A DNA stretch of 64,000 nt from Leidyana gryllorum EB-2025a (Eukaryota > Protista > Apicomplexa): the NCBI GenBank assembly GCA_048772705.1, contig JBLWGC010000177.1, forward strand, positions 93,710 to 157,709, in the 5' to 3' direction. This document shows, piece after piece, positions 1-64,000 of this stretch. The notes below the pieces were generated by a model. The model ran no database searches. It was not told the DNA's origin and was given only the letters and a program-made list of their open reading frames with translations. A program made the translations under genes and the position numbers. Positions within the stretch are counted from its first letter, which is position 1. Each line of letters opens with the position of its first letter.

Positions 1-3000
1 CGACATTGTCGTGCAACGAGCTCAGTTCGCTCCATACTTGTTTTAGATTGGACACTTCCTCTTCCACAATGCGAGGATCCATACCGCCGGCTTCCATGAT
101 CCCACCAGCAGGCAGTCCCAAGGCCGCCTTGGCGGTGTCCAGTTTATCCATCCGTTGATTGAGCGCTTGGATCTTCGCCTCTGTGTCGAAGAGCGTGCGC
201 AGAGCCTCCTGTGGAGCCGTCTCGCCGCCGACGGGTTTCGATCTTCGCCAGTCGGCCTGAACTTTCTCCATAGCTTCACGTAACTTGCGGTCGATGACTC
301 GCACAATGTTCTGTAACTGCGGTTTGTAGCGCTCAAAGAACTCATCCTGTTGTGTCAGGATGACTTGGAAGGCATCCCATTCTCCGGCGACCCGTTCCGC
401 GTAGACCTGTTGAGGGCAAAGCAGGAGAGTGTTTTTATGTCACCAGCAGCAAAGGATCTCTTCTTACCCATCCTTCAGGGAAGACATAACGGTTAGCACT
501 GAGAACCTGTTCAGCAGCTTCGATCTGATGGACTTTACCGTCCCAATCTTGAACGAGTTCCTTGGCTCCACGGATCTTGGCGACATAATCTGCAATCTCG
601 GTGGCCACGATCCTTGTGACCTCGTCTTGTCCAGTGAGAGTGTTGGGATCAATGGTGGCAAACTTGGCTGTAGAGAGGTCTCCCTGTTTCTCCAAAGCAG
701 TCCTGGCCGCAGCCAAGCGGGCGAAGAAGCCCGTTGTTGACTCTCCCAACTTCTCACCAAAGAGACTGACCATTTCTCGAATTCTCTGTTCGTACTTTTG
801 ATCGACTCGAACTTGAACTCCGGAACAGTCTATGGTAACGGGACCGAACGATCTCCGATCGCTGATTCGATTGATGGAGGCTTTGACGGCTCTCAGCTCC
901 TGAATGGTTTGGGACCAGACATCAAAGTCGTCACCCATCAGCTCAGCGCAGTGATTGATATCCGCGTCCCAGATCAAACTCAGATCGTCCCAGTGGGCGA
1001 CCTCCGACTCTATCTCTCGCATAAGAGACTCAACGGCTTGATACGCCTCAGTGACTATCTCAGGATTCAACTTTTCCAACAGGTCGCGGTAAGAGGGCAG
1101 CTCGATGCCACTCTTGGAGTCGAGCAATGTGGGACGAGGGAGACGCGCTAATTTGGCCACAACTCGGTGGAAAGACTGAACCCATTTCTGACGTGCCATA
1201 TCGATGGGCGGGGAGATTGTGACAACTTTGTCAACAATGTCAACTTCGTGGAGTGACCGCTCTTTAATAAGTACTGTGCCATTGGTGGGCCAAGCGCTAA
1301 ACTCCTTCGTCCAGGTGGCTACGATATTGGAGCACTGTTCGAGAAGAATAGTTCCCAACTCTTTCTCGAGATGTTCCACATAGTTCCGCAGATTGGAGTA
1401 TCCAGACTCAACGAGACGGTAGATGTATCCCTGGAGCTCCTCCGCACATTGTTGGAACTCTTTGGCGGGAGCCGCAGGCGGTAAGTCTTTAATCTTTCGC
1501 AACAGTCGATCGACATTCTGAGCAGTGCTGGTCAACTCTGACATTTTCCGTTCCATAGATTCGATTGCCTTTCCGAACTCCAATGCCATCTCCTCAACTT
1601 GCTCAGATTCCCACTTCAACTTGAGTCCTTTCTGTATGCTGTCCAGGACGCGTTGCTGTTCCTCGGCGAGCAGCGGAGACATGGCCTGGAATCGAGGATC
1701 GGACGAGAACTTGTCAGCGAGAGACTTGTTCGCCCGTAGAGACTCTTCCAAAGCGATGTAAACAGGGTACATAGCGCGACTCTCGTCTGCACTCGTACGT
1801 ACGGAGTAGGGCAGTCTGACATTCAAGGCACTGAAGAAGCGGAACTCCTTCCAGATATTGATTTGGACAGAGTCACAGTTGACTTCGAGCTGCAGTACTC
1901 GAGGCCCCATTCTCAGTATATGGAACACAGCGGCTCCGAGGTCGAGTTTCTTACGGGTCTTCACCTCTTCCAGCCAGGTGTCTACTAACATTTTAGAGTT
2001 GCAGATCCGCAGGAACGAGTCGACTTCGGCTTTGATCTGTTGGCCGTCTTGAAACTCTTCCCAATTCTTTCCCAAAACATCTTCCATACGCTGCAACGCC
2101 AACTTGACTCTGTCTTCGATCTGACGGGTCCAAATAACCTTCTCGGCATTCGGGGGATAGTCCCGAATGCGAGCTGAAAAACACGCCTCAGTATTGTCGT
2201 GACCCTCTCGGAACTTCTTCTGGAGCGAGTGGAAGTCGGCCTTGACTTGATTCACCAAATCCGCCTGATGCTCCTGAATAGCACTTCTGATTCGGGGACG
2301 GAAGAAGAGTGTATTATACTCGGAGAAGACTCGGAACATCTCATTTCCATCTTTCGCTTGACTCAGTCTCTCACGAATACGTTGAGTGATACTCGTTTCA
2401 AAGCGGGTCAACTTTTCTTGATATATCTTCCGGGCAGAATCCCAGGCCTCCTGGCCGATCAGAGACACATCGAGGACATCAACCTGCTGCAACTGTTTCA
2501 GGTTACTGTTGAGCTCCAAACACGCCTGCGAGTTGGCACCGCCCTGAGCGATCAAAACTTGCGCCACAACTTTGACAAAGTCCTGATGTTCCCGCCGAAG
2601 TTGCACGATTTCTTCCAGACGCTGTTTCAGCTGCTGATGATCAAACTTGGGTTGAGCCGCCAACTGTGCCACACCACGAGTCTTGGTGATTTGACGGGCC
2701 GTCTCCTTGAACTTGCGGAACTCCTCGTCCCATAGCTGAACAACAACAATGGATGAGGAGGGGGTCGCGTCAGTGTGTCAGTGTGGCAGAGGCGGCGTGG
2801 TTGTGACAAGTTGGTGGTGACGTACCAAAAATATATCTTTCCACTGTCCGTGAAAGTGAGCGAATTCTCCATATTTCATTTCAAAGAGACGTTGGGGGGC
2901 CAAGACTTTGGCCATTTGACTGCTGAGTTCGCGACTTATGGCTTCGATGAGAGCAAATGCTTGGGGAAGGGGGTAGGCTGCGGCACTTTTGATCTTGCGC

Positions 3001-4181
3001 AGTTGACTGAAAATGATCTGGAGAGCATAACGGATCTCCTCCAGTGTAGCGGCTGTTTGCAGCTGAGGTATCGGGAAGTCTCGCATGAGCGTGTTGATGC
3101 TTTGGACCTCTTCCAACTTGCGTCCGACACCCGTTCCCGACTCGTAGAACAGACACCGTTTGTTTTCGTTCAGAATGGCCAGTTGCAGTTCCACCTCGGG
3201 ATTGGTGAACTGCTCCTGAATACTCTTGAGGGAGGCCTCCAGATTCAACCAGTAGTTGACTTCGTGGGATGCCTTGGTGACCGGTTTCACCTCCTTCTTG
3301 ACCACTTGACCGATTGCCGCTGACCACCCATGCACCTGGGTTTGTAACTTGTTTAGATAGACGGAGTCACTAGCTAAGGGGCCCATGTCGCTGACCATAG
3401 CCTTGCGGCCGAGCTCGCGTGCGCGGGCCACCGCCGCAACCACCTTGGCGTCGCAGTGCAACTCCACATGCACGATAGCACTGGCTTGCTGGGCTTGTTG
3501 AACTGCGCCGACAAACTCCTGCAACTTGCGACGAACTTGGGCCACATTCCGTCCGACTGCATCGTCCTCAGCAGTGGTCTGTGCGTAGATTGATCTCTTT
3601 GATGTACTCAGATCTGTCTCACCTTGCCGTCTCCTGCCCGAGCACCTTCCTCTGTGGTCAAAACGGGCTCTATTGAATTCTGCAGAAGATTCTGGAGGGC
3701 TTCGAGAGTGGAGTTTTCGCCTTGACCGAAACTGAGGGTCGAAACTTGCAGCTTTTGTCCAAGAGGTATGGGCTGACGATCTTCGCCCGGCTGTCCTGGG
3801 GAGACCGGACTCTCCTCGTCGGCGAGAGTCGCGATGTGAGGCCGCTTCAATATAGCGATGGCCTGGCTATTGAGCAGACGGCGGTCATACTGAGTCTGCA
3901 ATAGGATCCAGGATTCCGAGGTCTCGGCGTCATATATACGGCAGACTGACAGAGAGGCGGGGACGGCGATAAGTAGTTATCAGGGAGGAGTTACCTAACA
4001 AGAGACGGACATTGGAGTCATTCACGAAGGCAGCGAGAACATCCTCGATCTCAGCCTGAGATTGCCGTAGGCTGCCGCCGAGGAGGTATGATTGGACTGA
4101 TTGCTTTGGTACACCAAGTAATGCAGGACAGATCTCGCTGAGGAAATTGACCAGTTGCGTCCGGAGTGACGCTCCCGACAT
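1..4181 (-). CDS. DYNC1H1: Cytoplasmic dynein heavy chain, N-terminal tail region (partial; continues beyond position 1)
   Basis: ATG at 4181. GT-AG introns 3946-3994, 3579-3622, 2736-2825 and 407-467 join ORFs 3930-4181, 3608-3901, 2778-3545 and 435-2672 in frame. The motif NEMFRVFSEYNTLFFRPRIRSAIQEHQADLVNQVKAD matches the cytoplasmic dynein tail (DHC_N1), followed by FPEGWVYAERVAGEWDAF. Confidence 0.92.
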
Positions 4182-4232
4182 ACTAGAGTTGTGCTTTTTT
4201 TGTTGGTCTACTGATTAGGTTGTGCAATGAAA

Positions 4233-5495
4233 TCACTTCTTGGCCACAAGGCTGACGCTGTCGCCAGAAACTTTGAATGTCTTAGTTCTGTCCTTCAACC
4301 ACTGACCGAGTTTGCCTTTGAAGTCAGCGGGCTTTTTCACTCGGGCACCAATGTGAGAGATCTTGCAGCTTCCGCCGGCGGCTTTTACGAACTCTACGAC
4401 AGCAGTCTCGTAGGCATCACCACCAGTGGCAGCTTTCTTGGGTGGGGGAGACGTTTCGGGGGATCCGGTGGCCTTGCGCTTCTTGTCATTGGTAGCGGCA
4501 GCAACCTCCTCCTTCTTGGGCTGTTGCTTGCCACCCTTTTTGGGAGCGGGCTTCTTGGGCTCCTCTTCCTCCTCTGAAGACTCCTCGTCTTCCTCCTGAG
4601 ACTCCTCAGAAGAGTCAACTTGAGCAACAGGCTTCTCGTTCTCATCAGCAGACTCGTCAGAGCTGTCCTCGACTTCCTGACCCGCAGGGGCCTTCTCCTC
4701 CATAGCGTCCTCATCGTCGCTGTCGGCCTCCTCGTCGTCACTCTCAGCCTCTTCCTCGTCAGAGGAGACAACAGCAGCCTGAATTTTGGCGATAGCAGCT
4801 TCCGCCTTCTTCTTGGCGGACGCGGAGTCCACCTCGGCCTCGGACTCGTCAGAAGAATCGTTCTCCTCCTCGTCTTCAGCGGACTCGTTGTCATCGTCCG
4901 AGTCGTTCTCCTCCTCGTCTTCAGACTCGGCGGCCTTCTTGGCAGTCTTCTTGACCTTCTTCTCGATGGCAGCGCGGAGCTGGGCTTCGGCCATCTCCTC
5001 TTCCTCATCAGAAGCCTCCTCGTCATCAGAGGCCTCCTCGTCGCCGGACTCCTCCTCCTCCTCGTCGTCGGCCTTGGCAACTCCGGCTTTGCTCTTCAGG
5101 TAGGCCTGGACTTGTTTGGCGAGTTGGGCCTTGGCGCCCTCATCGAGACTCTCGTCGCCGCTATCGGTGGCGTCGCCATCCTCGCTGACGAGGTCAGCGG
5201 GCTCGGTATAGCCGGTGAGGTGGACCTCAACCTTGGAGGGCTTGCCGGTGGACTGGGTGAAGGAGACCTTCGCGCCGGCAGACAGGTAGAGATCGCAGGT
5301 ATGTTGGAGGTGCTCGTGGCTCAAGATGGCTGCGACGTATTCCTTCTTGTTCTCATCCGAAACGGAGACTCTGAATTGATCGCCGGTTTTGACATCACCA
5401 ACGAGAACGAGGTTGGACAAGTGAACCAACTCGGCATCAGTGGCCTGGAGGCTCAATGAGTCTCCTCTTTTGATTGTAGCTCCGAAGAATGACAT
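4233..5495 (-). CDS. Nucleoplasmin-like (NPL) domain acidic nucleolar protein / histone chaperone with basic C-terminal domain
   Basis: First ATG at 5495 (MSFFGATIK...VHLSNLVL...EVHLTGY, typical of the NPL domain of FKBP39/HD2-type proteins). Long D/E tracts, basic NLS-like KKRK and PKK, and a compact C-terminal domain. No introns. Confidence 0.8.
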   Translation of the reverse strand: MSFFGATIKRGDSLSLQATDAELVHLSNLVLVGDVKTGDQFRVSVSDENKKEYVAAILSHEHLQHTCDLYLSAGAKVSFTQSTGKPSKVEVHLTGYTEPADLVSEDGDATDSGDESLDEGAKAQLAKQVQAYLKSKAGVAKADDEEEEESGDEEASDDEEASDEEEEMAEAQLRAAIEKKVKKTAKKAAESEDEEENDSDDDNESAEDEEENDSSDESEAEVDSASAKKKAEAAIAKIQAAVVSSDEEEAESDDEEADSDDEDAMEEKAPAGQEVEDSSDESADENEKPVAQVDSSEESQEEDEESSEEEEEPKKPAPKKGGKQQPKKEEVAAATNDKKRKATGSPETSPPPKKAATGGDAYETAVVEFVKAAGGSCKISHIGARVKKPADFKGKLGQWLKDRTKTFKVSGDSVSLVAKK

Positions 5496-5597
5496 GCCGT
5501 TGGACAACCGCTAAACCGCTGACGAAATTTTTTGCTTTCTGAAGCAGGCAAGAGCAAAACGATGGAGCACGAACTATTCTATCATCTCATAAACTCT

Positions 5598-6683
5598 TCA
5601 AGCTGTTGACATGTACTTCTCCTTAAGGTGCAACTTAAGCTTATTCCAGTCGGCATCAAAGCCGCGGATGCCCTCAGCGAGTTTGTCGCATGCCATCTTA
5701 GAGGCGTTCATCTCCCAGCGGAATTTCTCCTCAGTGAGGTTGAGTTTCTCCATAGTGCACAATTTCTCTGCATCGCCTGCGGTCAATTTCTGTACCAATT
5801 TGGCCGCGGGCATATCGGCCAACTCCTTCAGAAGCTTGGGAGACACAGTTAAATTGTCGCAGCCGGCGAGTTCGAGAATCTCGCCAACATTCCGGAACGA
5901 AGCTCCCATGACCACGGTCTTGTACCCGTGTTTCTTAAAGTAGTAGTAGATCTCGCGAACGGACTTGACGCCGGGGTCTTCCGAAGCCTCAAAGTCCTTT
6001 CCCTCAGCAGCCTTGTACCAGTCCAGAATTCTGCCGACAAACGGAGAAATCAGATAAGCACCGGCCTCGGCAGCTGCAATCGCCTGGTACAGGGAGAAAA
6101 TCAGAGTCAGGTTGCAGTTGATGCCTTGGGCCTGCAGTTCCTTGGCAGCCTGACATCCTTCCCACGTCGAGGCCAACTTGATCAAAAGACGGCTGTGGTC
6201 GATGCCCTTCGCCTTGAACAGCTCCACAATGCGCTTGGCTCTGTCAATGGACCCCTGTTTGTCGAAAGACAACGAGGCGTCGACCTCGATCGAGACAACT
6301 CCAGGGACGATTTCCAGAATCTTAGCGCCAAAGGTGGTCAACAGCTGGTCACAGATCTCGGGAATCAACACATCCGGGTCAGTGGAGTTGTTAGTCGCCT
6401 TGCGAGAAGCCTCGACCGCCTCGTCCACAACAGACTCGTACGCGGGATTCTTCACAACTTGGAGGATCAATGACGGGTTAGTAGTAGCGTCCACGGGCTG
6501 GAAGGTCTTGATGGCCTCGTAGTCGCCGGTGTCGGCGACAACTTTGGTAATCTTCTTGAGCTCGTCCAAGGCGCTCACTTGTTGCTTCTTAGTGGCCGGA
6601 TCCTCGACTGCATCGTTGGTGGCGGTAGCGGAGGAGGCGGGGCGTTTGGCAGGGGAAGCAACAGTCGGCTGCTGATCGGTCAT
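5598..6683 (-). CDS. TAL1: Transaldolase
   Basis: Motifs VVADTGD, DATTNPSL, LIKLASTWEG (catalytic Lys), LISPFVGRILDW and VMGASFRN. Intronless 361-aa ORF. Confidence 0.97.
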   Translation of the reverse strand: MTDQQPTVASPAKRPASSATATNDAVEDPATKKQQVSALDELKKITKVVADTGDYEAIKTFQPVDATTNPSLILQVVKNPAYESVVDEAVEASRKATNNSTDPDVLIPEICDQLLTTFGAKILEIVPGVVSIEVDASLSFDKQGSIDRAKRIVELFKAKGIDHSRLLIKLASTWEGCQAAKELQAQGINCNLTLIFSLYQAIAAAEAGAYLISPFVGRILDWYKAAEGKDFEASEDPGVKSVREIYYYFKKHGYKTVVMGASFRNVGEILELAGCDNLTVSPKLLKELADMPAAKLVQKLTAGDAEKLCTMEKLNLTEEKFRWEMNASKMACDKLAEGIRGFDADWNKLKLHLKEKYMSTA

Positions 6684-6748
6684 GTTGATTCAATACAGAG
6701 AAAGCGAAGAAAAAGGACAAGTGGGTGGAGTGAAATGAATTCTAAAAA

Positions 6749-10023
<3,275 letters not shown>

Positions 10024-10045
10024 GGGGTGCAACCGTGTGCTCTCT

Positions 10046-11245
10046 ATGTATCGATTCCGCAAGGCTCGTCCGAGGAGTTTGACTCCTCCACCTCACAAAT
10101 TAGATCCTCGGTAGGGGATAGACGCATTGTATGCTTTGAAGTGAAGCTCCTTATTAGTGCTTTTCATCAACAACGGGATCGGGAAGAAGACAATCCTCCG
10201 GTTGACTGCCGTCGTCGTAATCCATGGAAGGTGAAGGGACAGGAGGAATGTCCCGAGCCTCTTGATGTATTCTGTCGGCCAGCGAGCATTCGACGTCCAA
10301 CTCCACCGCCCCCACTTTCCCCTTTTCGAGAGTCTCTGGAGAGTTTGTGGCCGACGCATCCGAGGGTGACCTTGTCGAGGGACAGCCTCACGTCCTGCAC
10401 CGCTTCGTCCCACGAAAGTGTCGCGCCTCCCCGCTTCCGGGCCCCTCCGCGGCCTTTGGGGTATCATTTGCGGTGCAGTTGGAGTTTGCTGATTGGGCCT
10501 CACGGCTCGACTTCGTTAGCATACATTGACCACTTGCGGCAGTAAGCACGAAGATTCGGCCTGTTAATGGCGGTGACCCATCAGAGAGGCGATAGCCCCT
10601 AACGTCCTGTTTTTGACGTTAGCGGAGACGATAGATTGGGCGCTGGGCGACGAGAAGGCGGAATGGTACCATGAGATTGCGGAGTGTGTGAGAGAACATC
10701 GACCTCTTTCAATGATGCTACTGCGAGACGTTGTGGCGGAGCTGCTGCCATCGCGGATCAGAGTGTTGCAGACATCGTTGGCGAACGATATGCCGCCCCC
10801 GCGTCGAGGACACTATCCGATATTCGTTGTTCTGGAAGGCTTTGTGACATCTCCACGTGCTGCCACGGAGTTTGAGGCCCTCTTTGGTCCCGTGCAATCG
10901 GTGATCTGCTTCGAGCTGTTGAACGGTCACATCAGGAGACTGGCGCAGATACCGGAGGACGATCCCCGATCGCCTGTCGGGAAGGACTCGTGGTCCAAAC
11001 TGGGCATTAGCTTGGAGGACTCGGAGAGACGGGCAAGAGCCATCAAGGCTTACTACTCGAACAGGGGGCTCTTGCAGGTGAGGGGAGAGAGATAGTTTGA
11101 TGAGGTGATGAGGGGTCGCATTGTTCAGGTGATCAACTTGGGCCGAGATGTTTATTACATCCTCGACTCGCTGCGGACAGCGATTCGGCATCTCAGTACT
11201 GCGGCTGGGGTGCGTAGTTGCGCACATGTTCCATTCCGTGTGTGA
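10046..11245 (+). CDS. Adenylate/NMP-kinase-like protein with degenerate P-loop
   Basis: ATG 10046 (MYRFRKARP). Introns 10111-10157, 10542-10584 and 11078-11128 give a continuous frame. Segments LLIGPHGSTSL, FVVLEGFVTSPRAATEFEALFGP and IKAYYSNRGLLQVIN follow the adenylate kinase order. Confidence 0.65.
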
Positions 11246-11273
11246 GCGAGCCGACTGTGTGGTCTGCACGCAG

Positions 11274-12071
11274 ATGAGCGAAGAGGGCAGCTTTATGGAT
11301 GAGAGGCCGGAGGGGACTCCGGCTTTGTCTGAGAGACGGCCAGTGGGGTTGAAGAAGCCGCCGCCGATGACTCGGCGTCTCGGGCAACCAACACCCAAAG
11401 TCGAAGCTACTCCGGTCAATGATCTATCCGAGATTAGTCACGAGTCCGTTGTTAATGATGATTCATACATGGCAGATCCAGAAATAATGGGTGGACCCGC
11501 AGAAACCGTCAATGAAAACGATATGGGCGACGATCACTCACACGTGCTCGGCACACCTTCCAGTATAGGCAGACCTCGCTCTGATGTCAAGGCTGCCTTT
11601 GAGGCCTATCACCCCAGAGAACAAGAAGAACAAGCTCCACGCGCTAGTCGCAGTTCTCGTTACACAACTGACACTACAGCTTCCACGGGACGTCGTACCA
11701 GTGGGGGTAGCGAGCGCCCCCCAACCGAAAAGCACACCACTACTCGGCCACCCAAACGGTCAAAAGTCAAAACACCTCCAAATGTTTCGATGCCCGCCGA
11801 CGATGCCAACGGAGACATTGATTACATCGCCTCCGCTGAACAAAATCAGTGGGTATTCGACCAACAACCGCCTCCTCAAGGAGGCGAGGGCCTCGGGATA
11901 CTGGGGGACGTTATGGGATTCTTCTTCGACGCATGCCGTCGTCCTCCGGCACACCACCATCCGCACCCCCATCATCATTATCAACCGGGTCCACCGCCAC
12001 CACCACCCCTATATGGACCGCCTCCCAGCCCCTATCAGCCTCTGTATCTGTGGTATAGATCGACAGAATAG
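11274..12071 (+). CDS. Hypothetical disordered protein with His/Pro-rich C-terminus
   Basis: ATG 11274 (MSEEGSF) lies within ORF 11148-12071 and fills the space between neighbouring genes. No recognisable domain. Confidence 0.6.
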   Translation: MSEEGSFMDERPEGTPALSERRPVGLKKPPPMTRRLGQPTPKVEATPVNDLSEISHESVVNDDSYMADPEIMGGPAETVNENDMGDDHSHVLGTPSSIGRPRSDVKAAFEAYHPREQEEQAPRASRSSRYTTDTTASTGRRTSGGSERPPTEKHTTTRPPKRSKVKTPPNVSMPADDANGDIDYIASAEQNQWVFDQQPPPQGGEGLGILGDVMGFFFDACRRPPAHHHPHPHHHYQPGPPPPPPLYGPPPSPYQPLYLWYRSTE

Positions 12072-12096
12072 TGTCCATCAAATGTATTGTACTTCC

Positions 12097-13874
12097 TCAA
12101 GGTAAGCTCGGCCATTCATCAGTCGACTTGGGCTGCTGTGGTGTCAACCCTGGAGGTCGAACGTGACCGAAATCCATTGACGGTCCGGCTGGTGGGGCCC
12201 GAGATTGCGGCGATGACCGATGGTCGCCACGCCCACGTCCTCCTCGCCCCCCTCGGCCTCCACCTCCACGTCTCTCGAATCCCGGAGAAGGCGCTGCCTC
12301 ACTCATTCGATGTTGGCCACGACCAACCGATTGGCGTCCACTGGGCGCTGGTCCGTTGTTCGAGGGCTGTCGATGATGTTGAGAGTCACCGCCTCCTCTC
12401 CCACGGCCACCGCCCCCACTGTGGTCTCTTCCACGGCCACCGCCCCCACTGTGGTGGTGCCCTCCACGGGCTCCAATGTGATCAGTACCGCCACCTCTCC
12501 CACGTCCGGTGTCAGCTCTGCCGCCTCGGCCCCGATCGCGGCCGCGGCCGCCGCCGGCGTCTCGATGCATTTCTCTGTCTCCGGTGGGGGAGGGTCGCTG
12601 GACGGGAGACTCGACGAGTGGATGTTGGGCCACGGGTGAGTGATCGACTGCGGGTTCGGCCGCGGGCTCGAAGACACCGGCACCAAAGAGAGTTCGACCT
12701 CCAATTGATTGGGTTACAATGCCTTCATCTCGATGACCTCTTCGTCCTCCCCCTCTTTGGCGTCCAGGCTTTCCTCTTTCAAACCTTGTTGCAGGTGACG
12801 GCGCTTCGGGCTGCAGCCGTTTGGACATGATGGCGTTGGCTTCCTTATTAGTGACCTCAGCTTGGGGCTGAGGGGGAGCTGTGGCTGGAGCGCAAACGCT
12901 TTGCGGCTCCAAGTCCTCCATATCGACAGCGGCACGGGTTGCTGCTGTTCCCGCATGAGCGCCTTTGAGTATATCCTGTGCCTTGAGGAAAGTCGGAGGG
13001 TCCAATCGCGATGCGAGCGGTGGAACGGGCCTCTCGAAGGGAATGAAGGCGGGATAAGAATTAGTGCCGTGTCTGTTTCCTCGTCGATGATCGGGAACCT
13101 GTTTTTCAATATGAGTCAGTGTGTTCGCTGTGAATGAATGCTTCTTACCATGTTGGACGCTGTCATGTTAGGGACTGAGCCACCCATATGGCGTAATTGG
13201 TTAGAATGCAGCATCAGCACCATATTGCAGCTGGTCTGCAGCTGTTGGTTAGTACCACTGAGTAAGAACTTCTCTCCAGGCGTGAAACTCCTCTTCTCTG
13301 CACCGATTCTGCACATTGCCTCCAGTACAGCGATGCGAAACGCTCCGGCGCACAGAATGTATTTCATCCGGCCACGAGCGTTAGACACTCCGGCAGTCTC
13401 CTCATCTTCAGGGATGGCTGTGGCATCGTCTCCTCCTTCGTCGTCGTTGACAACAACGTCAGCATTGTCTCCTCGGCCGCTGGGCTGTGATACACAGACA
13501 GCTTTGATCAGCTGAAGCAGCACCGGTTGGGGCCACTGCAGTTGGCGATTTGCACAGTTGAAGAACGGTAGGCAGAAAAGCACTTACGGAGACAACTCCA
13601 TCAGCTGCCTGAAGTACTTCGGCCGGAGGCGGGGAGACGGGAGCCAAAGCAAAGGCCCTGCAGTGATCGTGAGTGCGTGGGCGAAACGAAAGGAGACGAA
13701 CCTCAAATCGATGTTCAACAGATAGCTATGGGCTTTACTCTGCCAAGCGCGTTTTGCGCCGCCGGTCTCATTGTCTTCTTCGAGGTGATTCAGAAAAGCA
13801 TTCCACAGGTGCGTTTCTTTAGTTTCATGCAACCCGAATGTGCAACGCAACCAGGTGCGAAACTCGTCCTCCAT
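12097..13874 (-). CDS. RMI1/TDRD3-type OB-fold protein with RGG-rich C-terminal half
   Basis: ATG 13874. Introns 13658-13701, 13536-13587 and 13099-13148 fuse four ORF pieces. LLNIDLR..VLLQL..GRMKYIL..LEAM..TPGEKFLL..VLML...LRHMGGSVPNM resembles the RMI1_N/TDRD3 OB fold. It is followed by PAFIPF, many RGG/GRG repeats and a terminal DEWPSLP. Confidence 0.7.
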
Positions 13875-13926
13875 GTTGTTTGGCAGAATAATACATTTTA
13901 TGGTTCGGCAATGGTAGAGAGAGATA

Positions 13927-15048
13927 TCACGCAATAGCCTTCTTTCGGAAAGTTCCCTGTATCCAACATCTGTCCAGCACCTTTCCAGTCTTTCTATTGA
14001 CGAAACGGCGCTGAATCTCTTCACAACGGACCTCTTCCAGTCCAACTTTATCCAGAGACTCTAAGAGCTCTTTCTTGTCAAAGTAGGTCGCCAGCGTGCC
14101 GTCTTGGCGGACGTAAGCGTGTTCGGCGACGCGCGCACTCTGTCTACTGGCGAACCGCACCTCTTTTTGGTCATACCTCGCATAGTCTCGGAATAACAGG
14201 AGGCCCCCAGATTTCAGCGAGGACGCTATCCGTCCCAACACAGTCTCTACCAACTCGGGCGGGATAGCCGACAAGACAAACAAAAGTAGCGCAGCGTCGT
14301 AGCGATCTTCAACTTGGACTACTTGTTCAACTAGTTTAGTACTGAACTCAGAAGAGCCCCCCTCACTGTCCAATACAGCTGTGGGAGCTTCGTGATTGAT
14401 CATGTCCCAGACCCCCAACTTGACGATACTCCCACACCCTTCTTTAGATTCCTGGGAGTAGCGTTGCGCGAGCAGTTGCACAGCGCGTCGCGACACATCG
14501 AATGCCTCCGCTTGGCAGAGAGGTTCTGTGATTGAAATTTGAGGATTGAGGGGAACAAGTACACTTACGATTGCGTAGGAATGGAATGAGGGCGTTTCCC
14601 ACTCCGCAGCCTGCATCCAGCAGGAGCCATGGACGGTTGCGTTCGTTGAGGGCCTTCACAGAGGCAATATCGAGAGTTAAGTGATCGTCGTCATTTTGAG
14701 CGCCACTCTCTGAGTTGGGTGTGGTCTTAAGGTCAAACTCGCGCTCTAACCACGATCGATCCTTGAAGAAATTTGCCTCATTCCTCTTGTAGAAGAGTTC
14801 CCAGTTCTTGGCTTGATCCTTTCTATACTTCTCTGTGCGTGGAGGTGAGAGTAGGGGGCGGCGAGGGGGTGATGCTTACGAAGCCAGAAGGGTGGTAGCA
14901 ACTTGTTGTCAGGATCGTTCAAGATCGCGTCCAGCTCCGAGCGCATGTCATCGGTAAACTCTATGGCTGTCACTGTCGGAGAGTTTGGATAGGCGAGAAT
15001 GGATGAGAAAGGCGTACCGTGATCGTCATCGATGAAATCCTTGGGCAT
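13927..15048 (-). CDS. METTL6: METTL6/METTL2/Trm140-family tRNA m3C methyltransferase
   Basis: KNWELFYKRNEANFFKDRSWLEREF, LDAGCGVGN, LLFVLSAIPP, LLFRDYARYD and YVRQDGTLATYF. Introns 14833-14879 and 14526-14568. Confidence 0.9.
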
Positions 15049-15155
15049 CCGAGGAATAAAATTTTCGTCGAGGCCCAGCAGCAGGTTGATGGCTCAGGGC
15101 CCACCCACTAGCCAGAAGAGTTGATTGCCTCCGATGTGAGGTAGACTTGGTGCTG

Positions 15156-16011
15156 ATGAAAGCATCGTCGTCGTCTCAACCACAACAAGCTCCTCCTCCC
15201 CCCCCTCCTCCCCCGTGTTCCCCTGTATCTGAGCTTGGCGCCTCGTTATCAGCTCCGCCAGGATCCTTTCCTCCCCCACCCAGTCGGAAACCACTCCCAA
15301 GTCGAAAACCAATAACAATTATCAAGAGGCCCAAGCTACCCAGAGGTCAAGCACCGTCACCCGACGAAACACCAGGAGCTGCGAGCGATGATCCCACACT
15401 ATATGCCCCTGGTGATAACGGTGAGCAGAGAGTTTTGTTCAATCACACTACTATGTCTGTCTGTATTGCAGTGCACCCAGGCTTGCGAGCCGCTAGTGAA
15501 CTTGAGTCTGAGCCCGAGGCGCGCCGTGGTGCCTTGGGCTTTAAATCTCTCGAAGAGAGAGTGCGAGCGGTAGGACTCCATTCTTTCGACTGAGCCTTCA
15601 ATTTCGAAATTACAGTATGAAGAAGCGAAGCGACGGATATGGACGGAACAGCATTTGCCCCCTCTCGCTGCTGAGGGGGCGGCAGCGGCTACGAGTGGTG
15701 TCCGTTCTTCGTCTTCTACAGCAGCAGCAGCAGGCGAACCGCAGTGGGGCACTAACCGTTCGCAAACACCACCCGCCCCTATAGAATATGAAGTTAATCA
15801 GCCGCCGACGAACTGGGGCCCTCATCAGCCGCTGTTGTACGGACAGCCGCCGAACTGGTTGTGGCAGGGCGGAGGCGACAATCGGGGGGTTCATTATATG
15901 GGTCTGATGCCCCCTTCTTCTGCTGAGTATGTGGTACACCGCCAAGCTCCCCCACCCAGCCCGGCAGAAAGTGATCTCATGTGGCGTGGTTGGGCAGCTG
16001 GTGGGTCATAG
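15156..16011 (+). CDS. SUZ-domain protein (putative RNA binding)
   Basis: ITIIKRP...KSLEERVRAYEEAKRRIW appears after removing introns 15421-15480 and 15570-15615. Pro-rich flanks. Confidence 0.75.
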
Positions 16012-16049
16012 GGTGTATACATGTCTGAACCTCTTTTTTTCGCTACGAA

Positions 16050-17009
16050 ATGGTGGCCACAAAGACCACACTGGGGGCGCCAATTCTGGCCCGTGAAGAT
16101 GATGCCCTCTTTTGTGACTCTATTCAACCAGATACGTCGTTTACCTCCTCAGAGTTAGCATCCGAAGCAATTCTGCGACTCCTCCTACTGGCAGGTATAG
16201 TCGTCATTGACATACTCGTGCCTCAAGCCTTCCGACGACAAGTCGTTGGCAACAACTGGGCCAACTATGCGTATCCGTACACCCCCGTCGAGACTATATC
16301 CTTCCCGTCACTATTGCTCGTCGGGCTTACGATCCCTCCCATCCTTGTGCTCGCAGCCACTCTTTTGACACAACGCCCCGGGAAAAGACGCATTGTCTTT
16401 CTCAACTTTGTACTCGCCATCACCCTCAGCATATGCTTGAGCGAGTGCCTCACCTCACTGGTCAAGAAGAGCTTCGGCCAACTCCGCCCTGACTACCTGT
16501 CGCGCTGCTTTGGCACCCCCGATGTATACAAGTACCTGGCCGACGCCAACATGACCTTCGCCGACCTTCCGCCCTTCCCGGTGTGCGTCGCAGGGGCGGG
16601 CCCACAACTCATGGAAGAAGCGCGACTATCCTTTCCCTCTGGACACAGTGCATACGCGGCCGCTACATTCGGGGTTTTGGCAATGTGGTTGTACTCGTAC
16701 ATTCCGACACAGTTCGTCATTATCATACCGTCGGTCCGTCTAGTCGCAGGAATGGTCGCTGCTACGTTCCCGTTCTATGTTGCTGTCTCACGCACAGCCG
16801 ACTACCGCCACCATCCTAGCGATGTGATCGCTGGCCTTCTCCTGGGCTTCGTTGTGGCCTTCTTCTCATATCGAGTGTACCATCGTCCTACTCGTCCGCA
16901 ACAGCCTCTTCTCCTCAATCTCGCCAAGGAAACTTGGAATCAAGAACAAGAAACCACCAGCCCCTTCGTGGACAATACACCGACCACCAGAGGGCCTCTG
17001 GACGTATGA
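16050..17009 (+). CDS. PAP2-family lipid phosphate / phosphatidate phosphatase
   Basis: All three catalytic motifs are present: KKSFGQLRP, SFPSGHS and SRTADYRHHPSDV. About 6 hydrophobic segments. Confidence 0.93.
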   Translation: MVATKTTLGAPILAREDDALFCDSIQPDTSFTSSELASEAILRLLLLAGIVVIDILVPQAFRRQVVGNNWANYAYPYTPVETISFPSLLLVGLTIPPILVLAATLLTQRPGKRRIVFLNFVLAITLSICLSECLTSLVKKSFGQLRPDYLSRCFGTPDVYKYLADANMTFADLPPFPVCVAGAGPQLMEEARLSFPSGHSAYAAATFGVLAMWLYSYIPTQFVIIIPSVRLVAGMVAATFPFYVAVSRTADYRHHPSDVIAGLLLGFVVAFFSYRVYHRPTRPQQPLLLNLAKETWNQEQETTSPFVDNTPTTRGPLDV

Positions 17010-17284
17010 CACGGCGCCCCTTCCCTACTACGGTGGCTCCGGACCCCCTTGAACCACATACAAACGGATGCGATCGCCCTGACAGTGAACACGCCAATGG
17101 CAACATCAAACCCGAAGCATCACTCACTTTTCGGATCTGCTGATTTGCAAATCTGTCGTGTTCCATTCCCAACCGCTTTAACGGAACCACGATCGGTGCA
17201 TTCTTATCCAACACCGTAATATGAAGTCCAAGTAGGGTAATGGCTCGTTCAACCTTGCCTGAAACAAGAACGAGGAGATGCAGA

Positions 17285-18595
17285 TTAGTAAGTAGAGTAA
17301 GTAGCTGCGATGAGGCAGGTGGGCTCGCAGCTTTTACAGAATACGTGTGTGTGCGGGCCGAAGTCAAGCACACACGACTGCATTGCTCACCTCCGTTTTG
17401 TGCCAAATATGTCGACCGTGACACTACTAAGCTCTCCCCGCAGTACTTGGACTCCTTCAACTGCCATTGAGGGCCATATACATCTGTTTTCGAGCAAGGG
17501 AATTGAAGGGTTGATCAGTGTGGTGTTCGTCCACTCACCGAACGTTGGTAAAGGGTCCGCAGCCCGAGTGCGGAAAGTATCGAAGTCGAACCTGTTGTGG
17601 GCGGACATTGTTGAGGGGTGGGTCGACAATAATCGGGAGAGCTCACCAGAGGGTGTTAGGTTCTTCGAGTGGGCACTTTTGGCCGTATTCGCGCGGGGGG
17701 TTGTGCTTAGGTGTGATGAATTTGGGCGGATGCCAGACCAATGATTTCGGATCTAAGACGCCAAGGGCATTACACAAGTTGATTGGAATTTCGAGTCTAT
17801 CGTAGACACAGACTTCGGGAACGAAGGGTCCCCCCACAACGAGAATTTCGTCGCCATGAAATCTGGTGTTGTCCTTTCTGAACCAGAGGTTTCGTCTCGT
17901 CCCATAGGGTTTGACTTCGACGCGGAAGGAGGTGCGGAGTCGGCGGTCAGCGGGAGATTTGGCACAGGGAGGTTGTGGAGAGTCGCATGAGGGCCTGGGC
18001 GACGGTTGTAATAGGGAGGAGCTGTAGGCGATCTCAAGGCATTTGCCCTTACAGGACGGGAGGACCTGAGGGGTGGTTTGAGATATGAGTGTTATTGCGG
18101 GTAGTCAGTCACCTTGGCAAAGATGAGAAGGTCCGCTCGTATGCCGAAATCCTCAATATAGAGGGGCTGTATGGCGAAGTCGAAGCATTCAAGTTCAAGG
18201 TGGTCTCGATAAGTGATCGCGAATGAATCAGTGATAGGCTTAACCCATACGTCGAGGATGAATTTGTGAATAGTGACAAACCAATGAGGACAAACCTCGA
18301 GCAGTTTAGGCAACGTCGGGTCGCAAACGTATGGCAAGAAATGCTGCAATGTCTCGGGATTCAGGAATGGCTTATGATTCCGGGGATCGCCGTATACTTC
18401 ATACTGAATAGGCTCGGGTTCGATAGATCCTTTTTCTTCAGTGAGCCTATATCTTGGCAAATACGACACTGCAGAAGCCCGAGGGCGGCCTGACTTGAGC
18501 AACACCTCCTGCATTTTATTGAAAGGCAACACTATCCGTCGGTTGGCGAAGAAGGGCCCTCGCAGCAAGTCATCCTTGCTTTCGCCCTGCCCCAT
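17285..18595 (-). CDS. Hypothetical protein with N-myristoylation motif (MGQGES)
   Basis: ATG 18595. Introns 18066-18112, 17592-17646 and 17331-17390 give one open frame to TAA at 17285-17287. No family recognised. Confidence 0.7.
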
Positions 18596-18639
18596 GACCC
18601 GATTTTTTTCCACCCCCCCTTTTGGACAATGCTTTGACA

Positions 18640-21600
18640 ATGTCATCAGCTTCTCTCAAAGGTGGCCCTGCACTCTTGCAACGGTCCCGTTCGGGACGAA
18701 CAGCACAAGATGCTCTGGGCTTGGACACTGTACCATCCACCATGATGGTAACTCCTGGTGGTGAGCTCCTATTGAGAGCCGTTGTCGCATATAATGTCGT
18801 TAATATGGTGCTTCGCTATCTGTGAATGTAACTCGCTATGGCTCTATGGCCCTATGACCCCAGGGGTCTGTGGCGCTTGTCTCTATCCAATACTCTACCC
18901 GCCGTCTCCTCTGCTTTTCCGCCGTCTCCTCTGCTTTCCCGCCGCCTCCTCCCTCTCCACCGCCCCCGGTCGACTGCAGCTGTCTCAGGTGGTGGTGTTC
19001 ACCGATCACTCCAGCGGAAACTGTCTGCCGAGTTTGGATTGGTGGTTATATCAGATCCAGTTAAAGAGCGGATTCGCAACGTTGAGGTTGAAGAAGCTCT
19101 GCATCAGATCCAAGCAGGTTCCACTTTGCTGAAATACTGCAGCGGGCGATTCAAATCAGTGAGTTTGAGCAGCTGAGTACGTCTCCGACAGACCGAGCGA
19201 CCCTCTTTTTGACAGCCACATGAGAGACACTTCTATGTGGATCTCGATTTGATGATTATTCGGTGGTTGAGTCCCAACAAATCGGTGACAGAGTCACAGA
19301 TTTACCTCTCCGACATTGCCCGAATCGTGCCTGGCACGGACAGCGACTTTTGGCGAGTGAGTGTGCCCGCGGTTTCGACCGGTGTCTCTGTTTTACAGAA
19401 CATTTCCGACAGCTCCGAAGCGACAAAGAGCGAAGCGACCTTGGAATAGAGATACTGGCGGGAGTTCGGAAGTTGCGAGTGGCGTGCAAGGACGAGTGTG
19501 AATGGAAGCTTTGGTTCACTGGGCTGTTGTATGCCCAGCAGCGATCGATCACGAGTCTCCAGGGAGAAGGGAGTTTGTCGAGCAGCTTCATCCGGAAACA
19601 GTGGGATCTGACCGACCGAAATAGGGACGGAAAGGTTCAATTCGACGAGGTACTTATCCTACTTAAGCGTCTGAACTGCAAGTTAGTGGTCAATTCATTT
19701 TCTGCCCACTCGACTGATTGCTGCCTTAGCACCGATATCGGCTATGCTTCCGAACTGTTCAAATCTGCAATTGCAACCCGCGACCGCGACGCGGACGGTC
19801 TGACCTTTGAGGAATTTAAGATAGTGAGCGAACCGCGGGTATACTTTGTGTGTATCCCTCCATTGTGCACTCAGATGTTGCAAAGGCTACTCACACACGT
19901 TGATGTGATGTCGTACTTTGAGCATTATATCAAAGGGGATATGGGGAAAGATCGCGTCATGTCTGTGGAATCCTATATAGAGTTCCTCAAAGAGGTGCAG
20001 GGGGCCGATCAATCCGAGATTGACCGCTCAGTCCGGATTCTGCGAACCCTTTCAGGACCCTTCGCCGCACATGACGAGAGCTACATAACAGATTTGGGGT
20101 TCAATGCCCTCATAACAGGCGAATTCAACTCCATATTCGACCCCCAAAAGCAACGCAAGTACCAGGATATGTCCAGACCCATCACCGACTACTATATTGC
20201 TAGCAGTCACAATACCTATTTGACAAGTAATTCTCAAATGCAAAAATCGGGCTCCCATCCCTTTCCGCAGGTGATCAGGTTGTCGGTCGCTCGGCGGTGG
20301 GCCAATACATCGAAGTGCTATTGACTGGATGTCGATGCGTCGAATTGGACTGTTGGGACGGTCCCGATGGAGAGCCTGTGATCTTTCACGGATATACATT
20401 GACTTCCAAGATCCCCTTCGAAGCAGTGGTGAAGGCATGTAGAGACTACGGATTTAAGGTACCCTTCGTCGCCACACACTTACTGCCGTCTCTCAGAGAA
20501 ATCCCTATCCAATCATATTGTCATTGGAAATGCACTGCTCGGCCCGTCAGAAGGCCAGAATTGGCGACATCCTCCACGAAGTGTTGGGGAACTCCTTGCA
20601 TGTTCTTACCGAATGTGAGCACCAAATGAATCCCACCCCTCCTATCGCCTCGCAGTGGACAAGCATCAACCGCCGTCTCCTGAGAGCCTCAAGTACCGCT
20701 TCCTCGTCAAAGGAAAGGTCCTCGGCGAAGGAGACGTGGAAGAAGAAGAAGAAGGAAACGAAGACGACCTGCAGGCAGAAGAAACTGAAATTCGACAACA
20801 ACTCCTCAATGAATTCCCTCAAGCTTTCTGTGTTGACATAGACTTACCAAATCTCGTACTCCCCCCTAAAGGCATGGGAGACATAATGGTGCAAACAGCC
20901 CGCGACAAATCTGGAGATCGCGAAACTTCCGGCTCCGATGCACGGCGCGGGCCCTCCTCTACGAGTGAGCCGGGCATTTTCATGGGTCTGATCGCCCTCC
21001 ACCTGTCTGTGTCTGTGTCTCCCCACCTGTGTCTGTGTCTATGTTCACCACCTGTGTCTGTCTCCCCTCCACCTGTGTCTGTCTCCCTTCCACCTGTGTG
21101 TGTCTCCCCTCCACCTGTGTGTGTGTCTCCCCCACTTGTCTAACGTCTCCTGCTTTGATAGGATCCGCCGACGACTTGAGTCATTATTACGAAGCCATCT
21201 GTTTGCCCGGCAAAAAGTTGAGGAGCTTCGACGATCGCAGTCGACATGGTAAGCCGTAGAGTTGGGTTCTTATTGGCAAGGCTGAGCAGCAATGCACGTA
21301 TGTACATTCAATGAGCGCAGGTTGATGCGACTCTACAAGTTGGAGGCGCCGCAATTGGTCAAATTCCATCACGACTATCTGTCTAGAATATACCCGGCGG
21401 GTACCCGTGTCATGTCTTCTAATTACAATCCAATCTTTTGCTGGTCGGTCGGCTGCCAGATGGTTGCACTTAATTACCAAGTGAGTGTCCACTTGACTCA
21501 ATGTCTCATTAACACCGCCCGGCCGATCTCGCAGGCGGTTGGTATGGCTCTGTTACTCAATGTGGGCCGATTCAATGAAAACGGCAACATGGGCTACGTC

Positions 21601-22235
21601 CTGAAACCGCCCATTCTCACTGATAGTAGCATCTCGAGCTTCGATCCTCACAGATTGGACCCGGCAGTGCTCGAGCGCGGGGGAGAAGAGCCCTGCATGA
21701 TAACATTACAGGTGGGCCCCACTGATCACAATCAGCTCTGGAACATCCACCTTCCTGTCCAGATCTTGGCTGGACAACAATTACCAAGACTCAAAGTGCG
21801 TGACGATGATGGGCGGAAACGGGATATGGCCTGCCCCTCGGTCACCGTGTCTGTACAAGGGGTACCCGGCGATACCACGACAAAAAAGACGACTTCCGTC
21901 AGCAATAATGGCCTGAACCCTCGCTGGAACAATCAAGTGTTGGAGTAAGTTTGATCTATGTGCGTGTGTGTGTGTATCTGACACGGGACCTTCTCAGTTT
22001 CGTAATTGCCGTACCATCTTTGGCAATAATGGTATTTGAGGTTCGTCATAGTGACAATGCCCGTTCGGAGTACTTGGCTGGGAACGCTATTCCGGTGAAT
22101 TGTATTCGACCTGGGCTTAGATGGGTGCCCCTCTATGATGCGCATGGTCGTTATGTTCGATGGTCCGGTCTAATAGTGCACGCCAAAAAAACCCCAACTG
22201 TTCTGGACAAAGCCCGGTTTGAGCTGAGTTCGTAG
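18640..22235 (+). CDS. PLC: Phosphoinositide-specific phospholipase C (PH-EF-X-Y-C2)
   Basis: [82 protein letters not shown] and C2 motifs NNGLNPRWN and [10 protein letters not shown]. 13 GT-AG introns were inferred, e.g. 18761-18988, 19159-19215, 19357-19412, 19682-19729, 20227-20270, 20965-21161 and 21945-21997. The start at 18640 is inferred from phase-compatible splicing. Confidence 0.95.
20997..21140. repeat. Intronic minisatellite, about 21-bp unit CCACCTGTGT(C/G)TGTCTCCCCT, about 6 degenerate copies
   Basis: Tandem units are directly visible inside PLC intron 20965-21161. Confidence 0.85.
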
Positions 22236-22316
22236 TTGAGATCTAAGATAACATACGGTGATACTGACCCATGTGTACGGTGTCATTTTGGAAAAATAGT
22301 TTTTTGGGTTATACCA

Positions 22317-23720
22317 ATGAGATCTGTGGTTCTTCCCCTGGTGGCCCTTGCGGTCGGACCCGCGACGGCCGTTGACATTATAGCTCACCGAGGGTTCAGT
22401 GGAGCGTACCCTGAATCGACCAGTGCCGCAAACATCGCGGCCGTGAAAGAGGGGGCGGATTGGCTGGAGTGTGACGTAGTGCCCTCCAAGGACGGCGTTG
22501 TGTACTGCAGTCATGAGCCCCATCTGGCCGAGCTTAATTCGGATATCACCCGCTTCAAGCATCGTGAGAGATTCCCATTGGATGGTATCCGCAGGGCCAC
22601 TGTGGAAAGAGCACCAGATGGGAACTACTACAATACTGTTGAAGGCTGGTTCTTCAGCGACTATAACTCGGTTGACATTGATGAGCTGAAGGTCGCTCAG
22701 CGGTACATGGAGAGAGATCAATCCAACAGCCTGGCAGAACCATTCCTGAAATTGAAAGATTTCATCAAATTCGCTCGAAGTGAAAAAGTTGGACTCTATA
22801 TCGAGCCAAAGCATTCTGACTGGTTTTATGACGTTGCCGGCATCGAGCTTAATATGCTCATTGTAAAGGAACTGGTGGAAGGTTTCGGGGGCGAGCTTGT
22901 TGATGCTTCAGCGGACGAAATCCCTGAGATCGATCTCGAAGCACTCAACCCCCCCAACTCGGAACTTGCCATGTGGAAAGAGACTCTGGAAAGCGCTAAA
23001 GCAAAGGCAGAGGGGAAGAAAGTTGTATTCCCCAAGAACGCGTTCGATATTCCAGTTGTGATCGAAAGTTTCCTATACGAAGATTTGGCTTTTTACAAAT
23101 ACATTGGCTGGGCCGATCAGCAACCCACCTGTGCACTCACGTGGGATGCCAGGGGCCTCCCTACCTCCAACTGGGGTGAAACCTACCTCAAGGGGGAGAA
23201 ATTCGTTGACTCCAATGAGAACAGCGACGAAGACTGGCAAGACGACTCTGGGCCTTCACTCAGATCTGTCGCCGTAAACGCTGCCAGCATGAAAGCAGTC
23301 AACGCCAAGTACCTCGGACCCGATAAGAACCTCCTCATTACGCACGAGGATCTCGTGTCCACTGCTCACAAGGAGAAGATCCAGGTCCATATCTGGACGC
23401 TTCGCAACGACAACGCGAACCATGTTGCCCGTGGCCCCTGGCCCCCTGCAGCGGATGCGGCTACTGCGTCAGAGTACGAAAAGATGCCAAAGACCATTGT
23501 CGCCCGCGATGCCAACATCCCTAAACAATTCCGATCCTGTGTGACTCGCGAACTGGACTACTTTGTGGAGGCTGGAGTGGACGGAATTTTCACAGACAAC
23601 GTCAACACTCTCAATTTGTATCTAAAGAGGCAAAGGGCCAACAACAGCGGTATTTCCCCGTCCTTCATCGGCGGCATCATTACCTCTGTTTTGTCACTGC
23701 TGGCCATACTTGCTTTCTGA
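22317..23720 (+). CDS. Glycerophosphodiester phosphodiesterase (GDPD), secreted and probably GPI-anchored
   Basis: Signal peptide MRSVVLPLVALAVGPATA. Motifs IIAHRG, GADWLECDVVPSKDG..CSHE, YIEPK, VHIWTLRND and GVDGIFTD. The hydrophobic C-terminus has no cytosolic tail. Confidence 0.92.
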   Translation: MRSVVLPLVALAVGPATAVDIIAHRGFSGAYPESTSAANIAAVKEGADWLECDVVPSKDGVVYCSHEPHLAELNSDITRFKHRERFPLDGIRRATVERAPDGNYYNTVEGWFFSDYNSVDIDELKVAQRYMERDQSNSLAEPFLKLKDFIKFARSEKVGLYIEPKHSDWFYDVAGIELNMLIVKELVEGFGGELVDASADEIPEIDLEALNPPNSELAMWKETLESAKAKAEGKKVVFPKNAFDIPVVIESFLYEDLAFYKYIGWADQQPTCALTWDARGLPTSNWGETYLKGEKFVDSNENSDEDWQDDSGPSLRSVAVNAASMKAVNAKYLGPDKNLLITHEDLVSTAHKEKIQVHIWTLRNDNANHVARGPWPPAADAATASEYEKMPKTIVARDANIPKQFRSCVTRELDYFVEAGVDGIFTDNVNTLNLYLKRQRANNSGISPSFIGGIITSVLSLLAILAF

Positions 23721-24202
23721 TCGATGCACCGTATCACATTCTGGTTCAAAGTTCCCGTAGCCCGACTGTGTCCATCTAAGAGCGAAGAAAAGGGCTACTT
23801 TTGCGACCAAACTGATAACGAAAGATAGTACGACCAGGTTAGGCAGTCGTAGGATCAAAACACACAGAACACACACACACCGAGACCACGCACAACACAC
23901 CAACAACATACACACTCTTCCATTGACCTTAACTCATCGGTGTCGGAGAAGCGCGCTACGAAGTTGGTACCCCCGACTAGCCTCAGTCAGAGTTTTCTGG
24001 AAGCTTCAACAGCTCCGCCGCGGGTCATAGTTGGCGAGAAACTGCGGCATGCGCATTCACATTTACGCTTGGTTTCAGCACTTTAGCAGTTGGGCGATGA
24101 GTCGCTGGCGGGTGGTAGCTGGAGCTGGGCATATTTATAGAACCAATAGACCTACCACTTTTTTGGGTGTGTGGCTTTTTAGGAGATCGCTATGTGTTTG
24201 AT

Positions 24203-27200
24203 ATGGAAGGCGAGTGTACATATTATGAAGAAGAGGCAGTATCATCTTCGGACAGAGCGTCATATAATGATGCGACGGAGGCCACAATTGACCGGCTGAT
24301 CGGTAGTATGTTATCACTAGATCGCGATGAGCGTGATGCGTGTGAAAAGGAGATTGAGTCCCTGGCGAGCCCTGAGCGGTTGGCAAAGCTGCTCCTCAGT
24401 CTGGCCCATTACGGTTGCAGAGGTGCCTTTGCGGAGCGTCTTGCGGTCAGCGAGTCTGCTTCTTATCGAGCTGGCGTCGATGATGAGGACGGGTCCCGTC
24501 GACTCTTCTTCAGCGACGACGAGACTGGTACTCCTCAGGGGGGGCGAGGGTACCGGATGTGTCTGACTCCCGCATCGGACCGCCCGCTTTTTGGGGGTGG
24601 TCCGCCAGCGCTTACTCCGTGTCACCATACGGCATCACCGATAACCTTCAGAACCTCGAGAGAGTTTGGTGACCGGTCAACTGCCCACTTGGGAGGCGAC
24701 GGGAAGGAAATGGAGGAGTCGGATACGTTCACTCCGAGTATAGTGCGGGGGAAGTCGTTTGAAGCCGCCTTTTCCCCGCCACGGCGGTTGTGGAGTCCGG
24801 AGAACGAGGACACCGCAAAGCAAAAGCGTGAGTTGAGCTTCATAGTTCTGAGAAAGTATGTGGTGAGTGGGTGGAGCGATCTGAGTGAGGTGACCAAGGA
24901 GAGCCTCCGTAATGTGCTCTTGAACAATTATGTGAGTGTGAGTAGATGCGATTCCAAGAGACTGGGGCCGATTATGACGAATGTAATTGCCGTCGTTGCC
25001 AAGCTCGGGGGTTCTTTGAAACATTGGAAGGGGTTCATAGAAACGATCCAACTGACCTTACAAGAGCTTTACAACAAGTCTCACCATGACGACTTGTACA
25101 ATGTCCTATGTCTGTTGCTGGAAATGAGTCAGGTGGACTCTTATAATAAGGTGGTGGATACCGCTCGGCCTCCCTCGTCCCCCCCGGACCATCTGGCCGG
25201 CTCCTACTCACTCATCGCGTTCGACCTGCTCGATGCGGAGTATGGGCTGCAAACAGCCTTTCTGCACATGGGCAAAGGAATGAAGCAATATCGCTTCACG
25301 TCCCTCCGCGAGGTGAGTGTCGTCCGTATGGTCCCACCTGTGTCTTTTGCTCCGCCAGGAAGACACATTGCCGGCCAAGTGTCGCCGGATCTGTTTGGAG
25401 ACACTGCGCAACGCACTGCAACGATTGACAGCTGTGCCGAGCCCAGGCGGGCGTCTGGGGAATGGGGTCTCGTTGGCGGCCCCGAAGTTCCTGAAAGCGC
25501 ATGTGGTTCCGAGATTTTATCTATGGGCGAAGATCTATGACGAGATAATGGATGAGTTGGTGGACAGTTGCACTGATATCGAGTGCATCAAGGGGGGGAT
25601 ATGTGTACTGAAGACGCATAAGCTGCTCTTGACAGAGAGTCTAAGCACTCACTTTGAGCCGTCCTACAATCTGATAGAACGATTTGTCAAACTCATCAGT
25701 CAGTGTCTCCAAGTTCTGAGAGCTTACTACAAGTATTTTGAGAATATGGTCATCAATGAAGCCGACTTTACGGGACAGATCGAGGAAGATGAAGACGGAG
25801 GACCCATCGCTTTCATCATCCATTTTGCTCACTTCTGTGCCAGCGCTGTATCCCGTCGGAAATTCCGCACTGTCGTAAGTAAATCTCTCGAGGAAATCAC
25901 AAATGTTCTTGCCTTGTTTGCTCAAGTCGTCGAAGCTCAGGTGAGACAGAGGGAGACAGAGACACATCACTATCACACTATCACTGCCCTCCACTACCCC
26001 CCTCGTCCCCACTTTCCATGTGATCCTCTTTGCAGAAAGCTCAATGGTCGAAAGATGCTGATATTTTCCTGGCGAGCGAGAACCCGTGTGCCTCATTCAA
26101 TGGAACCATCCGGGTGGCGGTGCACACATTCATTGAGCGAGTACTAAACTACTGTGGTCGTTCGGGAGCGACCCGAGTTCTCAGTGCTGCTAACGGTTTG
26201 GTGGACGGGCAACAAACTCGAGAGTGGAAGTTGCTCGAGGTTTCAATGTGGATATTAGGGATAGTGGTCCGCCGAGCTGAGCGTCTCCGGGCAATAGAAG
26301 ACGCGGTCATTCAAGCAGCCCTTATGAATATGGGCAGAATCCTCACTGATGAAAGTAATCAGTTTCTGAAAGCTCGTGCGCTCATGACGGCCAGCCGACT
26401 TCGCCCTTTTGTGGAAACCCGACATCCCTACGATGTACCCGCGATAGTCAAGATAGGCGTCAAATGCCTGAATGTCGAGTCGATGGTTCCCCTGAGAGTC
26501 TCAGGTCTCACCGCCATTGAAGCCTACTGGCCCACTTGCACTGCTGTCCTCAAAAGAGAGTTGGCTATCAACACCCCCTTAGGGAAGTCGTTGGCCGATA
26601 TAGCTGCAGACGAATCGTCTCAACTCATGCGCCTGAAAGGATTGGAGGCATGGAAAACGATAGTTAAGAAGTGGGAGGATTCCGACGGATCACAGGCTCT
26701 AAAGGAAGCCCTTCTCGCCACCGTCACCATCAGTTGGGAGAAAGCTGTGTGGGATCCCGATACCAAAAGCAGACTCCTCGATCTCATCACAGCGGTTCTG
26801 AGTGGATCCGACGTGAATATGAGGTAAGTAATGAAACCTCCATGCGCACACACTTTGCCCCCACCAACAGACGCTCGCTAGTCGCACACATTCTCACCGC
26901 TATCTCAGTGGGTGTATCGGATCGGAGCAACGGAGACGCGAACCGCATATTAAGTCTCGAGGCTTTTGTCGTCATTTGCCGACAGTGGGCGGGATCTTTC
27001 AATGAAGTGTTGTGGCAAAGTGCTCAGTGTATCACACGTATAGACCAATCAGACGACCTCGAAGACAGCAATGTGGTCCTGCCGCTGGGAGAGGCCATTG
27101 GGTGGATAATGCGGAAGGGTAGAGGACTGATGACAGTGGAATTGGTGAAACCAATTGCCGCTTGTCTCAGTCGGATACTGGTCGCTCGGAACATGAAACC

Positions 27201-28278
27201 TTGGGCTCTCAAATACGTCCCTGTGGCTACTCGTATAATGCTTTCTGTGTGTCGGAATGTCTTCAGTGCGCATGACGTGGGAGTGTTACTCGGGATGTGC
27301 TGTGTATGTGCCCTCGAGTCACAGAGTCAGCGGGTGCAAAAGGCGTTCGCCCTGGTGATATGCAGGTGTATCTGCGATAACAGTGCACAGGTGATACCCT
27401 CGATGGTCAATGCCCAGCTCAATATTGGTGGCCTCGACTGTTCAGGTGAGATCTTCGGGGAAAGAATTACAAATCGCTTTATCATCACACAGTTTTGGCC
27501 ACCTTTGTCGGTCTCCTCGATGCTCTATACGTCACCGCTAACAGGGAACCCGCGACGCATTACAGTCGCGCGGTCGTCTACACTGCTGTTGTCGCCCTGA
27601 TGACTGATGGACTGGAGTCTGTATTGGCGATGCCAACTTCCAGAGACGTCCCTCGGATTCTCACCGAGATTCTGCTCTATGGATTAGAGCGCGAGCTCCA
27701 TCGCGCCCGTAGTGTCCGCCGACTGTCCGTTCCCGTAAGCTTTTTCTCAGTTGGCCCTTCAGTTCTCCCAATGACTTTCTCTCCCTTTTCCCCCGCAGAG
27801 CTCTGATGATGCGGTCTACAATGGAGAGCGTGACCGGCAAGGCGGGCAGATCACTGTGTCGGTATCGTCCGATGAGAGTGAGACTGTGGCGCACGAGTCA
27901 GATGGTGGGGGCGCTGAACAAGAGGGGGAAGGGATGGGTCAAACTACCATTGGCACAGGCCACGTGTGGCCCTCAATGCTGTCGATCCAGACACTCAGCG
28001 ACGGCGTCTCGCGCGATACCGAGGACGAGAGTGTGGAGCAATACGACTTGGAGGGAGACAACGAGAGGAGAAATGGAGGTCGAGATCTGATTGAATATGA
28101 GCGACGTCGTGACCTGCGTTTCCAAAAGACTAACGTGCTGACATTGCTGCATTGCGCCTTTACTGAAGATCTTCGTGCTGTCCGCCCGGAGATGTTTGCA
28201 GAGGTTGATAGCCCCTTAATGCTTAGATTGAAGCGGTGTTTAGTGTACCATGAGGAGGTCTGCTTGACACCCCTGTGA
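24203..28278 (+). CDS. Importin-beta family karyopherin (importin-9-like)
   Basis: IBN_N-like RELSFIVLRKYVVSGW...KESLRNVLL, HEAT-like helices, QWSKDADIFLASE, WKLLEVSMWILG, QFLKARAL and an acidic C-terminal loop. Introns about 25313-25358, 25941-26035, 26824-26870, 27446-27492 and 27735-27798. The 3' end is slightly uncertain. Confidence 0.72.
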
Positions 28279-28307
28279 GTCACCTTTTTCTCATCAGATT
28301 TGGAGGC

Positions 28308-31300
28308 ATGACAGAGGTCTGGCACGAAGTGGAGTCTGAGGCTGCTTCACTCTGTTCGGCCAGGGAGACACCTCTGACATCCTTTCAGCTAGACACTGAA
28401 ACCGGAGTTAGTAATCTCGCCACGACTACACCAGCAACCCTCAGTGTACCTAAGCAACTCCATACTCCACCGCAAGTCGACCACAGGACTTCGCCCTTCG
28501 CCTTCCCCCAAAGTGAGCCCATCCACAGAAGCTCTTCTCAACAAGACGATCAACTCAAGCGTAGCCCTCACGTCACATGGGGTGTCACTGTCACTGCCCC
28601 TTCCGCATGTTTCGGGGGGGATGAGACAATCATTCCTTCGTCTACGAGCCGTACCAATTCTCCGTCTCCCATCCACCATGGTGTAGAAGAAGAAGAAATC
28701 CTCGACTATATCGATGACGACGAGGAGGAGGAGTATGAGACTGATGGAGACGATGAAGATGACGATATGGAAGAAGAACGCATCTCACCAGAAAGCCATC
28801 CTGACGGCTCGAACGGGAAAATGGAAGCTCAAGGCAGCAGTGGTGGCGAGGCCAGTGCCACCAGCCAAGACGACGAGAGCGACGGTGAAGATGCCATGGG
28901 AGATTACGACGACGTTGATTCCTCAGACTTTGACGATTATACTCCTCTCCCCTTTCTGACACGATCTCAACTGCCACACCTCAATTCACTCCCCAACCCT
29001 TTACTGCCCATCGAGGAGGAGGACACGGAAGATACTGCAATGGCAGAAGAGTTGCAGACGGGAACCCTCAACGCTCAAGACTCTGTTCAACACGGGGTGT
29101 ATACACGTACCCCCGCAAATCCGGCTCCGAGTAACACAAAGGAAGAAGTTTATAGTGTCGCGACCGCCAAGTTCGGCGTCGACGATGCCGCCGTGCAGTC
29201 AGACGACGAACTCGAGCCCACTCAAATCCTGCCCACTACGACGATAGATCTTCTCGCTTCACCCCCCAGTGAGCGCAGTGATGCAGGTGGGGAGAGACGG
29301 GGGGAAACTGGGGATGTTTGGGTGCCAGAAGTTTTGACTGCTGACAAAGGGGGCGCCGACGCTGACATTGGCACTCGTCAATCTCCCCCCCTCAAACCCA
29401 ATGGGGCCCACGAGACCCACACTGACAAGGCGGCGGTGTCTACACTGACAGAGTCGGCCGACATATGGTTGACTGGCAACAGTCAGTGTAGCCCTGCTGG
29501 TAGGGGTCTGACCAATGCGCTGCCGACTACGCAAGACGCAATTATAATAGAGTGTCTCTCGAGAGGCGGCCTTCAGTCTCAGAATCCACCAATGGCTCAG
29601 GAACGAATATTTGGAGGGAATGCGATACCGTCCCAACCCCGCGTCCTTATAACAGTCACTGCAGATCCGGGCCCACCAGCGCCTCCACCGCCCCCCGATC
29701 CAGCGTCAAGTGGCACAGCCCTCAGCGGAAATGCCGCCGAGCCGCCCCCCATTCTTCCACCCTCCGAATCTGAACCCGTACGGACCTTCGGGTCAAATCC
29801 GACTCCAAACTGGGGTGTGTCCGGTAGTCTAAATCTAAGTGACGAGACTGACACTCCTATGGTGGAGGCACCATGTCGTGAGAGTGGTCACACTCCTTCA
29901 CTCAACGTGGGGGAGAACGAGCGCTCATTCAGGCCGGATACTAGAAGTTCCACCGATTCCGATCGAGTTTCGATTCCCAATATGAAGACGAACCATTTTC
30001 TGGGATCCTCTCCTCCCAGCTCACCTGGGTTTCACAAACAATTCGATCGGTCCTCCACCATGGACACGCTGTCTCACAAACTTGAAAGTGGTGGGAGCGG
30101 CCGTATGTTTGTATGTGGACTGCTCAGCTCCTCACACGGTGCATCACCCAGTGACGGGTCGGTGGCCGCCTGGAGAGAGGAGAGTACAGATCTTCTGAAT
30201 CAAGAAGTGATGATGGAAGAGTGTACGCCTGTCCATATGGGTGTGTCCCCAATGTGTCTCTCTCGAATAAAATGCGAAGAGTTCCCGGCGCCCAGTTCTC
30301 AGAAGTTTCAGTACAAAGAGGCCGAGAAGTCAATGAACAATGATCTTCCCACCGGGTTGAAACGGCGACGCTCTGTTATGGAAGCGGGGGTTCAAACGGT
30401 CCCGATCGACGATATGGCTGTCGCTTGGTGCCGCGGAGTGGACATTGGAGTGGAAGTATTGCCCCCGAAAAAGATACGCAGGATCGTTCACGGTGCCGTC
30501 CGTGAAGAGGAAGAGGGCAGATCAGTGTCCTCATTCTTAGCTCGAACGGATTCATGCGCCATCTTTGTCAAAAATGAGGGATGGCGTCACTCGACTGTCG
30601 GCAAATCCACCACCCTCCAATTGCCACCTCCAGCACGCACCGCACGCCTCAGACCCGCCGGTAAGCAACAAGCGAGAGTCTGGGCCGACGAGCTAATCTC
30701 ATGTCCCCTGTAGCTTCTCAGATTGTTGAGCTTCCCCGTACAATGGTGAAGGACGGCAATATGAGCATTGAGAGCAGCTTATCAACAGTTCTCATGTCAG
30801 CTGCCGATGATTTGGAACTATCGTTCTCCCGAGATGGCTTTGAATACAGAGTCTCAAAACATCGCAAAGATCGCGAAATCCACCTACCGCCGAAACCGGC
30901 TGTCAATCCTACACAAAATCTCATCCCAAATCCTGTCACTGCAGACACTCTTTGTGATGAATCCTTTGTCGGACAACAGGGATGGAACCATCAGTCTCAG
31001 TTTGCGAAGATTGGTGCCTTCCCCCCGGCTCAAGCAGCAGCACCGTCCAGCTGTCATCCCCCTCAACAAGCCCCGCTGCCTCCCCAAGTGCCCTGCCAGG
31101 CGTCACAACGCGCTCCAGCAGAGCAGCCACCCCCGCCATCACTGCAGCACCCACAGCCGCAACCGACCCACCCTCAGCAACGGCCGCAACCACAGCACCC
31201 ACAGCACCCACAGACGCACCCGCCCCACCCTCAGCAACCGTCACCAGCTGACATACGCCCAGCTGGTACGGTTGCTGGGCCGCCACCACAGGCGGCAGCA

Positions 31301-32815
31301 CAGGTCCCCTCTGTCGGTGTTCAGGGCCCCGCTGCCGTAGCAGTGGGACGCGTCATTCCACAGAATCCGGTATCGTCACAGTCAAGCGGCACTCAGTCTG
31401 GGGGAGGCCCGGCGAGGCGAGAATGCCCCCCACCGGCTGAGAAGCGTCCACCACAACAGTCTGCTCCCGTGACGATCCCTGAGATCAGGAGGGCACCACC
31501 ACCAGCTCAGACACGAGAGAATCAGGGTGGTGCGCCAGGGGCCCAAGCGCAGAATGGGTCTTCCAAGTTGTCTCAGCCGAAACAGGCGCAGTTTTACCCC
31601 CTTCGGTGTCCCCAAGTGTATCCATTGGCGGAGAAGATGGGTAAGCTGGTCGGAAATGAAGAGGCACGGCTATCTGTGGTCACTCAGCAGTCAAGCCATC
31701 AGACTTGTGTCGCAAGTGGGGTCGGTGGGGGAAAGGGGAACGAGGGTGTTGGTACGCGAAAGACCAGTGCACCCGAGAAGGATAAGGGTTTGAGAAAGTC
31801 TAACAACAAGGCGCGACGAGAAGAGTCTGATGCGGAGGCCGGGGAGGTAGTTGAGAGCGAGGCCTACGGATCGGGATCTGACACTGAAGAAGATGTAAGG
31901 GTTGGGGCGCGCGAGTCGGTTGCCACGACGACGACGACTGTGAGTTCTGCTCATAACGAGGAGGAGGTCGATTGCTCGGGCAAAAGGGGTGTGCACGGGA
32001 AGGTGGAGGGGCGGAAGTTATGTATAACACGAGTGCGGCCTCGTTGCCGCGGTGAGGCTGGTAATGCTCGAACATGGAGTCCGATGTATTACGAGGACGT
32101 GTTTCCGCCGCCCGATCCCGAGGCGCGAAAAGCATTGAATATGATGTATCCGCGGTTCAAACAGTTTCGGGACTGTTTGACAAAGGAAGTGTTGTCTCGG
32201 GAACAAGCGTTCAAAGTGTTCGCGTTCTGGCTGGAGAGTCGGTGGCTTGCGATCATTGCGAAAAACGTCCACCCACACTTCCTGATTGCGATAACCAACA
32301 ACAGAGGGCTGAAGAAACAGGGATTCCCAAAGCGTCAGTATCCGTGTCCGAATTGTGCCGGGCTTTTGAGAGACGAGATCTGCTGTGTTTGTGGGAAGCA
32401 GACTCGGGAGGAGCCCCTGACGTCTAATGACCGCAGCGCGAGCTTGAAGGAGGGTCTTGCGGTGCTCGAGAACTGGAAGAACGATCCGGAGGCGCTCTTG
32501 ACGGTGTTGCGATTCCTGCCACCAGGTATTGGTCCCCATCTCGATAAACTTTTCGACTCGGCGTCGCTGGTCTCCAAGTCCAATGGTCGATATACCATCT
32601 GCTCAATGTGTGGGATCTCTGGGAGTCCGCGGAGTCACCCAGCGGAGCGCGCCAGTTTGAGCGGGAATCGCGGGCCGCGGTTGTATTGTGGGTTGTGTGG
32701 TCACAACCGGGCCGAAGCGACGCGAGACAAAGTGCAACAAGAGGCTCGCAGGTACATAGGCCGACCCAACGTACACAGCGAAATCACCGAGAACTTTTTC
32801 GGACAACTAGGTTAG
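28308..32815 (+). CDS. Large low-complexity protein (about 1,480 aa) with C-terminal Cys-pair (Zn-ribbon-like) domain
   Basis: Intron 30661-30713 (GTAAGC..CTAAT..TAG) joins ORFs 28275-30713 and 30701-32815 in frame. Acidic and P/Q-rich tracts. CPNC-x7-CCVC and CSMC...CGLC near the C-terminus. Confidence 0.7.
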
Positions 32816-32847
32816 TTAGGACAGGACAGAGAAGAGAGACAACTTTC

Positions 32848-34986
32848 TCAGTGGAATGCAAAGCGGGCCGGCGGCGGCGGGTGATGATTATTATGGTGTG
32901 GTAAAGGGGCCGCTGGCGGTTCCACAGAACCTTGAATCAACGTATTCAACTTGGATACTAATTGGGGAAAGAACTGCGGTGGCGACTCCGTAGCTGGGCG
33001 ACGATATACGTGAGATTCCCACTGACATAATAAATGCTTGCCCACACGTAAACAGCTCTCAATCAACTCTACTGCCTCCCCAGGCGGTAGCGCAACGTCA
33101 GTCGCTGATGAGCCCGCCGAACTACTCGGCGGGCCTAACAGCCTTTGAACTCGAACAAGCAGATGCAGCATGTGAGACAGACTTGATATTGCCTGGGACA
33201 CCTCCAACCTGCCAAAACAATCCTCATTTGCGCTAAGCTGTCCCGGAGACATCAAAAGCAGCACACGTAGGTAGGTACCACACACTTACTCGGCAGGCGG
33301 TTGGTCGGTCTTGTCCCGATGTGACGGAAACGGGGGTGGGGGGGCATCCGAGGCGGCCCGGGGCTGGTCAAACGGATAACCTGGCGGCTTGGGACTTTGG
33401 GGTTGTTGATAGTGCGACGTTGGGGGGGAGGTGAGCGGTGGGGGCGGTGTCGTGGCCAATGCGTGGAGTGCGGCACGGATGACCGTAGTAGGTGCGTGTG
33501 GTTGGGCACGGAGAGAAGCAACTGCGTTCTCAACGGCATACAAGTGAGCAACTGTGAGATGTAACGAATCTTTGCGGCGAGCCGTCAGCCACTCGGCGAA
33601 CCACAAAACTGTGCGCGAGTTAGTCAGGAGCACAACAGGAGGGTCGGACTCGGATGCCTGAGAGTTGGCAGACGAAGAGTCCAAAGCAGCCCACCGAAGT
33701 GCACTATCAAAGGTACGAAGAGAATAGGCTGACAGTCTGAAATCAGTCAGACCAACAGTCTCCTCCTCAGGAGTAACTCCGGCATCAATATCCGGTAACA
33801 GAGCGTCGTCGTCCAGCCTTGATATACTTGGCAGGTCAGGAGGAGGATCGGCCCCCAGAAGGCGATTCTCGGCTTCTGCAGACCCGAACAGCAATATCCG
33901 AGCCTCAGAAGCCAACACCCGCCATCCGACTCGAGCGTCGGGATCACTGAGAGCCATGCAAGCTGAGCCGTCGACGACGAGACTTGTATCGCGTGCTAAA
34001 CGCGACCGTTTTGGAAACAGCGCAGAAGTGTTGGGCGCCGTATGGGCGCCTCCAGGCGCGGCCGCCGGAGGCTGTAACAGACATTCGGAGTTTCGCCTAG
34101 GCGCCAATTGGTGCGAAAAGGAAAAGAGGTGGACCAAAGGCGCAGAAGTGTTGGAAGACTTGGCACAACGCTTTGGGGAGCAGTTTGGATCCTTCATACT
34201 CGGAGCCCCAGCACGTTCAGCGAAGCAAACCGCCGTTTCAGCGGCGTCTCCACGGGAAGCTAAACCTTCGGCGAGCTTGGAAAGGACATTGTCGGGTTCA
34301 CGGATGTAATTGTACTCCAATCGCACCCACACAGGCAGAAAGAGGCGGCGGGTAGGCTCCAAACGTGGGTAAACAAACCGTGCGTGTGCGGCAGAGTTGG
34401 GTGCCGTCTCTGCTTGTTCGGCTGTGAGAAAGGCTTTCAACACCGCAAGGGCCCCGCGATCTGTTATCGCGTTGTGAGAGAGATGGAGTTCCTCGATCGG
34501 CCATGCGTGTTCGGCAATGAGACTCGCCAGTCCGACAGCTCCACCATCGCTTATTACATTTTTGTATAGCTTCAGCGTTCGAAGCCGTAACACATCCAAG
34601 TGCCGTCGCCACCACGTCTGCAGTTATTAGTCGTTCAGTCAGTCAGTCAGTCAGTCACACAGCCTTACGGTGAGGCTGAGTAGGCCGTCGTCGGCCAGGT
34701 TATTCTCCGAAAGGTCCAAGTTAATCCAGTAGATCTGTTGCGATGGGGCGTTCAGTAGGGTTTGCTCCAAAAGCGGTATCACACGCCGGGAAATGTCCTT
34801 GTCGGACAGGTGCATACGAGCCAGACCCACCGACACCAACGAAACCTCCCCTGCAGCCTCGACACTAGCGCCGATCCTGACGCAACGCGCGGACAGCGCC
34901 ACAGCTTCTGGTCGCCCCCCACCCGGGGGTCGCTGTCGGCGCCCTCTTGACGGGCGGCCACTGCCTCCACCTGTGCTACGCGTCAT
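32848..34986 (-). CDS. RNI-like leucine-rich-repeat protein with possible degenerate PIN-like domain
   Basis: LDLSENNLADDG, LKLYKNVISDGG, ELHLSHNAITDRG and PVWVRLEYNYI. Introns 34618-34668 and 33233-33289 join three ORFs. Confidence 0.8.
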
Positions 34987-35035
34987 AATGCCATCGAAAT
35001 AAATTATACGTGCTCACTATGAGCGCCACCCCCAA

Positions 35036-37606
35036 ATGAATGCCCGAACTCGAGAATGGGACTATTGGTTCTCGCTGCGGCGTAAAGACACATCATATCT
35101 ATCAACCTGCTGTAGAGCCGACCTCTCCTGCGCCTTCATTGCCTCCACCCCTGTCCATTTGATATACAAGGAGCTCAATCGATTTGCCTCAGCCCTGCGA
35201 CAACGTGAGGGCCCTGCGGATGAGTATCTCTTGCGTCTTTTGGACCCCTCGGGAGCTCTCACCGACCAAACCCTCAGTATCGTGACGGTAAGAAGAAGGG
35301 GGCTCTCCCTTTGTAAAGCCCGTTGACTACCCACACCCACTCCACTACTGTAGGATTGGCTCCTGGACGCAGACAATGGTGATATCCACTTTGAAGAGAT
35401 ACACTCCTTCACGCCCACACCGCTGACCGACGTCTCCCTTCACTCTTTGGAACGTATATTTGCCAAGTCGCGAGGCCGACTCGATGACGTTCGAATAAAT
35501 GGCACAGGCTTCACTGATCAGGGCATCTTGGATTTCCTAAAGGTTGTTATCGGCACCGAACGTCCGCCCGCGGATCTTCTCGAAGAGCTCCACGACCAAG
35601 TCAGGCCTCTTTTCCCCAAATATCTCCGGAGACTGGGCAGAAGTCGCCCTTTTAGGTTCAGTCTCGCCTTCCCCAGTTCACGGGCGGTGTGGATCTTGGA
35701 ACAGCTATTCATCGAACGCTGTCGCATTCTCAAGTTGGCAGCTCTGCCCCGCGAGACTCGAGAAGACTTTGCCATCTTAATCACCGCGCGGAATCTCGTC
35801 GAGAGGCTCAGAGCCCGTGACCTTCCTCGGGTTGCCCTAATGCTCGTTCTCGACTACTACTATGGCTCTAACTCCACACCCTCTTACACGAGTCCGCCTA
35901 ATCGGTTGCCCTTTCAGTTGTGGCCCGAATCTGCTCAACAAGTCCCAAACGCGACTACACTGCCACCACAGCACAGGGAACTTGCAGCACAAGATGCACA
36001 CTCCATGCGTCCTCCTGCGACTGAAACCAGACGAGACCACCAAACGGATTCGTCTCCATCAGGAGGGTCGAGAGGGGACCACCATTCACCTCGACACCGC
36101 CCTTTGCCCCCAAAGGACCGAACACCGTCTTCCAGAGACGCACCCAGCTCTCGTCGACAGGATCGTCATCGATCTGGCACCTCACGGCGACGTCGATACT
36201 CGACTTCCTCGTCGTCCTCGTCCTATGCGTCTTCTCAAAGTGCGTCGTCCTCATCCGAGTCTCCCCCTCAGCGCCGGCCACCCAGCAGACGCCGGTCTCG
36301 AGGCTCTAATCGGAATAACTTCCGGTCTGCCCATAGGCGAGGATCCTCATCGTCGCGAAGCACACCCCCGAGACGCCGACGGTCGAGGAGACGCCGAGAT
36401 TCAGATGACCGCGCTGACTCTTCTGCTCACCGCTCGCCGAGAGTCGGCCGCAGAAGACGAGTGTCGCACAATCCGGCCATAGGCGAGACGAGCTATCCTC
36501 CGACTTCAAGCGTGACTCGCCCCACGCAGCCTGTCACCGACGCCGTCTCCTTTTCCAGTGCCACTTCGTCTTCGGTTCTGGACCGGAGTGTCGGGCTCGC
36601 GAACCGCGAAACGCCTTCGCCTGCCGCCTCCGGGAGTCGTGCCACAGAGCTCATCCTCGACCCGCCTCGGATTCCTCCTCCTCCTCCGGCTGCATCTTCC
36701 CAGCGGATTACTGGAAAGCTGACCGACGAAATCGGGCCACCACTGCCACCGGTTGAGATTATTAAAGCGGCGTCTCCCTCTCAGTCGGGAGCGGCGACGG
36801 CAGCAATTTATGCTTTCTGTCCATTGACCGCGTTGGCTCTTTTGGCCCCGGCTGGAAGCGCGAGTAATGGTCAGTTGAGCGATGTGATTGGGTTGTACTC
36901 GCGGCTAACTAGCGAGCAGCCCTCTGAGAGCCAAGCGCCAGTGCGGTTTTGCACGACCGCGAGCGATGATTTGCTGCAGTTAGTCGCAGCAGCAGATGAA
37001 GCAGCCGAATTGGCGAACGAAGAGGCGTTGGGTTTACGGAACGGAGTGGGCAAATGGATTAAAGAATTGGCTTTGAGTGGAGACATCGAGCTACTGGACA
37101 CTAAGATCAGTCCTGAGGAAGAAGACTTCCAACACTGTCGAGCCGCGTTCACTGCTTTGGCTGCGAGAAGAGACGATTGCCAGCCACATTTGATCTATGT
37201 GTGCTGGTCAAGCGAGTCCTTGGTGCGGTTGGAGCGGGATGTGAGAGCGAAGCGGTTGGACAAGGTGTTTTGTATCCCGACGAAGGGTCTAAGTGAAGTA
37301 CTGATCGGCGTCGAGGGGTCTGCATTGGTTCCACGGTGTGCCGAAGGCGTTATCGAGGCAGCTGCGGCGTGTCACAAGTCAGGGGTCGCCAGTGTCGAAG
37401 ACAGTGCCCGAACATTACGGTGAGTCCTGGGGAGCCAGCCGTCCCCCCTCGTCTGGTTATTTAAATGACTACAATACGGTAGATTTGTTATCAAGCGAAT
37501 TTTGCCGTTGCTGGACTCATGTCATACACCCAGCGATAAAATGAAGGTGAAGAGACAGCTGGACACCATCGGCAAAATGCTCGAGGAGTTTGAGCATCAG
37601 GAGTAG
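35036..37606 (+). CDS. Degenerate LRR-like protein with central RS-rich region
   Basis: Introns 35288-35353 and 37420-37481 join the ORFs. LTDQTLSIV, LTDVSLHSL and VRINGTGFTDQGILDFL are repeat-like segments. Arg/Ser-rich middle. Stop TAG at 37604-37606. Confidence 0.7.
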
Positions 37607-37648
37607 TGATGATGCGGTGCGTGCTATCATCCATCTAAGTACCAATCT

Positions 37649-38537
37649 TCAATGCACCGGGAAGATGTTAGCGATTCCCTGTTTCACATGAAGCATCAAG
37701 GCCTCTCCGGGGTACTGATCAGAAGATGCAATAAGAAGCACACGCCGGTAGACCTCAACTCCGCTGCCCCAGAGGAATGCAAGAACCTACGAGATATATT
37801 GTGCTGGGGAAAGATATGGTGACTCAACAACACTGACCTCGATCGCAAATGACTCCAAAGCCCGTGACACTGTCAGTACTTGTGCCAAATGCTCCACTGG
37901 AACTATGAGGTGTCTGTGTATTGAGATTGGACATTGGGAGACGGCGGGCGTATATGCTTGCTTACGCGTGCTCCGAAACTAATCGGCTAACAATGATACC
38001 CCCAATGAGGACCAGAAGGCCTCTGATGACCCACACAGCCACGGGTTTGACTATAAACTTGTGCAGAAGTTTGGCCACGAGAACGCTGTGTATGGATGAG
38101 TAATTTATATGACATATCAATCACTACTTACGCGTAGAATACCCATTCGCCAATGGCCGCAAGGTAGCTGATGGCAAACAGACTTTCACACATCTTTGGT
38201 GTGCCGGTGAACATGTTGCGTTTGCAGCTTAGCATGTAGGCGTTGGTCACGGCCTGCTCCGAGAAGGGCAACAAGTCGAGAACCAGTCGTTGTAGGGGAG
38301 TGGCTGCGAGGTTGGTCAGAGATCGATCGACGCTGATTTCCTACCTGGAATAATTCCCACACCAGGGCAAGCCTGGCCAAACTCCTTGAGTCTTGCAACC
38401 GTGGACTGTTCACGGCTCAGCTCACATCCGTGATAGACCCAGTGAGAGAAGATGACAACTGCCAGCAGGGTCGCACACAAACTTAGACGCAGAATATGCG
38501 CCACAACCGAGTGTTGACTCAAGACTTTGAGCGGCAT
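37649..38537 (-). CDS. Small multi-pass membrane protein (about 232 aa, 5 exons), unknown family
   Basis: ATG 38537. GT-AG introns 38304-38344, 38086-38131, 37914-37965 and 37787-37837 yield a stop-free 699-nt CDS with about 3 hydrophobic helices. Confidence 0.72.
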
Positions 38538-38611
38538 TGAGGGATTTTTTAGTTCAAAACTTGTCTGCTGTCGCCAAGACAGTTCTTTGTTGCCATCCAA
38601 ACTCGGCCCAT

Positions 38612-41600
38612 ATGGGTACCATAGATGCCTTACACCCAAAAGCTGTCCTAACAGCCATATTATCACCACAACTCACCAGCCGCCAGCAGACACCGGGGCG
38701 GGAACAAATAGACGTAAATCTCAGTCGGACGTAATCCTTCTCAATTGGCGGACGTATTTCTTCTCAATACGCACTCTTCATTTCCGACGAAAACCACTCT
38801 CTCTTAAAGTACGACGAGGTCAATCAGGCCACAACAACACTCAATCTGACTTGTAAAGCTCAAAACCAACGGAGTGAAGCTCAAGTTCGCAACCAATCTC
38901 GGGAATGCCGATCCCACCTCACAGCATTTTTTTGGGAAGGCCAACATATGCAGGCCGCAGTTCTAGGCCAAGTCGAGACACTGCCTCTCGCAGTATTCCA
39001 ATTCCCCGAAGTCTTCGATGAATCCGTATTGGAAAGAGCTCGCGGCCACGCAACTGGGAATGCCACTAGTGCTATTCTCGCCTTTATGGCCCGCATGGAG
39101 GAAGAACAGTCAGCCACTGTCACCTTTGCTGCTACCGTCCTGCTCGACGCCACTCTGAGACGGTTTGAGCAAAGTCTCTCATCGGAAAATGCCACTATCG
39201 ATGCCAGCGCACTGCGACCCGCTATCGGTTTTGCCTTTATAATCGCCATGTGCGCCCATATCGAAGTCAACGAGATAGACAACCGGCTTATCAGTCTGGT
39301 TCAGGAGGCCGCCGTCAAGGCAATTTCGTTGCTCTCATCCAAGAAACGATACGCATTCGAGCAGGACCCCGACTTTGTCATGATACCCGTCGACGAGCAG
39401 CCACCCGTACCCATAATGCAGATAGCGGGGTTCCTGAGCACAGCTTTTTGGCACTATTGCCAACGCGTCGACCACCCGCCAATCAGCGAATCCTACCTCA
39501 AGGCTTTGCTCAAAGCACTGGTGGCCAAGGGTGAGCACCCGCCCTACTTGCTATCCCCCTTTGAGGCTGTGGCCACTTCGGCGGGTGCCCCAATGTTCAA
39601 CAATCCCGGGGCCCTCCACCGTCTCCACAATGCACTGTCGCCGGTCATCCTCACCGAAAAGTGGCCAACACCCCTCGGACAGATCACAGACGTCCACGCT
39701 GCCTGCGCCTTCCTCGCCATTGCACTCACCACCACTGACGAACAAGCCACCTCTCTGACAAAAAAGCCTCTCCGCTTCCAATTGGTCACCCACCGCGTTC
39801 AGCAGCTCGCTGAAATGGTCAACAAGTGCGCCAAGGGACGTAAAGTGCAAATCTCCGACACACTGAGAGATACCATCCAAGTTGCCGCCCAGCCTTGGAT
39901 GATCCGAGCGTGCCTCAAAGTGGACTCGCAGTTGGCTGAGCTCGTCACAGATCTCACCAGCGCCGTCGCCAACATCGTCAGAGCAATGAACTGTCTGCAA
40001 ATGTCAAGTGCTCTCGTCCTGAAATCCATTCAGCCCTTCATTGAGCTCATGAGACAACGGGGAATCGAGAGTACAACAGAAGATACAATGAAAAGCTTCA
40101 AAGATCTTCTCAAAGCCCTCCAACCCGTCTGTGCTGTGCGGGAATGTGTAGACTTAGCTCGAGTTTTGCTGAGAACCTTCAAGAGTCAGGTACTCGAGAT
40201 GGCTCCAGCCGTACTCACCGGCCTGGGCGATCAAATTTGGGACCTAAAGTATGGAACTTGGACAGATGAGGACCGTCTCCAAGCTGTTCCTGGGGCTGCC
40301 GAGTCCAACTATGACATATCACTAATCCGCCAGTCCGTCTTCTTGGAACTGAAACCCGAACTCACCCACTTGGTGGACGCGGCGTTCGTGGCGGCGGCGG
40401 CTCACAAAGTGTCTGTGTTGTCTATCGCAGAAGAGTACGAGGTGCCTCCCTACCAAGAGACTATGCGGGCACTTTGGAGATGTTTTGGCTCAGAAGTCAT
40501 TCTGAACGCATTCCCTCAGTGCAAACTGAATCTGCAGAGTGTACTGCTGGATCGCAACTTCTCGCTGGCATCGGGTTTGTGGGCCTTCGAGAGCCTTCTC
40601 GGGTCTGGGGGTAGACTGGATGTAGCTTCCTACCTCAATCATATCCAACCTCATGTGAGTAAATGTGACCACTGTTCCCATCAATAACGACTCGCTGTGC
40701 AGATCTCCATAATTGAAGCCCGCAAAGCAGCAGCTGCTGGGGACTCGGTGCATCAGGTCACGTGGACCGCTGCTCAGGAACAGTTGATGGGAAGTTTGGT
40801 GGTATTCTGCACCGAGCCGAGCGACCTCCCACAAGTTGAAACCCTCATTCCGAGACTGATCCAACAGAGTAAAGACGTCGGAAGCGAAGCAGCGGGAAGA
40901 GCGTTGTATACATTGATGAAGTCTCTCACCACGATGCGACGCCGCTCGCGTGAGGTCGAGGAACTCTGGAGCCGTCACTTTGAGAGTTTCCTGCAGACCG
41001 CGGTGGAACTTGTGGCGGTCAACTCTGACCTCAAAATTACTGCTGGCAGTGAAGCTGACAGACGTGCGGCTCAAATGGAACAACTCGGATTCCAAATCCT
41101 CGAGTTGTTCTCGAGAAATTGCACTGAATCTCAATCTCAACAACTCATTGGTTTGTTACTGCGAATGGCCAACCAGCATTTGCTGATAAGTCGAGGTCTC
41201 GACAAACAGACCACTGGTGATGCCGAGATGTCAGAGTCCGGTGAAGGACAGGGTATGGCTGCGTCCCTTAGAGCCAGGAGTGCTCTGCTGGCCGTATCAT
41301 TCTATGAAATGTTGGCTCTGGCTTTGGAGTGTGGCGAGCACTCCCAACAGCTATGCGCCCAACTCAGCAGTATCATACCCGCTATCGTTCCCCATCTCAT
41401 ACTGGGAGAGTGCGCTGAGATGTTGAGACTGAAGCGACCGGTCCCTCTCGCGCTTCAGGAATTGGCCATCCGGACAGACGCCAATGCCATTCAAGAAGCG
41501 CAGATTCCTCGTCTGGAGGTGTCACCCCTCCTCGCCAAAGCCTTCTACCGTATTCTCGTGAAACTCTACGAGAAGTTTGCCTCTGCGCGGTACGGGAACT

Positions 41601-42292
41601 GGGAAGTAGCTACCCAGGCGATTCAGTTCCTGCAAGCCACCACGAAAACAACAAGAGTGTATATCTGGAAGGCCAGAATCAAATTACACGAGGCTATTCT
41701 GCGATATATCAAAACCGTCGGCTTGCCACCAGGTAAGAGCAGCCGGCCTCAACACCCTCAATCACTCGGCTCAGACTCTCCAGGTTTCGCTGCATATGTC
41801 ATCAAGACAGCAATGCTGGAGGCCTGCTGGAAATGCGCCAGCCTCAATGGCTCTGTGCGCAGGAGGTCCTATCGGACTATCAGCAAGGCGACTGATATGC
41901 ATCTGACCCGAGTGGAGGGGGCAGAAAGTCCAGATCAAGCTTTACAGAACCGATCTGCCGAGTTGTCCTGTCTGCTAATGGCGGGATGCGCTTTGGAGCA
42001 CTCTTTGACTCTGAGAAGAGGGTTCGTCATCGCTACCGAAAAGATTCTCAATGGACAGATCACTTTGAGTATGGGCTGGAGGAAGAATTTGGAACAGATC
42101 GTTGCCGCTTCTGGTGTGCTGTGCTTCAACGATGAGAGACGCAGTGCTCGTGGTTCGTCTGCTGAAGGAAGCAGAGCGACCGGTTCGAGTAGATTCACAA
42201 GAGTCTCAAGATCCTCCAGGCTCTCCAAGTTGTCCAGATCAAGTAGACTAAGTCGCAAAGAAATTAAGCGTAGGATGAATAGTCGAAACTAA
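38612..42292 (+). CDS. RRP12: RRP12-like HEAT-repeat ribosome biogenesis protein
   Basis: NUC173-like segment FGSEVILNAFP..LWAFESL..LDVASYLNHIQP..TWTAAQEQLMGSLVVFCTEPSDL. Introns 40655-40702 and about 41733-41783. The 5' exons (ATG 38612) are inferred, and an alternative start exists at 38948. Confidence 0.7.
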
Positions 42293-42304
42293 CCACCACC
42301 GCCA

Positions 42305-44270
42305 TCACAAACCACCGGCTAACTTCTCAGCCTCCTTCTTGGCCTTGGCCTCTTTCTTAAGTCTGCGTTCTTCAGCCGCCTTCTCACGAGCTAATTTGGC
42401 CTCCTCTTTCGCCTGCGAGGGCAGATTGAGGGAGAGAGAACTGACTTTTTGGTCCTTACCTTGGCCTCTTTGGTGGCCTCCTGTTGAGCAGCGAAGGTGT
42501 CGGTCAGCCCCACCGTCAGGTTGAACACAGGCAACTGGGGACTGGTATCCCAATCAGCTGTGTAGAAACCGAGACGTTCGAATTGGAAGGAAGTGCCTTT
42601 CTCAGTGTTCATCAGCCCTCTTTCAAAGCGAGCATTGGGGCGCACGATAAGTGAGTCGGGATTCAGATTATCCTCCCACGACTTCTGAGGTGCCCCCTCA
42701 TCCGGGTCAGCACACTTGAAGAGCGTGTCATAGTCGCGAGCCTCCCCAGCAACAGAGTCGACTTCCGATAGCCAATGAATAACGCCTTTCACTTTTCGAC
42801 CGTCACTGGGAGCCGCTCCTCCTTTGGTGTTGGGATCGTAGGTACAGCGTAACTCGACAACTTTTCCAGTCTGCTCATCTTTGTGTACCTCCTCGCACTT
42901 GATCCAGTAGCCATATCGAAGGCGAACCTCCGCACCGGGGCTCAACCGGAAGAACTTTGGCGGGGGGTTCTCCTCAAAGTCTGAGGCTTCGATGTAAATC
43001 ACTTTACCTATCTTCAGCTCGCGTTCTCCCAGATCCAACTCGGGATGATTCTTAGCTGTGACGGTTTCAACGTGATCATCCGATGGCCAGTTGGTCAGAA
43101 TAACGCGCAAAGGATTCAGAACTGCGAACCGTCTTTGCACTGGATGCAGAGAGTCCCGAATCACAGCTTCCAACCGACTCATGGGGATAGTATTGTTCCT
43201 CTTGGCCAGACCAATGTCGTACGCGAAGGTCCTCACAGCCGCCGCCGGATAGCCACGTCTACGAGCGCCGCACAGGGTGGGCATCCGGGGATCACTCCAT
43301 CCTCTGACATAGCCCTCTTTGACAAGCTTCAGTAAACGTCTGTTGGAATGGGCAGTGGAAGTCCATGTGCTTTCTCCATACTCACCTTTTGCTCATCACT
43401 GTGTGAGTCAGATTAAATCTTGCAAACTCAATCTGACGAGTTCTGTAGATATCTAACTTCTCTTGGAACCAATCGTACAAAGCTCTGTGATCATAGAACT
43501 CTAAAGTACAGATGGAGTGGGTAATGCGCTCAATGGAATCAGATTGGCCGTGAGCGAAGTCGTAGATGGGATAGATACACCATTTGTCTCCTGTACGTGG
43601 GTGGTGGGCGTGCTTGATGCGATAGATTGGTGGATCTCGCATGTTCATGTTGCCGTGTGCCATGTCAATCTTGCACCGAAGAATGCAGTGCCCATCCGGA
43701 AACTCTCCAGCTCTCATTTTTTCGAACTGCGCAAGATTCTCCTCTACACTACGGTTCCGGTAGGGCGAGTCCTTCCCGGCTTCGGTTACACTCCCTCTGT
43801 TGGCTCTGACTTCTTCCTCCGTCTGCTCGTCCACATATGCCAAACCCTTGCGGATCAGGTCCACCGCCCACTCGTACAATTGGTCAAAATAGTCGCTTGC
43901 GAAGAATAGATTATTCCCCCAATCGAATCCGAGCCATCGAATATCCTCTTGAATGGATTGAATATACTCATCCTCTTCCGTAGCAGGATTGGTGTCATCA
44001 AATCTCAAGTGACACACGCCATTGTACTGCTTCGCCAGGCCAAAGTTCAAGCAGATAGACTTGGCGTGCCCCAGGTGGAGGTATCCATTAGGCTCTGGAG
44101 GGAATCTGGTCACAGTAGACTTTATCCGACCCGAAGCAATGTCCTCATCAATGATTTGGGTGACAAAGTTGTTGAGTCGCTACAGAAAGACATGTTATTG
44201 GGTGTTATAATGTTGGGAGACGTACTGGATGTTCCACACCATCTACCTCAAACCCGTTGGCGATGCTCAT
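42305..44270 (-). CDS. QARS: Glutaminyl-tRNA synthetase
   Basis: [18 protein letters not shown] (HIGH), [21 protein letters not shown] (KMSKS-equivalent), KVKGVIHW and FQFERLGFY. Introns 44180-44225, 43340-43385 and 42413-42459. Confidence 0.97.
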
Positions 44271-44577
44271 GGTAGCTTTTTTTTCCGCTGATTTTTACTC
44301 AGTCCTACAAATTTGACACTCTATCCACAAAAGTTCTGCGCTCCATACTTGACCACACAAGTACAACAGGTGATGGTTTTTGCTCAGAATGCGCTCGGTG
44401 ACTCACTGGAACGGAGTCAATTAAGGTTCAGTGTGACGAAAAAGCAATCAGTCCCAGAAGCACAACAACATGAGTGTGGCGGGAGCTTCACCTTAGCAAA
44501 GTCCCACACTCAAAAGATGGGTCATTTGATATACAGATATAGAACATTGAATACTAAGGGAAGCAGATACGCATACT

Positions 44578-47500
44578 TCAGAACATATCTAAGTCAATCT
44601 GCGCGAGCGAAGCGCGAGCGGCAGCGTCTTCGTCATGACGAACAACGTCAAAATCGTATTCAGAGTATATATCGCCGACTGGTGTTTCGTCAGTAGGGGA
44701 CGACTGCTGGTTGCGACGCGCAAACCAGAATCCAGATGCAAAAGACCCGATTGATCCCACACCTGCTGCTGCGGCGGCGATGTAAACGCCCGACCAAGAA
44801 TCGTTCATAGTTTCCGACTTGGTTTCAGAGGAAGAAGAGCTCGAGTTAAGTACACTTCCATCGTCGGTACCGATGAGGTCGGCTCCGAATCCAGCTGCGC
44901 TGAGTAAGTCTTTGCCTTCTGCAGCCGAGTACGAATCCTTGGCATCAGCGTGGATGTCTTCCTCTTGAGATTCCGACACCACAGGCAAGAATGCACCGCG
45001 GGCAGCAATAAATTCACCCATAGATTCTTCCTTCTCCTTGGCCGCGTGACGTTCTGCCAAGAACTCGCGCACAGCTTCAATGTCCTCGGAAACACAAATC
45101 CAGATACATTCTGGTTCTGTAATGAGATCAGTTGTCGGCAATTCGGTGAATAGCGTGGGAGATGAGACTGAGATGCTCCAAGTTGTGTAGGACTCTGTTT
45201 GGCTGACCGTTGTGGTGAACCCGCCTGTAGTGGTAGTGGTAGTCGGCGGTACTTCAGTGGAAGTGGTGGTCGTCGGCGGCTCCTCAGTGGAGGTAGTGGT
45301 CGTCGGCGGTACTTCAGTACTGGGAGTGGGCTTGGGGGGCTGACGAGTTTCAGTAGTGGTCACTTCAGTGGTAGGCGGCTGCTCAGTGGTGATACCAGTG
45401 GAAGTGGTGGTCGTCGGCGGTACTTCAGTGGAAGTGGTGGTCGTCGGCGGTACTTCAGTGGAAGTAGTGGTAGTCGGCGGTACTTCAGTGGAAGTAGTCG
45501 TCGTCGGCGGTACTTCAGTGGAAGTAGTGGTAGTCGGCGGTACTTCAGTGGAAGTGGTGGTCGTCGGCGGCTCCTCAGTGGAGGTAGTGGTCGTCGGCGG
45601 TACTTCAGTACTGGGAGTGGGCTTGGGGGGCTGACGAGTTTCAGTAGTGGTCACTTCAGTGGTAGGCGGCTGCTCAGTGGTGATACCAGTAGACGTGGTG
45701 GTAGTCGGAGGCTCCTCAGTGGAAGTGGTGGTCGTCGGCGGTACTTCAGTTGAAGTGGTGGTAGTGGGAGGTACTTCAGTGGAACTGGTGGTTGTCGGAG
45801 GCTCCTCAGTAGAAGTAGTGGTCGTCGGCGGTACTTCAGTGGAAGTGGTGGTCGTCGGAGGCTCCTCAGTTGAAGTAGTGGTCGTCGGCGGTACTTCAGT
45901 GGAACTGGTGGTTGTCGGAGGCTCCTCAGTAGAAGTAGTGGTCGTCGGCGGTACTTCAGTGGAAGTGGTGGTCGTCGGCGGTACTTCAGTACTGGGAGTG
46001 GGCTTGGGGGGCTGACGAGTTTCAGTAGTGGTCACTTCAGTGGTAGGCGGCTGCTCAGTGGTGATACCAGTAGACGTGGTGGTCGTCGGCGGCTCCTCAG
46101 TGGAAGTGGTGGTCGTCGGCGGTACTTCAGTGGAAGTGGTGGTAGTGGGAGGTACTTCAGTGGAAGTAGTGGTCGTCGGAGGCTCCTCAGTGGAAGTGGT
46201 GGTCGTCGGCGGTACTTCAGTGGAAGTAGTGGTCGTCGGAGGCTCCTCAGTGGAAGTGGTGGTCGTCGGCGGTACTTCAGTGGAAGTAGTGGTAGTCGGA
46301 GGCTCCTCAGTGGAAGTAGTGGTCGTCGGCGGTACTTCAGTGGAAGTAGTGGTCGTCGGAGGCTCCTCAGTAGAAGTAGTGGTCGTCGGCGGTACTTCAG
46401 TGGAAGTAGTGGTCGTCGGAGGCTCCTCAGTAGAAGTAGTGGTCGTCGGCGGTACTTCAGTGGAAGTGGTGGTAGTGGGAGGTACTTCAGTGGAAGTAGT
46501 GGTCGTCGGAGGCTCCTCAGTAGAAGTAGTGGTCGTCGGAGGTACTTCAGTGGAAGTGGTGGTCGTCGGTGGTACTTCAGTGGAACTGGTGGTCGTCGGA
46601 GGCTCCTCAGTAGAAGTAGTGGTCGTCGGCGGTACTTCAGTGGAAGTGGTGGTCGTCGGCGGTACTTCAGTACTGGGAGTGGGCTTGGGGGGCTGACGAG
46701 TTTCAGTAGTGGTCACTTCAGTGGTCGTCGGAGGCTCCTCAGTGGTGATACCAGTAGACGTGGTGGTCGTCGGCGGCTCCTCAGTGGAAGTGGTGGTCGT
46801 CGGCGGTACTTCAGTGGAAGTAGTGGTACTGGGAGGTACTTCAGTGGAAGTGGTGGTAGTGGGAGGTACTTCAGTGGAAGTAGTGGTCGTCGGAGGCTCC
46901 TCAGTGGAAGTGGTGGTCGTCGGCGGTACTTCAGTGGAAGTGGTGGTAGTCGGAGGCTCCTCAGTGGAAGTAGTGGTCGTCGGCGGTACTTCAGTGGAAG
47001 TAGTGGTCGTCGGCGGTACTTCAGTGGAAGTAGTGGTCGTCGGAGGCTCCTCAGTAGAAGTAGTGGTCGTCGGCGGTACTTCAGTGGAAGTAGTGGTCGT
47101 CGGAGGCTCCTCAGTAGAAGTAGTGGTCGTCGGCGGTACTTCAGTGGAAGTGGTGGTAGTCGGAGGCTCCTCAGTGGAAGTAGTGGTCGTCGGCGGTACT
47201 TCAGTGGAAGTGGTGGTCGTCGGCGGTACTTCAGTGGAAGTGGTGGTCGTCGGCGGTTCCTCAGTGGAAGTGGTGGTCGTCGGCGGTACTTCAGTGGAAG
47301 TGGTGGTCGTCGGAGGCTCCTCAGTGGAAGTGGTGGTCGTCGGCGGTACTTCAGTGGAAGTAGTGGTCGTCGGAGGCTCCTCAGTAGAAGTAGTGGTCGT
47401 CGGCGGTACTTCAGTGGAAGTAGTGGTCGTCGGAGGCTCCTCAGTAGAAGTAGTGGTCGTCGGCGGTACTTCAGTACTGGGAGTGGGCTTGGGGGGCTGA

Positions 47501-50500
47501 CGAGTTTCAGTAGTGGTCACTTCAGTGGTAGGCGGCTGCTCAGTGGTGATACCAGTAGACGTGGTGGTAGTGGGAGGCTCCTCAGTAGAAGTAGTGGTCG
47601 TCGGCGGTACTTCAGTGGAAGTAGTGGTAGTCGGAGGCTCCTCAGTAGAAGTAGTGGTCGTCGGCGGTACTTCAGTGGAAGTAGTGGTCGTCGGAGGCTC
47701 CTCAGTAGAAGTAGTGGTCGTCGGCGGTACTTCAGTGGAAGTAGTGGTAGTCGGAGGCTCCTCAGTAGAAGTGGTGGTCGTCGGCGGTACTTCAGTGGAA
47801 GTAGTGGTAGTCGGAGGCTCCTCAGTGGAAGTAGTGGTCGTCGGCGGTACTTCAGTGGAAGTAGTGGTCGTCGGCGGTACTTCAGTGGAAGTGGTGGTCG
47901 TCGGAGGCTCCTCAGTAGAAGTAGTGGTCGTCGGAGGCTCCTCAGTTGAAGTAGTGGTAGTGGGAGGCTCCTCAGTGGAAGTGGTGGTCGTCGGCGGTAC
48001 TTCAGTGGAAGTAGTGGTCGTCGGAGGCTCCTCAGTGGAAGTGGTGGTCGTCGGCGGTACTTCAGTGGAAGTGGTGGTCGTCGGCGGTACTTCAGTAGAA
48101 GTGGTGGTCGTCGGCGGTACTTCAGTTGAAGTAGTGGTCGTCGGAGGCTCCTCAGTAGAAGTGGTGGTCGTCGGAGGCTCCTCAGTAGAAGTAGTGGTCG
48201 TCGGCGGTACTTCAGTGGAAGTAGTGGTAGTGGGAGGCTCCTCAGTGGAAGTGGTAGTCGTCGGCGGTACTTCAGTGGAAGTAGTGGTAGTGGGAGGCTC
48301 CTCAGTGGAAGTAGTGGTCGTCGGAGGCTCCTCAGTGGAAGTGGTGGTCGTCGGCGGTACTTCAGTGGAAGTGGTGGTCGTCGGCGGTACTTCAGTAGAA
48401 GTGGTGGTCGTCGGCGGTACTTCAGTTGAAGTAGTGGTCGTCGGAGGCTCCTCAGTTGAAGTAGTGGTAGTGGGAGGCTCCTCAGTGGAAGTGGTGGTCG
48501 TCGGCGGTACTTCAGTGGAAGTAGTGGTCGTCGGAGGCTCCTCAGTGGAAGTGGTGGTCGTCGGCGGTACTTCAGTGGAAGTGGTGGTCGTCGGCGGTAC
48601 TTCAGTGGAAGTGGTGGTCGTCGGCGGTACTTCAGTACTGGGAGTGGGCTTGGGGGGCTGACGAGTTTCAGTAGTGGTCACTTCAGTGGTAGGCGGCTGC
48701 TCAGTGGTGATACCAGTAGACGTGGTGGTAGTCGGAGGCTCCTCAGTAGAAGTGGTGGTCGTCGGCGGTACTTCAGTGGAAGTAGTGGTCGTCGGAGGCT
48801 CCTCAGTAGAAGTAGTGGTCGTCGGAGGCTCCTCAGTTGAAGTAGTGGTTGTCGGCGGAACTTCAGTGGAAGTAGTGGTAGTGGGAGGCTCCTCAGTGGA
48901 AGTGGTAGTCGTCGGCGGTACTTCAGTGGAAGTAGTGGTAGTGGGAGGCTCCTCAGTGGAAGTGGTAGTCGTCGGCGGTACTTCAGTGGAAGTTGTGGTC
49001 GTCGGAGGCTCCTCAGTAGAAGTAGTGGTCGTCGGAGGCTCCTCAGTAGAAGTAGTGGTCGTCGGCGGAACTTCAGTGGAAGTAGTGGTAGTGGGAGGCT
49101 CCTCAGTGGAAGTGGTAGTCGTCGGCGGTACTTCAGTGGAAGTAGTGGTAGTGGGAGGCTCCTCAGTGGAAGTGGTGGTCGTCGGCGGTACTTCAGTGGA
49201 AGTAGTGGTCGTCGGAGGCTCCTCAGTGGAAGTGGTGGTCGTCGGCGGTACTTCAGTGGAAGTAGTGGTAGTCGGAGGCTCCTCAGTGGAAGTAGTGGTT
49301 GTCGGCGGAACTTCAGTGGAAGTGGTGGTCGTCGGCGGTACTTCAGTAGAAGTGGTGGTCGTCGGCGGTACTTCAGTTGAAGTAGTGGTCGTCGGAGGCT
49401 CCTCAGTAGAAGTGGTGGTCGTCGGAGGCTCCTCAGTAGAAGTAGTGGTCGTCGGCGGTACTTCAGTGGAAGTAGTGGTAGTGGGAGGCTCCTCAGTGGA
49501 AGTGGTAGTCGTCGGCGGTACTTCAGTGGAAGTAGTGGTAGTGGGAGGCTCCTCAGTGGAAGTAGTGGTCGTCGGAGGCTCCTCAGTGGAAGTGGTGGTC
49601 GTCGGCGGTACTTCAGTGGAAGTGGTGGTCGTCGGCGGTACTTCAGTGGAAGTGGTGGTCGTCGGCGGTACTTCAGTAGAAGTGGTGGTCGTCGGCGGTA
49701 CTTCAGTTGAAGTAGTGGTCGTCGGAGGCTCCTCAGTTGAAGTAGTGGTAGTGGGAGGCTCCTCAGTGGAAGTGGTGGTCGTCGGCGGTACTTCAGTGGA
49801 AGTAGTGGTCGTCGGAGGCTCCTCAGTGGAAGTGGTGGTCGTCGGCGGTACTTCAGTGGAAGTAGTGGTAGTCGGAGGCTCCTCAGTGGAAGTGGTGGTC
49901 GTCGGCGGTACTTCAGTGGAAGTAGTGGTAGTCGGAGGCTCCTCAGTGGAAGTAGTGGTTGTCGGCGGAACTTCAGTGGAAGTGGTGGTCGTCGGCGGTA
50001 CTTCAGTGGAAGTGGTGGTCGTCGGCGGTACTTCAGTACTGGGAGTGGGCTTGGGGGGCTGACGAGTTTCAGTAGTGGTCACTTCAGTGGTAGGCGGCTG
50101 CTCAGTGGTGATACCAGTAGACGTGGTGGTAGTCGGAGGCTCCTCAGTAGAAGTGGTGGTCGTCGGCGGTACTTCAGTGGAAGTAGTGGTCGTCGGAGGC
50201 TCCTCAGTGGAAGTAGTGGTTGTCGGCGGAACTTCAGTGGAAGTGGTGGTCGTCGGCGGTACTTCAGTGGAAGTGGTGGTCGTCGGCGGTACTTCAGTGG
50301 AAGTAGTGGTAGTCGGAGGCTCCTCAGTAGAAGTAGTGGTCGTCGGCGGTACTTCAGTGGAAGTAGTGGTCGTCGGAGGCTCCTCAGTGGAAGTGGTGGT
50401 CGTCGGCGGTACTTCAGTGGAAGTGGTGGTCGTGGGCGGTACTTCAGTGGAAGTAGTGGTCGTCGGCGGTACTTCAGTGGAAGTGGTGGTCGTCGGCGGT

Positions 50501-53500
50501 ACTTCAGTAGAAGTGGTGGTCGTCGGCGGTACTTCAGTTGAAGTAGTGGTCGTCGGAGGCTCCTCAGTTGAAGTAGTGGTAGTGGGAGGCTCCTCAGTGG
50601 AAGTGGTGGTCGTCGGCGGTACTTCAGTGGAAGTAGTGGTCGTCGGCGGTACTTCAGTGGAAGTGGTGGTCGTCGGAGGCTCCTCAGTAGAAGTAGTGGT
50701 CGTCGGAGGCTCCTCAGTGGAAGTGGTAGTCGTCGGCGGTACTTCAGTGGAAGTAGTGGTAGTGGGAGGCTCCTCAGTGGAAGTGGTAGTCGTCGGCGGT
50801 ACTTCAGTGGAAGTTGTGGTCGTCGGAGGCTCCTCAGTGGAAGTGGTGGTCGTCGGCGGTACTTCAGTGGAAGTAGTGGTCGTCGGAGGCTCCTCAGTGG
50901 AAGTAGTGGTCGTCGGAGGCTCCTCAGTGGAAGTGGTGGTCGTCGGCGGTACTTCAGTGGAAGTGGTGGTCGTGGGCGGTACTTCAGTGGAAGTAGTGGT
51001 CGTCGGCGGTACTTCAGTGGAAGTAGTGGTTGTCGGCGGAACTTCAGTGGAAGTGGTGGTCGTCGGCGGTACTTCAGTGGAAGTGGTGGTCGTCGGCGGT
51101 ACTTCAGTGGAAGTAGTGGTAGTCGGAGGCTCCTCAGTAGAAGTAGTGGTCGTCGGCGGTACTTCAGTGGAAGTAGTGGTCGTCGGAGGCTCCTCAGTGG
51201 AAGTAGTGGTCGTCGGAGGCTCCTCAGTGGAAGTGGTGGTCGTCGGCGGTACTTCAGTGGAAGTGGTGGTCGTCGGCGGTACTTCAGTGGAAGTGGTGGT
51301 CGTCGGCGGTACTTCAGTAGAAGTGGTGGTCGTCGGCGGTACTTCAGTTGAAGTAGTGGTCGTCGGAGGCTCCTCAGTTGAAGTAGTGGTAGTGGGAGGC
51401 TCCTCAGTGGAAGTGGTGGTCGTCGGCGGTACTTCAGTGGAAGTAGTGGTCGTCGGAGGCTCCTCAGTGGAAGTGGTGGTCGTCGGCGGTACTTCAGTGG
51501 AAGTAGTGGTAGTGGGAGGCTCCTCAGTGGAAGTGGTAGTCGTCGGCGGTACTTCAGTGGAAGTAGTGGTAGTGGGAGGCTCCTCAGTGGAAGTGGTAGT
51601 CGTCGGCGGTACTTCAGTGGAAGTTGTGGTCGTCGGAGGCTCCTCAGTAGAAGTAGTGGTCGTCGGAGGCTCCTCAGTAGAAGTAGTGGTCGTCGGCGGA
51701 ACTTCAGTGGAAGTAGTGGTAGTGGGAGGCTCCTCAGTGGAAGTGGTAGTCGTCGGCGGTACTTCAGTGGAAGTAGTGGTAGTGGGAGGCTCCTCAGTGG
51801 AAGTGGTGGTCGTCGGCGGTACTTCAGTGGAAGTAGTGGTCGTCGGAGGCTCCTCAGTGGAAGTGGTGGTCGTCGGCGGTACTTCAGTGGAAGTAGTGGT
51901 AGTCGGAGGCTCCTCAGTGGAAGTAGTGGTTGTCGGCGGAACTTCAGTGGAAGTGGTGGTCGTCGGAGGCTCCTCAGTGGAAGTGGTGGTCGTCGGCGGT
52001 ACTTCAGTGGAAGTAGTGGTAGTCGGAGGCTCCTCAGTGGAAGTAGTGGTTGTCGGCGGAACTTCAGTGGAAGTGGTGGTCGTCGGCGGTACTTCAGTGG
52101 AAGTGGTGGTCGTCGGCGGTACTTCAGTGGAAGTAGTGGTAGTCGGAGGCTCCTCAGTAGAAGTAGTGGTCGTCGGCGGTACTTCAGTGGAAGTAGTGGT
52201 CGTCGGAGGCTCCTCAGTGGAAGTGGTGGTCGTCGGCGGTACTTCAGTGGAAGTGGTGGTCGTGGGCGGTACTTCAGTGGAAGTAGTGGTCGTCGGCGGT
52301 ACTTCAGTGGAAGTGGTGGTCGTCGGAGGCTCCTCAGTAGAAGTAGTGGTCGTCGGAGGCTCCTCAGTTGAAGTAGTGGTCGTCGGCGGTACTTCAGTGG
52401 AAGTAGTGGTAGTCGGCGGTACTTCAGTACTGGGAGTGGGCTTGGGGGGCTGACGAGTTTCAGTAGTGGTCACTTCAGTGGTAGGCGGCTGCTCAGTGGT
52501 GATACCAGTAGACGTGGTGGTAGTCGGAGGCTCCTCAGTAGAAGTGGTGGTCGTCGGCGGTACTTCAGTGGAAGTAGTGGTCGTCGGAGGCTCCTCAGTA
52601 GAAGTAGTGGTCGTCGGAGGCTCCTCAGTTGAAGTAGTGGTAGTGGGAGGCTCCTCAGTGGAAGTGGTGGTCGTCGGCGGTACTTCAGTGGAAGTAGTGG
52701 TCGTCGGAGGCTCCTCAGTGGAAGTGGTGGTCGTCGGCGGTACTTCAGTGGAAGTAGTGGTAGTCGGAGGCTCCTCAGTGGAAGTAGTGGTCGTCGGCGG
52801 TACTTCAGTGGAAGTAGTGGTAGTCGGAGGCTCCTCAGTAGAAGCAGTGGTCGTCGGCGGTACTTCAGTGGAAGTGGTGGTCGTCGGAGGCTCCTCAGTA
52901 GAAGTAGTGGTCGTCGGCGGTACTTCAGTGGAAGTAGTGGTCGTCGGAGGCTCCTCAGTAGAAGTAGTGGTCGTCGGCGGTACTTCAGTGGAAGTGGTGG
53001 TCGTCGGCGGTACTTCAGTGGAAGTAGTGGTCGTCGGAGGCTCCTCAGTAGAAGTAGTGGTCGTCGGCGGTACTTCAGTGGAAGTGGTGGTCGTCGGCGG
53101 TACTTCAGTACTGGGAGTGGGCTTGGGGGGCTGACGAGTTTCAGTAGTGGTCACTTCAGTGGTAGGCGGCTGCTCAGTGGTGATACCAGTAGACGTGGTG
53201 GTAGTCGGAGGCTCCTCAGTAGAAGTGGTGGTCGTCGGCGGTACTTCAGTGGAAGTAGTGGTCGTCGGAGGCTCCTCAGTAGAAGTAGTGGTCGTCGGAG
53301 GCTCCTCAGTTGAAGTAGTGGTCGTCGGCGGTACTTCAGTGGAAGTGGTGGTCGTCGGCGGTACTTCAGTGGAAGTAGTGGTAGTCGGAGGCTCCTCAGT
53401 AGAAGCAGTGGTCGTCGGCGGTACTTCAGTGGAAGTGGTGGTCGTCGGAGGCTCCTCAGTAGAAGTAGTGGTCGTCGGCGGTACTTCAGTGGAAGTAGTG

Positions 53501-56500
53501 GTCGTCGGAGGCTCCTCAGTAGAAGTAGTGGTCGTCGGCGGTACTTCAGTGGAAGTGGTGGTCGTCGGCGGTACTTCAGTACTGGGAGTGGGCTTGGGGG
53601 GCTGACGAGTTTCAGTAGTGGTCACTTCAGTGGTAGGCGGCTGCTCAGTGGTGATACCAGTAGACGTGGTGGTAGTCGGAGGCTCCTCAGTAGAAGTGGT
53701 GGTCGTCGGCGGTACTTCAGTGGAAGTGGTGGTCGTCGGAGGCTCCTCAGTAGAAGTAGTGGTCGTCGGCGGTACTTCAGTGGAAGTGGTGGTCGTCGGA
53801 GGCTCCTCAGTAGAAGTAGTGGTCGTCGGCGGTACTTCAGTGGAAGTGGTGGTCGTCGGCGGCTCCTCAGTAGAAGTAGTGGTCGTCGGCGGTACTTCAG
53901 TGGAAGTAGTGGTCGTCGGAGGCTCCTCAGTAGAAGTAGTGGTAGTCGGAGGCTCCTCAGTGGAAGTAGTGGTCGTCGGAGGCTCCTCAGTGGAAGTAGT
54001 GGTCGTCGGCGGTACTTCAGTGGAAGTTGTGGTCGTCGGCGGTACTTCAGTAGAAGTTGTGGTCGTCGGCGGCTCCTCAGTAGAAGTAGTGGTCGTCGGC
54101 GGAACTTCAGTGGAAGTGGTGGTCGTCGGCGGAACTTCAGTGGAAGTAGTGGTAGTCGGAGGCTCCTCAGTGGAAGTGGTGGTAGTGGGAGGCTCCTCAG
54201 TAGAAGTAGTGGTCGTCGGCGGAACTTCAGTGGAAGTAGTGGTCGTCGGCGGTACTTCAGTGGAAGTTGTGGTCGTCGGCGGAACTTCAGTGGAAGTAGT
54301 GGTCGTCGGCGGCTCCTCAGTAGAAGTAGTGGTCGTCGGCGGTACTTCAGTGGAAGTGGTGGTAGTGGGAGGCTCCTCAGTAGAAGTAGTGGTCGTCGGC
54401 GGTACTTCAGTGGAAGTGGTGGTCGTCGGCGGCTCCTCAGTAGAAGTAGTGGTCGTCGGCGGTACTTCAGTGGAAGTTGTGGTCGTCGGCGGAACTTCAG
54501 TGGAAGTAGTGGTAGTCGGAGGCTCCTCAGTGGAAGTAGTGGTCGTCGGAGGCTCCTCAGTGGAAGTAGTGGTCGTCGGCGGTACTTCAGTGGAAGTTGT
54601 GGTCGTCGGCGGAACTTCAGTGGAAGTAGTGGTAGTCGGAGGCTCCTCAGTGGAAGTAGTGGTCGTCGGCGGCTCCTCAGTAGAAGTAGTGGTCGTCGGC
54701 GGTACTTCAGTGGAAGTTGTGGTCGTCGGCGGAACTTCAGTGGAAGTGGTGGTAGTCGGAGGCTCCTCAGTGGAAGTGGTGGTCGTCGGCGGCTCCTCAG
54801 TAGAAGTAGTGGTCGTCGGCGGTACTTCAGTGGAAGTAGTGGTCGTCGGAGGCTCCTCAGTAGAAGTAGTGGTAGTCGGAGGCTCCTCAGTAGAAGTAGT
54901 GGTCGTCGGAGGCTCCTCAGTGGAAGTAGTGGTCGTCGGCGGTACTTCAGTAGAAGTTGTGGTCGTCGGCGGCTCCTCAGTAGAAGTAGTGGTCGTCGGC
55001 GGAACTTCAGTGGAAGTAGTGGTAGTCGGAGGCTCCTCAGTGGAAGTGGTGGTAGTGGGAGGCTCCTCAGTAGAAGTAGTGGTCGTCGGCGGTACTTCAG
55101 TGGAAGTGGTGGTCGTCGGCGGAACTTCAGTGGAAGTAGTGGTAGTCGGAGGCTCCTCAGTGGAAGTGGTGGTAGTGGGAGGCTCCTCAGTAGAAGTAGT
55201 GGTCGTCGGCGGAACTTCAGTGGAAGTGGTGGTCGTCGGCGGAACTTCAGTGGAAGTAGTGGTAGTCGGAGGCTCCTCAGTGGAAGTGGTGGTAGTGGGA
55301 GGCTCCTCAGTAGAAGTAGTGGTCGTCGGCGGAACTTCAGTGGAAGTAGTGGTAGTGGGAGGCTCCTCAGTGGAAGTGGTGGTCGTCGGTGGTACTTCAG
55401 TGGAACTGGTGGTCGTCGGAGGCTCCTCAGTAGAAGTAGTGGTCGTCGGCGGTACTTCAGTGGAAGTGGTGGTCGTCGGAGGCTCCTCAGTAGAGGTAGT
55501 GGTCGTCGGAGGTACTTCAGTGGAAGTGGTGGTCGTCGGCGGTACTTCAGTACTGGGAGTGGGCTTGGGGGGCTGACGAGTTTCAGTAGTGGTCACTTCA
55601 GTGGTAGGCGGCTGCTCAGTGGTGATACCAGTAGACATGGTGGTAGTGGGAGGCTCCTCAGTGGAAGTGGTGGTCGTCGGCGGTACTTCAGTGGAAGTAG
55701 TGGTAGTCGGAGGCTCCTCAGTGGAAGTGGTGGTCGTCGGCGGTACTTCAGTGGAAGTGGTGGTCGTCGGCGGTACTTCAGTACTGGGAGTGGGCTTGGG
55801 GGGCTGACGAGTTTCAGTAGTGGTCACTTCAGTGGTAGGCGGCTGCTCAGTGGTGATACCAGTAGACGTGGTGGTAGTGGGAGGCTCCTCAGTAGAAGTA
55901 GTGGTCGTCGGCGGTACTTCAGTGGAAGTAGTGGTAGTCGGAGGCTCCTCAGTGGAAGTGGTGGTCGTCGGCGGTACTTCAGTGGAAGTAGTGGTAGTCG
56001 GAGGCTCCTCAGTGGAAGTGGTGGTAGTCGGCGGTACTTCAGTGGAAGTAGTGGTCGTCGGAGGCTCCTCAGTAGAAGTAGTGGTCGTCGGCGGTACTTC
56101 AGTGGAAGTGGTGGTCGTCGGCGGCTCCTCAGTAGAGGTAGTGGTCGTCGGAGGTACTTCAGTGGAAGTAGTGGTAGTCGGAGGCTCCTCAGTAGAAGTA
56201 GTGGTCGTCGGCGGTACTTCAGTGGAAGTAGTGGTAGTGGGAGGCTCCTCAGTGGAAGTGGTGGTCGTCGGTGGTACTTCAGTGGAACTGGTGGTCGTCG
56301 GAGGCTCCTCAGTAGAAGTAGTGGTCGTCGGCGGTACTTCAGTGGAAGTGGTGGTCGTCGGAGGCTCCTCAGTAGAGGTAGTGGTCGTCGGAGGTACTTC
56401 AGTGGAAGTGGTGGTCGTCGGCGGTACTTCAGTACTGGGAGTGGGCTTGGGGGGCTGACGAGTTTCAGTAGTGGTCACTTCAGTGGTAGGCGGCTGCTCA

Positions 56501-59500
56501 GTGGTGATACCAGTAGACATGGTGGTAGTGGGAGGCTCCTCAGTGGAAGTGGTGGTCGTCGGCGGTACTTCAGTGGAAGTAGTGGTCGTCGGAGGCTCCT
56601 CAGTAGAAGTAGTGGTCGTCGGCGGTACTTCAGTGGAAGTAGTGGTCGTCGGAGGCTCCTCAGTAGAAGTAGTGGTCGTCGGCGGTACTTCAGTGGAAGT
56701 GGTGGTCGTCGGCGGCTCCTCAGTAGAAGTAGTGGTCGTCGGCGGTACTTCAGTGGAAGTAGTGGTAGTCGGAGGCTCCTCAGTAGAAGTAGTGGTCGTC
56801 GGCGGTACTTCAGTGGAAGTAGTGGTCGTCGGCGGCTCCTCAGTGGAAGTGGTGGTAGTCGGAGGCTCCTCAGTGGAAGTGGTGGTCGTCGGCGGCTCCT
56901 CAGTGGAAGTGGTGGTAGTCGGAGGCTCCTCAGTGGAGGTAGTGGTCGTCGGCGGTACTTCAGTACTGGGAGTGGGCTTGGGGGGCTGACGAGTTTCAGT
57001 AGTGGTCACTTCAGTGGTAGGCGGCTGCTCAGTGGTGATACCAGTAGACGTGGTGGTAGTGGGAGGCTCCTCAGTAGAAGTAGTGGTCGTCGGCGGTACT
57101 TCAGTGGAAGTAGTGGTCGTCGGAGGCTCCTCAGTTGAAGTGGTGGTCGTCGGCGGTACTTCAGTGGAAGTAGTGGTCGTCGGAGGCTCCTCAGTGGAAG
57201 TGGTGGTCGTCGGCGGTACTTCAGTGGAAGTAGTGGTCGTCGGAGGCTCCTCAGTGGAAGTTGTGGTCGTCGGCGGAACTTCAGTAGAAGTAGTGGTCGT
57301 CGGCGGTACTTCAGTGGAAGTGGTGGTCGTCGGCGGTACTTCAGTGGAAGTGGTGGTCGTCGGCGGTACTTCAGTGGAAGTAGTGGTAGTCGGAGGCTCC
57401 TCAGTAGAAGTGGTGGTCGTCGGAGGCTCCTCAGTAGAAGTGGTGGTCGTCGGAGGCTCCTCAGTGGAAGTCGTGGTAGTCGGAGGCTCCTCAGTAGAGG
57501 TAGTGGTCGTCGGAGGTACTTCAGTGGAAGTAGTGGTCGTCGGAGGCTCCTCAGTGGAAGTAGTGGTTGTCGGAGGCACTTCAGTGGAAGTAGTGGTAGT
57601 CGGAGGCATTTCAGTGGAAGTAGTGGTAGTCGGCGGTACTTCAGTGGAAGTAGTGGTTGTCGGCGGTACTTCAGTGGAAGTGGTGGTCGTCGGCGGTACT
57701 TCAGTGGAAGTGGTGGTCGTCGGCGGCTCCTCAGTGGAAGTAGTGGTCGTCGGAGGCACTTCAGTGGAAGTGGTGGTCGTCGGCGGTACTTCAGTGGAAG
57801 TGGTGGTAGTCGGAGGCTCCTCAGTGGAAGTGGTGGTCGTCGGCGGCTCCTCAGTGGAAGTGGTGGTAGTCGGAGGCTCCTCAGTGGAGGTAGTGGTCGT
57901 CGGCGGTACTTCAGTACTGGGAGTGGGCTTGGGGGGCTGACGAGTTTCAGTAGTGGTCACTTCAGTGGTAGGCGGCTGCTCAGTGGTGATACCAGTAGAC
58001 GTGGTGGTAGTGGGAGGCTCCTCAGTAGAAGTAGTGGTCGTCGGCGGTACTTCAGTGGAAGTAGTGGTAGTCGGAGGCTCCTCAGTGGAAGTAGTGGTCG
58101 TCGGCGGTACTTCAGTGGAAGTAGTGGTCGTCGGCGGTACTTCAGTGGAAGTAGTGGTAGTCGGAGGCTCCTCAGTGGAAGTAGTGGTTGTCGGCGGAAC
58201 TTCAGTGGAAGTGGTGGTTGTCGGCGGTACTTCAGTGGAAGTGGTGGTCGTCGGCGGTACTTCAGTGGAAGTGGTGGTCGTCGGCGGTACTTCAGTGGAA
58301 GTAGTGGTAGTCGGAGGCTCCTCAGTGGAAGTGGTGGTAGTCGGCGGTACTTCAGTGGAAGTAGTGGTCGTCGGAGGCTCCTCAGTAGAAGTAGTGGTCG
58401 TCGGCGGTACTTCAGTGGAAGTAGTGGTCGTCGGAGGCTCCTCAGTGGAAGTGGTGGTCGTCGGCGGTACTTCAGTGGAAGTAGTGGTCGTCGGAGGCTC
58501 CTCAGTAGAAGTAGTGGTCGTCGGCGGTACTTCAGTGGAAGTGGTGGTCGTCGGCGGTACTTCAGTGGAAGTGGTAGTCGGAGGCTCCTCAGTGGAAGTG
58601 GTGGTAGTGGGAGGCTCCTCAGTGGAAGTGGTGGTCGTCGGAGGTACTTCAGTGGAAGTAGTGGTCGTCGGCGGTACCTCAGTGGAAGTAGTGGTCGTCG
58701 GAGGTACTTCAGTGGAAGTGGTGGTAGTGGGAGGCTCCTCAGTGGAAGTGGTGGTAGTCGGCGGTACTTCAGTGGAAGTAGTCGTCGTCGGCGGTACTTC
58801 AGTGGAAGTAGTGGTAGTCGGCGGTACTTCAGTGGAAGTAGTGGTCGTCGGCGGCTCCTCAGTGGAAGTGGTGGTCGTCGGCGGTACTTCAGTACTGGGA
58901 GTGGGCTTGGGGGGCTGACGAGTTTCAGTAGTGGTCACTTCAGTGGTAGGCGGCTGCTCAGTGGTGATACCAGTAGACGTGGTGGTAGTCGGAGGCTCCT
59001 CAGTGGAAGTGGTGGTAGTCGGAGGCTCCTCAGTAGAGGTAGGTGGCTCAGCTGTCGAAGAAATCTCCTCGCTCGACTCCATCGAGACAGCCGTTGTGCT
59101 GGAGTCTTCCGTTTCCATCGAGAGAGTCACAGTAGTGTATGAAGCAGTGCTGTCATCTGGCGAGGTGATGAAAACAGTCGTGGTGGTGGGAACATCGTCG
59201 GAGCCAGCTGGGATCTCGGTGAGATCAGTGGTTAAAACAATACCAGTTGTAGTCGACGTGGTCACACCCGTCACCGTAGATGTAGTCGTGAGCTCAGAAA
59301 TGGTGGAGATAGTGGTAGTCGGAGGCTCCTCAGTAGAGGTAGTGCTCGTCGGCGGTACTTCAGTGGAAGTGGTGGTCGTCGGCGGTACTTCAGTGGAAGT
59401 GGTGGTCGTCGGCGGTACTTCAGTGGAAGTGGTGGTCGTCGGAGGCTCCTCAGTGGAAGTGGTGGTCGTCGGAGGCTCCTCAGTGGAAGTGGTGGTCGTC

Positions 59501-62500
59501 GGAGGCTCCTCAGTGGAAGTGGTGGTCGTCGGCGGCTCCTCAGTGGAAGTGGTGGTAGTCGGAGGCTCCTCAGTGGAGGTAGTGGTCGTCGGCGGTACTT
59601 CAGTACTGGGAGTGGGCTTGGGGGGCTGACGAGTTTCAGTAGTGGTCACTTCAGTGGTAGGCGGCTGCTCAGTGGTGATACCAGTAGACGTGGTGGTAGT
59701 GGGAGGCTCCTCAGTAGAAGTAGTGGTCGTCGGCGGTACTTCAGTGGAAGTAGTGGTAGTCGGAGGCTCCTCAGTTGAAGTGGTGGTCGTCGGCGGTACT
59801 TCAGTGGAAGTAGTGGTAGTGGGAGGCTCCTCAGTAGAAGTAGTGGTCGTCGGCGGTACTTCAGTGGAAGTGGTGGTCGTCGGCGGTACTTCAGTGGAAG
59901 TGGTGGTCGTCGGCGGTACTTCAGTGGAAGTGGTGGTCGTCGGCGGTACTTCAGTGGAAGTGGTGGTCGTCGGCGGTACTTCAGTGGAAGTGGTGGTCGT
60001 CGGAGGCTCCTCAGTGGAAGTGGTGGTCGTCGGAGGCTCCTCAGTGGAAGTGGTGGTCGTCGGCGGCTCCTCAGTGGAAGTGGTGGTAGTCGGAGGCTCC
60101 TCAGTGGAGGTAGTGGTCGTCGGCGGTACTTCAGTACTGGGAGTGGGCTTGGGGGGCTGACGAGTTTCAGTAGTGGTCACTTCAGTGGTAGGCGGCTGCT
60201 CAGTGGTGATACCAGTAGACGTGGTGGTAGTGGGAGGCTCCTCAGTAGAAGTAGTGGTCGTCGGCGGTACTTCAGTGGAAGTAGTGGTAGTCGGAGGCTC
60301 CTCAGTTGAAGTGGTGGTCGTCGGCGGTACTTCAGTGGAAGTAGTGGTCGTCGGAGGCTCCTCAGTGGAAGTGGTGGTAGTGGGAGGTACTTCAGTGGAA
60401 GTAGTGGTCGTCGGCGGCTCCTCAGTGGAAGTGGTGGTAGTCGGAGGCTCCTCAGTGGAAGTGGTGGTCGTCGGCGGTACTTCAGTGGAAGTGGTGGTCG
60501 TCGGAGGCTCCTCAGTGGAAGTGGTGGTCGTCGGAGGCTCTTCAGTGGAAGTGGTGGTAGTCGGAGGCTCCTCAGTGGAAGTGGTGGTCGTCGGCGGTAC
60601 TTCAGTGGAAGTGGTGGTCGTCGGAGGCTCCTCAGTGGAAGTGGTGGTCGTCGGAGGCTCCTCAGTGGAAGTAGTGGTCGTCGGAGGTACTTCAGTGGAA
60701 GTAGTGGTCGTCGGCGGTACCTCAGTGGAAGTGGTGGTCGTCGGAGGTACTTCAGTGGAAGTAGTGGTCGTCGGAGGTACTTCAGTGGAAGTGGTGGTCG
60801 TCGGCGGTACTTCAGTGGAAGTGGTGGTCGTCGGAGGTACTTCAGTGGAAGTGGTGGTCGTCGGAGGTACTTCAGTGGAAGTAGTGGTCGTCGGCGGTAC
60901 CTCAGTGGAAGTGGTGGTAGTGGGAGGCTCCTCAGTGGAAGTGGTGGTAGTGGGAGGTACTTCAGTGGAAGTGGTGGTCGTCGGCGGCTCCTCAGTGGAA
61001 GTAGTGGTCGTCGGAGGCTCCTCAGTGGAAGTGGTGGTCGTCGGCGGCTCCTCAGTGGAAGTAGTGGTCGTCGGAGGCTCCTCAGTGGAAGTGGTGGTCG
61101 TCGGCGGTACTTCAGTGGAAGTGGTGGTCGTCGGAGGTACTTCAGTGGAAGTGGTGGTCGTCGGAGGTACTTCAGTGGAAGTAGTGGTAGTCGGAGGTAC
61201 TTCAGTGGAAGTGGTGGTCGTCGGAGGCTCCTCAGTGGAAGTGGTGGTCGTCGGAGGCTCCTCAGTGGAAGTGGTGGTCGTCGGCGGTACTTCAGTGGAA
61301 GTAGTGGTCGTCGGAGGCTCCTCAGTGGAAGTGGTGGTCGTCGGCGGCTCTTCAGTGGAAGTGGTGGTAGTCGGAGGTACTTCAGTGGAAGTGGTGGTAG
61401 TCGGAGGTACTTCAGTGGAAGTGGTGGTAGTCGGAGGCTCCTCAGTAGAGGTAGTGGTCGTCGGCGGCTCCTCAGTAGAAGTGGTGGTCGTCGGCGGCTC
61501 TTCAGTGGAAGTAGGAGGCTGCTCGACAACAGTGGTTGTCGGTTCCTCAGTGGTGGTAGGCGGCTGCTCCACAACAGTGGTTGTCGGTTCCTCAGTGGAG
61601 GTAGTCGGAGGCACAGTAGTGGTAGGAGGCTGCTCGACAACAGTGGTGGTCGGTTCCTCAGTGGTGGTAGGCGGCTGCTCCACAACAGTGGTTGTCGGTT
61701 CCTCGGTGGTGGTAGGAGGCTGCTCGACAACAGTGGTGGTCGGTTCCTCAGTGGAGGTAGTCGGAGGCACAGTAGTGGTAGGAGGCTGCTCGACAACAGT
61801 GGTGGTCGGTTCCTCAGTGGTGGTAGGCGGCTGCTCGACAACAGTGGTGGTCGGTTCCTCGGTGGTGGTAGGCGGCTGCTCCACAACAGTAGTGGTCGGT
61901 TCCTCAGTGGAGGTAGTTGGAGGCACAGTAGTGGTAGGAGGCTGCTCGACAACAGTGGTGGTCGGTTCCTCAGTGGTGGTAGGAGGCTGCTCGACAACAG
62001 TGGTGGTCGGTTCCTCAGTGGAGGTAGTCGGAGGCACAGTAGTGGTAGGCGGCTGCTCGACAACAGTGGTGGTCGGTTCCTCAGTGGTGGTAGGAGGCTG
62101 CTCGACAACAGTGGTGGTCGGTTCCTCAGTGGTGGTAGGCGGCTGCTCCACAACAGTGGTGGTCGGTTCCTCAGTGGTGGTAGTCGGAGGCACAGTAGTG
62201 GTAGGAGGCTGCTCGACAACAGTGGTGGTCGGTTCCTCAGTGGAGGTAGTCGGAGGCACAGTAGTGGTAGGCGGCTGCTCGACAACAGTGGTGGTCGGTT
62301 CCTCAGTGGTGGTAGGAGGCTGCTCGACAACAGTGGTGGTCGGTTCCTCAGTGGAGGTAGTCGGAGGCACAGTAGTGGTAGGAGGCTGCTCGACAACAGT
62401 AGTGGTCGGTTCCTCAGTAGTGGTAGGAGGCTGCTCGACAACAGTGGTGGTCGGTTCCTCAGTGGTGGTAGGCGGCTGCTCGACAACAGTGGTGGTCGGT

Positions 62501-64000
62501 TCCTCAGTGGAGGTAGTCGGAGGCACAGTAGTGGTAGGAGGCTGCTCGACAACAGTGGTGGTCGGTTCCTCAGAGGAGGTAGTCGGAGGCACAGTAGTGG
62601 TAGGCGGCTGCTCGACAACAGTGGTGGTCGGTTCCTCAGTGGTGGTAGGAGGCTGCTCGACAACAGTGGTGGTCGGTTCCTCAGTGGAGGTAGTCGGAGG
62701 CACAGTAGTGGTAGGAGGCTGCTCGACAACAGTAGTGGTCGGTTCCTCAGTGGAGGTAGTCGGAGGCACAGTAGTGGTAGGCGGCTGCTCCACAACAGTG
62801 GTGGTCGGTTCCTCAGTGGAGGTAGTCGGAGGCACAGTAGTGGTAGGAGGCTGCTCGACAACAGTGGTGGTCGGTTCCTCAGTGGTGGTAGGAGGCTGCT
62901 CGACAACAGTGGTGGTCGGTTCCTCAGTGGAGGTAGTCGGAGGCACAGTAGTGGTAGGAGGCTGCTCGACAACAGTGGTGGTCGGTTCCTCAGTGGTGGT
63001 AGGCGGCTGCTCCACAACAGTGGTGGTCGGTTCCTCAGTGGAGGTAGTCGGAGGCACAGTAGTGGTAGGAGGCTGCTCGACAACAGTGGTGGTCGGTTCC
63101 TCAGTGGTGGTAGGAGGCTGCTCGACAACAGTGGTGGTCGGTTCCTCAGTGGAGGTAGTCGGAGGCACAGTAGTGGTAGGAGGCTGCTCGACAACAGTGG
63201 TGGTCGGTTCCTCAGTGGTGGTAGGAGGCTGCTCGACAACAGTGGTGGTCGGTTCCTCAGTGGAGGTAGTCGGAGGCACAGTAGTGGTAGGAGGCTGCTC
63301 GACAACAGTGGTGGTCGGTTCCTCAGTGGAGGTAGTCGGAGGCACAGTAGTGGTAGGCGGCTGCTCGACAACAGTGGTGGTCGGTTCCTCAGTGGTGGTA
63401 GGAGGCTGCTCGACAACAGTGGTGGTCGGTTCCTCAGTGGAGGTAGTCGGAGGCACAGTAGTGGTAGGAGGCTGCTCGACAACAGTGGTGGTCGGTTCCT
63501 CAGTGGTGGTAGGAGGCTGCTCGACAACAGTGGTGGTCGGTTCCTCAGTGGAGGTAGTCGGAGGCACAGTAGTGGTAGGCGGCTGCTCGACAACAGTGGT
63601 GGTCGGTTCCTCAGTGGTGGTAGGCGGCTGCTCGACAACAGTGGTGGTCGGTTCCTCAGTGGAGGTAGTCGGAGGCACAGTAGTGGTAGGAGGCTGCTCG
63701 ACAACAGTGGTGGTCGGTTCCTCAGTGGTGGTAGGAGGCTGCTCGACAACAGTGGTGGTCGGTTCCTCAGTGGAGGTAGTCGGAGGCACAGTAGTGGTAG
63801 GCGGCTGCTCGACAACAGTGGTGGTCGGTTCCTCAGTGGTGGTAGGAGGCTGCTCGACAACAGTGGTGGTCGGTTCCTCAGTGGAGGTAGTCGGAGGCAC
63901 AGTAGTGGTAGGAGGCTGCTCGACAACAGTGGTGGTCGGTTCCTCAGTGGAGGTAGTCGGAGGCACAGTAGTGGTAGGAGGCTGCTGCTCGACGATCCGT
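44578..64000 (-). CDS. Giant type-I membrane mucin-like surface protein (>6,470 aa; 5' end outside window)
   Basis: A single stop-free frame runs from the window edge to the stop at 44578. About 6,250 aa are T/P/E/V/S repeats, followed by a short unique ectodomain, TM segment VYIAAAAAGVGSIGSFASGFWFA (about 44719-44790), an RR stop-transfer and a roughly 46-aa acidic tail. Confidence 0.9.
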   Translation of the reverse strand, partial: RIVEQQPPTTTVPPTTSTEEPTTTVVEQPPTTTVPPTTSTEEPTTTVVEQPPTTTEEPTTTVVEQPPTTTVPPTTSTEEPTTTVVEQPPTTTEEPTTTVVEQPPTTTVPPTTSTEEPTTTVVEQPPTTTEEPTTTVVEQPPTTTVPPTTSTEEPTTTVVEQPPTTTEEPTTTVVEQPPTTTVPPTTSTEEPTTTVVEQPPTTTEEPTTTVVEQPPTTTVPPTTSTEEPTTTVVEQPPTTTVPPTTSTEEPTTTVVEQPPTTTEEPTTTVVEQPPTTTVPPTTSTEEPTTTVVEQPPTTTEEPTTTVVEQPPTTTVPPTTSTEEPTTTVVEQPPTTTEEPTTTVVEQPPTTTVPPTTSTEEPTTTVVEQPPTTTEEPTTTVVEQPPTTTVPPTTSTEEPTTTVVEQPPTTTVPPTTSTEEPTTTVVEQPPTTTVPPTTSTEEPTTTVVEQPPTTTEEPTTTVVEQPPTTTVPPTTSSEEPTTTVVEQPPTTTVPPTTSTEEPTTTVVEQPPTTTEEPTTTVVEQPPTTTEEPTTTVVEQPPTTTVPPTTSTEEPTTTVVEQPPTTTEEPTTTVVEQPPTTTVPPTTSTEEPTTTVVEQPPTTTVPPTTTTEEPTTTVVEQPPTTTEEPTTTVVEQPPTTTEEPTTTVVEQPPTTTVPPTTSTEEPTTTVVEQPPTTTEEPTTTVVEQPPTTTVPPTTSTEEPTTTVVEQPPTTTEEPTTTVVEQPPTTTEEPTTTVVEQPPTTTVPPTTSTEEPTTTVVEQPPTTTEEPTTTVVEQPPTTTEEPTTTVVEQPPTTTVPPTTSTEEPTTTVVEQPPTTTEEPTTTVVEQPPTSTEEPPTTTTSTEEPPTTTTSTEEPPTTTTSTEVPPTTTTSTEVPPTTTTSTEEPPTTTTSTEEPPTTTTSTEVPPTTTTSTEEPPTTTTSTEEPPTTTTSTEVPPTTTTSTEVPPTTTTSTEVPPTTTTSTEVPPTTTTSTEEPPTTTTSTEEPPTTTTSTEEPPTTTTSTEEPPTTTTSTEVPPTTTTSTEEPPTTTTSTEVPPTTTTSTEVPPTTTTSTEVPPTTTTSTEVPPTTTTSTEVPPTTTTSTEVPPTTTTSTEVPPTTTTSTEVPPTTTTSTEEPPTTTTSTEEPPTTTTSTEVPPTTTTSTEEPPTTTTSTEEPPTTTTSTEEPPTTTTSTEVPPTTTTSTEEPPTTTTSTEEPPTTTTSTEVPPTTTTSTEEPPTTTTSTEVPPTTTTSTEEPPTTTTSTEVPPTTTTSTEEPPTTTTSTGITTEQPPTTEVTTTETRQPPKPTPSTEVPPTTTTSTEEPPTTTTSTEEPPTTTTSTEEPPTTTTSTEEPPTTTTSTEVPPTTTTSTEVPPTTTTSTEVPPTTTTSTEVPPTTTTSTEVPPTTTTSTEEPPTTTTSTEVPPTTTTSTEEPPTTTTSTEVPPTTTTSTEEPPTTTTSTGITTEQPPTTEVTTTETRQPPKPTPSTEVPPTTTTSTEEPPTTTTSTEEPPTTTTSTEEPPTTTTSTEEPPTTTTSTEEPPTTTTSTEVPPTTTTSTEVPPTTTTSTEVPPTSTTSTEEPPTTTISTISELTTTSTVTGVTTSTTTGIVLTTDLTEIPAGSDDVPTTTTVFITSPDDSTASYTTVTLSMETEDSSTTAVSMESSEEISSTAEPPTSTEEPPTTTTSTEEPPTTTTSTGITTEQPPTTEVTTTETRQPPKPTPSTEVPPTTTTSTEEPPTTTTSTEVPPTTTTSTEVPPTTTTSTEVPPTTTTSTEEPPTTTTSTEVPPTTTTSTEVPPTTTTSTEVPPTTTTSTEEPPTTTTSTEEPPTTTSTEVPPTTTTSTEVPPTTTTSTEEPPTTTTSTEVPPTTTTSTEEPPTTTTSTEVPPTTTTSTEEPPTTTTSTEVPPTTTTSTEEPPTTTTSTEVPPTTTTSTEVPPTTTTSTEVPPTTTTSTEVPPTTTTSTEEPPTTTTSTEVPPTTTTSTEVPPTTTTSTEEPPTTTTSTEVPPTTTTSTEEPPTTTTSTGITTEQPPTTEVTTTETRQPPKPTPSTEVPPTTTTSTEEPPTTTTSTEEPPTTTTSTEEPPTTTTSTEVPPTTTTSTEVPPTTTTSTEEPPTTTTSTEVPPTTTTSTEVPPTTTTSTEVPPTTTTSTEMPPTTTTSTEVPPTTTTSTEEPPTTTTSTEVPPTTTTSTEEPPTTTTSTEEPPTTTTSTEEPPTTTTSTEEPPTTTTSTEVPPTTTTSTEVPPTTTTSTEVPPTTTTSTEVPPTTTTSTEEPPTTTTSTEVPPTTTTSTEEPPTTTTSTEVPPTTTTSTEEPPTTTTSTEVPPTTTTSTEEPPTTTTSTGITTEQPPTTEVTTTETRQPPKPTPSTEVPPTTTTSTEEPPTTTTSTEEPPTTTTSTEEPPTTTTSTEEPPTTTTSTEVPPTTTTSTEEPPTTTTSTEVPPTTTTSTEEPPTTTTSTEVPPTTTTSTEEPPTTTTSTEVPPTTTTSTEEPPTTTTSTEVPPTTTTSTEEPPTTTMSTGITTEQPPTTEVTTTETRQPPKPTPSTEVPPTTTTSTEVPPTTTTSTEEPPTTTTSTEVPPTTTTSTEEPPTTTSSTEVPPTTTTSTEEPPTTTTSTEVPPTTTTSTEEPPTTTTSTEVPPTTTTSTEEPPTTTTSTEVPPTTTTSTEEPPTTTTSTEVPPTTTTSTEEPPTTTTSTEVPPTTTTSTEEPPTTTTSTEVPPTTTTSTEEPPTTTTSTGITTEQPPTTEVTTTETRQPPKPTPSTEVPPTTTTSTEVPPTTTTSTEEPPTTTTSTEVPPTTTTSTEEPPTTTMSTGITTEQPPTTEVTTTETRQPPKPTPSTEVPPTTTTSTEVPPTTTTSTEEPPTTTTSTEVPPTTTTSTEEPPTTTSSTEVPPTTTTSTEEPPTTTTSTEVPPTTTTSTEEPPTTTTSTEEPPTTTTSTEVPPTTTTSTEVPPTTTTSTEEPPTTTTSTEEPPTTTTSTEVPPTTTTSTEVPPTTTTSTEEPPTTTTSTEEPPTTTTSTEVPPTTTTSTEEPPTTTTSTEVPPTTTTSTEEPPTTTTSTEEPPTTTTSTEEPPTTTTSTEVPPTTTTSTEEPPTTTTSTEEPPTTTTSTEVPPTTTTSTEVPPTTTTSTEEPPTTTTSTEEPPTTTTSTEVPPTTTTSTEVPPTTTTSTEEPPTTTTSTEEPPTTTTSTEVPPTTTTSTEVPPTTTTSTEEPPTTTTSTEVPPTTTTSTEEPPTTTTSTEVPPTTTTSTEEPPTTTTSTEVPPTTTTSTEVPPTTTTSTEVPPTTTTSTEEPPTTTTSTEEPPTTTTSTEVPPTTTTSTEVPPTTTTSTEEPPTTTTSTEVPPTTTTSTEVPPTTTTSTEEPPTTTTSTEEPPTTTTSTEEPPTTTTSTEVPPTTTTSTEEPPTTTTSTEVPPTTTTSTEEPPTTTTSTEVPPTTTTSTEEPPTTTTSTEVPPTTTTSTEEPPTTTTSTGITTEQPPTTEVTTTETRQPPKPTPSTEVPPTTTTSTEVPPTTTTSTEEPPTTTTSTEVPPTTTTSTEEPPTTTTSTEVPPTTTASTEEPPTTTTSTEVPPTTTTSTEVPPTTTTSTEEPPTTTTSTEEPPTTTTSTEVPPTTTTSTEEPPTTTTSTGITTEQPPTTEVTTTETRQPPKPTPSTEVPPTTTTSTEVPPTTTTSTEEPPTTTTSTEVPPTTTTSTEVPPTTTTSTEEPPTTTTSTEVPPTTTTSTEEPPTTTTSTEVPPTTTASTEEPPTTTTSTEVPPTTTTSTEEPPTTTTSTEVPPTTTTSTEEPPTTTTSTEVPPTTTTSTEEPPTTTTSTEEPPTTTTSTEEPPTTTTSTEVPPTTTTSTEEPPTTTTSTGITTEQPPTTEVTTTETRQPPKPTPSTEVPPTTTTSTEVPPTTTTSTEEPPTTTTSTEEPPTTTTSTEVPPTTTTSTEVPPTTTTSTEVPPTTTTSTEEPPTTTTSTEVPPTTTTSTEEPPTTTTSTEVPPTTTTSTEVPPTTTTSTEVPPTTTTSTEEPPTTTTSTEVPPTTTTSTEEPPTTTTSTEVPPTTTTSTEEPPTTTTSTEVPPTTTTSTEEPPTTTTSTEVPPTTTTSTEEPPTTTTSTEVPPTTTTSTEEPPTTTTSTEVPPTTTTSTEEPPTTTTSTEEPPTTTTSTEVPPTTTTSTEEPPTTTTSTEVPPTTTTSTEEPPTTTTSTEVPPTTTTSTEEPPTTTTSTEVPPTTTTSTEEPPTTTTSTEEPPTTTTSTEVPPTTTTSTEVPPTTTTSTEVPPTTTTSTEVPPTTTTSTEEPPTTTTSTEEPPTTTTSTEVPPTTTTSTEEPPTTTTSTEVPPTTTTSTEVPPTTTTSTEVPPTTTTSTEVPPTTTTSTEVPPTTTTSTEVPPTTTTSTEEPPTTTTSTEEPPTTTTSTEVPPTTTTSTEEPPTTTTSTEVPPTTTTSTEEPPTTTTSTEVPPTTTTSTEEPPTTTTSTEEPPTTTTSTEVPPTTTTSTEVPPTTTTSTEEPPTTTTSTEEPPTTTTSTEVPPTTTTSTEVPPTTTTSTEVPPTTTTSTEVPPTTTTSTEVPPTTTTSTEEPPTTTTSTEVPPTTTTSTEEPPTTTTSTEVPPTTTTSTEVPPTTTTSTEVPPTTTTSTEEPPTTTTSTEVPPTTTTSTEEPPTTTTSTGITTEQPPTTEVTTTETRQPPKPTPSTEVPPTTTTSTEVPPTTTTSTEVPPTTTTSTEEPPTTTTSTEVPPTTTTSTEEPPTTTTSTEVPPTTTTSTEEPPTTTTSTEVPPTTTTSTEEPPTTTTSTEEPPTTTTSTEVPPTTTTSTEVPPTTTTSTEVPPTTTTSTEVPPTTTTSTEEPPTTTTSTEEPPTTTTSTEVPPTTTTSTEEPPTTTTSTEVPPTTTTSTEEPPTTTTSTEEPPTTTTSTEVPPTTTTSTEVPPTTTTSTEVPPTTTTSTEEPPTTTTSTEVPPTTTTSTEEPPTTTTSTEVPPTTTTSTEEPPTTTTSTEVPPTTTTSTEEPPTTTTSTEVPPTTTTSTEEPPTTTTSTEEPPTTTTSTEVPPTTTTSTEEPPTTTTSTEVPPTTTTSTEEPPTTTTSTEVPPTTTTSTEEPPTTTTSTEEPPTTTTSTEVPPTTTTSTEEPPTTTTSTGITTEQPPTTEVTTTETRQPPKPTPSTEVPPTTTTSTEVPPTTTTSTEVPPTTTTSTEEPPTTTTSTEVPPTTTTSTEEPPTTTTSTEEPPTTTTSTEVPPTTTTSTEVPPTTTTSTEVPPTTTTSTEEPPTTTTSTEEPPTTTTSTEVPPTTTTSTEEPPTTTTSTEVPPTTTTSTEEPPTTTTSTEEPPTTTTSTEVPPTTTTSTEVPPTTTTSTEVPPTTTTSTEEPPTTTTSTEVPPTTTTSTEEPPTTTTSTEEPPTTTTSTEEPPTTTTSTEVPPTTTTSTEVPPTTTTSTEEPPTTTTSTEVPPTTTTSTEEPPTTTTSTEVPPTTTTSTEEPPTTTTSTEVPPTTTTSTEEPPTTTTSTEVPPTTTTSTEEPPTTTTSTGITTEQPPTTEVTTTETRQPPKPTPSTEVPPTTTTSTEEPPTTTTSTEVPPTTTTSTEEPPTTTTSTEVPPTTTTSTEEPPTTTTSTEVPPTTTTSTEEPPTTTTSTEVPPTTTTSTEVPPTTTTSTEEPPTTTTSTEVPPTTTTSTEEPPTTTTSTEVPPTTTTSTEEPPTTTTSTEVPPTTTTSTEVPPTTTTSTEEPPTTTTSTEVPPTTTTSTEEPPTTTTSTEVPPTTTTSTEVPPSTTTSTEVPPTTTTSTEEPPTTTTSTGITTEEPPTTTEVTTTETRQPPKPTPSTEVPPTTTTSTEVPPTTTTSTEEPPTTTSSTEVPPTTTTSTEVPPTTTTSTEEPPTTTTSTEVPPTTTTSTEVPPTTTTSTEEPPTTTTSTEVPPTTTTSTEEPPTTTTSTEVPPTTTTSTEEPPTTTTSTEVPPTTTTSTEEPPTTTTSTEVPPTTTTSTEEPPTTTTSTEVPPTTTTSTEVPPTTTTSTEEPPTTTTSTGITTEQPPTTEVTTTETRQPPKPTPSTEVPPTTTTSTEVPPTTTTSTEEPPTTTSSTEVPPTTTTSTEEPPTTTTSTEVPPTTTTSTEEPPTTTSSTEVPPTTTTSTEVPPTTTTSTEEPPTTTTSTGITTEQPPTTEVTTTETRQPPKPTPSTEVPPTTTTSTEEPPTTTTSTEVPPTTTTSTEVPPTTTTSTEVPPTTTTSTEVPPTTTTSTEVPPTTTTSTGITTEQPPTTEVTTTETRQPPKPTPSTEVPPTTTTSTEEPPTTTTSTEVPPTTTTTTGGFTTTVSQTESYTTWSISVSSPTLFTELPTTDLITEPECIWICVSEDIEAVREFLAERHAAKEKEESMGEFIAARGAFLPVVSESQEEDIHADAKDSYSAAEGKDLLSAAGFGADLIGTDDGSVLNSSSSSSETKSETMNDSWSGVYIAAAAAGVGSIGSFASGFWFARRNQQSSPTDETPVGDIYSEYDFDVVRHDEDAAARASLAQIDLDMF
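45240..61510. repeat. 30-bp coding tandem repeat TE(E/V)PPTTTTS (about 480 copies, estimated from lengths), punctuated by 18 copies of an 81-bp spacer module
   Basis: Visible unit CAGTGGAAGT(A/G)GTGGTCGTCGG(CGGTACTT/AGGCTCCT). The spacer containing CTGGGAGTGGGCTTGGGGGGCTGACGAG occurs at about 45320, 45611, 45992, 46673, 47477, 48638, 50039, 52430, 53111, 53582, 55553, 55784, 56435, 56966, 57917, 58895, 59606 and 60137. Confidence 0.97.
61511..63990. repeat. Second coding repeat domain: mixed 45-bp (EEPTTTVVEQPPTTT) and 66-bp (EEPTTTVVEQPPTTTVPPTTST) units
   Basis: Visible unit GGCTGCTCGACAACAGTGGTGGTCGGTTCCTCAGTGG, with or without a 21-bp GAGGTAGTCGGAGGCACAGTA insert. Confidence 0.95.

Follow-up and report, generated by a model that had tools for sequence, protein, structure and literature searches.

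A giant threonine-rich frame of a gregarine, a candidate GP900-like membrane mucin, and a family of adhesin tails ending in Met-Phe

The question raised by the 64,000-nucleotide window analyzed here, the right end of contig C177 (assembly of 15.5 Mb in 237 contigs), is what kind of surface protein might be encoded by a minus-strand open frame that runs for 6,473 codons from position 63999 to 44581 without a stop and is closed by a TGA at 44580-44578. The initial annotation described an intronless frame of more than 19.4 kb and more than 6,470 amino acids (aa), dominated by Thr and ending in a TRAP/microneme-like C-terminus. The length and the dominance of Thr were borne out: the composition of the frame is 45.9% T, 19.6% P, 14.3% E, 8.9% S and 6.3% V, and the visible product would have a mass of 671 kDa, a net charge of -900 and 3,552 Ser/Thr residues. 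The features of the locus are collected in Table 1.

The contig stops at window base 64000, inside the repeat, so that the start codon, the signal peptide and the head are absent from the visible part, and the description of the gene as intronless accordingly stands for the visible part only, the gene start being missing. The first Met in frame is codon 1628, no signal-like hydrophobic stretch is present upstream of the C-terminal region in the visible frame, and no vWA or TSP1 domain was detected within the visible 6,473 aa. No contig overlapping the end of C177 was found in DNA and pattern searches of the assembly, which placed both the distal repeat and the last 14 bases on C177 alone. The last approximately 20 bases (63980-64000) deviate from the repeat unit and might mark a low-quality end or else a degenerate first unit next to the missing head. 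A vWA frame that reaches the start of contig C221 was considered as the missing head and is not a likely one because it runs on into an FAD-binding domain; this locus (L038:1-2193, G000:C221) appears to encode a secreted fusion protein in which an integrin-beta vWA domain is joined through a short Thr/Pro linker to an FAD-binding oxidase domain. Coding on the other strand or in another frame was rejected as well, given that those frames contain stops and that the variation is synonymous in the Thr frame only.

The transaldolase encoded in the window has its best named matches in Gregarina, Protomagalhaensia and Blabericola (58-63% identity), which rank above every other named organism listed. 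Gregarines parasitize invertebrates and are relatives of Cryptosporidium and of the malaria parasites. These matches back, for one gene, the gregarine-type apicomplexan host that had been proposed from the sequence, and by this gene the host is most likely a eugregarine related to insect-gut forms. The claim that many neighboring genes carry several introns stands for one intron, a 46-nt GT-AG intron at 43385-43340 that joins two Pfam-matched glutaminyl-tRNA synthetase frames, but not beyond it: the transaldolase gene next door is a single frame, and donor motifs show no enrichment over shuffles (43 vs 39). Approximately 308 bases (44270-44578) separate the stop codon of the giant frame from the first ATG of the glutaminyl-tRNA synthetase, which lies downstream on the same strand.

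Table 1. Features of the giant frame and its predicted product (window positions).
Feature	Position	Strand
Open frame, 6,473 codons + stop, 5' end cut by the end of contig C177	44578..63999	-
Distal repeat family: 15- and 22-aa Thr/Pro/Glu/Val/Gln units, 44 VVEQPP words	61501..63999	-
Main array: 464 decapeptides ([V/E]PPTTTTSTE; 72 DNA variants) and 18 near-identical 27-aa spacers	45226..61500	-
Unique Ser/Thr/acidic island, ~87 aa, inside the array	59050..59310	-
Unique juxtamembrane region, aa 6259-6404 (146 aa)	44788..45225	-
Probable single TM helix, aa 6405-6427	44719..44787	-
Acidic cytoplasmic tail, 46 aa, 11 D/E (24%), last residue F, no Trp	44581..44718	-
Terminal 12 residues matching the gregarine adhesin-tail motif: Arg -11, Ile -5, then Asp-Met-Phe	44581..44616	-

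The tandem-repeat region of approximately 6,250 aa consists of 56% Ser+Thr and about 20% Pro, a long Pro/Thr/Ser-rich repeat of the kind that defines GP900-type mucins. The distal repeat family (approximately 830 aa) is absent elsewhere in the genome, and the Lys/Arg residues of the stalk are carried by the 27-aa spacers. The decapeptide variants follow one another in non-periodic order, and the longest exact duplicate within 19.4 kb is 476 bp, which argues against copying of blocks by the assembler. The pN/pS among unit variants, a descriptive ratio given that the variants share ancestry, is 0.09 (0.02 with the Val/Glu codon left out), and third codon positions hold 16 of the 22 variant alleles of the repeat unit. 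The number of DNA variants, the short exact duplicates and this ratio led us to reject assembly duplication as the source of the array. The mostly silent variation among units suggests selection on the Thr frame and points to a stalk that is a mucin-type repeat under purifying selection. Across positions 45226-60300, the DNA of the 18 spacers hardly differs, in contrast to the varied decapeptides, and unit variants recur in blocks of the same order; the near-identical spacers and the ordered blocks suggest a recent expansion by unequal exchange atop an older, diversified array. Two other Thr/Glu mucins with unrelated units are encoded in the same genome (L006 and L008; G000:C216 and C35), one with a globular head and the other with a GPI-like hydrophobic tail. 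O-glycosylated mucins extend by approximately 0.25 nm per residue. The stalk would be about 1.5 micrometers long or more if it is O-glycosylated.

The juxtamembrane region contains the only two Cys residues of the visible protein (CxxxC) and two N-glycosylation sequons. The predicted TM segment that follows is, as the initial annotation had it, rich in small residues (68% Ala/Gly/Ser in the best 19-mer), with aromatic residues at the end followed by Arg-Arg, but its status as a helix is less secure, the hydropathy being marginal: the best Kyte-Doolittle 19-mer scores 1.35, compared with 1.70-2.23 in the 23 members of the gregarine tail family described below, the lowest of the 24 segments. Rhomboids favor Ala/Gly-rich, helix-breaking segments (PMC4212836), and three rhomboid genes are present in the genome; the candidate cleavage-site word of the mucin is AA-GV and the AGG word is absent, whereas known rhomboid substrates contain AA-GG or IA-GG. 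The acidic tail ending in F is present as originally read, but the Tyr-based sorting motif matches poorly, the two Tyr contexts being YSEY and YDFD, neither of which is a clean YXX-hydrophobic motif. The last 220 aa, on which a database search had been proposed, have no detectable homologue in the genome itself, the protein database, Pfam, metagenome contigs or the Atlas (a search of limited reach, with a length window and no alignment), and single-sequence folding of the C-terminal region gave a pLDDT of 34.5 and no confident fold.

These properties of the TM segment bear on whether the protein would be released from the membrane at all. A static, uncleaved coat or wall protein would form an anchored acidic glycocalyx on the epicyte, or have a role in the gametocyst or oocyst, shielding the parasite from host gut enzymes and using the tail for trafficking only. 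The missing AGG word is compatible with such a role, as are the many mucins of differing anchor types in the genome and the expression of cgd3_720 of C. parvum, a giant probable mucin of 11,700 aa with a signal peptide and a Thr repeat of 308 aa, which is undetected before 48 h, the point at which transcripts of sexual stages set in (PMC3305300). We nevertheless consider permanent anchoring unlikely, given that the TM segment is unusually small-residue-rich and weakly hydrophobic for the permanent anchor of so large a protein and that the end motif is common to the mucin and adhesin-like proteins. Both cgd3_720 and the gregarine protein are giants with Thr repeats, the repeat of cgd3_720 being far more limited, and the length of cgd3_720 implies that giant size by itself has a precedent in the gregarine-Cryptosporidium clade.

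The adhesin-like proteins in question belong to a family that is well represented in the same genome, where at least 29 frames (loci L021-L049) contain integrin-beta-I/vWA domains. Three of these at least 29 frames combine an N-terminal hydrophobic leader, a vWA head, a short stalk, an Ala/Gly-rich TM segment and a tail, and the two vWA adhesins whose C-terminus was read both end in Met-Phe-Gln. Many others look soluble: they have a Thr stalk, and their C-terminal module is rich in Cys/Pro and ends in a short beta-strand-like motif in place of the TM segment. Homologues of the family come from Gregarina spp., Protomagalhaensia, Blabericola, G. niphandrodes and Porospora, and vWA-headed adhesins with a Met-Phe tail are found in four genera, the members including XP_011131229.1 of G. 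niphandrodes and a protein of Porospora cf. gigantea B. A 94-aa protein with the family tail in this marine species (P0145 / P0149) shows that the motif is not restricted to insect gregarines.

Across 23 tails, the near-terminal aromatic residue is Phe in 22, Tyr in one and Trp in none. Relative to this Phe, Arg is found at -11 in all 23 tails and Met at -1 in 21, and an acidic residue occupies -12 in 22 and -10 in all 23 family members (an E-R-E context); the last 40 residues are 17-30% acidic. The presence of Phe in 22 of the 23 tails makes it a lineage signature, and its interpretation as a private decay of the TRAP Trp was rejected because it is family-wide. Thus, the initial annotation correctly recorded that the tail of the mucin ends in F, unlike the subterminal W of TRAP, but what was taken for a discrepancy is the gregarine norm.

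Further frames with this tail were located by profile search on contigs C194, C211 and C230, including a 5,477-aa frame on C194 that ends in the family tail (E 9e-10) and a 583-aa frame on C230 that contains both an Apple domain and the tail; one 176-aa frame in the genome has the family tail and little else. A 2,888-aa frame in the same orientation contains an Apple domain 32 kb upstream of the C194 tail (G000:C194:55450-88035), and the two frames are possibly parts of one complete giant sister gene. A tandem cluster of Apple-domain frames is found on C230 (G000:C230:777137-795878). In G. niphandrodes, two annotated partial genes that flank an N gap (L052:7496-10363) together encode a vWA head, a Thr repeat, a TM segment and the tail; genes of this kind are broken and unnamed in short-read assemblies. 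A common modular plan, with a predicted secreted head (vWA/integrin-beta-I or Apple), a Thr-rich stalk, an Ala/Gly-rich TM segment and an acidic Met-Phe tail, is well supported for this genome by the architecture of the predicted products. The gregarine tail profile retrieved no identifiable TRAP or MIC2 among proteins, only Kelch-like and generic TM matches in the PDB, and no confirmed member among metagenomes. A description of the combination of vWA heads and Met-Phe tails was not found in the literature searched, which consisted largely of journals free of subscription.

The relationship of the giant mucin to this family depends mainly on its very end. With a matrix of 23 tails that was trained without the mucin, the last 20 positions score 16.2 bits, at the low end of the leave-one-out scores of family members (13.6-68.6 bits), and the best other stop-closed frame end among the 8,096 end positions scored reaches 4.5 bits; an earlier 8-tail matrix gave the same ranking. 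Permutations of the mucin's own tail reach 16.2 bits in 5 of 200,000 cases (P about 3e-5), a value that is somewhat optimistic because the motif was anchored on the Phe after the likeness had been seen. The mucin is similar to the Met-Phe vWA adhesins in the position of the TM segment, the length of the tail, the Arg at -11, the hydrophobic residue at -5 and the Asp-Met-Phe, and departs from them in the Ala residues at -12 and -10 (A-R-A, not E-R-E) and at -7, and in having nothing after the Phe. The profile of the whole TM-plus-tail region gives the mucin 7.8 bits (single-comparison P 2e-4, local E 2.6), a score that is matched by 7 of 5,000 full shuffles but by 798 of 5,000 tail-only shuffles; the same profile did not retrieve the mucin in genome-wide searches, and pairwise BLAST of its tail against one vWA-adhesin tail yielded no match. 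Taken as sequence comparisons, these results weakly suggest that the C-terminus of the mucin is a divergent member of the gregarine adhesin-tail family.

A more sceptical interpretation is that the frame does not encode a functional membrane protein as read, and represents instead a soluble mucin with a non-inserting segment and a vestigial tail, a headless relic, or an array of misassembled length. The lowest TM score of the set, the lack of significance of the whole-tail profile and the end of the contig within a repeat, with its last 20 bases deviating from the unit, can all be cited for it. Nevertheless, it appears very improbable: 19.4 kb without a frameshift or stop, the strong synonymous bias and the lack of any exact duplicate above 476 bp are not what such a history would leave behind, and the aromatic-then-basic end of the TM segment and the end motif are retained.

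In the tail of MIC2, a K-E-T word precedes the Met-Trp. Near the end of both MIC2 and Etp100 stands Met-Trp (PMC2169348, Table 1), so Met-Phe could plausibly be its counterpart. With Plasmodium TRAP/CTRP, Toxoplasma MIC2, Eimeria Etp100 and Cryptosporidium TRAP-C1 as the comparators (PMC2169348, PMC9019593), the mucin shares an Ala/Gly-rich predicted TM segment and the short acidic tail, with 24% D/E compared with 18-30% in TRAPs (PMC2169348), and differs in the Phe as the last residue, in the lack of a visible vWA or TSP1 domain and in a far longer stalk. The published definition of TRAP makes the subterminal Trp decisive (PMC9019593), so that the mucin, which has none, is not a member of the TRAP family by this definition; the TRAP/microneme-like C-terminus that was originally claimed finds support in the weak match of the end motif to the gregarine adhesin tails. 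The study of the Porospora genomes encountered no canonical TRAPs, GP900 or mucins and used the TSP1 domain to compile its TRAP-like candidates (PMC9250747).

The resemblance to TRAP raises the possibility that the mucin is a motor-linked, long-reach adhesin, in which the Met-Phe tail, as the counterpart of the TRAP/MIC2 Trp tail, would bind the glideosome connector and drag a head-tipped stalk of micrometer length rearward until its release by a rhomboid. Such a role would agree with the occurrence of family tails on vWA-headed type-I proteins with a TRAP-like layout, with an acidic content of these tails close to that of TRAPs, with the position of Met-Phe where MIC2 and Etp100 have Met-Trp (PMC2169348) and with the retention by the mucin of the invariant Arg and of Asp-Met-Phe. 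Against this, there is no Trp in the tail, and normal gliding of Plasmodium is lost once Ala-Ser replaces the terminal Trp-Asn (PMC2169348; Phe was not among the changes); the acids at -12, -10 and -7 and the residue after the Phe are missing from the mucin; its visible sequence has no head; several gregarine transcriptomes yielded no GAC (PMC9250747); and a very long flexible stalk would be expected to transmit force poorly. On balance, direct coupling of the mucin to the motor is conceivable and, in our judgment, rather doubtful.

The closest precedent in putative mode of action, as distinct from the TRAP-like layout, is GP900 (cgd7_4020) of Cryptosporidium parvum, although the likeness comes without demonstrated sequence homology. 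Both are Thr-rich mucins encoded without introns (here for the visible part), with a single small-residue TM segment (predicted in the mucin) near the C-terminus and a short tail, which in GP900 is approximately 50 aa long with an aromatic residue close to its end and in the mucin is 46 aa long with Phe as the last residue. GP900 is smaller and poorer in Thr (1,937 aa and 26% Thr, compared with more than 6,473 aa and 46% Thr), contains 15 Cys and an AA-GG site as opposed to 2 Cys in the visible part and AA-GV, and has Trp among its last residues where the mucin has Phe. GP900 is shed on gliding trails; the tail of GP900 is removed before surface exposure, and the protein has been read as a lubricant and not as a motor link (PMC9111948). 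In residues 1923-1937 of GP900 (PMC9111948), I-E-R-D before Phe-Trp resembles V-E-R-E of the gregarine tails, at a shorter spacing, and possibly represents a sorting signal shared between them.

By this parallel, the reading that we tentatively favor, at somewhat less than an even chance, is that of a giant type-I, GP900-like membrane mucin that would be shed by rhomboid cleavage to form mucus or coat. From the sequence anatomy onwards, we infer every step of the mechanism. A signal peptide and an adhesive head would lie beyond the contig end, and O-GalNAc glycosylation of about 3,550 Ser/Thr residues would produce a stiff, strongly acidic rod of roughly 1.5 micrometers or more. The tail might route the mucin via a microneme-like secretory path common to the vWA adhesins, and a rhomboid would cut the small-residue TM segment before or soon after arrival at the surface, as proposed for GP900. 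The freed ectodomain could then contribute to surface mucus and the gliding trail as a lubricant and spacer, not as a force-bearing link, and the degeneration of the acidic motif fits a protein without need for a strong grip on the motor. The genome has many other mucins, however, and any of them could be the trail component as well as this one. Gregarina leaves mucus trails (PMC3849649), with which the proposed shedding is consistent.

Gregarines glide fast, and the candidates defined here concern both their adhesins and the chemistry of their mucus trails. A broader proposal, which we regard as distinctly unlikely in its full form, is that the gregarine equivalent of TRAP is an acidic Met-Phe tail mounted on interchangeable heads (vWA, Apple or none) and on stalks of tens to many thousands of residues, such that the mucin would first grip the motor and then, once cut, become the mucus trail; if true, this would unite in a single molecule the two models of gregarine gliding, glideosome and mucus. 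The value of the present analysis lies more in the tail family than in the truncated, divergent giant mucin, which is a testable candidate for the mucus shed in gregarine gliding. Shared by gregarines of the insect gut and by Porospora, the tail motif is found on proteins with vWA or Apple heads as well as on giant mucins, and thus provides named candidates, for which the Met-Phe tail may serve as a simple handle in peptide binding and for antibodies.
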